From: Mobula hypostoma
Taxonomy: Eukaryota
Assembly (NCBI RefSeq): GCF_963921235.1
Contig: NC_086097.1
Location: 156,676,001 to 156,740,000 of the forward strand
Length of the DNA stretch: 64,000 bases
Direction of reading: 5' to 3'
In this document: in pieces, positions 1 to 64,000 of the stretch
How positions within the stretch are numbered: the first letter of the stretch is position 1
How the letters are laid out: each line of letters starts with the position of its first letter
Made by a program: the position numbers and the translations under genes
Notes under the pieces: generated by a model
The model's input: the letters and a program-made list of their open reading frames with translations, nothing else
The model's database searches: none
What the model was told of the DNA's origin: nothing

Positions 1-890
1 GAATTAGGCCACTCCATCCATTGAGTCTGCTCTACCATTTCATCATAGCTGATCACTTTTCTCTCTCAACTCCATTCTCCAGTTTTCTCCTAATAATCAT
101 TCATGCACTGAGTTATTAAGAACCTATCAATCTCCACTTTAATTATACCCAATAACCTGGCCTCCACAGCTGCCTGTGGCAATGAATTCCACAGATTCAC
201 TACCCGCTAGTTAAAGAAATTCCTCCTCATCTCTGTTCTAAATGGATGTCCCTCTTTACTGTGCCTGTGCCCTCTGGTCCTAGACTCTCCCAAAATAGAA
301 GGTATCATCTTCATATCAATCCTATCTAGGTCTTTTAACATTCAATAGTTTTCAATGAGAACCCCGACTCCTTCACACTTCTAAATTCCAGCTTGTACAG
401 ACACAGAGCCATCAAACGCTCATCATATAATAAACCTTTGTTTCCCAAACTCCATTGAGCCCTCTCCAATGTCAGCACATCTTTTCTTAGAGAAGGGTCC
501 CAAAACTGCTCACAATACTCCAAGTGAGGCCCCACCAGTACCTTATAAAGCCACACCATTATATCCTTGTTTCTATATTCTAGTCCTCTTGAAATGAATG
601 CTAACAGTTCATTTGCCTGCCTTGCCACCAACTCAATCTGCAAGTTAATCTTTAGAGAATTCTGCATGAGGACTCCAAAGTCTCTTTCCAACGTGGATTT
701 TTGAATTTTCTGCCCATTACGAAAACAGTCTACACATATACCTGCCCTTCCACCTATATTCATATCATCAGCAAACTTGGCCACAAAGTCATACAAATCA
801 TTGACATATAATTCAAAAAGAAGCAGTCCCAACACAAGCCCCTGTAGAACACCACTAGTCACAGGCAGCAAACTGAAAAAGGCTTCCTTT
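1..890 (-). mobile_element. CR1 LINE, 3' part of ORF2 (RT C-terminal half) and 3' UTR, degenerate
   Basis: ORF 335..901 contains VTSGVLQG..LG.LLF.LYVNDL, KFADD and HLEYC.QFW motifs. The element continues at 1548 after an LTR insertion. Confidence 0.9.
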
Positions 891-1547
891 TGAAACACCA
901 TGATTTCCTTGGCTGCGCTAGTCTAGGGAAGACAACGTTCGGCCCCGCCAAACTCACGAGATTGAGGCGTGCTCGATCCCACCCCAAACCCCAGTCTGTG
1001 TGGATGCTGTGTCATTTGCTACCCTGTTACAAATTATTGCCACAAAACAACAGACAGTACACTGCATACAATTAAAGGAATTATATTTATGAATCTTAAC
1101 TAAAGGGTTAGTAAAGAATAACAAAAAGAAAAGGGCCCATTCTAATTAAACAGTCAAATGTGCACAAGCTGGAGCTCATCTTGAACTTCTGTCATTCACG
1201 TGCTGGGACCTTAGTAAATGTGAAGGCACACACCACCTTCCGATCATCACTCTCAATCCATCGTGAACAAACGGCTCTCCCACCAGATCGTATGTTACGA
1301 CTGGTTTTCCCCAGCATCTTCTCTCTTCATCTCCTCTTGAACAGAAGCTCCAAGCTCAACCTTACTGTCCCTCTCCAGGAAAACCTCCCCTTAATCTGAC
1401 CATCGTAATTGGATGGCACACATTTTTCCTATCTCTTATTTTTAACAGTAACCCAAACTAGCATGAAAACAGAACAGACTGATTTTACAGAGTTGCCAAA
1501 ATGAAATAATACAGCATAACAGTAAAAATATGAACCAAGGCATCACA
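891..1547 (-). mobile_element. Solo LTR (657 bp) inserted into CR1
   Basis: TG...CA termini (TGAAACACCATG / CAAGGCATCACA, imperfect inverted repeat). Flanks CTTT/TTTT are an imperfect 4-bp TSD. The CR1 sequence is collinear across it (ggcttccttt|attcccaatc). Strand is tentative. Confidence 0.7.
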
Positions 1548-3132
1548 TTTTATTCCCAATCTTTGCCTCCTGCCAATCAGTCAATGCTTTCTCCATGCTA
1601 GTGTCTTCCCTGTAATACCATGGACATTTACCTTGTTTTGCAGCCTCAAGCGTGGCAGTACATAACTTCCACTGATTCTCCTTTGTCTATCTTACTACTT
1701 TACTTCTTCAAGGAATTCCAACAGATTTGTCAGGCAGGATTTTACATTAAGGAAATCATGCTGACTTTGGCCTATTTCATCATGTACCTTCAAGTACCCT
1801 GAGACATCATCTTTAACAATCGACTCCAACATCTTCCTAACAACTGAAGTCAGGCTAACTGTTCTATAAGTTTCTTTCTTCTGCCTCCCTCCCCTCTTGA
1901 AAAGTAGAGTGACATTTGTTTGCAATTTTCTAGTCCTCGGGAACCATGCAAGAATCTAGTAATTCTTGAGAGACTAGTACCAGTGCCTTCTCTTTCAGAA
2001 TCCTGAGGCATAGTCCATCTGGTCCAAGTGACTTATTCACTTTCAGACCTTTTGGCTTCACAAGCACTTTTCTCTAATAATAGCAATTGTGATCACTTCT
2101 GCCCCCTGCACTGTCTTCCACAGTGAAGGTGGATGCAAATACTTATTTAATTCATCCTCCATTTTCTAGTCCCCCATTACTACCTCTGCAGTATCATTTT
2201 CCAGCAGTCCAATATCTACTCTTGCCTCTCTTTACTCTTTAATATCTCAAAAAATCTTTTGGTATCCTCTTTGATATTATTGGCTAGCTTAGATTCATAT
2301 TTCATCTTTTCCCTCCTTATGGCTTTTTAGTTGACTTCTGTTGTTTTTTCAAAGTTTCCCAATCTTCTAACTTGCCACTGTTTTTTGCTCTATTATATGC
2401 CCTCTCTTTCGCTTTTCTGTTGTTTTTGACACCCCTTGACAGCCACGGTTGCATCATCTTGCCTTTAGAATACTTCTGCTTCTTTCTGATGTACCTATCC
2501 TGTGCCTTCTGCATAGCTCCCTGCTAGTGTCCCCTTCCAATCAACTATGGCAAGCTCCTCTCTCAGGCATCTATAATTCCCTTACTCCACTGTAATACTG
2601 ATACATCTGACTTTAGTTCCTCCTTTTGAAATTTCAGGATGAAGTCTATTATATTATGATCACTGCTTCCCAAGGGTACCTTTACTTAATCAAATTCAGT
2701 TCATTACACAACACCCAATCTAGAATAGTTTTGCCCTCTTTGGCTGAACCACAAGATGCTCTAAAAAGCCATCTCATAGGCATTCTATAATTTCTCTCTT
2801 GGGATCCAGTACCACCCTGAATTTCACAAACTACCTTCATATTTAAATCCCCCATAACAATCATAACATTGCCCTTTTGACATACATTTTCTATCTCCTA
2901 TAATAATTTGTTGTCCACAATCTGGCTACTCTTTGGAAACCTGCATATAACTCTCATCAGCGTCTTTTTTACCTTTTCAGTTTCTTAACTATACCACAAG
3001 GATTCTACATTTTCCAATCCTATCTCTTTTAAAAGATTTGATTTAATCTTTTACCAACAGAGCCATGTCACCACCTCAGCATTTCAATACAATGAGTATC
3101 CTTGGATGTTAAGCTCCAAACTATGATCTTTC
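1548..3132 (-). mobile_element. CR1 LINE ORF2 (endonuclease to RT N-terminus), degenerate; same copy as 1-890
   Basis: ORF fragments NVTLLFKRG...YRTVSLTSVV.K.LE, KSCLTNLLEF and VMGDLN...ILDWVLCNE. Confidence 0.88.
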
Positions 3133-4513
3133 ACCCTGCCCTCAAGTTTACCTGGTCCATTTCCGACACCTCCCTCCCCTTTCTAGATCTTTCTGTTTCT
3201 ATCTCTGGAGACAGCTTATCTACTGATGTCTTCTATAAGCCGACTGACTCTCAGAGCTATCTGGACTATTCCTCTTCTCACCCTGTCTCTTGCAAAAATG
3301 CCATCCCCTTCTCGCAATTCCTCCGTCTCCGCTGCATCTGCTGTCAGGATGAGGCTTTTCATTCCAGGATGAGGGAGATGTCCTCCTTTTTTAAAGAAAG
3401 GGCTTCCCTTCCTCCATCATCAACTCTGCTCTCAAACACATCTCCCCCATTTCACGCACATCTGCTCTCATTCCATCCCCACCACCCCATTAGGAATAGG
3501 GTTCCCCTTGTCCTCACCTACAACCCAACCAACCTCCAGGTCCAACATATAATTCTCCGTAACTTCCGCCACCTCCAACGGGATCCCACCACTAAGTACA
3601 TCTTTCCCTCCCCCCCCCCCGCTTTCCGCAGGGCTCGCTCCCTACGCAACTCCCTTGTCCATTTGTACCCCCCCATCCCTCCCCACTGATCTCCCTCCTG
3701 GCACTTATTCTTGTAAGCGGAACAGGTGCTACACATGCCCTTACACTTCCTCCCGCACCACCATTCAGGGCCCCAGACAGTCCTTCCAGGTGAGGCGACA
3801 CTTCACCTGTGAGTTGGCTGGGGTGATATACTGCATCTGGTTCTCCCGATGTGGCCTTCTATATATTGGTGAGACCCGACACAGACTGTGAGATCATTTC
3901 GCTGAACACCTATGGTCTGTCCGCCAGAGAAAGCAAAATCTCCCAGTGGCCACACATTTTAGTTCCACGTCCCATTCCCATTCTGATATGTCTATCCACG
4001 GCCTCCTCTACTGTAAAGATGAAGCCACACTCAGGTTGGAGGAACTACACCTTATATTCCGTCTGGGTAGCCTCCAACTTGATGGCATGAACGTTGGCTT
4101 CTCAAACTTCTGCTAATACCCCATCTCCCCCTCGTACCACATCTGTTATTTATTTATATACACACATTCTTTTTCTCTCTCTCCTTTTTCTCCCTCTGTC
4201 CCTCTCACTATACCCCTTGTCCATCCTCTGGGTTTTCCCCCCCTCCCCCTTTTCTTTCTCCCTAGGCCTCCTGTCCCATGATCCTGTCATATCCCTTTTG
4301 CCAATCACCTGTCCAGCTCTTGGCTCCATCCCTCCCCCTCCTGTCTTCTCCAATCATTTCAGATCTCCCCCTCCCCCTCCCACTTTCAAATCTCTTACTA
4401 ACTCTTCTTTCAGTTAGTCCTGACAAAAGATCTCGGCCCGAAACGTCGACTGTACCTCTTCCTAGTGATGCTGCCTGGCCTGCTGCATTCACCAGCAACT
4501 TTTGTGTGTGTTG
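3133..4513 (+). mobile_element. Penelope-like element (Neptune-type), 5'-truncated, frameshifted RT C-terminus plus GIY-YIG
   Basis: Motifs LPFLDL, YKPTDS.SYLDYSS.HP, CKRNRCYTC and VIYCI..SRCGLLYIGET. 12-bp TSD CTATGATCTTTC at 3121-3132 and 4514-4525. Confidence 0.93.
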
Positions 4514-4948
4514 CTATGATCTTTCTGATTGTTTTCCACTATATTTTTAATACTATAAATGAAACTCCAATCACCCATCATTCCTGTTTTTAGATTCCTC
4601 TAGTACCTTACTTCTCCTCGTCACTGAAGCATCTATAGACTTCTGACAGCTCTGCACTCCATTAGTTTTGGCCACTTATATGCCATCCATTTTCCTCTTT
4701 CATTGCTAGTTTAGGACTAACCTTGTGAAGACTCTCTGGCTCTTTCTGTTTTCTTTCAAAAGATTTTTTTAAAAGCTGCTGCTTTGGCAAAGTTCTGGCT
4801 TATCTCTCTGAATATCTTCATTTGTGCCTTGGTATCAGACTTTACTTACTGATGATCTAGAATTGTTAGTTCCAAAATTGTTCACTGCACAGTGAAGCAA
4901 GAATTTTAAGCATTTCGGAGGATCCAGAACAAACAGGGTTCTGGCACA

Positions 4949-5909
4949 TGTGACGAGAATACACATAAAATTAAGATGTTTGCTGGCCTGGGTTAGCATC
5001 AGTTGCATCAGCAAGTGGTCTGCCACCTGTCCTCAGGGGAAGGAGAGATAAGGAACAATGGAGCAGCGTCTGGAGATGTGTAATGAAGGGACGGGAGAGA
5101 AAGCTGTCTGGAGCGGCTCCCCCTTTGAACCCTGAACTGTTTGAAGTGATGGACAGACGATCTGGAGATGTGTAATGAAGGGACGGGAGAGAGAGAGCTG
5201 TCTGGAGCGGCTCCCCCTTTGAACCCTGAACTGTTTGAAGTGATGGACAGGCGATACCCCAGCAGGGGGATAAAAAGGGACAGATTCGCTAAGGCAAGAC
5301 ACACACGACACCCGAGGTAACGAAACCCTGGAAGCGGTGCGCCTCTCACGAGTCGGTGGGAAGTACCGCACATTAAACGCACAGGGTGGAAAGGTACGAT
5401 CAGCGGGAACCCGGTGTGTGTCCACCCTCGCTTGGGTGCCGGGTTCACTGCAGAGGATCGACCGCATCTGGAGGAGGGGTCACAGTCGGTGACCTCAGGT
5501 GACATCACAAAGGACCCGCCCGGAAAGCTGCTTGTGAGAAATATCGCCGGTCTGTGAGTGGAAGCCGTTTCTGAATGATCAGTCGTTCTCATTCTCTCTC
5601 TCTCTCTCCCCCCACGTTGTCCATCACCATGGCAACGATTACGGCGAACTGAACTACTAAATTGGACTGAACTTTGTGTCACTTTGAAATTGGTCATTTA
5701 TCCCTAGACAACGATAGAGCTTGATTGATGCTGTTATCTTAATTCTGTGCACATGTGTGTTTATCATTGCTGAACTGTTGCATTTATTATCCTTTCGATT
5801 ACTGTGTTGCTTGTCTCTTTAATAAAGCTTTCTTAGTTCTAGTAATCCAGACTCCAACTGAGTGATCCATTTCTGCTGGTTTGGCAACCCAGTTACGGGG
5901 TACGTAACA
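4949..5909 (+). mobile_element. Solo LTR (961 bp), Gypsy or ERV type
   Basis: TGTGACG...CGTAACA termini and a perfect 4-bp TSD CACA (4945-4948, 5910-5913). TATA-like GATAAAA near 5268 and AATAAA at 5821. Confidence 0.9.
5069..5254 (+). repeat. Tandem duplication of a 92/94-bp unit inside the LTR
   Basis: 5069-5160 and 5161-5254 are nearly identical (tctggagatgtgtaatgaaggg...gatggacag). Confidence 0.95.
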
Positions 5910-5961
5910 CACAGAAGAGGCTGGTGCAGATCAGCCATGATCATATCGAATCTCTGAGGAT

Positions 5962-6110
5962 TGTCACTTTGTCATTGTAGAGAGGTTTGAGTGCTTCTGA
6001 GATTCCAAGAGCGATGCCATCAGGAATCTAGCCATCTTGTACTTTGTACCTGGTAGGTTCACCCACAGTGGTAAGGGTAAGGGTTCGATTCCAAACAAAG
6101 ATTGATCCGG
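5962..6110 (+). mobile_element. Degenerate Rex3/Expander-like (RTE clade) 5' UTR remnant
   Basis: Resembles recalled RTE/Rex3 leader motifs (gaggtttgagtg...cctggtaggttcaccca...ccaaacaaag). No ORF. Confidence 0.4.
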
Positions 6111-7175
6111 CCAATAATTCAGCGATGGAGCTGGTGCAAGGTGATAACACATCACAAGGACAGTCATCTCGCATTCCCTGATACTCAGCCCCGACTCTGA
6201 TCCCTCAACGACCATGCAGCAGCTGCCTGTGATTCAGCCTCCCCACTCTAAACCTAGTCACACACAGACCTTCTCCATTAAGTGAATCCACCTTAACATC
6301 CTGGATAGTGATCAGTATATTGCAAAGGGGCAGGATTTTGCCTCAATCAGACACTACAGTGACCTGAAGATCCACCAGTAGTGAAACCCTTAGGACAACA
6401 TCATATTCAACACAAATGATTCTATTATTACAACTACTATTGAACGATAGGATGGACTTGAAGGGCCAGGTGGTTTATGCCTGCACCTACTTTCTTTTGT
6501 TCTTGTGCAATATAAGTCAATATTCTAGACATTGTGACAAATAAAACAAGAGTTGGAGAATATGGCTACACTTATTTGGCTTTCACAACTTGAATCATTC
6601 CAGATCTGGCAGTGCAATCTACCCACTGAATCTTAAGGGAACTGTTAGTCCACAAAACATTTCATGAACATTGTAAATACCAGCTTAACCATGAAAAAAT
6701 AGGGCAGAAACATTAACTAAATAAACAATTAGTAAGGCAAATTAAACAAAGTTATGGGTAAAATCAAGAGAGCACTGCTGGTTTCCATGCTTATTGAGTG
6801 AGAGGTTTTCTTGCTGAGTCTGGCTGTAGATGGATCAGTAATGAAAGAAAAAATGCAAATATTTGACCAAAAGCAGTAACCCTGCAAGGGAGCATAAAAT
6901 CTAAATGTTTTCCTCAACCCTGCTGCTCAGTAATTAGACAATAATATTGAGAAGGTTTGTATGTGTTAGAGATTTTACCATTTCAAAGCAAAGCCAAATA
7001 AAACCATAATTTTGAAGCCAATTAAAAAGAAACCATGATGTTAATTTTATTTTGCTTAGTTGCTGCGTAAACAAGTGTTGTTTAGGAATTCCTTTTTATA
7101 ACATTATTTTCATATCATGTGTATCATAATATGTAATCTAATCTCTAACACCTTATTGCTAATGCAACATTCTAT

Positions 7176-7388
7176 AATTCAAACAACACACATAGAAATT
7201 GCTGGTGAACGCAGCAGGCCAGGCAGCATCTATAGGAAGAGGTACAGTCGACGGTTCAGGCCTAGAGTCTCGGCCCGAAACGTCGACTGTACCTCTTCCT
7301 ATAGATGCTGCCTGGCCTGCTGTGTTCACCAGCAATTTTTACGTGTGTTGCTTGAATTTACAGCCTCTGCAGATTTCCTCATGTTTGC
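7176..7388. mobile_element. Fold-back (inverted) pair of Penelope 3' ends
   Basis: Arms 7176-7262 and 7272-7358 are reverse complements with few mismatches. Direct repeat CTATAATTCA at 7172-7181 and 7393-7402. Confidence 0.9.
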
Positions 7389-7799
7389 GATCCTATAATT
7401 CAGCGACTTGGTACATGGAAGTCCTGGAAAATGCTTAACATTCTCCCATCTGACTTGTTTCACTATCCAGTGCTGGTAATTTGGATGTCTACCAGATCTT
7501 TCGACATGTGGTTTCAGTTTGTTCAATGTGCATTGCACAATATTGTCACTAAAAATGATGACCTAGAATTTAAGATGACACTGGTGAACCACAGTGATGG
7601 GTTGTGGGCAGCTTACAAAACTTAATAACATTCTTCTGAACTACTCTTACTGCAATCTGCAACCTGTAATTTCCGATTAAGTAATGTATTTTTGAACTAC
7701 CTTAGTGAACTAGTGATTTCCCAATCTTCTGAAGGACTTGATGGACTTAATTTGCAAGCAGGCAGTTATGGCACCTTTATGCGGATGAAGGTACATTGA

Positions 7800-8470
7800 T
7801 ATAGCTGGAAGAGAGCGGAAGAGGGGAAGACTCCAAGACAAACTGAAATGCAACCATGAAACTCTCGCTACTCAGCATCTTGTTAGCAAATGTACAGTCC
7901 TGGAGAACAAGATTGAGTGCCAAAGGGATTGATTGCTGTATTGGAGGGAAATTAGGAATTGCTGCATTCTCTGTTTCACTTCGGATGTTGGTAAGACCCA
8001 GGGCTTCTTGATAGACAGGATAGATTGGACAGCTAATTTGGAGAATGCAAAAGGGTGGGGGGGGGGGTCTGTGTTTCATGATAAACTCTTTGTGATGCTC
8101 GGACACAGCAGTCTTATCTCACTATTGTTCCCCCGACCTGGAACATCAAATGATTAGGTGCCGACCATTTTCTACTTACTGAGTGAGTTCTGCTCCATGA
8201 ACCTGAGCACAGTTTACATGCTGCTAAAGGTCAATATTAAGCAGGCACCTGAGGTACTGAGTATCGCCATCAGCAAACAAGAAACATCCTTCCCCGACGG
8301 TCTTCAAGTCATTGCCGGGGAATTCAGTCAGGCTTGGTTATAAAAATCTCTGCCCAATTATTCTCAGCATATCATTTGCAGCTCCAGGAGCCCCAACACA
8401 TTCAACCACTTCTATACTACAATTGGGAATGCCTACCATTCCATGTCTAGACTGCATTTTGGGAAGTCTG
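7800..8470 (+). mobile_element. Rex1/Babar-like LINE endonuclease fragment, degenerate
   Basis: Translates across frameshifts to SILLANVQS, REIRNCCILCFT, GGG.CFMINSL, CRPFS and VIAGEFSQA. Confidence 0.7.
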
Positions 8471-10235
8471 TGCTTTCATTTAAGTTTAGTGATGTGTACT
8501 TCTTATCAGAATTGAATATGCTCACACGAAGTGCTGTATCCTGTTTTTGTTGATGAAAATATATTCTCAGAAGTTATTATTATTATTATTATTACTTATT
8601 TCTTTTTTCTTTTTGTATTTGCCTATTCTGTTGTCTTTGGCACTTTAGTTGGGGCTAGTCTTTCGTTGATGCTATTGTGTTGCTTGTATTTACTGTGAAT
8701 GCCCACAAGAAAATGAATCTCTGGTTCGTATATAGTGATTATATATATACTTTAACAATAATTTTACTTGATAAAAAGTCTGATAGCAAGGCACAAAGAG
8801 ATATTGGGCTAGGTAAGCCAGAATTTTGCCAAAAAGGTAATTTTTAGGAAACCTCGTAAAAGAAAAGCGAGATAGAAAGAGCAGAGACTTCACAAGTGAA
8901 ATCCGAAGCTGAGGACGCAGGCAGATGAAAGCACAACTGGCAGTGAAAGATGAAAATGGGAGATATGCAAGTGGCCAAAACTGGTGGAAAGCCAAGCTGT
9001 CAAAGGTCTCTCAATGTTTCAGTGATGGGGAGAAGTGAGGTCCTAGAGGGATCTCAAAACAGGGATGGGAATTGTAAAATTGACATTTTTCTGCAAAGGG
9101 AACCACTGAAAACAGAAATGCTGGGTGGATGGAATTTTATTTGACAGATTTATTTTGTGTATAAAATTGTTACAGGTGGTAAAAGAGAGATTAGCGAAGA
9201 GACAAATTAGAAAATCGCCTATGTGTAAATTGAAACAAAGGCAGGGATGATTAATGTCAGAGAAGCAAAAAATAAAGGAATGGATATGAGATCAGAAAAA
9301 AACCTGAGAGTCGGCTGGGTTGCCAGATTTAGAGACAGGCTAGTTGAGGCTTAAACAATGACCGAGGGGGTGGTGGGTGAGTGGTCCTACTGCCATTCAA
9401 GGAACAGACTAATGACCAATGTCAGCACATATTGGCAAATTACAAAGCACAAAAACTGCTGATAATTGTGAGTTTAACCTCTTGGTAACGGGAAGAAGCA
9501 TTGTGTTTGAGTGACAAGGAATAACACCAATTGAAGTTAACATGAGTGGTTTGTCACCATTCTCCTGTTCAGAATACTTGACATCTTACTGAATAATGAT
9601 TTCATCGGTGGGAAGTGCAAAGCTACTGCTTGCTTTTCTTCAACCCAATTAAGGCAGACATTGATTTATGAACTTATGTTTGAAACCTGGTAGCTGGTAT
9701 TCTTACTTTCACAATTTCGTCATCATCTGTGTGATATTCACTCGTTAACATGATTGAAAAATATCACATGCATGTTAGCTGATTACACAACTGCCACTTT
9801 GATATCTACAGATTTTGACCTACAGTACATACCTTCAAAGTATAACAGATGCCTTCTGGTCCATTTCTGCGGGCAGCAAGCTGCCTCTTCCCCTCAGTCC
9901 CTTACCTTCATTTACCTGAAACAGAATATTGGTCCCTTAAATTGGCTTTCAATCAATGAGGCTGCATGCAAGGCAAAACCTTCCCACTTAAAGTTCAAGA
10001 CCCCTCCCCAACCCCTGTCAAAGAAGTGCTTTAACAGTTGATGAAACTGCATTCACAGTCATGGGAATATCTGTCAGAAATAATTGTGAAAATTTCTGAC
10101 AGACGTAAACAATGTAAAGTATTTAAAATATAAGGACATTCATTATATTATTAAAATGACATTTATTATATAAAAATTAAATCAGAAACTCCAGAGAGTA
10201 CATAAAAGAGCCCAGATGTCCCAGTCTAGACCATC

Positions 10236-10512
10236 GACCATAAGACCATAAGACTTAGGAAGAGAGTTAGTCCATTTGGCCCATTGAGTCTGCTCCACCA
10301 TTCCATCATGGCTGATTTATTAAACCTCTCAACCTCAAACTCCTGCCTTCACCCTGTAACCTTTGATGCCCTTACTAATCTCCACTTTAAACATCTAGTG
10401 ATTTGGCCTCCACAGTTATTTGTGGTAACAAATTTCACAGAATCACCACATTCTGGCTGAAGAAATTCCTCCTCATCTCTGTTCTAAAGGAAGGTCCTTA
10501 TATTCTGAGGCT
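10236..10512 (-). mobile_element. CR1 3' end with (TCTTATGG)n tail
   Basis: gaccataagaccataagac tail followed by a CR1 3' UTR matching the other copies in the window. Confidence 0.8.
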
Positions 10513-10600
10513 GCTGCTAAGAAAGTGTATAAGTTGATGTTTTGCTATTGGACTCCCTCAACACATCAGAATACATTTAGAATTATGACAGAAACTTACA

Positions 10601-11871
10601 CCTCTACCACTACTCTGCTCCGTCTAGCGGAATTAGTCCTTACTCTTAATAATTTCTCCTTTGGCTCCTCCCACTTCCTCCAAACTAAAGTTGTAGCTAT
10701 GGGCACCCGTATGGGTCCTAGCTATGCCTGCCTTTTTGTTGGCTTTGTGGAACAATCTATGTTCCGTGCCTATTCTGGTATTTGTCCCCCACTTTTCCTT
10801 CGCTACATCGACGACTGCATTGGCGCTGCTTCCTGCACGCATGCAGAGCTCGTTGACTTTATTAACTTTGCCTCCAACTTTCACCCTGCCCTCAAGTTGA
10901 CCTGGTCCATTTCTGACACCTCCCTCCCCTTTCTAGATCTTTCTTTCTCTGTCTCCGGAGACAGCTTATCCACTGATGTCTACTATAAGCCTACTGACTC
11001 TCACAGCTATCTGGACTATTCCTCTTCTCACCCTGTCTCTTGCAAAAACGCCATCCCCTTCTCGCAATTCCTCCGTCTCCACCGCATCTGCTCTCAGGAT
11101 GAGGCTTTTCATTCTAGGACGAGGGAGATGTCTTTCTTTTTTAAAGAAAGGGGCTTCCCTTCCTCCACTATCAACTCTGCTCTTAAACGCATCTCCCCCA
11201 TTTCACGTACATCTGCTCTCACTCCAACCTCCCGCCACCCCACTAGGAATAGGGTTCCCCTGGTCCTCACCTACCACCCCACCAGCCTCCGGGTCCAACA
11301 TATTATTCTCCGTAATTTCCGCCACTTCCAACGGGATCCCACCACTAAGCACATCTTTCCCTCCCCCCATCTCTCTGCATTCCGCAGGGATTGCTCCCTA
11401 CGCGACTCCCTTGTCCATTCGTCCCCCCCATCCCTCCCCACTGATCTCCCCCCTGGCACTTAGCCGTGTAAGCGGAACAAGTGCTACACATGCCATTACA
11501 CTTCCTCCCTTAACACTATTCAAGGCCCCAAACAGTCCTTCCAGGTGAGGCAACACTTCACCTGTGAGTCGGCTGGGGTGATATACTGCGTCCGGTGCTC
11601 CCGATGTGGCCTTTTATATATTGGCAAGACCCGACGCAGACTGGGAGACCGCTTTGCTGAACACCTACGCTCTGTCCGCCAGAGAAAGCAGGATCTCCCA
11701 GTGGCCACACATTTTAATTCCACATCCCATTCCCATTCTGACATGTCTATCCACGGCCTCCTCTACTGTAAGGATGAAGCCACACTCAGGTTGGTGGAAC
11801 AACACCTTATATTCCGTCTGGGTAGCCACCAACCTGATGGCATGAACATCGACTTCTCTAACTTCCGCTAA
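10601..11871 (+). pseudogene. Penelope RT plus GIY-YIG endonuclease reading frame with one premature stop (TAG 11461-11463)
   Basis: ORFs 10525..11463 and 11545..11871 share a frame. The paralog reads TAT (Tyr) at the stop position. Confidence 0.9.
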
Positions 11872-12166
11872 TGCCCCACCTCCCCCTCGTACCCCATCTG
11901 TTACTTATTTTTATACACACATTCTTTCTCTCACTCTCCTTTTTCTCCCTCTGTCCCTCTGAATATACCCCTTGCCCATCCTCTGGATCCCCCTCCCCCC
12001 TTGTCTTTCTTCCCGGACCTCCTGTCCCATGATTCTCTCGTATCCCTTTTGCCTATCACCTGTCCAGTTCTTGGCTCTATCCCTCCCCCTCCTGTCTTCT
12101 CCTATCATTTTGGATCTCCCCTTCCCCCTCCAACTTTCAAATCCCTTACTCACTCTTCCTTCAGTT

Positions 12167-12202
12167 AGTCCTGACGAAGGGTCTCGGCCTGAAACGTTGA
12201 CT
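12167..12202 (+). ncRNA. Minimal type I hammerhead ribozyme motif
   Basis: AGTC-CTGACGA-AGGGTCTCGGCCT-GAAA-CGTT-GACT: intact CUGANGA/GAAA core, stems I and II, palindromic AACGTT stem III. Confidence 0.8.
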
Positions 12203-12559
12203 GCACCTCTTCCTAGAGATGCTGCCTGGCCTGCTGCGTTCACCAGCAACTTTGATGTGTGTTGCATGAAGTTTGAGGCATTCAGGCTTGATTGAGTGAT
12301 CCTTAGGAGTGATTTTGTTTATCAATGTAGTCCAATAATCACAATATGGTTAATGATAATCCATGTACCCTAATTGGCTATTTAATAACAATGATCCCTG
12401 TCTGCTGAAATGCTTGTGAAAACAAGATTTCTTTCAACAGGCACCATAAGCACTGGAAAGATACACATCATCAATGTCCTTATGAAATTTTCTAGAAAAA
12501 TAAGTGAACTAACAATGCTATTCTTCTCCAGACCCTCATTCCTGGTATTGAGGTGCAAG

Positions 12560-12960
12560 TTACACTTTGTCAGTTATGTTGGCTATTTCATTTATGTGCC
12601 CAATTCCAGACCCTAAAAACAGACATGATCTATTTCAAGCTCTGTTGGAGAAAGGGGTTACCAGTCAGACAGAGGTAAAGATTCAAGGATGAGCTTGACA
12701 AAATGCAACAACCTCACTGACCTCGGAACCTCTGGCCCACAATCATCAAATGGAGCAAAGCATTCAGAAAGGTTCTAAGTCCATGAACTGGAAACACACA
12801 GAAACCGCATGTAAGTGGTAGAAACAGCAGACCACCTCATTAACTATTCTTCCTTCCACTTCATTAGGCACCTCTTTGGACGAGCTTGCAATTTCCACAT
12901 TGGCCTCATCAGACATATCAGAACCCACAAAACTAATGTGGAAAAAAGACATCTTTGATT
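12560..12960 (+). mobile_element. Old RTE-clade LINE 3' remnant
   Basis: 12872-12934 translates LFGRACNFHIGLIRHIRTHKT, a decayed C-terminal zinc-finger motif. Upstream GLPVRQR*RFKD-like motif. Confidence 0.65.
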
Positions 12961-13019
12961 CTAAACGTCTGTCTAATGGAGTGCAAAGTTATATGTCCAA
13001 AATAACAGATGGGGAGCCA

Positions 13020-13742
13020 GATTCATATTCGGATTCATTTATTTATCACATATTCATCAAAACATACAGTGAAATGCATTGTTTGTGTTACAACCACCTT
13101 TGGAAGTGCTGGGGACAGACTGCACATGTTGCCTCACATTCCAGCACCAACACAGCATGTTGACAATGCTTAGCAGAAGAGCACTGAATGCAACAAAACA
13201 GAACACAACCAGCAAAAAAAGCAGCATCAGCAAAACAAGCCCCTTTCCTCCCTCCTACCCACTCACACACATAGGCAGTTGGGCAGCCTATTCCTAGGAC
13301 AGGCCTCTGGTATTTCTGTCTCCAGTCTCTAGTTTCTAGGCTTTGGCCATCAGGATTTGACTTCCGGACTTCTGAACGATCTTTGGGCTTCGATCTTCGG
13401 TATTGACCCGTGGACTAGCTGATGATTGTACTCCAAACTCCAGGACTCAGACTCCTAGCTCACGTGCTAACTGGCCCTCGTACCTCCTGCTCTCATGGAC
13501 ATCTAACTGGGATAGTCCAATATCTATAGGTATCTGTCATCACACATCCATGTTGCTGGCCTTTGAGTGCAGAGCCTAGGCCTGGAGGCCAGCTTGACCT
13601 CAAACTCTTCCTCATCCCTATCCTGAAACCCTAACCTGACCTCTAACTCCCTTCTTTGTCCCCAAAGCCATCACTACAAACTTAAAAAACAACTAAGTTA
13701 GAGCCATGATCTCAACGGAGACTCCAGCTTGACACCATCTTG
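13020..13742 (-). mobile_element. Probable short non-autonomous LINE derivative with Rex/L2-type 3' tail
   Basis: The minus strand starts CAAGATGGTG (decayed CAAGATGGCG leader) and ends in ATAAATAAA plus short repeats. No ORF. Confidence 0.4.
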
Positions 13743-14548
13743 ACAGAAGTGTTTCACTGAGACTTGAGGTTCAATAGTTCAAAGTTCAAAATACATTTAT
13801 TATCAAAGTATGCATCCCATATACAGCCTTACAACCCTGAGATTCGTCTCCTTACAGGCAACCACAAAACAAAGAAACCCAACAGAACCATTTAAAAAAG
13901 AAAACCATCAAACACCCAATTTGCAAAAAAGAAGAACAAATTGTACAAACAATAAAAAGTAAGCAAATAACATTCATAACTAAAGTTCACAAAAGTGAAA
14001 TCACAGCCACGAAGCCAGTCATCACTGCAGCAGGTTGAGGAGCCCATTAGTTGCAGACAACAGCCTCAGTTCAGCACAGAGATGAGTAAAACTTGCTGAG
14101 CAGCAAGCTGAGAACTGGCCCACACTTCCAGTCCCAATACCATGACTTTTTCAATCTGGCCTGGTGCTTAGATCAGCCAAACTTTGGCTCATTCCTTGCC
14201 ATTGGTCCTGGGCTCTGTCACCTTGATACGCTCTCAGGCCTGGGCCCCGCTGCCTCGATTCAGCCCATACTCGACCTGGTGCTTGAGGTGGTTATGAATG
14301 GAACAGCAATATAAATATTGTTCTGACACATGTTTGTGAACTGAATTTGAAATAGGCAAAATCCACTCCAGTTAACCAGTGAGGTCAATTTCAGTGGAAT
14401 TACAGTTTGTTGCCTTCAGTTTAAAATGAGCACCTCCAGATCGTTAAAGGAACAAGTAGCTCATCAATTTGCATTGATCACAGAAAATGCACGGGAAGGG
14501 ACATTCAACCAACTAGCTTTTGCAGATTCTAGGCAAGAGTAATTAATC

Positions 14549-15108
14549 TGGCCAGACTTGATCTTGTGGTCCACAACAGCCAAGCTGGCATATGTTGTGG
14601 AATTGACAGTACCATGGGAAGATGGTGTTGAAGAAGCTTATGAGAGGAAAAAGACTAAGTACTCTGAACTGGCAACTGAAGCTGCCCAGAATGGCTGGAA
14701 GACCAAGATTTTCGCTGAAGTAGTGGGATGCAGGGGATTCATTGCTACATCTACGCCAGTCTATTGAAGAAGATGGGGGTGAGGGATCACTCCCTCCAAC
14801 AAGAAATCAAGTCCTTGTCAAACGCAGCAGAAGAAAGCAGCAATTGGATTTGCTTTAAAAGGAAAGACAACAACTGGGCTGCACGGTGAAGACAAGAGGG
14901 TATGGAACTGAGGCGGGTGTATCTGGGACGCCAGGTAGCACCGTTGAGCCCTCTGGAGACGTCATGGGCTTATCAACGAAATGTCAAAGAAGGAGGATGC
15001 CCACCTGATGACCCCGATGACGTACCTTCCCTCCCTCCTTGTCACCACTCCAAGCCCACTGCCAACATCGAGAGTTCCGACTTACCACAGGGATTGAAAT
15101 ATCAAGTC
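14549..15108 (+). mobile_element. Hero/R2-group non-LTR element 3' end: restriction-like endonuclease plus 3' UTR
   Basis: WPDLILWS...VELTVPWE..VEEAYERKKTKY...GWKT...VGCRGF, then after a frameshift LLKKMGVR...AAEESSNWICFKRKD..W, stop at 14887-14889. Confidence 0.8.
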
Positions 15109-17197
15109 CTAGTAGCTCTACTTCTACCTTTTTTAAACCTCTGTCTTTTTCTCTGCATTTATTTTTCCAGTTCGTTTTTAAATGCCACAACTGCTTCTTT
15201 ATTCATGCCACTATCTGATCTAACCCCCCATATAGCTCATCCTTCATCCTTTCAATTCCACAGTCTACACCCTTCCAATCCCCCACTCTCCCTCCACTTC
15301 ACATCCTGCTCTCTCCACATTCCCCTCCCGATTCTCTATTCCCCATCTCATACCAATCCTTTAGCAGTGCATTCCAAATTCTAGCTACCTACAGAGCAAA
15401 GATGTTTTCCTTTTATCACTTCTGCCAATTAGTTTAATTCATTCTACCCCGGATCTTAACCCTTCCAGGAAATACAGCATTTTCTTTCTATCAGTTTAGT
15501 AATGATGACATGCAATTAATTAATGAGACCATCTGGGACCATGTAACAGTTCGGCCCATAACAGTTGCTTACTTCTGTTTAAATCATAAGATTTTGGATG
15601 AAGGAGAGCACAGAAGTGATAGGCTTATTCTTTAGGGAAGAACAGTCTGTTAACATGCTTTCCTTCCTGGACCAGTCTGAATCTAATCCTAAAATCCTAT
15701 TCCTTTTCTTTCACAAGACATTCAATATTTATAACACCCCCATATTTAAGATAAATGTAAGTGCATGGCTTGTGCTAAGCATAGTAAAAGTTCATATTGT
15801 TATATTTATTGAAAGGAAGAATTTAATTGCCTAAATATTAGCTTTCCTGTTCAGATGTCCACAATTATGTTTTGTGTACGCCTACATAATACCAATTTGT
15901 TGGCATCAATGAAAGAAAAGCTTTCCAATCAGGACACAAGTGAAAGTATTAATTAAACATTTCATTGCGTAGTGTTCAGAACTTTAAATAACATCTCCTG
16001 AAATTATTCAAAGCATTGACAGCACCAGGAATGATGCATCCCCTTCTCCTCCTGAAATGTACAGATACATATTTAATTGCCAATGTTTGAGCAAACCTCA
16101 GCAGTCATTATCACATCAAACTTAAAACATAACCAATCATTTTTTATTGATTGTTTCTTTTATTAGTTTGGGGATACAACAATATTCACCGAGTATTGTG
16201 CTTAAAGCAGGGAACCATAATGCAAACTATGTTGGGTTCCTCTCTGCTTTTAGCAGAAGTCAAATTTAATGGAACTCAATTTGTCAATATACTTGGGACC
16301 AGAACTTTATTTTTACTTGTCAGATGCAGGTCACTCCAATTGTTAATGTACCAGTTGAAAAGCACCCTTTATACCTCTCCCAGCTTGTATTTGTCCCATA
16401 ATCTTTCAAACCCCAGGATTGCCACCATCTCACTGTTGATGCACAATTCACACACTTTCTATCAGACAGTGGATTCCACAGAAAAGATTCTCAATGGTAA
16501 TCCTTAAAATAAATCCATATTGAATTATGCATATTTTAAAACTGAACTACTTAATGGACATGACTAATCCTTCCAGTCACACAGGCAAGCATTATTCATA
16601 AACTGGCAATAGTGTTGTGCTCAGGTTGCTCACTAACAATAAAACCCATTGTGATCTCCTGCTGTGTAACTAGAATATGACATTGGGATGAACAGACTCT
16701 GCTCCTGCTCTTGCCGCAAGATAAAATCCATAGCCATTGAGCAAACCAGCATAATAACAGAAAATGCTGGAAATATTCAGTGGGTCGGACTGGACGGATG
16801 CTGACTGGCATGCTGAGTATTACCAGCATTTTCTGTTATGAGTTTAGATTTCCAGCATTTGCAGCTTTTTTGTTGGATTTTCTTGAACAAAGCAAAGCCC
16901 TGCGGAAGGGTAAAGCATCACAATGCACCAATCATCTGGTCAATAAAACTGCTTTTTTGGCATTGACCGCAGGGTAGTGCCTCGTAGAGCTTGAACTTCA
17001 GATCGATTCCACCACAATTTACCTGCCTTCTACCCAGCCTCTATGGTGGTTCCATGGCATCCAATCCTATAATAGGAGAAGATGAATAAATTCAAATGAA
17101 AAGTCAAGTCAATCCTGATGCAGGGTCTCGATCCGAAACATCAACAGTGCCTTTCCTCCACAGATGCTGCTTGATACCTGAGCTCCTCCAGCAGATT

Positions 17198-19480
17198 ATA
17201 GACAATAGACAATAGGTGCAGGAGTAGGCCATTCGGTCCTTTGAGCCAGCACTGCCATTCACTGTGATCATGGCTGATCATCCACAATCAGTACCCCGTT
17301 CCTGCCATCTCCCCATATCCCTTGACTCCGCTATCATTAAGAGCTCTATCTAACTCTTTCTTGAAAGCATCCAGAGAATTGGCCACCACTGCCTTCTGAG
17401 GCAGAGTATTCTACAGAACCAGAACCCTCTGTGTGAGAAAGTTTTTCCTCAACTCCGTTCTATTCTCAAATTGTGGCCTCTAGTTCTGTACTCCCCCAAC
17501 ATTGGGTACATGATTCCTGCCTCTAGCGTGTCCAATCCCTTAATAATCTCATATGTTTCAATCAGATTCCCTCTCATCCTTCTAAATTCCAGTGTATACA
17601 AGCCCAGTCGCTCCAATCTTTCAACCTATGACAGTCCCGTCATCCCGGGAATTAACCTCGTGAACCTCCGCTGCACTCCCTCAATAGCAAGAATGTCCTT
17701 CCTCAAATTTGGAGACCAAAACTGTACACAATACTCCAGGTGTAGTCTCACAAGGGCCCTGTACAACTGCAGAAGTACATCTTTGCTCCTATACTCAACT
17801 CCCCTTGTTATGAAGGCCAACATGCCATTAGCTTTCTTCACTGCCTGCTGTACCTGCATGTTTACTTTCAGTGACTGATGAACAAGGATAACAAGGTCTC
17901 GTTGTACTTCCCCTTTTCCTAACTTGACACCATTCAAATAGTAATCTGCCTTCCTGTTCTTGCCACCAAAGTGGATAAACTCACATTTATCCACATTAAA
18001 CTGCATCTGTCCATTCACCCAACCTGTTCAAGTCACCCTGCATTCTCATAACATCCTCCTCACATTTCACACTTCCACCCAGCTTTGTGTCATCTGCAAA
18101 TTTGCTAATGTTACTTTTAATTCCTTCATCTAAATCATTAATGTATATTGTAAATAGCTGCGGTCCCAGCACCGAGCCTTGCAGTACCCCACTAGTCACC
18201 ACCTGCCATTCTGAAAGGGACCCATTAATCCCTATTCTTTGTTTCCTGTCTGCCAACCAATTTACGATCCATGTCAGTACCCTACCCCCAATACCATGTG
18301 CTCTAATTTTGCCCACTAATCTCCTATGTGGGACCTTATCAAAGGCTTTCTGAAAGTCCAGGTACACTACATCCACTGGCTCTCCCCTTGTCCATTCTCA
18401 TAGTTACATCCTCAAAAAATTCCAGAAGATTAGTCAAGCCTGAGTTCTCCTTCATAAATCCATGCTGACTCGGACCGATCCTGTTACTGCTTATCCAAAT
18501 GTGCCTCTATTTCATGCTTTATAGTTGACTCCTGTATCTTCCCCACCACTGATGTCAGGCTAACTGGTCTATAATTCCCTGTTTTCTCTCTCTCTCCTTT
18601 CTTAAAAAGTGGGATAACATTAGCTACCCCCCAGTCCTCAGGAACAGACTCTGAATCTATAGAACATTGGAAAATAATTACCAATGCATCCACAATTTCT
18701 AGAGACACCTCCTTAAGTACCCTGGGGTGCAGACCATCAGGCACTGGGGATTTATCAACCGTCAGTCCCATCAGTCTATCCAACACCATTTTCTGCCTAA
18801 TATGAATCTTCTTCAGTTCCTCCATTACCCTAGTTCCTCTGGTCACTATTACATCTGGGAGATTGTTTTTGTCTTCCCTAGTGAAGACAGATCCAAAGTA
18901 CCTGTTCAAAGTACCTGTTCCTTGTTTCCCATAATAAATTCACCCGTTTCTGTCTTCAAGGGCCCAACTTTGGTCCTAACTAATTTTTTCCTCTTCACAT
19001 ACCTAAAGAAGCTTTTGCTATCCTCCTTTTTATTCTTGGCTAGCTTGCCTTCGTATCTCATCTTTTCTCCCCGTATTGCCTTTTTAGTTATCCTCTGTTG
19101 CTCTTTAAAAGTTTCCCAATCCTCTGGCTTTCCACTCATCTTTGCTATGTTATACTTCCTCTCTTTTATTTTTATACTATCCTTGACTTCCCTTGTCAGC
19201 CACAGTCACCCCTTACTCCCCTTAGAATCTTTCTTCCTCTTTGGAATGAACTGATCCTGCACCTTCTGTGTTATTCCCAGAAATACCTGCCATTGTTGTT
19301 GCACTGTCATCCCTGCTAGTGTATCTTTCCAGTCAACTTTGGCCAGCTCCTCCCTCATGGCTCCATAGTCCCCTTTGTTCAACTGTAATACAGTACTGAC
19401 ACTTCCGATTTTCACTTTTCCCTCTCAAATTGTAGTTTAAAACGTCATATTATGGTCAATACCTAATAATGGCTCCTTTA
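17198..19480 (-). mobile_element. CR1 LINE, 5'-truncated, (CTATTGT)n tail
   Basis: ORF2 fragments NYRPVSLTSVVGK, YLDFQKAFDKV, QGSVLGPQLF, KFADD and HLEYCVQFWSP. Tail atagacaatagacaatag. Confidence 0.95.
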
Positions 19481-20145
19481 CCCCAAGATAGTTTGTTACC
19501 CCACATTTACTCATTTACTCCTACAGCAAGAAGCAGAAATCAGGAGTTTATTGAGAGATTGTGGAGTTCACGATTTAAATGATATTCAATTGCAACAGAA
19601 GACTTTAAGGTAGTTTCAAAAAATTATCAGAACATAGTGGGGTTATAATTCAACTTTGGTATCACTTTCTTATTATTCAGAACATATTTATTTCTGTTAA
19701 TAAAATAATCTTTCTATATCTACCAGTAAATCTGTGCTTAGGTGGTAATTTTCTTCATGCTGACAAGAAACATCATAAAAGAAGACAGTATCATTTATAT
19801 CCTCTGCTTTAGTGTTGCTTTATCTGTGGATGTTAACAATCAGTGGGGGCCAGCTGCTCTGTCATTCTGCTCACTTATTCTGTTGGAAAGGGAAAGTTTG
19901 TGAGGAGAATATGGGGGTTTTATTAGGGATATGCGGTACTGCTAAGTTGAAGGTGATATTCACTACCTGATCTCACATGTAAAAAGTAACATGTTAGTAA
20001 GATGGCAAATATCTATGATTTTGGTCATAGAATAAAAGCTCAAATTTCAAAGTTCAAAGAAAATTTTACTATCAAAGTACATATACAACCCAAAGATTCA
20101 TTTTCTTGTGGGCATACTCAGCTAATCTATAGAATAGCAACTATA

Positions 20146-20620
20146 TGAGGGGTGATTGATATGTTCGTGGCTTAAGGTAGAAGGAGTCAAATTTAGAAAA
20201 CCTAGCACATTTATTTTTCAACGTAGTCCCCTCCTACATTTACATACTTCGTCCAGCGGTCGTGGAGCATACGGATCTTGGACCTCCTGAAAGTGTCCAC
20301 AGATGGGTGATTTATTTGTTCGTGGCCTAAGGTGGAAGGAGATGAGTTATTAACTTCAAACTTTCTGCATAATCACTCAAGGTGTTGACCTGCATGTGCA
20401 TGTAATGAGAGCTGTATAACTCACCTCCTTCTACCTTAGGCCACGAACCTATCAATCACCCATCTGTGGACACTTTCTGGAGGTCCAAGATTCGTATGCT
20501 CCACGACCACTGGACTAAGTGTGTAGATGTAGGAGGGGACTATGTTGAAAAATAAATGTGCTAGGTTTTCTAAAATTGACTCCTTCTACCTTAAGCCATG
20601 AATATATCAATCACCCCTTG
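20146..20620. mobile_element. Mariner-derived fold-back MITE, copy 1
   Basis: TA TSD (20144-20145, 20621-20622) and about 200-bp inverted arms. 20490-20555 encodes IRMLHDHWTKCVDVGGDYVEK*. Confidence 0.9.
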
Positions 20621-20625
20621 TATAG

Positions 20626-22170
20626 TGTAATGTAATTGTTAGAAACATGCATAATTCACAAACACTGATATTGAGCTGGGGTTCACTTTAAGAGGCATAA
20701 TGACGTATTATGTGAAGTTCTGTTACCGTGCGTTTTGTGTTCAGTATCTAGAGTATAATAGATGAGTTATTATGGTCTTCCTTAAACATAAAACAGCTCA
20801 TGTTGTTTTATTTGCAAAAACCTACATTGGTGACCCTGATGCTCCAGGATGATTCCAGAATTATTGAACATGTTGGCTGATGCAGTCACTTTGAAACTGC
20901 CGGAGTTTTTGGAGAAAAATGCCATTGCTTGGATTGTACAAGCTGAAGCCCAATTCGTGCCATGAGAAATCTCTGCCAACAGCACCAACTGTTTATATGT
21001 ATTAGCATCACTCAGTAACTCCATGGAAGTGAGAGTGGTGAGTCTACTAGAGCACCCACCTGAACACAATAAAAAGTGATCGCTGTAAACTCATCTTTTA
21101 CAGACTTTTGCTGTCAGAGACTGAGCATGCCAAACAGTTGCTCTCCTTGCCTGGCTTCAGCAATGCTAAGTCACCATAGACCACATGCTGTCTCTCCTGG
21201 GAAATCACCATCCTTGTTTTATTTTTAAAAAACTCTTCATGCAGCAAATGCCTGATCAAGTTCACATAGCCTTTGCTAATGCACCCATGAAGGAGAATTG
21301 CATGAAAGAAGAGAATGTTAAAATAGCTAATTCTACACTTAGCCAGACAGTCGTGCATAGTTCCTTCTCTTTTCCTTGCCTCAGCCAGCTCAGTCAAAAA
21401 GCCCCCCAACATAAGTGAAACAGACTGCTAACTAATGCTGCAAAGCAGACTACATTGGGTTTGTGTTTTTACCACGCTCGCTTCGGTACTAACGCTAGGA
21501 AGTGCCAATGGCAATGCAACTTTGACAGTGCATCAGGACATCAAAGGTCTGTGAACTCTAAGTGCTCCAGCTGTCATGGACATCTAATATTCATTACGTA
21601 CACCTTTTCAGGAAAATGCTTCCAATGTGACACAGGTGCTCAAGTGAGTGTGGTGCCAGCATTGTCTATTGATGAGAAGGCAAAGTGTGATGAAACCTCA
21701 CTGGAGGCTGCCAGTAGCAGCAGGACCCGAACTTATGGGACATGGCAGGTGACACTCTGATTTAGAGGGTGATGTTACACATGGGAATTTGTCCTGGCTA
21801 AAGTGGATAGACCTCTGCTCGGTGAAGATTTCCTGTGTGCCCATGGACTGGTAGCTGATCTTAAGAACTGCCAGCTTGTGGATGTCAAGGACTTTGGGTC
21901 ATTGCTCTGTTCCTCCAGTAAGTTTCCCACAATGACTCTGTCAAGCACATGCACCACTGCATGGGAGTTTACTTCACCATTGGGTGATTTTCCAAATCTC
22001 ACAAAGCTCACATTCTCCACTGCAGTCACAAAACATGGGGTAGAGCACCACATCTCCACAACTGGCCCTTCAGTCTATTCCAGCTTTTCTGGGCAGACTG
22101 TACCCAGGAAAGCTGGCAACCGCAAAGGTTGAATTTGCCAACATGGAAAGATTTGGCATTGTATGCAGGT
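20626..22170 (+). mobile_element. CsRn1-like Gypsy LTR retrotransposon 5' remnant (LTR, PBS, gag, protease, start of pol)
   Basis: About 200-bp TGTA...TACA LTR (20626-20826). Gag AVTLKLPEF...W..QAEAQF, CHCC knuckle CFYHARFG..ARKC..QC, protease DTGAQVSV and PLLGEDFL, then KHGVEHHI.TTGP. Confidence 0.85.
20828..20841 (+). promoter_or_regulatory. Primer binding site, tRNA-Trp type
   Basis: TGGTGACCCTGATG one base after the LTR end. It equals TGGTGACCCCGACG after two CpG transitions. Confidence 0.75.
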
Positions 22171-22479
22171 CAAATCAAAGTTCAAAGTTCACATTTTCAA
22201 AGTAAGATATATTACCAGACTACATACAACCCTGAGATTCTATTAGTCTACAGAACAGTAACTGTAAACTGTAAACATCAGGAACTGGCATAATTTACAT
22301 ATTACTCTTTAACCATTTATGGTTTTATTACTATTTATTATTTTTGGTGCAACTGTAATGAAAACCAATTTCCTCCGGGATCAATAAAGTATGACTATGA
22401 CTATGACTATGATCCACTTCTCCTCGGTTTAAACCAGAACTACGTTATCATCCAGATCCTTGATCCAGATGACAAACAA

Positions 22480-22930
22480 CAGCAGACCCAGCACTGACCC
22501 CTATGGAATTCCACTTGTCACAGCCTCCAGTCATAGAGGCAACCTCTCTGGCTTCTCCTGAAAAGCCAATGTCCAATCCAATTTACTACCCTCATCTCGA
22601 ATTTCAAGCGACTGAACCTTCTTGATCAACCTCTCACGCGGGACCTTGTGAAATGCCTTGCTGAAGTCCAAGTAAACAAAATCCACTGCATTGCCTTCAT
22701 CAAATTTCCTCGTACCTTCCTTGAAAAACTCTATAAGGTTGATTAGACACAACCTACCATACACAAAGCCACACCGTCTATCCTTAATCAGTTTCTGTCT
22801 ATTGAAATCCAGTCCTTTAGACTACCTTCTAATAACTTTTCCACTGCTGATGTCAGGCTCACTGGCCTGAAATTTCCTGGGTTATTCTTAGAGCATTTCT
22901 TAAACAGCGGAACAACACTAGCTATCCTAT
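22480..22930 (-). mobile_element. CR1 RT fragment
   Basis: NFRPVSLTSAV.KLLE and VYLDFSKAF.KVP. Confidence 0.85.
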
Positions 22931-23939
22931 ATTGTAAGGACCTTGGCCACAAACAAAGCTCCCTGGTCATGTGTTATCTATTTGGTATAATTGCCTCTGA
23001 GGTGAACCTCAATCATATCAATAGCATTAGCAAAATGACTAACTTATATCATTGGACCACTTTCCTACTCACTGAATGTCTGCAGCAAAATCTCTCATAT
23101 GTCACTTTGTTACCAAAAAGACTTCCAGTGCAGGTCATTTTAACCTCTCTAAACCTAAGACAAATACCAATTGCTGATCTTTGCATTGACTCTTCATGAA
23201 GTAATGTCTTGATCATAAAATTATCCTTATATTCAGATTCTTCATTAACTATGTACCTTGCGCTATCTATAATCTCCAGTGGATTACAAGATTGCAGACA
23301 TCTTCAGTCATCCGGTTCTGGTCTCCTCATGAACTTATTTCAATGACTTCACAATGTTGCCATTGCCATTAAGTGGTCTGGAATTTTCTCCATAAACTTC
23401 TTTTTCTCTTTTTAAATAACTCTTTAACACCTACCATCTTGGTGAAGTTTTTGACCATCAATCCTAACCTATCTTCATATGTTGTAGTCTTTGACAATAA
23501 TTGATCATGCTCGTGTGAACTGCCTAGAGAAATTTAACTTTGTTAAAGGCATAATGTCAATGCAAGTTGTTGAAGGTACAGGTTGGCACTCCATCCATCA
23601 CTGAAATTTTTCATTCCCTCCATCACTGGTTTACCGTGGCTGTGATGCTTGCCATCAATAAAATGTATTGCAATTCCTCACCTAACCTGCTTTGACAGCA
23701 CCTCTCAAAGCCACAACTTCTATTGTCAAAAAGGAAAAAGCCACTGGGCATATAGGAAAACCACCAGCTGCATAATCCTATTCATCTTGTACACCACCTT
23801 TCATTGTCAGTGGGTTTCAGTCCTGGAGCTCCCTTCCAGACTGTACTCTGGGAATATATTCACCAGAATGATCAAGGATCAACTTTATTCATCATATTCA
23901 TTTACATGTTTTATGAATCTTCTGTGGAAATTCTAGCGC

Positions 23940-24750
23940 TCCTAATGTGGCCTCCTCTACATTGGTGAGACCCATTGTAAATTGGGGGACCACTTTGTTG
24001 AGCACCTCTGCTCCATCTGCCAAAAGCGGAAATTCCCGGTAGCCAAACATTTTAATTCTCATTCTCATTCCAGTTCTGACATTTCAGTGCACCGCCTCCA
24101 CTTGTGCCCTCAAGGTGGAGGAGCAGCACCTGTATTCTGTTTGAGTACTCTCCAATCTGATGGCGTGAATATCGAAATTCCCTCCCCCTCCCTTCTTCTT
24201 CTATTCCCCTCTATCTCTTAACGGGGATAAAATTTCTCTTCTCCTCACCTACCACCCTATGAACCTCCACATCTGGCACATCATTTCCACAACCTCCACC
24301 ATCTTCAATGGGATACTACCATCGAACACATCTTTACCTCCCCCATTCTCTGCCTTAAGCAGGGATCGCTCCTTCCATAATTCTTTTTCTATTCCTCACT
24401 ATCGTCTTTTACCACTTCTCACCTGTCTGTCATCTCCTGCTGGGTCCCCTCCTCCTTCCCTTTCTCCTATGCTCCACTCTCCTCTCCTGTCAGATTCCTT
24501 TCTCTCCAGCCCTTTCTCTTTCCTGCCCACCTGCCTTCACCTATCATCTTCCAGTTATCCTCCTTCCTTTCCTCCTATCTTTTTATTCCGGCTTTGTTCC
24601 CCTTCCTTTCCAGTCCTGAAGCAGGGTCTCAGCCCTAAAAGTCGACTGATAGTCATTTCCATAGCTGCTGCCTGGCCTGCTGAATTCCTGCAGCATTTTC
24701 TGCATGTTGCTTTGGATTTCCAGCATCTGCAGAATTTCTCCTGTTTATGA
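23940..24750 (+). mobile_element. Degenerate, rearranged Penelope 3' part
   Basis: YIGET...GDHFVEHL...VAKHFN, the shared 3' repeat and a decayed hammerhead near 24612-24647. Confidence 0.8.
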
Positions 24751-25404
24751 TTTGCTCTGGTGTGTCAGTTAGGGTAAGACATGCAATAAAAGACAACAAC
24801 ACTCTAATTATAAAGAATATAGAATTATATAAAAATAAGGAATAAAAGATGCTATGATAAAATACCTATGGAATAAAATATGCATAGATACATGCTAAAT
24901 ACCAGCATTTATTTTGCAAGGTAAACAGCTTTATAAAAGGTATTCTAAATTGTTTACAGTGTAGTGTTGAGACAGGGATAATAGATAGAGGGTGCTGGGA
25001 AGGGAGCTAACTGAAATGACTGATCAGATTAACTCCCTTGGGAAAGAAACATTTAAGATTGTATGAAGTTTCTGTTTAATAGCCCTATAGTACTTTCCAG
25101 AAGGGAGCTTTGTATGCAGTGGTTCAAGAAGGATCACCACTTCCTTCTCAAGGGCAATTAAGAAGGGTCAGTACATGATGTTCTTGCCAGCAGCACTGAC
25201 ATGCCAAAAAGCTAATTGAAAAAAATCTATAAGTAATTAAAATAAGCTTTATTCACACTAAGGAAGATTATTTTCCTGAAATATTGGGCTTTAATACATT
25301 TCTCTGCATCTTTTCACTGCTCCATGAAGTGTGATAGCCTTCGCAGATACTTGCAGCTTCCCTAGTCACTGTTCAGTACTCCTTCTGAAAAGCCCCTGAA
25401 GACA

Positions 25405-25680
25405 TCAGCTGTGGCTCATTGATACTGAGAGAGGAAGAACTGGCTTTCTGTCCCAGAGTTCCAGCAAAACCTCTGAGATACTGCCTTTCTGGTGAAATGT
25501 TAAATCAACAGTTTCCCTGCTTTTCTTGGGTGTTTATTTAAAGAAAAACAAGTCTTTATTTTGAAGAAGGAGAAAGGGGTTTATTCTTCTATTGCAAGTT
25601 ATATCTATCTCTCACAAGGATCACCAGCAAATATCACATGGTCAATTCAACACTGATGCTTTGGTAACTTGGCTACTGAT
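25405..25680 (+). mobile_element. Old Deu-domain SINE (SacSINE1/AmnSINE1-like)
   Basis: Degenerate match to the recalled Deu core (gctgtggctca...tgcctttctggtgaaatgttaaa...tattttgaagaagg...ggggtt). Confidence 0.5.
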
Positions 25681-25916
25681 TATTGTAGTTTACTAGAATT
25701 GTGAATTTCTTTTTGTCAACTATCCTTGTGTAATTGTAGGTACTGTGTGTAAATGGTATATGACTTGTATCAGATTGTGAGAATTTATTTCATCAGGTAT
25801 ATTTGTTCTCTTTATTGTTATCTCCAATATGGATCTGACAAACCCCTGTCATAATCAAAATTAACTTCCATAAACATGGCAAAGTGGTAACTTTATAAAA
25901 TCTTTATACAATAGAT

Positions 25917-26170
25917 CGGTAGCGTAGCGGCTGGAGTGTCGCTATTACAGCTCAGAGCATTCCGGAGTTCAGAGTTCAATTCCAGTGCCATCTGTATGTC
26001 TTCCCCTTGGAATGCGTGGGTTTTCTCTGGGTGCTCTAGTTTCCTCCACAGTCTAAAATGTACTGTGTCGGTAAGTTGGTCATTGTAAATTGTTCTGTAC
26101 TAGGTTAGGGTTAATCAGGTTTATTGGGGTTAGGGGGGTTTACACTGCACTGTATTACTAAATAAATAAA
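25917..26170 (+). mobile_element. tRNA-derived V-SINE (HE1-like)
   Basis: A-box TAGCGTAGCGG, B-box GTTCAATTCC, V-domain gcgtgggttttctctgggtgctctagtttcctcc and an (AAAT)n tail. Confidence 0.8.
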
Positions 26171-27109
26171 ATAAAAATCTTTTTTCTATAATAGTAAGCA
26201 TGTAAAGTTGTATTTGTATACATTCTTTCAAAACTTTGGGATATCCCTATGCCAATAAAGTCCTGTTGTGATGTAGCTGTCATTGTAAGGTGCAAAGTTC
26301 AGCAGTTAACTTGCTTACAACATCATCCATAGCCAGTATTTCTGACAAGAGTATTTGCTTTAATCCTGATGAATGGTCTCAGCACAAAACGTTGACTATT
26401 CTCCTCTATGGATGCAGGCTGACTTGCTGAATCATTTTGTGTGTGTTGCTCAGAATTTTTAGCATCTGCAGAATCTCTTGTGTGTATAATCTGTTTTAAT
26501 GATAAGATGAGAGATAACCATTCCCCGAAACATGAAGGATAAGTGCTCTGCCATCCATATTTTCCCTATTATACCCATACCCTCATTTTTATATATATAT
26601 ATATTCAAACAATGTAGAATATTATCCAACTTTTGTTTCCTGGATGACTGACTCCAGTGGTTTCCTTTTAATAAAGTGTTTCAAGTTGGTTTTGTCATAA
26701 TCAAACCCTACTTGTCAGAGGAAAAATACAAGATAAACTCATGGTCATCTGTTTGGTCCAAGTGTTGAACTTGGTTCGATTACATCCTCATCTAATTGAG
26801 GGGTCAGAAGGTCGTCTGCTCATGCATGGCAGGTTTCAATAACCAATGGACCAATCTCCACCTAATTTGGCCTATTATTGCCATCAGCCTGATGCCAAAT
26901 CATCTGGTTCAACTGAAACGGAGCATGGTCAATGTCACTGCTGCTAGGGGTCCCACAAAGGTCACTGTTCTCTCAAAGTGCAACACAAACCGCCAACATG
27001 AAAAACATGAGCTGAAGAGTGCCCACAGCAGTGGACTGCCCAAAGTCTAACATAAAGCTCCATTAAGAAACAAAAAAAGAACTAGAAATGACTTGTTGAG
27101 AATGACAAG

Positions 27110-27545
27110 GAGATTCAGGAGCTTGTTTGTAGAAATATCAATGGGCAGGAGTGTAAGAAGCTGCAGAGTGTAGTGGACTCATCCCTCCCCAACATTGGTA
27201 GTATCTATAGGAGAGCTGCTTCAAGGAGGCAACAACCATTAACAGAGTCCATGCCATCTCCTTGTAGCTAACATCAGGCAGGGCGTCTAGAAGCACAAAG
27301 ACTCACAGAGCCAGGTTCAAGAATAACTACATCTTTTCAACTATTCTGTTCTTGAACCTACGTCATTACAGTTTAGCAACACTATGACCACTTTGATCGC
27401 TTTGCACTAAAATGGAACTTTTTTGTCTTTAATTGTGTTCTTTCTTATAAAAACGGATTAATTCTTGTTTTTCTTGCAAATACTGCTCATATGATGGTAC
27501 CTATATGCTGCTGCAAATAAGTTTTTCATTGTGTTTGTGAATATA
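27110..27545 (+). mobile_element. Rex1/Babar-like LINE 3' end
   Basis: KKLQ.VV and SGR..RS.KTH..RFKN.Y-like C-terminal motifs plus 3' UTR. Confidence 0.6.
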
Positions 27546-27574
27546 TGTGAATATATGAAACTTTGCGACCAGAA

Positions 27575-27985
27575 GGAGAAATCGGTATTCATGCCCAGTT
27601 GGAGGCTACCCAGACAGAATATAAGGTGTTGCTCCTCCACCCTGAGGGTTACTTCATCTTGGCACTAGAGGAGGTATGGACTGAAATATCGGAATAGGAA
27701 TATTTAGTCACCAGGAAGTTCTGTTTTTGGTGGATGGAATGGAGGTGCTCAATAAAGCGGTCTCCTAATTTGCGATGGGTGTCACCAGTGAAGAGCTGGC
27801 TGGATCGGGAGCTCCACACACAATAGACGACCCCAGCAGATTCGCAGGTGAGGTGTTGCCTCACCTGGAAGGACTGTTTGGATCCCTGAATGGAGGTGAG
27901 GAAGAAGGAAAATGGGCAATTGTAGAACTTTGGTCACTTGCAGAGATAAGTATTGGGAAAGAGATTAGTAGGGAGAGATGAAAGA
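27575..27985 (-). mobile_element. Penelope GIY-YIG fragment
   Basis: RQHLTCESAGVVYCV...LGDRFIEH and EEQHLIFCLGSLQ. Confidence 0.85.
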
Positions 27986-28859
27986 GCTTCTGCCTTTCTA
28001 GATATATTTGCTGTAACTTTACAAAGTTGTTGTCTTCCACAAAGCATTGATGACTGGGTTAGAATGTTTCTATTACCTGATCCCTTTGAATTACTAGAGA
28101 ACCAGAGATCATGAACTTTATGTGGGGAAGATTAATTAGAAATGCACTTGTTTAGTTGTTCTAGGAAAGGCAGAGATAGTTAATCAATAATATACATCAT
28201 TGTTTGTGCTACTTTTGTCACTGGTTCCCCAGACACAATAAAAAATTAAAACTGATGCGGGCATGGTATCAGTTGAGCATTGAGTAATTATTGAGGAAAC
28301 ATACAGAGGGCACATTAGAAGCAAGAATTGTGTAATGTAGCAATGCATCCAGAAGTCAAGCTGTTGACAAGAAATACGCAAAAAATCTCATTACTTGTGA
28401 TTCACGAGTTAAATAGATACTTTCAGAATTTATGGTGTTTTTGCTGCTCTCCCATTCCAATTTGGTTTTACTAGCAAAGCGTGTAAGCTGCTTGTAAACT
28501 CAACAAATCAATACACTGAAGCCCCTCTCAATGATTTAACGTTAGGTAATTATCATAAATTCTTTCACATACATGTTCTCTCATTGTCAAAAATGAATTA
28601 ACATTTGGTGATTTCTGTGCCTTTGATCATTCTAATGGCAATTATCAAGAAATCCTGAATACACACACTGTTCAAGCAAAGTGAGGTATTCAAGCTCACT
28701 GTTCACTTGGTTCAGTTAGGTAATTCATTTCTAATTAATTAGGAAGACAATATATTTTAAGGATTCCTTTTTACCCTCATATTGTTACCAATATCAGAGG
28801 TGCTGAATCTCCCACACCAATCCTTGAGGTACACATTTAACTTTTTATCTTTTGTCAGC

Positions 28860-30640
28860 TACAATGTGATCTCACCACCAGCCACATGTTCCCCCTTCAC
28901 CTCTTTCATCTTTCTGCAGTGACAGCTCTGCCCAAGATTCCCTAGTTCACTCATCTCCCCCTCCCTAAGCACTTTCCTCTGCAACCATAGGAAGTGTAAA
29001 ACTGTCCCTACTCCCCCTCCCCTCCTCCCTCACCACAATCTAGGGAACTAAATAAATCATCCAAGTAAGGCAGAGATTCACATGCACGTCACTTGTGAGT
29101 TTGTTGGGGTTGACTACTGTATCTGCTGCTCCCCTTGTGACCTCCTCAGCAAAGCTGAGACCTGAAGTAGATTGGAGGGTTGCTTTGTCAAACACCTTCA
29201 CTCCATCTACCATAAAAAGTGGACTTCCCTGGTGACCACCGATTTTAATGCTACTTCCTATTCACATTTCAACATGCCAGTCCGGCTACTTCCTATTCAC
29301 ATTTCAACATACCAGTCCGTGTCCTCCTCCATTGCCATGACGAGGTCACTCTCAGGTAGGAGGAGCACTACTTTATATTCCGTCTGGGTAGCCTGCAATC
29401 TGATGGCATGAGCATCTATTTCTCTAACTTTTGGCAATTTCTACCTCCTCCCCCTTCTCTCTTTTGCCATTCCTGATTCTAGCTCCCCTTGTACCCCTGT
29501 TCTCAACTTGTCATTACCTCTCTCTGATGCCCCTCTTCCATCTCTTTCTCCCATGGTCCACGATCATCTTCTCTCAGATTTCTTCTTCAGCTCTTTACCT
29601 CTTCCACTTATCACCACCCAGCTTCTCACTTCATCCTCTTCCATTACCAACCTTCCCTCCCCCTCACCTGTCAGATTGTACTCCTTCCCCTCCCTCCACA
29701 TCTTTATTCTGGCTTCTTTTCCTTTCCTATTTGGCTGAAGAGTCTTAATCCAAACCATCAACTGTTTATTGATGCTGCCTGATCTACTGCATTCTTCCAG
29801 CATTATGTGTTTGATACTCTAGATTTCCAGCACCTCCAGCATCTCTTGTGTTTGTCTATTACATTTATTGGTCTCAATGTGACCTCCTCTACATTGATGA
29901 GACCAAGCACAGACAAGGTGATTGCTTTCCCAGGTTCCTACATTCTGTCTGCCAAGGCCACTTGGAGCTCCTGCTTGCTAGCTATTTTAAATTTCCTATT
30001 CATTCCTACATTGGTCTATTGATCCTCAGCTACCCTCCACTGCCAAAGTGGGGCTTAAAGCAAACTAGAGGAGCAGACCGTTATCTTCAGCCTGGGTTGT
30101 CTATAAGATGACACCATAATCACTGAATTCTCCAAATTCAGATAACCTCCTCCCACTGTCACTTTCCTCCCTCCTTCTGGTCTACTCAGTTCCTTCAACA
30201 TCCAGCCCACCCTTCCCAGATTCATATCATCCTGTTTCGTTTCACTCTTCCATACAATCCATCTCCCCAATTCCATTACTGTTCCATTGGCTCACCCCAC
30301 CACCCTTTCTTGGTTCCACGTTTCCCTTCCCTTTCCTTTCGGATTCCATCATCTTTAACCCTCACCTGCTATCTCCCAATCTCTGTCACCATTTCCACTC
30401 TTCCCCCCTTCATCTGCCTATCTCCTCATCTGGATCCACCTATTGGCTACCAGTTCCTTCTCTACCCTTTCCCCTCACCTCTTTAAATTGGCTATTTCCA
30501 TTCTATCAATCAGTCCAGATGAAGGGTCTGAACATATAACGTTGTCTGCCTATATCCCTCCAGAAACTACCTGAGGCAGAGACTTCAACAGGCTTTTTTT
30601 TTGAACGAGATTCCAACATCTGCAGTTGCATGTGTCTTCA
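28860..30640 (+). mobile_element. Two tandem degenerate Penelope 3' parts (about 28860-29852 and 29860-30640)
   Basis: Each has decayed GIY-YIG sequence (for example CDLLYIDETK), a pyrimidine-rich tract and the shared 3' repeat with an eroded hammerhead. Confidence 0.75.
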
Positions 30641-31465
30641 TTACTTCTTTGTTTGCATTAATCACAGGCTATTTTCATGTGGCTCAGTGGCGTTATAGAG
30701 ATTAATTACTTTTGTGGCTCTATTTTAGTCTGTTTCTTATTTGCTCATACTTCTTCTACAGAAGTTCCTTCTTTGTCCTCTGTATGTTGTTGGTTGTATC
30801 AAATAAAATTGTCACCTCTGAATCCAAGTTTCTATCACACACTAAGAGACATTCTTAACTCTAATACCATTTGGATAACACACTTTGAGACTCACACTCA
30901 TAGCTGCAGCAAGTCTCCATAATGACACTGTTTCCTACTACAATGACATCACTTTAAATGGTTACCATTACCATAGAGCTACATCATATTCTCATCAATC
31001 TCTGCTCTCATACACAGACTGCAGGAATATCATGCCTATTGGACAAGTCTTCTATTTCTACATTTTGAATCTCCATCCCTGCCTCACTCATAGTCATATT
31101 CTCCGATCCCTCTTGACTCACTCTTTCTGTAGTATTTAACTAAGGAGCTTGAGCATGTCCTGGAACAAAATAATCAGTTACCTTTCCCTGTCTCCTATTC
31201 ATGCTTCAGTAAAGCTTATAATAGAAGTAAGTGGATCCCACTTTAAGCAAGTGATATTCTTAGAGTAAGCACAAATACAATGGGCCAAAAGAGCTCTTTC
31301 TTTGCTGTTTATGTCACTGATTTTCATCAAAGTGGCGACTAACATACTTTCCAGCATGTTATTCTGCATTGCACTAAGCAATTTCCTTTTCTGGTTCCAT
31401 TTGTAAGTTTTGTTTTATGTTTCTATGACCTATCCCATCCTGATGCACTGAATCTCTACTGAACA

Positions 31466-33010
31466 TTAGCGGAGGCATGAGCGATGATCTTTCAAAAGTC
31501 GATAGATTCTGGCATGGTTCCAGAGGAGTGGAAGATTGCAAATGTCACTCCGCTATTTAAGAAGGGGGCAAGGAAGCAAAAAGGAAATTATAGACCTGTT
31601 AGCCTGATGCTGGTGGTTGGGAAGTTGTTGGAGTCGATTGTCAAGGATGAGGTTACAGAGTACCTGGAGGCATATGACAAGATAGGCAGAACTCAGCATG
31701 GATTCCTTAAAGGAAAATCCTGCCTGACAAACCTATTACAATTTTTTGAGGAAATTACCAATAGGCTAGACAAGGGAGATGCAGTGGATGTTGTATATTT
31801 AGATTTTCAGAAGGCCTTTGACAAGGTGCCACACATGAGGCTGCTTAACAAGATAAGAGCCCATGGAATTACAGGAAAGTTACATACGTGGAGGATAGAG
31901 CGTTGGCTGATTGGCAGGAAACAGAGAGTGGGAATAAAGGGATCCTATTCTGGTTGGCTGCCGGTTACCAGTGGTGTTCCACAGGGATCAGTGTTGGGGC
32001 CGCTTCTTTTTACATTGTACATCAACGATTTGGATTATGGAATAGATGGCTTTGTGGCTAAGTTTGCTGACGATACGAAGATAGGTGGAGGGGCCGGTAG
32101 TGCTGAGGAAACGGAGAGTCTGCAGAGAGACTTGGATAGGTTGGAAGAATGGGCAGAGAAGTGGCAAATGAAGTACAATGTTGGAAAGTGTATGGTTATG
32201 CACTTTGGCAGAAAAAATAAATGGGCAGACTATTATTTAAATAGGGAAAGAATTCAAAGTTCTGAGATGCAACGGGACTTGGGAGTCCTCGTACAGGATT
32301 CCCTTAAAGTTAACCTCCAGGTTGAGTCGGTAGTGAAGAAGGTGAATGCAATGTTGGCATTCATTTCTAGAGGAATAGAGTATAGGAGCAGGGATGTGAT
32401 GTTGAGGTTCTATAAGGCGCTGGTGAGACCTCACTTGGAGTGCTGTGTGCAGTTTTGGTCTCCTTATTTAAGAAAGGATGTGCTGACGTTGGAGAGGGTA
32501 CAGAGAAGATTCACTAGAATGATTCCGGGAATGAGAGGGTTAACATATGAGGAACGTTTGTCCGCTCTTGGACTGTATTCCTTGAAGTCTAGAAGAATGA
32601 GGGGAGACCTCATAGAAACATTTCGAATGTTAAAAGGCATGGACAGAGTGGATGTGGCAAAGTTGTTTCCCATGATGGGGGAGTCTAGTACAAGAGGGCA
32701 TGACTTCAGGATTGAAGGGTGCCCTTTCAGAACAGAAATGCGAAAAAATTTTTTTAGCCAGAGGGTGGTGAATCTATGGAATTTGTTGCCACAGGCAGCA
32801 GTGGAGGCCAAGTCATTGGGTGTCTTTAAGGCAGAGATTGATAGGTATCTGAGTAGCCAGGGCATCAAAGGTTATGGTGAGAAGGCAGGGCAGTGGGACT
32901 AAATAGGATAAAATGGATCAGCTGATGATAAAATGGCGGAGCAGACTTGATGGGCTGAATGGCCTACTTCTGCTCCTTTGTCTTATGGTCTTATGGTCTT
33001 ATGGTCTTAT
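31466..33010 (+). mobile_element. Young 5'-truncated CR1 with (TCTTATGG)n tail
   Basis: Uninterrupted RT ORF, 3' UTR stem-loop GGGCTGAATGGCCT, tail at about 32981-33010. Possible TSD TGAACA. Confidence 0.97.
31484..32902 (+). CDS. CR1 ORF2 reverse transcriptase domain (472 aa, no endonuclease)
   Basis: NYRPVSL, YLDFQKAFDKV, GVPQGSVLGPLLF and KFADD, open to the natural stop. Confidence 0.9.
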   Translation: MIFQKSIDSGMVPEEWKIANVTPLFKKGARKQKGNYRPVSLMLVVGKLLESIVKDEVTEYLEAYDKIGRTQHGFLKGKSCLTNLLQFFEEITNRLDKGDAVDVVYLDFQKAFDKVPHMRLLNKIRAHGITGKLHTWRIERWLIGRKQRVGIKGSYSGWLPVTSGVPQGSVLGPLLFTLYINDLDYGIDGFVAKFADDTKIGGGAGSAEETESLQRDLDRLEEWAEKWQMKYNVGKCMVMHFGRKNKWADYYLNRERIQSSEMQRDLGVLVQDSLKVNLQVESVVKKVNAMLAFISRGIEYRSRDVMLRFYKALVRPHLECCVQFWSPYLRKDVLTLERVQRRFTRMIPGMRGLTYEERLSALGLYSLKSRRMRGDLIETFRMLKGMDRVDVAKLFPMMGESSTRGHDFRIEGCPFRTEMRKNFFSQRVVNLWNLLPQAAVEAKSLGVFKAEIDRYLSSQGIKGYGEKAGQWD

Positions 33011-34720
33011 GAACAATCTTGAGCTTAATTCTATCCTTTGTATAGCATTGTGACAAGAACTACACAAAATATTCCAGCAGCAGTCATACCAATGTACATG
33101 ATATCCTAACTCTTGTAGTCACTGACCTGTCTGATGGAGGCAAGCATGCCATACACCTTGGAATTCATAGGCACAAACCTCCCCACCATTGAGGACATCT
33201 TCAAGAGGCGAGGTGATACAGGAACTTGAAGACCCGCATACAACATTTTAAGAACAGATTACCCCTCTGCTCTCAGTTTTCTGAAAAGTCCAGGAATCCC
33301 TGAACCCTTGTTATTCACCTGATTTATTCAGTTTTGTAATTTATAGTACTTTTATGTATTGCATTGCAATGCTGCTACAAAACAACAAATTTCACAATAT
33401 ATGTCAGTGATAATAAACCAGATTCTGATTTTGATTCTGATAGTCAGTGTAAGGAATAGGATTTTCAAGACAAAAATGAGAAAAATATTTTTCAACCAAA
33501 ATGATAATCTGACTCCCAAAAGTGTTAACTTTCAAGACAATGCATGATAGATTTTCAGATATTAAGTGAATCAGAAAACAAAAAGTTAATATGGAATTGA
33601 ACTACAAGATCAATTGCCACCTTAACGGGTGGTGGAATTGGCCAAACACTCCTGCTTCCATTTCGTACATTGCTTTTGAGTTGGTCTGAAGGATTTTCCC
33701 AAGACTGGAGTGGGCATCTTCCTTGGCTTCATCTGTGGCTGTTTTGTGTTTCCAAACATTTAAAGTTAAATGAGTTGAGCAGTACATGATCTCCATTTGC
33801 GGCAGTTTTTTGTTGAATCTCATTTCATCCCTTTCTAGTCATGGGGATGGATTTACTCTCATCAAATCAAGCCTTCACCTTAACTGGAAGCAGCAATGCA
33901 CAAAACACAGCAAAGCCAGTGTCTAAAAAATAAAATGTCTTTGTATAAACAAGATAGTTTGGAAATACAAAGACCTGCACATCATTGCCTGGTTAATTGC
34001 TTTATACATTGTATTGTCCAAATGCTGGCGCTTTCACGTTGAACAAAATAATGATGATGTACTGCTTTCGCACACAAAAGTTTACAATTTCGGGGCTATT
34101 CATCTGCAGGTAAGACTTGACAACTCTGCAATTTGCTATTTACAGCAAGCTTTTCAGAAGTGCTCACTTGAGTAGCTTCAACAAAAAAAAGCTGGGTGAG
34201 TCACAGCACAAGATAATGGCTTAGTGATGTTTCCAATTTAGTTTAATCATAAAAACCAATTAGTCAATCATTTCATAAAAATCATTTTTGAGAAAAAGAA
34301 ACTTGTGACTTTACTTGTCAAATAAGACTATCAATGATATGTAAGATGCCAATGTAGAAACATGACCTTTGATGTTCAATAGGAGCATTATGAAATGCAG
34401 TTTGACACCAAGCCATATGGTTAACACTGGCATTAAGGCCAAGATCTGATCAAATGATAGGTTTTACGGATAGTTGCTGAGGATGAAAGATACAGAGGGA
34501 AACTAGGATTTAGAAAGAGAGTAAGCCTTGGCTGTGGTAAGCACTTGCTGTGATTAAAATTAGAAGCAGCTAAGAGATCAGAATTGGAGAAGCCTGGGTA
34601 TTTGAAATGATTATTAGAATAGAGAAGACTACCGAATCAGAAAGTAATCAGACCTTAACAGGATTTGAAAGCAAAGGCGATATTGTTGCAAATGAGATTT
34701 GGTTTCACAGTGTCAGTGTG

Positions 34721-35285
34721 TACTCAGTTGCAAATTTATTAGGTACACCTTTACATTTGCTTATTAATGCAATTATCTAATTATCAGCCAATCATATGGC
34801 AGCAACTGAATGCATAAAAGTATGCAGACATGGTCAAGAAGTAGTTGTTATTGAGACCAAACACCAGAATGAGGAAGGAATGTGATCTGAATGATTTTAC
34901 TGTGGAATGATTGTTGGTGCCAGATAGGTGGTTTGAGTATCTCAGAAAATGCTGATCTCCTGACATTGTCACACACAACTGTCTCTAGATTTCACAGAGA
35001 ATGGTGTGAAAAAGGAAAAAAGAATCATCCAGTGAGCAGTAGTTCTGTGGGTGGAAAAACCTTGTGAATGAGAGGTCAGAAGAGAATGGACAGACTGGTT
35101 TAAGCTGACAGGAAGGTGACAGTGACTCAGATAACCACGTATTACAACAACAGTTTGCAGAAGAGCATCTGTGAATACACAACATATTGAACCTTGAAGT
35201 GGATGAGCTACAGCAACAGAAGCCCAATCACGTTCACTCAGTGGCCATTTTATTAGGTACAGGAGGTAAAGTGCCCCCTCAGAAC
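34721..35285 (+). mobile_element. Internally deleted Tc1-like DNA transposon (left TIR plus HTH-coding region)
   Basis: TIR-like (C)ACTCAGT.GC...TTTATTAGGTACA. Decayed CDL.DF..GMIVGAR, LSISE.ADLL, VSR..REW and RRM.RLV. A second TIR copy starts at 35235 and an inverted TIR lies at 56521-56551. Confidence 0.8.
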
Positions 35286-35858
35286 AGTTCGCTAAGAAGA
35301 GGGGTGATGATTGAAGTGAAATTGATGTGATTGGAAAACATGTACCAGAGTTTTGGACAGATCAAGAAAATTCAGTTAACCATGTTTTGAAACAAAAGAA
35401 GAGGATTTAGAGCAAACTTTTGCAAATTGCAAAGAGCTGTGGAAAACTAAAGACAGAGTAACTATGTAAGAGATATTACTGACTGTGTTAAGGTCCTGGA
35501 CCCGTAACATAGAGGCCTGGAACAACCTGGAGACATCCATTTAAACCTCCCTAAGGCACTGAAGCATTTCAATTTAGTTAACAAAATAAATTTGGAATTA
35601 AAAAGCCATTATATGTAAAAGTGACCATGAAACTATTGATTGCTATATAAACTCATCTTGTTCAGTAGTGCTTTGCAGAGAATTAAATCTGTCATCCTTA
35701 ACCATCTTTATATTTGATCTTAGTGCAATGCCGGAACAACAGCAATGGAGCTGGTTTTTAAAAGTCCCCTGAAATGCCCCAGCAAGATACTTCATTTGAG
35801 GGCCATCAGGACATTAGCCTTATCAGCAATTCTAAATCACATGGAAGGATAGAAAAAG

Positions 35859-35974
35859 CACTCTTCCTTCAGTTAGTCCTGACGAAGGGTCTCGGCCTGA
35901 AACGTCGAATGTGCCTCTTCCTATAGATGTTGCTTGGCCTGCTGCGTTCACCAGCAACTTTGATGTATGTTGCT
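35859..35974 (+). mobile_element. Isolated short Penelope 3' repeat
   Basis: Near-identical to 12151-12265. Confidence 0.9.
35875..35910 (+). ncRNA. Minimal hammerhead ribozyme motif
   Basis: AGTC-CTGACGA-AGGGTCTCGGCCT-GAAA-CGTC-GAAT: intact core, GUC triplet, one stem I mismatch. Confidence 0.75.
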
Positions 35975-36736
35975 GTTATTTTATTGTTGCTAGGATTCCT
36001 AAGTTGAATTGAATTGAATTTATTACTTACATCCTTCACATACGTGAGAAGTAAAAATCCTTATGTTATGTCTCCATCTAAATATGCAATGTGCAATCAT
36101 AGTAATTTATAATAATTTATAATAAATAGAATAGTCAATGTAATATAGAGTACACTCAAATCAGCATGAGTTCATCAGTTTGATAGCTTGGTGGAAGAAG
36201 CTATCCCGGGGCCTGTTGGTCCTGGCTTTTATGCTGTGGTACTGCTTCCCGGATGGTAACTAAACCATTTATAAAAGACATAGGCCTTAAAGGTTAAATT
36301 CTTTTCTTTCTCTTACAGAGGCTGCCTCAACTGCTGGTTAATTCCAACACTGGTAGTTTATTTTTTTCTTTTAATTCATATGTAAATATCAGGTTTTTTT
36401 CTGGTATCAAAGCAAATTATTGTTTCAAACCTTTTGAGATTTCCTGAAATTGTTCTTAGCAGTTGACATTTAATATGATCACTTTTGTTAAAGTAATGGT
36501 AAATAGACAAATTCGATCATCCTTTTATTGCTAAATATTAATACAGTTCAGAACAAAGGTGCTGTGAAGGTATTAGAGAAAATTGAAAATTTCAGGACAT
36601 TAAAAATCTCATTCAGAGCCGTTTATGTAGCTGACATAATTTCAGACTATTTCTAGGACAGAGCTCAACCCACTCATATTTCCCAAAGCATACTGAAATA
36701 CTTCTACTTCTTCTGACTCAGGAGAAGTCAAGATTA

Positions 36737-36892
36737 TGGATTGCTGCCTATGCCACACGCAGTCAGGGTAAGAATAGGATAGTCTGGCAGATGAAGGCCT
36801 GGCTGAGGAACTAGTGCAAAGAACAGGGCTTCAAAATTCTAGATCATTGTGATCTCTTCTGTGGAAGGTAGGACCTGTGCAAAAGGGACTGG
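36737..36892 (+). mobile_element. CR1 ORF1 (SGNH/esterase-like) fragment
   Basis: GLLPMP, then GKNRIVWQMKAWLRN*CKEQGFKILDHCDLFCGR*DLCKRD across a frameshift. Confidence 0.7.
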
Positions 36893-36896
36893 CTAT

Positions 36897-37114
36897 ATTT
36901 GAACAACACACACAAACTGCTTCAGGAACTCAGCAGGACATGCAGCATCCATGGAAAAAAGTACAGTCAACGTATCGGGCCGAAACCCTCCAGTCTTGCC
37001 AGATGGCTTTCGCCTGAAACGTTGACTGTAATTTTTCCATAGATGTTGCATGGCCTGCTGAGTTCCTCCAGCATTTTGTGTGTATTGCTCGGATTTCCAG
37101 CATCTGCAGATTTT
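36897..37114. mobile_element. Second fold-back pair of Penelope 3' ends
   Basis: A minus-oriented arm to about 36995 and a plus-oriented arm from about 37005 meet within the hammerhead region. Confidence 0.8.
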
Positions 37115-39910
37115 CATAGAACATAGAACATAGAATAGTACAGCACAGTACAGGCCCTTTGGCCCACAATGTTCAACCCTTAACCCCTGCCTCCCATATA
37201 ACCCCCCACCTTAAATTCCTCCATATACCTGTCTAGTAGTCTCTTAAATTTAATTAGTGTATTTGCCTCCACCACTGACTCAGGCAGTGCATTCCATACA
37301 CCAACCACTCTCTGAGTAAAAATCCTTCCTCTAATATCCCCCTTGAACTTCCCACCCCTTACCGTAAAGCCATGTCCTCTTGTATTGAGCAGTGGTGCCC
37401 TGGGGAAGAGGCGCTGGCTGTTCACTCTATCTATTCCTCTTAATATCTTGTATACCTCTATCAAGTCTCTTCTCATCTTCCTTCTCTCCAAAGAGTAAAG
37501 CCCTAGCTCCCTTAATCTCTGATCATAATGCATACTCTCTAAACCAGGCAGCATCCTGGTAAATCTCCTCTGTATCCTTTCCAATGCTTCCACATCCTTC
37601 CTATAGTGAGGCGACCAGAACTGGACACAGTACTCCAAGTGTGGCTTAACCAGAGATTTATAGAGCTGCATCATTACCTTGCGACTCTGAAACTCTATCC
37701 CTCGACTTTTGAAAGCTAACATGCCATAAGCTTTCTTAACTACCCGATCCACCTGTGAGGCAACTTTCAAGGATCTGTGGACATGTATCCCCAGATCCCT
37801 CTGCTCCTCCACACTACCGAGTATCCTGCCATTTACTTTGTACTCTGCCTTGGAGTTTGTCCTTCCAAAGTGTATCACCTCACATTTCTCCAGGTTGAAC
37901 TTCATCTGCCACTTCTCTGCCCACTTCTGCATCCTATCAATGTCTCTCTGCAATCTTTGACAACCCTCTACACTATCTACAACACCACCAACCTTTGTGT
38001 CGTCTGCAAACTTGCCAACCCACCCTTCTACCCCCACATCCAGGTCGTTAATAAAAATCATGAAAAGTAGAGGTCCCAGAACAGAACCTTGTGGGACACC
38101 ACTAGTCACAATCCTCCAATCTGAATGTACTCCCTCCACCACCACCCTCTGCAGACCAATCCTGAATCCACCTGGCCAAACTTCCCTGGATCCCATGCCT
38201 TCTGACTTTCTGAATAAGCCAACTGTGTGGAAGTTGTCAAATGCCTTACTAAAATCCATGTAGATCACATCTATTGCACTACCCTCATCTATATGTCTGG
38301 TCACCTCCTCAAAGAACTCTATCAGGCTTGTTAGACACGATCTGCCCTTCATAAAGCCATGCTGACTGTCCCTGATCAGACCATGATTCTCTAAATGTCC
38401 ATAGATCCTATCTCTAAGAATCTTTTCCAACAGCTTTCCCACCACAGACGTAGGGTTCACTGGTCTATAATTACCCGGACTATCCCTACTACCTTTTATG
38501 AACAAGGCGACAACATTCGCTTCCTTCCAATCCTCCGGTACCATTCCCATGGACAACGAGGGCATAAGGATCCTAGCCAGAGGCTCAGCAATCTCTTTCT
38601 TCGCCTCGTGGAGCAGCCTGGGGAATATTCTGTCAGGCCCCGGGGACTTTTCCGTCCTATTGTATTTTAACAACTCCAACATCTCCTCTCCCTAATATCA
38701 ACATGCTCCAAAACATCAACCTCACTTATATTGTTCTCACCGTCATCAAGTTCCCCCTCATTGGTGAATACCGAAGAGAAGTATTCATTGAGGACCTCGC
38801 TCACTTCCACAGCCTCCAGGCACATCTTCCCACCTTTATCTCTAATCAGTTCTACCTTCACTCCTGTCTTCCTTTTGTTCTTCACATAATTGAAGAATGC
38901 CTTGGGGTTTTCCTGTACCCTACTCACCAAGGCCTTCTCATGCCCCCTTCTTGCTCTCCTCAGCCCCTTCTTAAGCTCCTTTCTTGCTTCCCTATATTCC
39001 TCAATAGGCCCATCTGATCCTTGCTTCCTAAACCTTATGTATGCTGCCTTCTTCCGCCTGACTAGATTTTCCACCTCACTTGTCACCCATGGTTCATTCA
39101 CCCTGCCATTCTTTATCTTCCTCACTGGGACAAATTTATCCCTAAGATCCTGCAAGATATCCCTAAATATCGACCACATGTCCATAGTAAATTTCCCTGC
39201 AAAAAAATCATCCCAATTCACACCTGCAAGTTCTAGCCTTATAGCCTCATAACTTGCCCTTCCCCAATTAAAAATTTTCCTGTCCTCCCTGATTCTATCC
39301 CTTTCCATGATAATGCTGAAGGCCAGGGAGTGGTGGTCACTGTCCCCCAGATGCTCACCCACTGAAAGATCTGTGACCTAACCCGGTTCATTACCTAATA
39401 CTAGATCTGGTATTGCATTCCCCCTAGTTCGCCTTTCAACATACTGTGACAGAAATCCATCCAGGACACACTTAACAAACTCAGCCCCGTCTAAACCATT
39501 TGAACTAATCAGGTGCCAATCAATATTAGGGAAGCTAAAGTCACCTGTGATAACAACCCTGATATTTTTGCACCTTTCCAAAATCTGCCTCCCAATCTGC
39601 TCCTCAGTATCTCTGCTGCTACCAGGGGGCCTATAGAATACTCCCAATAGAGTAACTGCTTGCTTCCTGTTCCTGACTCCCACCCATACTGACTCAAAAG
39701 AGGATCCTGCTACATTACCCACTGTTTCTGTAGCTGTAATAGTATCCCTGACCAGTAATTACACCCCCCCCTTCCCCCCCCCCATTCCTTTTAAAGCATT
39801 GAAATCCAGGAATATTGAGAATCCATTCCTGCCCTGGTGCCAGCCAAGTCTCTGTAATGGTCACTACAACATAATTCCATGTATGTATCCAAGCTCTCAG
39901 TTCATCACCT
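37115..39910 (-). mobile_element. CR1 LINE with nearly complete, frameshifted ORF2 and (TTCTATG)n tail
   Basis: ORFs 39378..39722 (GVFYRPP, TGDF), 38667..39362 (GDSDHH) and 37180..38682 (RT, KFADD). Tail catagaacatagaacatagaa. Confidence 0.96.
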
Positions 39911-41470
39911 TTCTTCTCTTGTTTGTGATTATGTTACATATGTACCCAAGGGGGACCAATATCCTTGCAGTGGGTTTGCTAGAGCTGTTGAAGATGGTTT
40001 AAACTAATCTGGTAGGGGAATGGGAAACTGAGTGATAGGCTGAGGATAGGCCTGTTGGTATAATACCAGATGCAGTGTGCAATGAGATTGTCAAGAAGGA
40101 CAGGCAAAAGATAGGGCAAAATTGCAGTCAGTGGGCTGAGTTGCAGAATAACACAGAGACAAAAATTTAAAAAGGTGACAAATATAGCCCTGTAGGTGTA
40201 ATATTTGAATGCACGCAGTATATGGAATAAGGTAGGTGATCTTGTAGTGCAGTTAGAGATTTGTGGGTATGGCGATGTGGGCATCACTGATCTGTGGCTG
40301 AAAGAAGATCATAGTTGGGGGCTTAACATCCAAAGATATAGATTGTAATGAAAGAACAGGCAGATAGGCAGAGGGAGATGGGGTGGCTCTGTTGGTAAAA
40401 AGTGAAATAAAATATTTAGAAAGAGTTAGCATAGGATCAGAAAATGTAAAATCCTTGTGGGTAGAGTTAAGATACTGCAAGGATAAAAAGACCCTGATGG
40501 GAGTTATATACAGCCCTCCGAACAGTAGCCAGGATGTGGGCTACAAATTACAATAGGAGATACAAAACACATGTCAAGAGGGCAACGTTACAATAGTCAT
40601 GTTTGATTTCAGTATGCAGATAGATTGGGAAAATTAGGTTTGTGCTGAATCCCAAAAGAGAGAATTTGTAAAATACATACGAGGTGGCTTTCTAGAGTAA
40701 CTTGAGGTTGAGCCCACTAGGGGAAAGGCAATTCTGGATTGGATGTTGTGTAATGAACCAGATTTGATTAGGGAGCTGAGCGTAAAGGAATCTTTTGAGG
40801 CAGTGATCATAATATAATGACTTCACCCAGCAATTTGAGAGGGAGAGAATAAAGTCAGATGCATCAGTATTACAGTGGGGTAAAGGTAATTGTAGAGTCA
40901 TAAGCAAAGAGCTGGCCATAGTTGATTGGAAGGGGATGCTATCATGGATAACAACAGAACAGCGAAGACTGGAGTCTCTGGGAGAAATTCAGAAGGTGCA
41001 GGATAGAAGTAGAAGGAGTTTTTCTAAAAGCGGGGGACACAACCTCGGTTGACCAAGGAAGTCAAAAACAACAGAAAATTCAAAGAGAGGGCATATAATA
41101 GAGCAAAAATTATTTTGAAGCTAGCTGATTGGAAAGCTTTAAAAAACAACAGAAGGCAACTGAAAAAGCCATAAGGAGAGAAAAGATGAAATATGAAGTT
41201 AAGCTCGGCAATGGAGTCATAGAGTAATCGAGTGGCACAGCACAGAAACAGGACCTTCGGCCCATCTAGTACGTGCTGAACAATTTAAACTCTCTAGTCC
41301 CATCGTCTGCTCTGGACCAAGCCATCCATAACCCTACTATCCATGTATCTATCCAAACTGTTAAGGCTGCCTAACGACATAAGAGTCCAGGGTATTACAG
41401 GAAAGATAATAGCATGGAGAGAGCACTGGCTGATTGGCAGGAAGCAAAGAGTGGGAGTAAAAGGAGCCTT

Positions 41471-41845
41471 ACACAAGGAAATCTGCAGATGCTGTAATTT
41501 CAAGCAACACACATAAGAGTTGCTGGTAAACACAGCAGGCCAGGCAGCATCTATTGGAAGAGGTACAGTCAACGTTTCGGGCCGAGACCCTTCGTCAGGA
41601 CTAACTGAAGGAAGAGCTAGTAAGAGATTTGAAAGTGGGAGGGGGAGGGGGAGATCCAAAATGATAGGAGAAGACAGGAGGGGGAGGGATGGAGCCAAGA
41701 GCTGGACAGTTGATTGGCAAAGGGGATATGAGAGGAACCTAGGACGGGAGGCCTAGGGAGAAAGAAAAGAGGAGGGGTGAAGCCCAGAGGATAGGCAAGG
41801 AATATAGTGAGAGGGATAGAGGGAGAAAAAAGAGAGAGAGAAAAA
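41471..41845 (-). mobile_element. Penelope 3' repeat nested in CR1
   Basis: Reverse-complement match to the 3' region of the 3133 and 10601 copies. Confidence 0.92.
41567..41602 (-). ncRNA. Minimal hammerhead ribozyme motif (best-preserved copy)
   Basis: Minus strand AGTC-CTGACGA-AGGGTCTCGGCCC-GAAA-CGTT-GACT. Confidence 0.82.
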
Positions 41846-41866
41846 GACCACCTTTTTTAAATTATA

Positions 41867-42486
41867 CGAGGGGTGATTGATAAGTTTGTGGCCTAAGGTA
41901 CAAGGAGTCAATTTTAGAAAACCTAGTATATTTAGTTTTCAACATAGTCCCCTCCTACATTTACACACTTAGTCCAGCGGTCGTGGAGCATACGGATCCC
42001 TTCTTTGTAGAAGTGGTCCACAGCAGGGGTGATTGATAAGTTGGTGGCCTAGGTAGAAGGAGATAAGTTATTAACTTCCAACTTTCTGCATAATCACTCA
42101 AGAGTTGCACTGCGCATGCATGTGCCAAGAGCATCTTGGACCTCCTGGTGGTCCATAGCAGGGGTGATTGATGAGTTCGTGGCTTTAGGTAGAAGGTGAT
42201 GAGATATACAGCTCTTGTTACACGCACGTGCAGTTCAACTCTTTGAGTGAAAATGCAGAATGTTTGAAGTTAATAACTCATCTTCTTCTACTTTAGGCCA
42301 CGAACTTATCAATCACCTCTGCTGTGGACCACCTCTGGAGGTCCAAGGCACCGACTTCTACAAAGAAGGGATCTGTAGGCTTCACGACTGCTGGACTAAG
42401 TGTGTAAATGTAGGAAAAATAAACGTGCTAAGTTTTCCAAATTGACTCCTTCTACCTTGGGCCACGAACTTATCAATCACCCCTCG
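41867..42486. mobile_element. Mariner-derived fold-back MITE, copy 2 (expanded)
   Basis: TA-CGAGGGGTGATTGATAAG...CTTATCAATCACCCCTCG-TA. The left arm on the minus strand encodes FYKEGIRMLHDRWTKCVNVGGDYVEN*. Confidence 0.92.
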
Positions 42487-45400
42487 TATGTCAATGATTT
42501 GGATGATGGAATTGAAGGCACTGTCACCAAGTTTGCGGATAATATGAAAATAGGTGGCGGGGAAGATAGAGTTGAGAAAGTGGGGCGACTGCAGAAGGAT
42601 GTAGACAGACTAGGAGAATGGACAAAAAGTAGCAGATTGAAGTGTACGGCCATGCACTTTGGAAGAAGGAGCAAAAGCGTAGATTATATTCTAAACTGAC
42701 AGAAAATTCCAAGGTGTCAAGGTACTTGGAAGTCCTCATGCAGGATCTCCTAAGGGATAACTTGCAGACTGAGTCGATGGCGAGGAAGGCAAATGTATTG
42801 TTAGCATTCATTTTGCGAGGACTGGAATATAAAAGCAAGGATGTAATGCTAAGGCTTTATAAGGCACTGCTGAGGCCTCATTTGGAGTATTGTGTGCAGT
42901 TTTTGGCCTCTTATCTAAGAAAAGATGTGCTGACTTTGGACAGGGTTCTGAGGAGGTTCACAAAACTGATTTCAGGAATGAAAGAATTATCATAGGAGGA
43001 ACATTTGATGGTTCTGGGCCTACACTCACTGGAATTTAGAAGAATGGGGATGGATCTCACTGAACCCCATCAAATGTTTAAAGACCAAAATAGAGTGGAT
43101 CAGGAGAGGACGCTTCCTATAGTAGGGTAGTCTAGATCAGAGGGAACAGCTTCAGAATAGAGGAATGTCCATTTGGAATGGAGTTGAGAGGAATTTCTCT
43201 AGCCAGAGGGTGGTGAATCTGTGGAATTCATTGCCACAGGTGGTGTGGAAGCCAGGTTGTTATGTGTATTTAATGCAGAAGTTGATAAGTGCTTGATTAG
43301 TTAGGACGTGAAAGGTTATGGGGAAGAATCAGGAATATGGGGTTGGGAGAGAAAATGGATCAATCATGATGAAATGGCAGAGGAAACTTGATGCGTTGGA
43401 TGGCCTAATTCTACTCCTTCCTCTTATGAGCTTATGGTCTTATTCCTCTCTGTGTGGCCTCCAAAGAAACCTATTATAAGCGAAATGTTTTGTTTATTTG
43501 GTAACAAATAGACTGAATTTAGCCAATCTCTACTACATAAACCATTCCAGACACAATATTCTCATCTCAAGAGAATTCTCATTCTAATGAGACAGATTCT
43601 TATCACCTCTCCTTATTTTAAACTTTTAGGATCATTCATTCTTTCTAAAACTACCCAGAATATAGTGTGTAGCTGAAAATTGTGTTACCATGGAGTAGAA
43701 CTGGATGACAAACATGACTTCTGACTAAAACACTGTACTACTGTAAAAGTGCTTTAATGTTGCCTGCAATAGCACAACTCACAAATGTCTCTGACTTCTC
43801 ATCTTTCTTTTCCAGTCCTGATGAAGGATCTCAGCCTAAAATATTGATTGTTTACTCTTTTTCCATAGATGCTGTCTGCTGACCTCCTCCAGCATTTTGT
43901 GTGTGTTGCTTGGAATCTATGACAGCATATTTTCTTATGTTTGTCACAAATGTCCATCTTCATTAATCCAAATAAATGTCAGTTCTGTTTTTCTTATAGT
44001 GCAATATACTTTCATTGACTGTTTCCTCTGCTATCTGAGGTTGTATTCAATATATATGCTTTAACACATTGCTCCAGAGCATCCTGTTGTCTAACTGTTT
44101 TCCCCAGCAATTAACCTTTCTTACATCTTTGACACCTTTTCCACACTGATTTGCAGTAAAGAGTTGCCAGTAACTAAGCTCTCTTGTCATGTGGTAAGGA
44201 GATGAATCAGGGACATTATTACAACACAAACAAAATGCTGGAGGAACTCAGCAAGCCAGGTAGCATCTAGGAAAAGAGTACAGTCGACAGTGTTAGAGTG
44301 AGTTTTTGGGTAGATGATTCATTTACATTTAAGTGGCTTTGGCCACCAGTCTTCTGTTTGACAAAGTACTGTGGATTGAGTTCACAACAATCATCATCAT
44401 CATCATCATCAGGTGCCATGCCCAGTTTGAGCTTTGACTGCCGTGGCCCACACACTCCTGTTTCGGGTCAAGTGGATCAATTCATTGGTATTCATTTCCA
44501 GTTCTCTGGCTGCTGTCTCCATCATCATTTGTCTTTGTCTTCCTCTTGCTTTCTTCCCTTCAATCTTTCCCATAATTACCATGCATTCTAACTCCTCTTT
44601 CCTCATCACAGGTTCAATGAAGTTACGTTGCCTTTCATGATCTCATACATTATTTCTCCTTTTGTGTTTGCTCTGTTCATAACATCCTTGTTAGATATTC
44701 GTTTCGTCCATGATATTCTTTGCATCCTCCTCAAAAACCACATCTCTGCTGTTTCAATTCGTTTCCTCATGTTACTAGATATTGTCCAACATTCTGAGCT
44801 GTATAACATAACTGGATAAATGTAACATTTCAGTACTCTGAGGCGGGTTGTCATGCCTAGTTTAGTATTGGTCAGAATACTCTTCATTCTCGCAAAGGTG
44901 TCTTTTGCCATCCCTATTCTTCTTTTGATGTCCATGTCACACCTGCCATCTGATCTTACCCAGCTTCCTAAGTAGCAAAAGTTCTGTACATGTTTTATGC
45001 GTTCCTCATTTATTCTCAGCCTGCAGATAGGATTCTTCTTCCTTTTGGATATCATCATACATTCTGTCTTTTTGCAATTGATAGATAGACCCAATGTTTG
45101 CACTTTCTTCAACAACTATATCAATTAAGTTTTGTAGTTCTTCCTCTGTGCTTGCAATTAACACCATGTCATCTGCATATCTGAAATTATTGATGTTTTC
45201 ACCTCCAACTTTGATTCCCAAGATGTCCCATATTTCTTGTAATATTGTTTCACTGTACACAGTAAATAAATCAGGCGAGAAAACATACCCTTGTCTAACA
45301 CCTGTCTTGACGTTCGTAAACTGACTCACTTCTCCATCTATTCTTACAGCGGCAGTTTGTTCCCAGTACAGATTTCTGATTAGGCGGAGGTCTTTCTAAT

Positions 45401-46060
45401 CTAGATCTAGAGTTTTCTGTAATATTTAAAATAACTTATTGTGCTTCACTTTATCAAATATTTGTGTGTAGTCGATAAAACAAACAATCTTTTTGCACTT
45501 GAATAGCTCATTCTGATAGTATCCTTAACATCAATATTGCATTTCTTGTACCCTTGTCTTTCACAAAAACATATTGTTCTTTACCTATTTCAGTTTGTGT
45601 CTTACTTTTAGCTCTTGTCATCAAAATTCTTAGAAGTATCTTGGTGATATGACTCATTAAACTTATTGTCCTAAGTAATTCACATTCTATTGCTCCAGCT
45701 TTCTTAGGAAGAGTGATAAATATTGATTTTTTCATCTCTTCTGGTATTATTCCAGTGTCATAAATGTCATTGATTAAATCAGTAAGTTTTTCAATTCCAT
45801 TATCTTCAAAGGCGATAATTTGTTCTATTACTAATTCATCAGGACCTGCTACCTTTCCTTTCTTCATCTTATTTATTGCGTTATGAACTTCAGATTTTAA
45901 AATACTTGGACCTTCAATATTTTTCTTAATTTCTGGTTTTTCACCTCAATCGTCTTCAAACAATTCTTGAATATACTCAGTCCATCTGTTCATAATCCCA
46001 TCTTTTTCCATGATAATGGTACCGTCCTTTGCTATCAAGCGTCCACCTGAAGAACAGAGG

Positions 46061-46194
46061 CAACATACATAAAAGTTTCTGGTGAATGCAGCAGGCCAGG
46101 CAACATCTCTAGGAAGAGGTACAGTCGACCTTTCGGGCCAAGACCCTTCATCAGGACTAACTGAAAGAAGAGCTAGTATTTGCCCATGTTTGCG
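46061..46194 (-). mobile_element. Short Penelope 3' repeat inserted into the RTE
   Basis: 13-bp TSD TGAAGAACAGAGG at 46048-46060 and 46195-46207. Confidence 0.92.
46123..46158 (-). ncRNA. Minimal hammerhead motif with mutated stem III
   Basis: Minus strand AGTC-CTGATGA-AGGGTCTTGGCCC-GAAA-GGTC-GACT. Confidence 0.65.
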
Positions 46195-47962
46195 TGAAGA
46201 ACAGAGGGGCTTTTTACCAGTGATATTCTTGATTTGTTGATGTAACCTTTTTGGATCAGTAATAGGGATTCTTTCTATTTGCTCACATTCCTGGTTTAAC
46301 CATTCTTCTTTGGCTTTTTGACATAAGCTTTTAACTTTTTTTATCTAAGGATTTATATTCTATAGGATTTGCTTTTTTCTGTATCCTTTCTTCCATTAGA
46401 TTTTTGATTTCATCTGTCATCCATTTATTCTTTGCGCTTATTTTCCTTTTTAGGAATCACTGACTTTGCTGATTCCACCAAGGCATCCTTTAGAGAGGTA
46501 AATTTCATTTCTACATGATTGCTATCATCTTCAACAGATTCTATTTCTAGACTTTGAAATCTATTCCTTACTTAATTGTAAAGTTTTGTCTTAAGTTTTC
46601 TTCTTCAGTTAATTGCAAGTAGTCAAGGGATTGTTCATGCTTTCGCTTCTTTAGTTTTTTAAAATTTACTTTGACATGACATACTACTGGGTATGGTCAC
46701 TATTACAGACTGCAGCTGGATATGTTTTGCATTGAGTCACTGAGTTTCTAAATCTGTGGTTTATAGTAATAAAGTCAACTTGATTTCTGGTGTTATCACC
46801 TGGACTTTTCCAGGTCCACAAGCTTCTTAGATGGTTTTTAAAGTAGGTATTCATAACGACCTGATTATTCATCTTGCACCATTCTACCCATTTCTCACCT
46901 CTTTCATTTCTTTCCCCGAGTCCAAATTTTCCTATGGTATTTCCATCAGCACCTTGTCCTACTTTAGCATTTAGATCTCCCATGACAAGAACAATATCTT
47001 GAGATTTGCATCCATTCTTTGCTTGTTGAAGGTCTTCATGGAATTTATCTATATCCTCATTTGTTCCATCTGTTGTTGGTGCATATACCTATATAGTTGC
47101 TAAATCAACAGGTTGTCTAACAAGGAGCACTCTTTCTGATATTGCCCAATGTCCTAAAACACTTTTTGCCATGTTTTCATCCATAAGCATTCCTACTCCA
47201 TTAGTATGGGATGTTCCACAAGAATAAATTAGTGTTTTATTTCTATCCTGACATGTTCCAGCACCTATCCAACGAACTACACTAATTCCCATGATGTTAT
47301 TCTTTAGTCTTTCCATTTCATTTATCACATTGTCTAATCTTCCTGCTTGATATAGGGTTCTTACATTCCAAGTGGCAATAATTTTCTTTTGTGTTTGAAT
47401 TTTATGAGCAGTGGCTTGATGATGGTCGGAGATCCCCTGCTGCCCAGAATCAACCTTACCGAGTGAAGCAGCTTCAGAATTGTCTTGAAGATCCTCTTGA
47501 TGCTGTTGTTGTGTGATACATTTTGTGGGTTTGACCATGGTTTTCTTAACAAATAGATTCTAGGAAACCTAGTATCTAGCAACGGTGGTTTGCTATTGCC
47601 TACCGTTGGGCGAACTAAAGAAATTGCCATTTCTCTTCCCAAATGTTTATCTGTCTGTACTATAGCCGTTGGCATTTGAGGTCCTAGCTCATCAGCCTTC
47701 TCCATCATAAGTTCAGTTACTGAACCTGCCGGATCTGCCGTTGGCCTTCGCTCGTATCCTGAGCTGGAACCCTTGCAGATGCTACCGTTTGGGGTCAGAG
47801 TGGCCCTGGGAGCAATGACTAAGGGGTAACTCCACTTTCCCCAAAGCTCTGAAAGTCCCTGATCAGAGCCTCATCACCAGTTGCAGATTAAAGTCATACC
47901 CAGGACCTTGCATTACAACAATGCATTTCCTAAAAGCTGTGAATATCAGAATACTAGCCAGA

Positions 47963-48399
47963 TGCTGTGGATGGAAGTGTGACGTTTACAGGTAGCGTCA
48001 AAGACAGCCTTATCTATACTTTATAAACATTAATTGTCCTCTATGTTAGCACGTAAAATACCAAATAAATATATTGTGGATGTAACTTGCACTCCTAAAG
48101 GCTGTGAGTACCAACCCAGACATGTTGGCGTCGGGCGGAAAGGAGAAGGAGAAGGTGTGATGTTTTGTATGTAGCTTCAAAAGGAAGCATTGTCTATGCA
48201 TTGTCTATAACTTTGTAAATAACAATTGCCCTTTGTGTTTAGCATATAAATATCGAGCCCACATTGGTCTAGCAGACCTTTCTACTGAGAGCATCTCTGT
48301 CCATATGATGCTTGTTGTACCTTGTTTTGTCGAGTAAAGAAGCTGCTTTGTATCTACCAGTGACTCTGTCTCTCTGGTGATTTCATCCACGCTACTACA
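47963..48399 (+). mobile_element. LTR-like sequence, left boundary unresolved
   Basis: TATAAA near 48245, AGTAAA near 48333 and a ...CTACTACA end. No convincing TSD. Confidence 0.45.
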
Positions 48400-48404
48400 G
48401 ACAG

Positions 48405-49665
48405 CTTGGGCCAAAACCTTTCAGCAGGACTGGAAAATAAAGTTAGGGAGTAGATTTAAACAGTGGGGGGAGGAGAGAGAGAAACGCAAGGTGACAGTTG
48501 AAACCTGTAGGGGGAAGGATGAAGTAAAGGCCGGAAATTTGATTGGTGAAAGAGGCAGAAGACCATTGAAGAAAGAAAAGGAAGGAGGAGCACTGGAAGA
48601 GATGATGGTTGGGCAAGGAGATAAGGTGAGAGAGGGAAAAGAGGATGGGAAATGGTGAAGGTGGGGGGGCGGTGGAAGGCATTACCAGAAGTTGGAGAAA
48701 ATGATGTTCATACTATCAGGTTAGAGGCTACCCAAATGGAAATAAGATGTCCTTCAACCTAAGTGTGGCCTCATCATGACAGAGGAGGAGGCCATGGACG
48801 GACACATTGGAGTGGGAATGGGAAGTGGAAATAAGTGGGTGGCCACTGGCAGTTCTCACTTTATCTTGCAGATGGAGTGTAGGTGCTCAGTGAACCCGTC
48901 TCCCAATCTATGTTGGGTCTCACCAACATACGGGAGGCTACATCGGGAGCACAAAACACAGTGTATGACCCCAACAGACTAACAGGTGACATGTCGCATC
49001 ACCTGGAAGGATTGCTTAGGTCCTGAATGGTAGTGAGGGAGGAGGATTAGGGGCAGGTGTAGTAATTGTTCCGCTTGCAAGGATAAATGCCAAGAGGGAG
49101 ATCAGTGGAGAGGGACAAGGGAGTCATTTAGGGATAGGTCCCTACGGAAAGCAGAAAGTGGAAGGGAGGGAAAGATGTACTTGGTGGTGGGATCCCACTG
49201 GAGATAGAGGAGGTTTTGGACAAGGAGACTGGTGGCGTGGTAGGTGAGGACAAGAGGAACCCTATCCCTGGTAGGGTAGTGGAAGGATGGGGTAAGGGCA
49301 GATGTGTGTGAAAAGGAAGTGATGCGTTTGACAGCAGCATTGATGGTGCCTTCCCCACCGCCCTCCCAATCCTTCACAATCTCCCATTCCCTTTTCTCTC
49401 TCGCACCTCATCTCCTTGCCTGCCTATCACTTCCCTCTGGTGCTCCTCCCCTCTTTTTTCTTTCTTCCATGGCCTTCTGTCTCTTTCACCAATCAACTTC
49501 CCAGCTCTTTACCTCATCCCTTCTCCTCCAGGTTTCACCAATCACCTAGTGTTACTCTGTCCCTTCCCCCCACCTCTTAAATCTACTCCCTAGCTTTTTT
49601 CTCCAGTCCAGCATTTTGTGCGTGTTGCTCAGATTTCCAGCATCTGCAGATGTTCTCTTGTTTGT
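48405..49665. mobile_element. Degenerate Penelope: minus-strand body (to about 49347) joined to a plus-strand 3' tail
   Basis: Minus ORF RVPLVLTYH...DPTTKYIFP. The 3' repeat is present at both outer ends in opposite orientation. Confidence 0.8.
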
Positions 49666-50493
49666 GCAGGGACATCAGAGCTCCCCTGTAGAAAGAGACA
49701 CAGCAGAAAACACCATCCATGATGCTGTCCACCTCAGTTTTCCTCCACAGACACAAGACTAATAGGCCTATAATTGTGAACCACTGATATAGGACTAATT
49801 CACCTAAAACTAAGTGCCATTGATATTAGATGAACTGGCCTGTAATTATCTGAGATAACTATCATAGAACTGCCTGGGAGACTCCATATGAATACTTTGT
49901 TAAAATAATAGACATTATTCTGCTTGACTAAAAATAAACAATTTTAATGAGGTGGATTATGTTGATACTGGGATAGTGCATATCAATTTTGTAGGCATTG
50001 ACATGTGTTTAGATGTGAAGAGGTCTCTTTTATTTTGTGGATGGTCATTTCAATTGTTGATTGCTGTGGACTGGTTGTTTTGAAATTGGAGCTAAATGAC
50101 ATGCGATTGCGACTGATTTCACAGTTTATAAAAGCAAGGAGGGTTTGATTTTTGTTTCTTAACTTGGTAGAGTTTAATTTAGTTTTTAGTTTTAATTTTT
50201 CAAAAATGTACATATTTACAGCTGAATGGGTGAACTGAGGGCCATAATGCTTAACTGCATCCTAACAGATTGGGGAAGTCACAATTAACCCCATGTCTAT
50301 TCTTTCTGATATTTTCATCTGCTTTGGCTTCTAGTCAGAATTTCAATGATTTTCTGAAACCTTCCCAGGATTCACTGATGAAGAAGCTATTTTAAAAAGC
50401 TTGTACCTGCTCTTCAGAATATTAATTATGTATCACAGTTACAACATATTTTATAGTATTATTTAGAAACCTGTTAGATTTAGTCATACATTA

Positions 50494-50517
50494 TAGACAC
50501 ACACACACAGACACACA

Positions 50518-50562
<45 letters not shown>

Positions 50563-50610
50563 ACACACACACACACAGACACACACACACAGACACACAG
50601 ACACACACAC
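50494..50610. repeat. (AC)n microsatellite with AG interruptions
   Basis: Directly visible. Confidence 0.98.
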
Positions 50611-52009
50611 GTATCCATATGATGTTAAACAAAGAACTTGAGAGACAGGGGACTGTGTGTAATTCTTGTGTTTTGCACATAATGTGTAAAACACAAGAAT
50701 GTGCTTCTTTCCTGCTATAGAGAAATCTAAGTGTCCTCAGTTATTAATCTTCAATTCACTGAATCCCAGGCCTACATCTGATGTCTGAGAGCCACAAAGA
50801 AAATGTATGTGCACTGCATATGGATTGGTTTAGCCTAAGATGTATCACGCTCTGTTTTCAGTAGCTTCATATTCCAGAACATTGATGCACACAGCAGTGT
50901 TTTCGTCTCCTGCTGTGTTTGTTATTTTGTGCTCTGGGGTGCAGATAGGAAGACAAATAAAAAGGTAGGCAAATCTCAGCATCAATGATTCTGGTCAGTC
51001 TTCGAACACTGTGAAAGAACCAATAGAATATTCCATAGCATTGCTCATGGTCAGTGAGAGGAGTCAATCTTTGATTATGATGTATGTTATACAAAGGACA
51101 CATAGTGCAGTTTCATATAGAATATAGTTGATGTCCTGCAATGTTTGTAGCAACATGAACTAAAATATAATTAGCAAGTCCTTGCAACTCTTTCTTTACT
51201 TCATTATCATAAAGTAATCATTATTATTTACAAATGCTCTCCATGCCTTGCTTTTTTAACTATTAATTTCCTCTTTCTGGTTAATGTTTGTTGCTTTCTT
51301 ATTTTGCCTCCTCGACAAGATAATTTCACTTTCACCCTAGTACCCTCTATGGGAAAGTGAATCATACTGAGCTGAGGTGCATTTCATAGTTTAACAGACA
51401 GGAGGATTTTCATTCTGGGTTAATGTATGAAATAATAACTCTAAGTGAAGAAGAACAAGTGTGCTAACACTTTGAGAAAAAGGCCAGGAGAACTGTCTGA
51501 TGAATAGCTGATCCGATGTTGTCATTCTGCTCTGTCTCCAAATATCAACATTACTCCTAGTGTTTTTAGAAAAAGAGTCATAGAGTCATGGGGCAACACC
51601 ATAAAGAAATAAACCCACCATCCTATTCATCCACGCTGACCAAGATGTTCACCTAAGCTAAGTCCTATTTGCCTGCATTTGGCCTTCTAAATTTTCCCGT
51701 ACTGTACACGTATATGTACCTGCCCAACCAACTTTTAAATGGTGTTATTGTGCCTGCCTCTACCACTCCATGTGGCAGGAAATGCTCCAGCCTTTGAATA
51801 TAGAAGTCAGCCTATTTAAATGTTTTCCGTCCCAATTTAAGATTGTGCCATCTAGTTTTTGATTGGCTTTCTCTGGGCAAAAGACTGTGTGCATTTATTC
51901 CATCTACACTCTTTATGATTTTATATACCTCTATAAGGTGACCTCTGTCTTCAAATCTGCAAGGAATTAGCCTGCCTAACCTTTCTCCATATTTTAGGCC
52001 ATTTAGGCT

Positions 52010-53119
52010 ATTGAAATGGGTGGAGCATTGGCTGATAGGCAGAAAGCAAAGGGTGGGAATAAAGTGATCCTATTCTGATTGGTTACCGGTTACTAGTGGT
52101 GTTCTGCAGGGGTCAGTGTTGGGGCCGCTTCTTTTTACGATGTATATCGATGATTTGGATTATGGATTAAATGGTTTTGTGGCTAAGTTTGCGGATGACA
52201 CCAAGATAGGTGGAGGAGCAGGAAATGTTGAAGAAACAGAAAGGTTGCAGAGAGACCTAGTCAGTTTAGGAGAGTGGGCAAAGAAATGGCAGATGAGATA
52301 CAACGTTGACAAATGTACGGTTGTACATTTCGGAAGAAGAAATAATCGAGCAGATTATTATTTAGATGGGGAGAAAATTCAAAAATCGGAAGTGCAAAGG
52401 GACTTGGGGGTCCTCGTGCAGGATACCCTAAAGGTTAACCACCAAGTTGGATCGGCGGTAAGGAAAGCGAATGCTATGTTGGCATTCATTTCAAGAGGAA
52501 TAGTGTATAAGAGTAAGGAGGTGTTGATGAGGGTCTATGGGGCATTGGTGAGACCTCATTTGGAATACTGTGTGCAATTTTGGGCCCCTTATCTTAGAAA
52601 GGATGTACTGATGTTGGACAGAGTTCAGAGAAGATTTACGAGGATGATTCCTGGAATGCAGGGGCTAACATACGAGGAGCGTTTGTTGGCTCTTGGATTG
52701 TATTCATCAGAGTATAGAAGAATGAGAGGGGACCTCATAGAAACATTTCGAATGTTGAAAGGGTTGGACAGAGTAGATGTGGAAAGGTTGTTTCCCTTGG
52801 TGGGTGAGTCCAGGACAAGAGGCCATAGTCTTAGAATTAGAGAGTACCCAGTTAAAACAGAGATGAGGAGAAATTTTTTTAGCCAGAGGGTCGTGGATTT
52901 GTGGAATTCGTTGCCACATACAGCTGTGGAGGTCCGATCATTGAGGGTGTTTAAGGAGGAGATTGACAGGTATCTAATTAGTCAGGGTATCAAGGGATAT
53001 GGGGGAAAAGCCGGAAATTGGAACTAGATGGGTGAATAGTTTAGCTCATGGGGGAGCTGCGGAGCAGACTCGATGGGCTGAATGGCCTACTTCTGCTCCT
53101 TTGTCTTGTGATCTTGTGA
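52010..53119 (+). mobile_element. 5'-truncated CR1 with (TCTTGTGA)n tail
   Basis: 303-aa ORF 52116..53027 (LGPLLF, KFADD, HLEYCVQFW). Confidence 0.95.
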
Positions 53120-53456
53120 GTCCTGGAAGCATTCTTCTAGATCTTTTTGTTTGCAGTCTGTCCAGCTTAGTGACAACATCCTTAAAAAGGAAGGATGACT
53201 GTCATGAAAGGGGCAGACGTTACATTGCACTAGATTGTACTTGATCCAACTAATTACGACCATAACTCACACTTATATTTACAGCTCTATGGGTCCAAAC
53301 AACATCCAGGCCTCACAGCCATCATCATCCTGCCAAACAAAGCAGCCTGGCCTAAATCTGTACGTAGTGTTCTCCAAAGCCTTGATGGTATTCAACATCT
53401 CATGGCAAACAGCTGAAATAGATATAGAACATAGAACATAGAAATTTACAGCACAT

Positions 53457-54625
53457 TTTGACAAGGAGATTAGTGTGCAAACTTAAAGCACACGGTATTG
53501 GGGGTAAGCTATTGATGTGGATAGAGAATTGGTTAGCAGACAGGAAGCAAAGAGTGGGAATAAACGGGACCTTTTCAGAATGGCAGGCAGTGACTAGTGG
53601 GGTACCGCAAGGCTCAGTGCTGGGACCCCAGTTGTTTACAATATATATTAATGACTTGGATGAGGGAATTAAATGCAGCATCTCCAAGTTTGCGGATGAC
53701 ACGAAGCTGGGTGGCAGTGTTAGCTGTGAGGAGGATGCTAAGAGGATGCAGGGTGACTTGGATAGGTTGGGTGAGTGGGTAAATTCATGGCAGATGCAAT
53801 TTAATGTGGATAAATGTAAAGTTATCCACTTTGGTGGCAAAAATAGGAAAACAGATTATTATCTGAATGGTGGCTGATTAGGAAAAGGGGAGGTGCAATG
53901 AGACCTGGGTGTCATTATACACCAGTCATTGAAAGTGGGCATGCAGGTACAGCAGGCGGTGAAAAAGGTGAATGGTATGCTGGCATTTATAGCGAGAGAA
54001 TTCGAGTACAGGAGCAGGGAGGTACTACTGCAGTTGTACAAGGCCTTGGTGAGACCACACCTGGAGTATTGTGTGCAGTTTTGGTCCCCTAATCTGAGGA
54101 AAGACATCCTTACTTTAGAGGGAGTACAAAGAAGGTTCACCAGATTGATTCCTGGGATGGCAGGACTTTCATATGAAGAAAGACTGGATGAACTGGGCTT
54201 GTACTCGTTGGAATTTAGAAGATTGAGGGGGAATCTGATTGAAACGTATAAAATCCTAAAGGGATTGGACAGGCTAGATGCAGGAAGATTGTTCCAGATG
54301 TTGGGGAAGTCCAGAACGAGGGGTCACAGTTTGAGGATAAAGGGGAAGCCTTTTAGGACCGAGATTAGGAAAAACTTCTTCACACAAAGAGTGGTGAATC
54401 TGTGGAATTCTCTGCCACAGGAAACAGTTGAGGCCAGTTCATTGGCTATATTTAAGAGGGAGTTAGATATGGCCCTTGTGGCTACGGGGATCAGGGGGTA
54501 TGGAGGGAAGGCTGGTGCAGGGTTCTGAGTTAGATGATCAGCCATGATCATAATAAATGACGGTGCAGGCTCGAAGGGCTGAATGGCCTACTCCTGCACC
54601 TATTTTCTATGTTTCTATGTTTCTA
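53457..54625 (+). mobile_element. 5'-truncated CR1 with (TTTCTATG)n tail, nested in the 3' UTR of an opposite-strand CR1
   Basis: ORFs 53458..53877 and 53929..54528 lie in one frame separated by stops. Confidence 0.95.
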
Positions 54626-55785
54626 TTACAGGCCCTTCGGCTCACAATGTTGTGTCGATCATGTAACCTGCTCCAGAGACTGCCTAGAATTTGCCTAGCG
54701 CATAACCTTCTATTTTCCTGAGCTCCATGTACCTATCTAAGAGGTTCTGAAAATACCCTATTGTATCAGCTTCCACCAGCATCCCTGGCAGTGCATTCTA
54801 CCCACCCACCACTCTCTGTGTGAAAAGCTTACCCCTAATATCCCCTCGGTACCTAGTTCCAAGCACATTAAAACTTTCCCCCTCTTGTTAGCCATTTCAG
54901 CTCTGGGAAAAAGCCTCTGGCTATCCACGTGATCAGTGCCCTTCATCATCTTATATACCTCTATCTGGTCACCTCTCATCCTCCATCGCTCCAAGGAGAA
55001 AAGGCCAAGTTCACTCAACCTATTCTCATAAGGTACACTCTCCAATCCTAGCAACGTCCTTGTAAATTCCCTCTGCACTCTCTCTATAGCATCCACTTCC
55101 AGCTGTAGTGAGATGACAGAACTGAACACAGTACTCCAAGTGAGGTTTGACTAAGGTCTTATATAGCTGTAACATTACCTCAGGGCTCTTGAACCCAATC
55201 CCATGGTTGATGAATGCCAACAAACAATATGCCTTCTTAACAACACTGTAACCTGCACAACAGCTTTGAGTGTCCTATCGGCAGACACCAAGATCTCTCA
55301 GATCCTCCACACTGCCAAGAGTCTTACCATTAATCCTAAATTCTGCCTCCAAATTTAACCTAACAGAATGAACCACTTCACACATATTTGGGTTAAAGTT
55401 CATCTGCCTCTTCTCAGTCGAGTTCTACATCCTATCAATGTCCCACTGTAACCTTTGACAACTCTCCAGACTATGCACAGCACCCCCAACATTTGTGTCA
55501 TCAGCAAACTTACTAACCCACCCTTCTTCTTCTTCATCCAGGTCATTTATAAAAGTCACAAAGAGGGGGAGTCCCAGAACAGATCACTGAAGAAAACTAC
55601 TGGTCACCGACCTCTGTGCAGAATACAAACCATTTACAACCACCCTTTGCCTTCTGTGGGCAAGCCAATTCTGGATCCACAAAACAAGGTCTCCTTGGAG
55701 CCCATGCCTTCTTACTTTCTGAAGGAGCCTTGCACAGGGAACCTTATCAAATTCCTTACTGAAATCCATATACGCTGCTCTACCT
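54626..55785 (-). mobile_element. CR1 RT and 3' region; its tail lies at about 53418-53456
   Basis: MDFSK.FDKVP and HLEYCVQF. The UTR acagcaca|ttacaggccc is split by the nested copy. Confidence 0.88.
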
Positions 55786-57015
55786 TTATTACTTATGTAA
55801 ATAATTAAAACCGTTAAAAAATTTACAAGGCATCACATTGCAAAAACTTTACTTAAAATATATTTCAGTGATGTAAATTAATTAAAAATAATAATATTAA
55901 GTAAAATCAAATAAAAGCTTGCCCTTACATTTTCAACTGAACTCAAGACTGCATTCAAGTGAAGGAGGCATTGAATACACCAGTGGAGGGGAAGATGAAA
56001 CATCAATCTTCATTGTAATGTACAGTTGCAGAAGTCAAGGTCAAGGTGACCCTAATATTACAGCTGAACTAAAGAGGTGTTTCACAGGCCATAAGATATA
56101 GAAGCCAAATGAAGCCTTTCAGCCAATTAAGCCTGCTCCACTATTCAAACTTGGCTGATATTTTGCAACTTCATTCTCCCACTTTCTCCCTGTAACCCTA
56201 AAATCCCTTCCCAATTAAGAACCTATCAATTTCTGTCTTAAATCCTTTCAAAGGATTCTGTGGAGAATCCATTTAACTCTTGAAGCAATGCATTCTACAG
56301 ATTCATCATCACCTGGCTAAAGAACTACTTCTTCATGTAAGTTTTAAACTGATCATCTCCATATTCTGAGGCTGTGTTTTTGGATCGTAGACCCTCCTAT
56401 GAAAAATCTCCATATCTGCTCTATCCAGACCTTACAGTGTGGCTAGTCAAAATCTTCTCTACCCTATTCCAAGCTTTAAACAGAGGTATTTATGATTAAC
56501 ACAGTTATTTTGACCTCCACAGGAGGTACCTAATAAAGTGGTCACTGAGTGTATAAGCAAACTTGCATTGCTTGAATATCATGCTACATAGAGGGTTAGC
56601 AATATTTGGCATCTGTTTCTATGAGTAATGTCTACATAAGCTGAAAAGCTAAGTCCTGCATGATTATAAATCATGGTAAAAACAATTCCAACTGATGCTG
56701 GCAAGTGCAAAGTGCCAGCATTGCCTTGAGCATTGCTGAAAGCAACTGAATACAGATTTACTTTATAAATATATTGTTTTTATCCTCATGGTATTGTCCT
56801 GTTATGATTTACCCCATCAGATTCCATTTAAAATTCTATTTCATTATTACATTGAACATAGAACATAAAACAATACAACACACCAACAGACTCTGTGGCC
56901 CACAATGTTGTGCCAAACTAATTAAGTTAATGATGCCTAATTACACTAATCCCTCTCCCTACACATAGTTCACATCCCTCCATTATTTTAAAGATTAGTC
57001 TTTGTAGTTTGATTA

Positions 57016-57322
57016 AAGGCATTTGTTAGTCTTGCGAGACCATGGATCTGTGCCTGGAAAGTCTTCACTCTCCAGGGCGCAGGCCTGGGCAAGGTTGTAT
57101 GGAAGACCAGCAGTTGCCCATGCTGCAAGTCTCCCCTCTCCACGACACCAATGTTGTCCAGGGGAAGGGCATTAGGACCCATGCAGCTTGGCACCAGAGT
57201 CATCGCAGAGCTATGTGTGATTAAGTGCCTTGGTCAAGGACACATGTTCCCTCGGCTGGGGCTCGAACTCACGACCTTCAGGTAGCTAGTCCAATGCCTT
57301 AACCACTTGGCCACGTGTCCAC
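57016..57322 (-). mobile_element. Young tRNA-derived SINE with TSD
   Basis: Minus-strand A-box TGGCCAAGTGG, B-box GAGTTCGAGCC and a gtgtccttg..caaggcactt core. TSD TAGTTTGATTA at 57005-57015 and 57325-57335. Confidence 0.88.
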
Positions 57323-58679
57323 TATAGTTTGATTATGCCTCCATAATAATGGTGAGTATCTTTGCAGAGCATCTGACCTGACAACACACATTGTAAATTC
57401 ATTCTGATTAAAAGCTGGGTTTCATTTTTATCTCCCATCTGATCCATTACAACTGGGAATTGATTCAAATATCATTTTGTCTGAATGAATTCAAAACTGA
57501 TAATGATGTCAGCACTCAGCAGGCCAGGCAGCATCTCTGGGAGAGATATGGAGTAAATATTTCAGTTCTGTGACTAAAGTCGTGAAAAATATTTGAGCTG
57601 AAAAGTTACTTCTCTTTGCTGAGATACTGATGGCTTTTATTGTGGAATATGGGTCTCACTGAAACCTGTCATTTAATCCCAATCACTGATTTGAGAAAGT
57701 GGTGGTGAACCATTTTTTTAACCTATTGTCTTTGTGGTGAAGCTATGCAGCAGTGCTTTTAGGAAAGGAGTTCCAAGATTTGGATCCAACAACAATAAAG
57801 AATAGGTGGTATATTTCCTAGTCAGGGCTGTACATTAGTGTTCATGGTCACTGCCTGATATCCTTACTCATCTTGGTGATCAAAATGATAGATTTGGGAG
57901 ATGCTATTGGAGTAGCTGTCTTGAACATCTGCAGTCTTTACAGATAGGGTCACTGAAGTGTGTTGATTAGAGAAGGAATGAATGCTTAGAGTGGGGTTGC
58001 AAGAGAGCATGGAGTTATTAAAAGGTAAGGAGCATAGTTTTAACTTAATTTTTGGTGAAAAGCTAGATGTTGAAGGAGGCCATTCAGCCCTTTAAGTCTG
58101 TAAGAACCTATGAAATAAGAGCAGGAGTAGGCCACTTACCCCATCAATCTTTCACACCACATAATATAATATTAGCTTCAATTTTGTTTTCTGTGCCATA
58201 ACCCTCAATTCCCTGCTCTTCAAGACTATTTCCTGTTTAAATCCACCCAAAACACTCTGTGAAAGAGATTTCCAATGACTCACCGCAAGTTCTCAATTTC
58301 AAATGATTGCCTTCTAATCTTTCATGTAAACTCTTATCTTGAAACTCAAGGCAGTATTAAAGATAAGACGTACAGTTGGTTAGCATGATTGGTGGATGGG
58401 GAAGGGGTAAGAATAGGAGAGAGATATGAAGGGGCCTGATGATAGAAGGGCACGGAGATACCAGGAACTATGCATTCCAGTTAGTGGTGAAAAAGGAATT
58501 GTCATGATGTCAGAAAGAGTAACAGAAAGTAAGCAGCAAGCTCAAAGTTAATCTTCATGAATACTTATACTCTGATTCAAAATAATACATTAAATACATT
58601 AATTTATGGAATCAATGTCTGGGTTGAAAAATCCACCCAACTATTGACAAAAATAAAAGTTCTTTTAAAATGAAGAATG

Positions 58680-59226
58680 AATAATCAATCTTTTCAAGAT
58701 CTAAGCAGAACATAATGTCTCTGAGCCATTGAGTATGAGTGGGTGGGGTAACATCTCTCCACCTAAGAAGGACGGCATGTCTTAATTCGGACATAAAGTT
58801 CCAAAGGATGTGGGGACCTTTTCTTGAATATTTTCATAATTCCTGTTTAGATTAAGAGTTTATCTCTTCTTTTTTTTTTCTTTTGCATTTAAATCCCTTA
58901 CTTCCAGCTTCTTTCAGTTAAGACTTACATTTTTTTTGATGTGTAAACATATTATAGCTCAGTTAGTAGGCAATATACCTTCTTTTTATAAATACAGCTC
59001 TGTGGTGATACAAAGTTATGATTAACTTTTCTATATGTCGTAAGGTTGGCTTGGAGTTGGGGAGTGGGAGGGTGGGGTGGTAACTAACTTTATACGATTC
59101 TACTTTGGGTGCTTTTTCTTAACTGTTATGAACTGTACATTTGATATGTTTGTTTTGCACTGTATAACCCTCTTTTTTACTGTTTTTTTGTTGTTGCGTT
59201 GTAAAAACATATTAAAAAAAATTTTA
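58680..59226 (+). mobile_element. L1 3' end with 5' inversion
   Basis: Minus 58680-58782 encodes RHAVLLRWRDVTPPTHTQWLRDIMFCLDLEKIDY. Plus 58781-58855 encodes LNSDIKFQRMWGPFLEYFHNSCLD*. G-rich 3' UTR, A-rich tail and TSD AAAATGA(A/G)GAATG. Confidence 0.8.
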
Positions 59227-59329
59227 AAAATGAGGAATGGAGTAATCACAAAATGTTTCATTGACTGACTTACACACAACTTACTGGGCTGAATTGACAC
59301 CCATGTTTCATCTTGCTACTTAACATTAA

Positions 59330-60200
59330 AAATGGTAAATTAGTTGATTATCGTCACATGTACCAAGGTACAGTGAACAGCTTTTGGTATATAGTGTCCA
59401 TACAGAGCAGTTCATTATAATAGTGCATTGGGGTAGCACAAGGTAAATATAATAACAGGGTGCAGAATAATACGTCACAGTTCATGGGAAGTGTAGTGCA
59501 GTGCAGTTAAATAAGCTGCAAGGCTATTACAAGTTCAAGTTCGAGTTTATTGATATTTCAACCATATGCTTGTCAAATGAAACAAGGTTCCTCTGAACCA
59601 AGGTGCACAGCACAATACATATAACTCACACATAACACAAAAAGTAATTTTACCACAATTAATTCAAGAAATAATAAGGTGTATTTATGTCATAATTTAA
59701 AAATTAAACAGTATAACACAAATACCACTTCATATGTGGCAAGATCAAGGAGGTGGCAGGGAGTTCATTAGTCTCAGAGCCTGAGGGAAGAACATGTTTC
59801 CCATCCTACCGGTTCTTGTCCTAATGCTATGGTACCTCCTGCCGGATGGTAGGGAGTCAAAGAGATTGTTCCAACAAAGAGGTTGTTAGGAGAGAACATT
59901 TAAAATGCCTTGTGTATGCAGCGCACCTGGTAAGTTCCCGGATGGGTGGAAGACAGATACCAATGATCCTCTCAGCAGTCATCACAACCTTGCAGTCAGA
60001 TGCCTTGCAATTCCAGGTGGTGATGTTAACTGGTCAGTGCACTCTCAATGATGCTCCTATTGTTTAGAATGACGGTGGGGAGACATTACTCACCTCACTC
60101 TCCTCAGGAAGTGGAGACGATGCTGTGCTTTCTTGACTAAAGAGGTGGGTTTTAAGGACCAGGTGATGTTGGCCATTATGTGCACTCCCAGAAACTTGGT
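59330..60200 (-). mobile_element. Rex1/Babar-like LINE 3' fragments
   Basis: KFLGVHI..NITWSL..TSLVKKAQHRLHFLRR. Confidence 0.7.
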
Positions 60201-60264
60201 TGGTAGATAAGTACTAGATTGTGAGGTCCACCAAGTGGTACTGTTCAAGAACAGAATCCTGCGG

Positions 60265-61232
60265 AATGCCATTGGTCACCGACCTCCAGGCAAATTACTC
60301 TCCACCTGCTAGCACCCTCTGCCTTCTATGGGCAAGCCAATTCTGTATCCATACAGCCAGATTTCTATAATCGCATGCCTTCTGACTTTCAGGACGGCCA
60401 GCCATGTGGAACCTTATCAAATGCCTTACTAAATTCCATATATAGCACATCCACTGCTTTACCGTTATCAATGTACCTTATCACATCCTCAAAAAGTTCG
60501 GTCAGGCTTGTGTTATATGACCTGCACCTCACAAAGCCATGCTGAATATCCCTAATCAGACTATGCTTCTCCAAATAATCATAAATCCTGCCTCTAAGAA
60601 TCCTCTACAATAATTTGCCCACCACTGAAGTAACACTCACTGGTCTATAATTCCCAGGATTATCCCAACCCCCTTTCTTGAGCAAAAGAATAGCATTTGC
60701 CACCCTACTATTGTGGTCTGTGGAGATGCAAAGGTCATCACCAAAGGTGTAGCAATCTTTTCCTCATTTCCAGTAGTAACCAGGGATATATACCATCTGG
60801 CTCTGGGGATTTATTGATCCTAAAAGTTCTAGCACATCGTGCATCTTAATATCAACTTCATCAAGCATGTCAGCCTGTTTTATACTATCCTCACAAATTT
60901 CAAGGTCTCCCTCACTGGAGAATACTGAAGCAAAGTATTTATTAAGGACCTACCCTACCTCCTCTGACTCCAGGCGTATGTTTCCTCTACTGTTCCTGAT
61001 CAGTCCTACCCTCACTCTAACCATTCTCCTGTTCTTCACATATGTGTAGACTACATTGGGGCTTTCCTTAATCCTACTCGCAAAGGCCTTCTCATGCCCA
61101 TTCTAGCTCTCCAAAGTCCATTCTTCAGCTCTTTACTGGTTACCTTGCAGCTTTCTAGCGCCCTGTCTGCTCTTTGCTTCCTAAACCTTAAGTAAGCTTC
61201 TTTCTTCTTCTTGACTAGATTCTCCACAACTC
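60265..61232 (-). mobile_element. CR1 ORF2 fragment
   Basis: QHGFVR.RS..T.L.E.FE and YMEFSKAFDKVPHG. Confidence 0.85.
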
Positions 61233-62749
61233 TTGTAACTTATAAAGCTGATCTTGTTGATCACATGTTAGTAAGTTCATTGACTATTGGCCAATAATAA
61301 TTCAGGTGTTGGTTTAAACAAAGGGGAAATGATAAAGTATAAAGTGCAGGGCTATGGGGACTTAGGGAAAAATAGAATAGAATTCATTCGATTCTATTCC
61401 ATCACTGGCTCTGGTGGTGAGATTTGCTCTTTTAGGAGCTGGCATGGACCCAAAGGGGTGAATGATTTCATTTTGTGTCGTTGGTGGCTGGTGCTTCACT
61501 AGATACCCAATTTATCATGTCTTGTATCTCATCAAAATCTTCATTTAATCCAATTGGCATAGAATAACAAAGAAGCTTCGTTTCCAAGGAGATTGGTTAA
61601 CTTAAATTTATATATTGTGGGTCAGTAATTCTAGCCATTGAGGGAAGGTAACAGATAAATCAGGTGGAATGGCGCAGTTGGGTTGTGAGGATGAGGTTGA
61701 TAGTAATTTCTTACTCGAGTACTCTGTGTGCCAGCAAGTCCCCTCTCGATTTCCCTTTCTTGAGAGTTGCCAATAAGACAGAAACTGACTTGCAGTTCTG
61801 AGGGAATAGTCTTTTGGTAAGATATTAAACCGTCATTCTTGACTAGATAAAATAGTCCCATGGTATGGATCATTTACTTGTAGGCTGAATAAGAGTACAA
61901 ATTCAAAATTGCAAAAATAATCGGATCCCATTCTAGTTCCCATAACTCATGCCTATTTTCTCCATCTGACATCAATCTTTCAAACATTTTGCACTTGTTG
62001 ACATGATTAAACTTCAATCTCGCTTTGTTTTCTATCCTGTATATATATTCATCTCCTTCTGCAGATGATATTCATCCTAAACTGTCTGAAATAACAGACT
62101 GCAATGCATAAATAAACAGTTTATCATTGGCATTAAAATAGAACCAGTTGGAAAATAGATCCAAGACCACGATGCTTCACGTTGCAGCACAGCAGGGGTG
62201 CCTTCAATATATCAGCCAAAACATACATCTTTATATTCTCGCTGCATTATAAGCTAGTGAACAAGTATAATCTTCCAGCACTCTTCGATTATGCTCATGA
62301 TTGGTTCATACCAAACTTTTCCACCAAGGCAGTATGACATGATAACAGTGAGACTAAAAGCAACATAGGGCCAGGAGAAAGCTTTCTGGCTTTCCTGCCA
62401 CTAAATTAGATCATGCCTGATCTGTATTTTGACTCCATCTTGTCTGTCTTGTTTCTGCAGCTCTTAGTATCCATTCCTCAGAAGGGTTCTGGAGCAGTAG
62501 AAAGAATCACTCATCAGATTTTGCGAGAGAAAATCTATACTGTTGTCACTATCAAGAGAACCCCTGGGGAAGTGGCTTTAGTTCTCTACAAAAAATGCTC
62601 TCGTGTAGTTTTGCATGCAGCTTTCTTAGCTTCAGCTGAAGGTGCAGCCTGAGATTTAGACCAACCTGCTGGAACATCTTCTCTGCTCAGCCATGAGGAG
62701 TGAAAAAACACACATTTCCTCAGCACATTTTCACACTCAAATATTTAAC

Positions 62750-62860
62750 GTTCAATCCTGACCTCAAGTGCAGTCTGTGTGGAGTTTGCATATTCTTCTG
62801 AGCACATTCCATAGATTTCTTTTGGGTGTCAGTTTCCTTTCACATTTCAAAGATTTAGGA
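62750..62860 (+). mobile_element. Degenerate V-SINE fragment
   Basis: gttcaatcc B-box followed by gtctgtgtggagtttgca...gtttcct. Confidence 0.6.
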
Positions 62861-62864
62861 TTGT

Positions 62865-63930
62865 TAGATATTGATATTGTATTGGGATGCATTTATTACT
62901 GTTATGTGTGCAAATATACAGTGAAAAGTGTGTCTTGCATGCCACTTATACAGCACAAATTATTACGCAGTACATTGAGCGAAACCAAGGTAAATCAGTG
63001 ACAATGCAAAATAAAGTGTAAAAGCTACTGAAAAGGTGTTGTGCAGGTAAACAGTAAAGTGCAAGATCGTAACAAGGTGGATCGTAAGGTCAAGGGTTCA
63101 TTTTATTGATACAAGACATCAACATACATTCATGAGTCTGAAAATAGTGGGTTGGAAGCTGTCTTTGAGCCTGGTAGTATGTGCTTTCAGGCTTTTGTAT
63201 CGTCAGCCCAATGGCAGAGGGGAGAAGAGAAAATGGTTCAGGGTGGGTGGGGTCTTTGATTCTGCTGGCTGCTTTAACAAGACAATGAGGAGCTTAGACA
63301 GAGTCCATAGAGGGGAGGCTAATTCCTGTGATGTGCTGAGCTGTGCCCACAACTCTCTGCATTTTCTTGTGGTCATGCGCAGAGTACTGGCATATCAAGA
63401 TGTTATGCATCCAAGCAGAATGCTTTCACTGGTGCATTCATAAAATTGATAAGAGCTGATGAAGATGCTGAATTACTTCAGCCTCTTGAGGAAGTAGAGG
63501 TGTTGGTGAGCTTTCTTGTCCAATACATCAATGTATTTGGACCAGGAAAGACTATTAGTGATGTTCTCAACTAGGAATTTGAAGCTCTCAACCCCCTCAT
63601 CTTCAACATCACTGATGTAGACAAAAATAGGTGAACCGCGACCCCTTTTTGAAATGAATGACAAACTCTTTTGTTTCGTTAATTTTAAGGAAAGTGTCAT
63701 GACACCATCTCCTCTATCTCCTATCTCTCCATATCCTTCCTGTACTCTGACTCATTATTACTTGAGATGGTTATCAACTGCAAACTTGTAGATGGAACTT
63801 GTAGAATCTGGCAACACAGTCTTGAGTGTTCAGTAGGGGGCAGAGAACGCAACTTTGTAGAGCGCCAGTGTTTAGAATAATTGTGGCAGAGATTTTGCTC
63901 CCTGTCCTTACTGTTTAGGTTCTGTTGTTC
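62865..63930 (-). mobile_element. Rex1/Babar-like LINE RT and 3' end, degenerate
   Basis: IYKFA(V)D near 63790 and VESFKFL..NITNSLSWS.....KKAHQHLYFLKRLK. Confidence 0.75.
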
Positions 63931-64000
63931 AGAATGTAACTGAGGGTTAGGTTCTGGGGGTATTAATAAGAATGAGGAGCCGGAGACTTCCGGTAGCGCT

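Follow-up and report, generated by a model that had tools for sequence, protein, structure and literature searches.

Dispersed 3' ends of a likely Neptune-type Penelope-like element carry minimal hammerhead motifs in Mobula hypostoma

Background

Cervera and De la Peña described minimal hammerhead ribozymes (min-HHR) in 2014 as part of the terminal repeats that metazoan Penelope-like elements carry (PMC4209133); among fishes they reported them from Xena, Poseidon and Neptune elements, and they gave about 4,000 and about 9,000 motifs per genome for other vertebrates. The portions of the text and the one supplement table of that paper that were covered name no cartilaginous fish, and a further supplement may list some. 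Monomers of min-HHR showed no cleavage and dimers showed low cleavage in the same paper, dimer cleavage was also obtained by Lünse et al. 2017 as reviewed in PMC6765202, and one tested Penelope hammerhead requires the protein of its element (PMC4209133, PMC11167929). The Poseidon element PAc of Anolis carolinensis (Frangieh et al. 2024, PMC11167929) has two internal start sites close together, which lie about 85-92 nt beyond its cut site (derived from 111-118 and 26), and an optional tail of 30-40 bp; its insertion in vitro did not need hammerhead cleavage, and no RNA ends were observed at the cut site. Animal non-LTR retrozymes, tandem arrays of non-coding units, carry type-I hammerheads related to Penelope repeats, and these hammerheads were found in the one chondrichthyan sampled (bioRxiv 10.64898/2026.07.22.740005).

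In the window, the whole stretch of 64 kb that was analysed, the motif shares with the min-HHR of PMC4209133 the type-I fold, the extra nucleotide that follows position 9 and precedes 10.1, G10.1-C11.1, the palindromic 15.2/16.2 positions, the absence of loop 3 and the short stem I, and in both cases most copies are solo copies from truncated elements with opposite-strand pairs nearby. Stem II has 4 bp here in comparison to 7-8 bp in the Schistosoma min-HHR, and the density of about one motif per 5 kb looks above the published 4,000-9,000 per genome, the counting criteria being different. As in PAc, the hammerhead lies in a terminal repeat, the tail of 30-40 bp is optional, and there are two nearby 3' insertion ends, which fall at about +70 and +100 in comparison to about 85-92 nt in PAc; the evidence is biochemical for PAc and sequence-based for the present family. 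A C-terminal GIY-YIG domain with CCHH, a CX2-5CxxC linker, an inverted 5'-truncated partner and a tail on one end only are shared with the Neptune clade (Craig et al., bioRxiv 10.1101/2021.04.23.441226), the linker being absent from the Poseidon clade including PAc. Unlike retrozymes, the window copies are dispersed and some are joined to RT/EN. No paper on this family turned up in the part of the literature covered, whether under hammerheads of cartilaginous fish or under Penelope elements of elasmobranchs, and the family adds a cartilaginous-fish example to the class described in 2014.

Penelope 3'-end fragments in the window

A profile seeded on eight window copies gave 23 rows, from which three weak ones (36274, 57022, 59937) were dropped, leaving 20 Penelope 3'-end fragments in 64 kb (E <= 6e-7), the majority of them with the hammerhead motif, in comparison to no match of the same profile in the reversed window. 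A 28-nt pattern matched the window five times at three mismatches or fewer and was absent from 100 dinucleotide shuffles of it, and a descriptor that demands pairing matched two sites, 12171(+) and 41598(-). The sequence-only reading had counted about a dozen copies; all 12 positions that it named bear the motif or a decayed version of it, including the decayed copies at about 4416, 17111, 24612, 26362, 29733, 30512, 43814 and 48405(-), which were recovered on scoring or by the profile search, but the total is higher. Its minus-strand coordinates are the low ends of 36-nt motifs at 41567-41602(-), 46123-46158(-) and about 48396-48431(-). The eight further fragments lie at 7175-7270(-)/7258-7377(+), 16796(+), 36897-36992(-)/36988-37114(+), 44219-44289(-), 49608(+) and 57512-57565(-). 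An Rfam scan of the window returned no hammerhead family at E <= 10; its top two matches (mir-641 and Plastid-psbJ-4) were below their gathering scores and coincide with the two inverted pairs, and they were rejected. A further 43 pattern matches in viral contigs gave no confirmed case. The features are as follows.

3096..4519, +, frameshifted RT/EN fragment with UTR, 90% identical to 10878-12269
4416-4451, +, dead hammerhead, G8>A, stem II broken
7172..7402, both strands, head-to-head inverted pair; both arms begin in stem II, minus arm short, plus arm tailed
7172 and 7393, target-site duplication of 10 bp flanking the pair 7172..7402
10591..12273, +, longest copy: RT C-terminal part, in-frame stop, CX4CxxC linker, GIY-YIG with CCHH (11464-11871), 300-nt UTR, hammerhead, short end
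12167..12202, +, hammerhead of the longest copy, full core, G10.1-U11.1 wobble, GUU
16796..16868, +, tail-side fragment without hammerhead (profile search)
17107..17193, +, decayed copy, A9>C, stem I broken
23874..24745, +, older-subfamily copy with EN remnant, UTR and tail; hammerhead at 24612 decayed (A9>C, G12>U)
26360..26480, +, decayed tailed copy, G12>A, stem II broken
28888..29850, +, old copy with EN remnant and tail; motif near 29733 heavily decayed
30462..30628, +, old decayed copy; motif at 30512 with three core defects
35860..35977, +, mini-copy with short end; motif 35875-35910 with full core, G10.1-U11.1 and a stem I mismatch
36897..37114, both strands, second head-to-head inverted pair, older subfamily; plus arm tailed, minus arm short
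41476..41847, -, 5'-truncated Penelope 3' end: 3' UTR, hammerhead, long end with tail
41567..41602, -, complete minimal hammerhead: stem I of 4 bp, full core, extra A, stem II of 4 bp with G10.1-C11.1, CG palindrome, GUU triplet
between 41571 and 41570, -, predicted cut of the complete motif
43772..43940, +, older-subfamily copy; motif at 43814 with G12>A, palindrome and stem II altered
44219..44289, -, mini-copy with short end, beginning 3 nt ahead of the predicted cut site
46048..46207, -, mini-copy with short end; motif 46123-46158 with full core and C15.2>G
46048 and 46195, target-site duplication of 13 bp flanking the mini-copy 46048..46207
48396..49362, -, old copy with RT/EN remnant; motif at 48431 lacks its 3' half (broken off)
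49608..49654, +, tail fragment, ending the stretch 49347-49609, which is inverted to 48427-48681
57512..57565, -, short decayed fragment running from GAAA onward

The element and its insertion ends

The fragments are 5'-truncated 3' ends of a high-copy Penelope-like element, likely of Neptune type. The longest copy has a GIY-YIG match (PF01541, 11464-11868, E 2.9e-5) with a CCHH motif in the translation of that region, preceded at the start of 11464-11871 by a CX4CxxC linker that fits CX2-5CxxC between RT and EN. The RT part is 50-68% identical to full-length homologues, and a Pfam scan of the truncated RT piece gave no RT match. The closest named proteins are shark proteins (67-69% identical). 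The order of the element is RT, Zn-finger linker, GIY-YIG, about 300 nt and hammerhead, the last lying 300-307 nt past the GIY-YIG stop in two window copies. The Neptune placement is likely; the linker motif is common to Nematis as well (bioRxiv 10.1101/2021.04.23.441226). Direct repeats in tandem or partial tandem that surround a full ORF were seen in relatives, and two of these (L006 and L044) have the motif in each of the direct repeats, which are about 3.1 kb apart; the window holds no full-length copy, and a tandem structure of its own element would follow by analogy with these relatives. The earlier assignment to minimal hammerheads of Penelope 3' repeats is borne out.

Two classes of 3' ends about 30 nt apart were observed, with seven copies ending at about +66 to +75 and nine at about +92 to +103 past the cut site. 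Both inverted pairs have a tail on one arm only. Of the 11 insertions that were checked for target-site duplications, two had one (10 and 13 bp), in comparison to a random-pair control in which 10 bp or more was reached by 4 of 1000. Bimodal 3' ends, inverted arms and target-site duplications match the known Penelope architecture. At the 5' side of the mini-copy 46048..46207(-), a few bases matching the tail end were seen in inverted orientation.

We consider it very probable that the window holds dispersed 5'-truncated 3' ends of a high-copy and likely Neptune element, in which the motif likely self-cleaves the tandem transcript of the active element, either as a dimer or assisted by the protein of the element, the window copies themselves being likely inert. 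Judged from other Penelope elements, reverse transcription would begin internally on the RNA, either about 70 or about 100 nt beyond the cut site. Because such an internal start lies past the hammerhead, every insertion longer than about 135 nt would carry the motif as a passenger, and passenger motifs on 5'-truncated insertions would explain the density without a host function. A processing role of the hammerhead in the element is a proposal, and an unproven one, the Anolis insertion in vitro having managed without cleavage.

Integrity, decay and folding of the copies

The copies could instead be active in host transcripts, where same-strand copies within one long RNA would join by means of their palindromic helix III and cleave it, amounting to a genome-wide ribozyme load; we regard this as improbable. 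In its favour, one copy is complete and one is nearly complete. Of 18 loci scored without gaps, four (12167, 35875, 41602(-) and 46158(-)) retain a cleavable N17 together with the complete 11-base core in type-I order (CUGANGA, GAAA, UH). The claim of intact cores at 12167, 35875 and 41567(-) thus holds for the core bases, but the stems are whole only at 41567-41602(-), which has the full core and all stems, with an extra nucleotide after A9, G10.1-C11.1 and palindromic 15.2/16.2. At 12167 and 35875, G10.1-U11.1 stands in place of G-C, and 35875 has a stem I mismatch besides; the copy described as near-intact at 46123(-) does keep its full core, but C15.2>G breaks the palindrome, so that the 15.2/16.2 pair of 46158(-) is lost. 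No two intact copies are on one strand, and the sole complete copy has no intact same-strand partner.

As in the published min-HHR, helix III of the motif has no loop and 41602(-) has the CG palindrome; the sequence-only reading was right that a palindromic stem III is proposed to work through dimers. The self-duplex of helix III is predicted at -5.7 kcal/mol, which speaks for pairing between copies. The pairs at hand are weaker: 41602/46158 is predicted at only -1.2 kcal/mol, and 12167/35875 at -4.4 kcal/mol with 23.7 kb between two weakened copies. With at least 30 nt of flank the predicted probability of stem I was 0.03 or less in five of five copies folded, because the upstream pyrimidine tract is predicted to pair with the core. 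Published monomers were uncut and dimers were cut poorly (PMC4209133). The strand ratio of the copies is 12:7 (p=0.36), and no host exon was found among 300 of the 323 non-repeat frames of at least 45 aa in the window; the frame scan gave three LINE domains, one ALKBH8_N match in repeat-like DNA near 60093 and one match below cut-off, and short or unannotated exons may have escaped it. The ALKBH8_N model often matches LINE ends.

Decay was compared in 11 ungapped copies, a small sample that could miss weak selection. The percentage of non-CpG substitutions was 7% in the core (7/99) in comparison to 10% outside it (18/187), nominally lower in the core (p=0.52), and CpG substitutions were 6/22 and 25/77, respectively (p=0.80), whereas CpG sites were changed far more often than non-CpG sites (31/99 vs 25/286, p=3e-7). 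Setting the N17 reference to C or to the window-majority U gave the same result; C made up the majority of contig depth at N17 in three of four runs and 48% in the fourth. The decay looks CpG-driven and neutral, with no detectable sparing of the core, and the window copies are likely relics, inert and decaying.

Possible effects on transcripts crossing the region, which the sequence-only reading had raised, are thus unsupported, given one complete copy without a same-strand partner, neutral-looking decay, predicted masking of the core and no host exon found. A high genome-wide motif count is plausible, judged from the 20 fragments and from the 37,647 contig records that align to the window in one run. 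A hint of host cost comes from a 2026 preprint that reports retrozymes as depleted from Xenopus introns. It is a long shot that this lineage has among the heaviest hammerhead loads of vertebrates, with possibly tens of thousands of complete copies, intronic same-strand pairs cutting pre-mRNA as dimers or with the element protein, and hosts selecting against sense intact copies. A family of this abundance would make possible a well-powered genome-wide test of two points: does the hammerhead of Penelope elements cut at all in vivo, and are intact copies eliminated from introns in sense orientation. Cleavage of host RNA by solo copies, if it occurred, would turn the debris of retrotransposons into a direct burden at the post-transcriptional level; nothing found here suggests such cleavage.

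Short copies and contig depth

It is hardly probable that the short copies form a separate non-autonomous family, similar to retrozymes or SINEs, which multiplies by way of circular RNA with the help of a hammerhead of its own. Non-LTR retrozymes have been proposed to derive from Penelope repeats, the summed contig depth is greatest at the hammerhead and in the sequence 3' of it, and 10 of the 20 fragments have their start at -61 to -3 relative to the cut site. Against this, self-comparison and the profile search found no head-to-tail hammerhead units in the window, the copies being dispersed, and their 3' ends are the same as those of the long RT/EN-bearing copies. The 5' ends are scattered; only one of 20 (44289) is within 3 nt of the cut site, and 5' ends were thus rejected as a record of hammerhead cleavage. 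Loose ends of aligned contigs cluster at 41602 and 41565, just outside stem I, in four of four runs, suggesting that the subfamilies diverge on either side of a conserved block; with divergence just upstream of stem I, some 5' ends may be homology limits.

Stem covariation in relatives

The passenger reading draws further on the relatives. A core-only search of 80 related loci, in which no pairing was demanded, gave 44 matches in comparison to two to four per shuffle. Covariation was measured on 34 unique motif rows from relatives in other animals and from the window, with rows shuffled 10,000 times and relatedness ignored. For stem I, 102 of 136 cells were paired in comparison to 56.0 +/- 5.6 in the shuffles (maximum 77 in 10,000), and for stem II, 110 of 136 in comparison to 74.8 +/- 4.4 (maximum 94 in 10,000). 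The two window subfamilies have identical stems and thus add no covariation. Covariation of stems I and II across Penelope subfamilies, whose absence the sequence-only reading had set as grounds for rejection, is therefore strong, and the motif is a selected RNA structure in active elements. It is very improbable that the motif is no ribozyme and serves the terminal repeat as a DNA signal or a protein-binding signal, or matches there by chance: the lack of an Rfam hammerhead match and the dispensability of cleavage in vitro in one related element (PMC11167929) fit it, but an invariant catalytic core sits inside covarying stems among elements that share 36-65% identity in RT, and core mutations in the Anolis element abolish cleavage, which a double mutant rescues partly (PMC11167929).

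Among the 34 rows, G10.1-C11.1 was found in 26, the extra A in 31 and the CG palindrome in 20. Among the relatives, 22 of 40 rows lacked the motif downstream of the ORF, for which decay, truncation or a variant form is possible, and in 18 of 40 it lies 70-301 nt past the ORF end.

Motif copies and their activity

The motif-bearing 3' ends in the window have the anatomy of an element, neutral-looking decay and a motif whose RNA structure covaries among relatives, and they very probably derive from an active tandem element whose transcript the hammerhead would cleave, either as a dimer or aided by protein, after which internally primed reverse transcription would scatter 3' fragments with the motif as passenger. 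A profile seeded with eight window copies returned 23 rows, 20 of which were retained at E <= 6e-7 and three discarded as weak, and it gave no match in the reversed window used as control; the 28-nt motif pattern found five matches at up to three mismatches in the window and none in 100 shuffles. The motif or a decayed form was present at all 12 positions listed by the sequence-only reading, which had overlooked eight further fragments, including two head-to-head pairs. Under ungapped scoring, all 11 core bases were kept at 4 of 18 loci. The cores that had been called intact at 12167, 35875 and 41567(-) do keep them, yet the stems are also complete only at 41567-41602(-), the single full-core copy retaining stem I, stem II including G10.1-C11.1, and the CG palindrome of helix III. 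The 10.1/11.1 pair is a G-U wobble in copies 12167 and 35875, stem I has a mismatch in 35875, and the palindrome is lost in copy 46158(-).

The window copies are probably inactive. In 11 ungapped copies, a small sample, non-CpG decay was 7/99 in the core against 18/187 outside it (p=0.52), and CpG-site decay was 6/22 against 25/77 (p=0.80), while CpG sites decayed far faster than non-CpG sites (31/99 against 25/286, p=3e-7). The isolated 36-mer at 41602 is predicted to fold stems I and II with probability 0.71-1.0, but with at least 30 nt of flank the predicted stem I probability was at most 0.03 in 5 of 5 copies folded, and an upstream pyrimidine tract is then predicted to pair with the core. 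In a predicted competing hairpin, this tract, at 41603-41615(-) and at equivalent sites 5' of 12167, 35875 and 46158, pairs with the 5' side of stem II as well as with the core. The hairpin may be an off state that protein would relieve, or the pairing may arise by chance in a UTR rich in pyrimidines. The helix III duplex of the intact copy with its nearest same-strand partner was predicted at -1.2 kcal/mol, compared with -5.7 for the self-dimer. No host exon was detected in 300 of the 323 non-repeat frames of at least 45 aa in the window. An effect on transcripts crossing the region, as had been proposed, is not supported, given this core decay, the predicted masking by flanks, the weak partner duplex and the lack of a detected exon. 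An active ribozyme load on host RNA has little chance of being the explanation. In published work, Penelope minimal hammerhead monomers gave no cleavage and dimers little (PMC4209133), and the motif of PAc, the Anolis element, was cleaved only with the element's protein, no RNA ends being found at its cut site (PMC11167929).

Carrier element and insertion ends

The longest copy shows the following order:
10591-12273, reverse transcriptase, in-frame stop, CX4CxxC linker, GIY-YIG domain with CCHH, 300 nt, hammerhead

Elements with this order and linker are classed as Neptune or Nematis, and Neptune elements are reported to be widespread across vertebrates. Named proteins of two sharks match most closely (67-69% identity), which points to a cartilaginous fish as host. 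All window copies are 5' truncated, and their coding remnants carry stops or frameshifts. That the copies form a separate retrozyme-like family has very little likelihood. LINE-type reverse transcriptase ORFs occur among the other large repeats, with long reverse transcriptase/endonuclease remnants as follows, two of the four being stop-free (473 and 503 aa):
31481-32902, plus strand
37180-39377, minus strand
52068-53027, plus strand
44606-47559, minus strand

Directly 5' of the 41.6 kb copy, at 41857-42489, lies a repeat also present at 20139-20630; its internal symmetry is inverted, and it may be a MITE-like DNA element.

Relative to the predicted cut site, seven copies end 3' at about +66 to +75 and nine at about +92 to +103; for one more, copy 30512, only the profile match extends into the tail, and three are cut earlier. 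Each inverted pair (7172-7402 and 36897-37114) has a tail on one arm only, resembling the inverted truncated partner and 30-40 bp tail at one end given as Penelope signatures in published descriptions. For the Anolis element, these signatures were explained by reverse transcription that begins at two internal sites just 3' of the hammerhead (PMC11167929). Target-site duplications flank the 7.2 kb pair (10 bp) and the 46.1 kb copy (13 bp), with none at the other nine insertions tested. We infer that almost every family insertion longer than about 135 nt carries the motif, which accounts for the motif density.

Relative to the cut site, 10 of 20 fragments have their apparent 5' ends at -61 to -3 (ends or junctions at 7258-7270, 36988-36992, 17107, 26360, 35860, 43772, 44289 and 46182), a clustering that is partly a homology-limit effect; in both pairs the inversion junction falls within the motif or at its edge. 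The pairs (7221-7313, 36923-37067) fold as long hairpins with weak Rfam matches resembling miRNA precursors, and could give double-stranded RNA if transcribed.

Hammerhead motif structure in related elements

The class, location, dimer model and massive vertebrate copy numbers were all published in 2014 (PMC4209133), and the minimal hammerhead features described in that paper are matched by the window family and its relatives; a literature search of partial coverage found no paper on this chondrichthyan hammerhead family. Extrapolation to a genome total is weak, because a single complete motif in 64 kb would fit totals that differ very widely.

Metagenome contigs yielded 482 confirmed related loci, and in the best 80 of these a core-only search requiring no pairing gave 44 matches, 33 of them on the ORF strand, compared with 2-4 in each shuffle. 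Among 34 unique motifs, chance matches kept in, stem I was paired in 102/136 cells, drawing on all four of A-U, U-A, C-G and G-C, while stem II was paired in 110/136. None of 10,000 row shuffles, which ignore relatedness, reached the observed value for either stem; the covariation whose absence was to count against a ribozyme is therefore present, leaving hardly any chance that the motif is not one. In 18 of 40 rows, from 39 loci, the motif lay 70-301 nt 3' of the ORF, the other 22 lacking it there, and two loci, L006 and L044, carry it in both direct repeats.

At 15.2/16.2 in helix III, relatives change to other palindromes, TA and GC (L044 at 269 and 3421, L018 at 126), as the dimer model predicts. 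L006 is a complete relative with a 964-aa ORF between two repeats, and within its interval 1028-1060 the first ATG, at 1057, overlaps the hammerhead cut site, resembling the ORF/hammerhead overlap of the Anolis element.

Contigs from four runs aligned on 41450-41860 gave 6,991, 5,224, 36 and 37,647 records, whose depth is not copy number; loose ends at both sides of the 36-nt block indicate subfamilies that agree inside the block and differ outside it. G-C at 10.1/11.1 was kept in 26 of the 34 relatives' motifs. The G10.1-U11.1 variant may reflect CpG decay, the arms of the 7.2 kb pair being unlike at this position, or the spread of a subfamily with a weakened ribozyme. Among the variants listed, this one, at window position 41579 and shared by copies 12167 and 35875, accounted for 57% (X1) and 49% (X4) of the summed depth in two runs, but for 25% (X9) and 16% (X19) in the other two.

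Follow-up and report, generated by a model that had tools for sequence, protein, structure and literature searches.

A 5'-inverted L1-type insertion in the ray Mobula hypostoma, very probably made by twin priming

How does a retrotransposon copy come to carry its upstream part backward, and can the reaction that explains such copies in mammals occur in a cartilaginous fish? The window analysed here (the whole 64-kb stretch of Mobula hypostoma DNA, in whose positions all coordinates are given) holds an L1-type insertion of ca. 0.56 kb, in which ca. 100 bp of the ORF2 end lie inverted and are followed by the forward ORF2 end, the 3' UTR and a tail. Read from the sequence, this is the arrangement by which twin priming is recognised, i.e., a 5' piece that is inverted and a 3' piece that runs in sense and ends in the tail; the model reportedly goes back to Ostertag and Kazazian in 2001. 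An earlier note on this DNA had proposed that the geometry is the one predicted by twin priming, and our follow-up supports it, as both junctions show the predicted pairing. We consider it very likely that the insertion is the product of one L1 retrotransposition event completed by twin priming. Its parts are the following.

58663..58670, plus strand: L1 endonuclease-type site TTTT/AAAA, recognised from the sequence; the bottom-strand nick would lie between 58666 and 58667
58667..58679, plus strand: left target-site duplication, 13-bp core
58680..58687, plus strand: stretch of ambiguous origin, probably continuing the left duplication (second primer), 7 of 8 letters as in 59241-59248
58678..58782, minus strand: inverted L1 ORF2 C-terminus, matching residues 1214-1248 of the full-length ORF2 protein P0052; the strictly L1-derived part is 58688-58782 if the duplication is 21-22 bp long
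58780..58782, no strand: inversion junction, 2-3 bases common to both pieces
58780..58855, plus strand: forward ORF2 end with its stop codon
58856..59213, plus strand: L1 3' UTR, covered by many family contigs in all four sequencing runs
59214..59226, plus strand: A-rich family 3' end, with similar ends at loci L001, L002, L003 and L005
59227..59248, plus strand: right copy of the target-site duplication, its 13-bp core ending at 59239 and a probable extension reaching 59248

On the minus strand, 58782-58681 encodes 34 residues (RHAVLL...LEKIDY), confirming the earlier reading of a split ORF2 C-terminus whose upstream part, ending in LEKIDY, is inverted; the alignment of this piece to P0052 (80%) extends to 58678. 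The downstream part had rightly been placed on the plus strand from 58781, where LNSDIKFQRMWGPFLEYFHNSCLD is encoded, although its stop codon does not follow straight after EYF and is found at 58853-58855. The 3' UTR and the A-rich tail that had been claimed are both present, the former T-rich and the latter consisting of eight A, TTTT and a final A (59214-59226), with no long poly(A); another family contig matches up to 59230. Only the last 60 codons of ORF2 survive in the insertion, the locus bears no sign of function, and this L1 copy is most likely dead and functionless.

To which family did it belong? A Pfam search with the 34-residue inverted peptide found nothing. With the same peptide, phmmer gave 46 matches, 39 of which are ORF2-like C-termini; the other seven (P0012, P0025, P0026, P0031, P0032, P0037 and P0039), long proteins with only short partial matches, were left out of the alignment. 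The full-length relative P0052 (1,273 residues) has endonuclease and reverse-transcriptase domains, with PF03372 and PF00078 above the cut-off and PF13966 below it, and its residues 15-1243 match human L1 ORF2p (8sxt_A) with an E-value of 2.9e-196, R2 proteins reaching 1e-21 or weaker. The window peptide is identical to the end of P0052 at 27 of 34 residues (28 of 35 for the C-terminus overall), and the window C-terminus is identical to the Mobula hypostoma record P0006 at 22 of 30. Among the 120 matches listed, the one descriptive source name is "LINE-1 reverse transcriptase-like". The 3' side of the insertion is also of the L1-clade kind, with an A-rich end and a duplication at TTTT/AA, which at 21-22 bp would be just over the range of ca. 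10-20 bp. Judged by the domains of P0052 and its similarity to ORF2p, the family would belong to the L1 clade, in a sense broad enough to take in Tx1. Fish L1-type ORF2 relatives include P0052 and P0054, and named ones come from Oreochromis, Oryzias, Triplophysa and, with P0006, Mobula hypostoma; their C-terminus is like that of the insertion, which keeps no more than the 60 codons.

Two side observations concern the same family. At 58678-58837, its ORF2 end is similarly close to that of a teleost (Thalassophryne P0051, 25/35) and of a ray (Mobula P0006, 22/30), and the named full-length relatives are teleost; the piece is short, and the likeness may hint at a transfer between rays and teleosts or just at slow evolution. 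The record P0006, which is named PDZK1-interacting protein 1 isoform X2, ends in the ORF2 C-terminus of this L1 family, which reflects either exonisation or a faulty gene model. Within the 64-kb window, no further copy of the family was found.

The earlier note had further described the two segments as apparently adjacent, a reading to be given up if they came from different families or did not adjoin in the consensus; they proved to be of one family and adjacent in it. In a comparison of 324 proteins (120 of them from a CR1 search), the inverted peptide has a match in 190, and in 130 both pieces are matched no more than 60 residues from each other; 124 of these 130 have exactly one residue between the pieces, and the remaining six leave gaps of 0, 0, 2, 6, 6 and -3. 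At the nucleotide level, contigs of four sequencing runs from three samples (4 of the 17 runs listed) were aligned to 58200-59699, and organisms A, B and C were compared, organism D (share 0.06-0.07) being left out. All four runs contain an opposite-strand joint 58678-58780, which is the signature of an intact copy on an inverted reference. In organism C, the loose ends that precede 58780 (44 and 43 records, agreement 0.77-0.78) yield a consensus that continues the inverted piece and leaves 2 bases between it and the forward piece, and at locus L004 both pieces are present in order. Once aligned, the inverted pieces of four related proxy loci are 72-74% alike.

Four more joints of organism C (58678-58824, 58687-58809, 58691-58780 and 58724-58809) were considered as further inversions and rejected, as they run from the inverted into the forward piece; we take them for un-inverted copies that bear deletions or have diverged in places. 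No other inverted copy of the family was found among the 15 joints listed, of 31 in all, and a 545-bp reference cannot count inversions. The summed depth of the family is hundreds-fold over the flank depth, a figure that is not a copy number.

The inverted form is also seen outside the window. In organism B, record 17 of run X7 aligns ungapped to 58200-58838, with 9 differences, and it crosses both the left junction and the inversion junction with more than 31 bases on each side. Since the same inversion junction is present in a second species, the inversion is not an assembly error, and since organism B carries the inverted form, this form is older than the split of A and B, organisms that are 1.4% apart. 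In run X2, possibly the window's own sample, two records match without differences, record 9 over 58200-58729 and record 15, which spans the right duplication, over 59152-59376. At 12 of the 22 element positions listed, at least 90% of the X2 family depth has another letter, and the copy is therefore at least 2% diverged from its family. No empty site was found among these contigs. Contig cover is absent from 58350-58649 and 59250-59299 in organism C (X9, X11) and from 59250-59299 in organism B; such holes prove nothing.

The consensus of the L1 endonuclease is 5'-TTTT/AA, and the insertion sits directly behind TTTT at 58663-58666. Here the earlier note had seen a 13-bp duplication with one mismatch (58667-58679 and 59227-59239), which is indeed present: at one mismatch or fewer, the 13-mer occurs at one other place in 128 kb (both strands). 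It is the length that probably has to be revised. The two copies go on matching to 58687 and 59248, respectively (19/22 columns, one gap), and of 128,037 random places, 300 (0.23%; locally, 21 of 7,451) give a 7/8 extension at one of three offsets. With chance giving such an extension so rarely, the duplication, which we infer from its two copies alone, is probably 21-22 bp long rather than 13. The added stretch, 58680-58687, is ambiguous, being also nearly identical to inverted L1. The letter at 58686 gives D, a residue found in none of the 97 motif-bearing relatives (R in 54, K in 34, H in 6, and C, T and Q in one each), and it is the same as the letter in the right flank; taken with the extension match, this odd residue suggests that 58680-58687 was probably supplied by the primer and not by L1.

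The duplication also resembles the L1 RNA at one particular place. By eye, and with the organism C consensus as the RNA, 17 of 21 letters of the left copy pair with it if one bulge is allowed, and 14 of 22 letters of the right copy pair ungapped, with two G:U pairs in addition; at the 13-bp boundary, there are 2 exact pairing bases. The site on the L1 RNA at which the duplication pairs is exactly where the inverted copy starts. In four related loci, pairing of at least 14/22 is found at 6 of 8,959 places, and the homologous site is outside their top three. The copies of the duplication differ at 3 of 22 columns, where ca. 1 would be expected from the at least 12 private changes in 545 bp; all three differences bring the left copy nearer to L1, and both substitutions fall at positions that would oppose a G of the target to a U of the RNA. 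Most simply, these would be three later changes in the right copy, and its plain decay would explain the same pattern of a left copy shifted toward L1.

At the inversion junction, the inverted match extends as far as 58782 (L004) and the forward one sets in at 58780, i.e., the pieces overlap by 2-3 bases. The Arg codon at this point is AGA in two of six loci and CGA in two of six, and the preceding codon has C or T as its last letter in all six, where the window has A. The overlap would qualify as a junction microhomology of 2-3 bases, a short one whose upstream letters come from relatives only 72-77% alike, and a microhomology of this length is often due to chance.

Under twin priming, which accounts for all the features of the locus, a nick made by the endonuclease in the bottom strand at TTTT/AAAA would have freed a T-rich end, and this end would have primed reverse transcription on the A-rich end of the RNA, giving a first cDNA of ca. 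450 bases that reached back to 58780. The top strand would then have been cut 13 or, more likely, 21-22 bases downstream. The resulting overhang would have annealed to the same single RNA molecule, a little inside the ORF2 end, and started a second cDNA, ca. 95-100 bases long, in the opposite direction, after which the cDNA ends would have joined via the 2-3 shared bases and the gaps would have been filled. The L1 sequence lost under the primer would amount to 2 bases with the short duplication or to 11-12 bases with the long one.

Could the copy have been an ordinary, 5'-truncated one whose first 100 bp were inverted only afterwards? By chance, the duplication has an imperfect inverted match inside L1, and recombination or template switching between the two might have turned the segment round. 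Target and L1 site indeed make up an imperfect inverted repeat (14-17 matches) with arms ca. 100 bp apart, and the left copy of the duplication is intermediate between target and L1 in sequence. A reciprocal exchange, however, would have left the rest of the duplication, in reverse, where the two pieces meet, and its reverse complement is absent there (best 8/15 and 5/9); moreover, the left break falls exactly at the duplication and the inverted form is common to organisms A and B. We regard a later inversion as quite improbable. Still less do we expect a repair-type joining, in which host end-joining would take over after the first strand and the top-strand overhang would copy the L1 RNA or a sense-strand piece, possibly of a second molecule, producing the same geometry without the L1 reverse transcriptase priming twice. 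Its product would be indistinguishable from that of twin priming by sequence, the shortness of the inverted piece and the long, imperfect pairing agree with it, and passages of PMC4245944 argue that host factors decide whether inversions form. On the other side, that the pieces adjoin so exactly is most simply explained by a single RNA on which the first cDNA was stopped at the primer, and this repair route strikes us as very improbable. Two independent L1 fragments side by side in opposite orientation, or an assembly error, are scarcely credible and largely refuted, for the family is abundant (2,228-3,877 records per run on the stretch, other repeats included) but the pieces come from an element of several kb and yet adjoin to within 2 bases, the inverted one has neither UTR nor tail, a single duplication flanks both, and the contig of the second species spans the junction.

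Among the CR1, RTE and Penelope-like copies of the window, no other 5' inversion was found. At 51710-52988, a pair of CR1 3' fragments is arranged head to head, no more than 5 bp apart; as a twin-primed copy this pair was rejected, its protein ranges (aa 694-799 and 475-802) overlapping as those of two copies. Among named matches, the CR1 frame of the window is closest to Pristis pectinata (75%), Chiloscyllium (64%) and Hypanus (62%), with birds and turtles at 42-54%. The near-palindromes at 7176-7358 and 36901-37090 each consist of two head-to-head copies of the ca. 90-bp end of an element that we take to be Penelope-like, and the MITE-like elements at 20140-20626 and 41864-42489 are palindromic, related to each other and provided with long terminal inverted repeats. 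On the minus strand, 44606-47559 is a near full-length LINE, presumably RTE-like, with its ORF pieces in order and a ca. 130-bp Penelope-end piece at 46050-46178.

Twin-primed L1 copies of human and chimpanzee share with the ray copy the inverted 5' piece, the sense 3' piece with its tail and the single flanking duplication (a presumed one in the ray), as well as the endonuclease site, the pairing of the duplication end with the RNA, the short deletion and the junction microhomology. The host differs, being here a cartilaginous fish, and so does the pairing of primer and RNA, which is long and imperfect here (ca. 20 bases) and 2-5 bases long in ca. 70% of the primate cases. Excerpts of 10.1101/2024.08.27.596794 give medians of 0.54 kb for the inverted and 1.51 kb for the forward piece in tumour L1 (here ca. 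0.1 kb and 0.45 kb), describe TTTT/A motifs at L1 sites, and report internal deletions in 66% of inverted L1, with a median of 14.5 bp. By the figures in passages of PMC2912911, 639 of 2,068 primate-specific L1 are inverted (31%), and 577 of 605 human inverted L1 have 5' microhomology, the other 28 having none. The duplications of L1-clade elements peak at 13-15 bp in human, cow, opossum and zebrafish, according to part of PMC4245944. The mechanism of twin priming in mammals is treated in passages of PMC11484939, PMC4476161 and PMC13174262; PMC5389967 and PMC6007223 name it only in their reference lists, and PMC2666801 has no passage on "inversion".

For fishes, our literature search found no report of an inverted L1 in a genome, though the work of Ichiyanagi and Okada (2006, 2008) on zebrafish L1 may contain some. 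Sections of PMC4245944 describe 5' inversions only with human L1 in human cells, bar one that zebrafish Nimb-2_DR gave in chicken DT40 cells; no inversion was seen there for human L1 in cells of the chicken, and both the element and the host are argued to decide. As far as those sections describe it, the Nimb-2_DR insert is likewise a fish LINE inversion outside a mammalian cell, but it belongs to the Nimb clade and is one event in cell culture, whereas the ray copy is a natural germline L1-type copy common to two species.

The insertion is thus a clean example of a known mechanism in a new host group, and no new mechanism. The earlier note had taken it as a fish example that bears on how old the mechanism is. 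The host is indeed a cartilaginous fish, and the reaction can occur there; a single copy, however, shows occurrence and not frequency, and therefore says little by itself on the age of twin priming, nor does it date the mechanism, because any long target overhang may be enough to bring twin priming about. That twin priming is routine for the L1 of cartilaginous fishes, and hence at least as old as the jawed vertebrates and not a feature of human cells, is possible and somewhat doubtful. That this holds and that, in addition, the primer and the RNA formed a 20-base duplex whose mismatches were partly rewritten from the RNA is unlikely. As a natural germline inversion made by an L1-type family of a ray, the insertion indicates that the reaction is not confined to mammals, and the chromosome-level genomes of rays make the frequency of such inversions easy to count.
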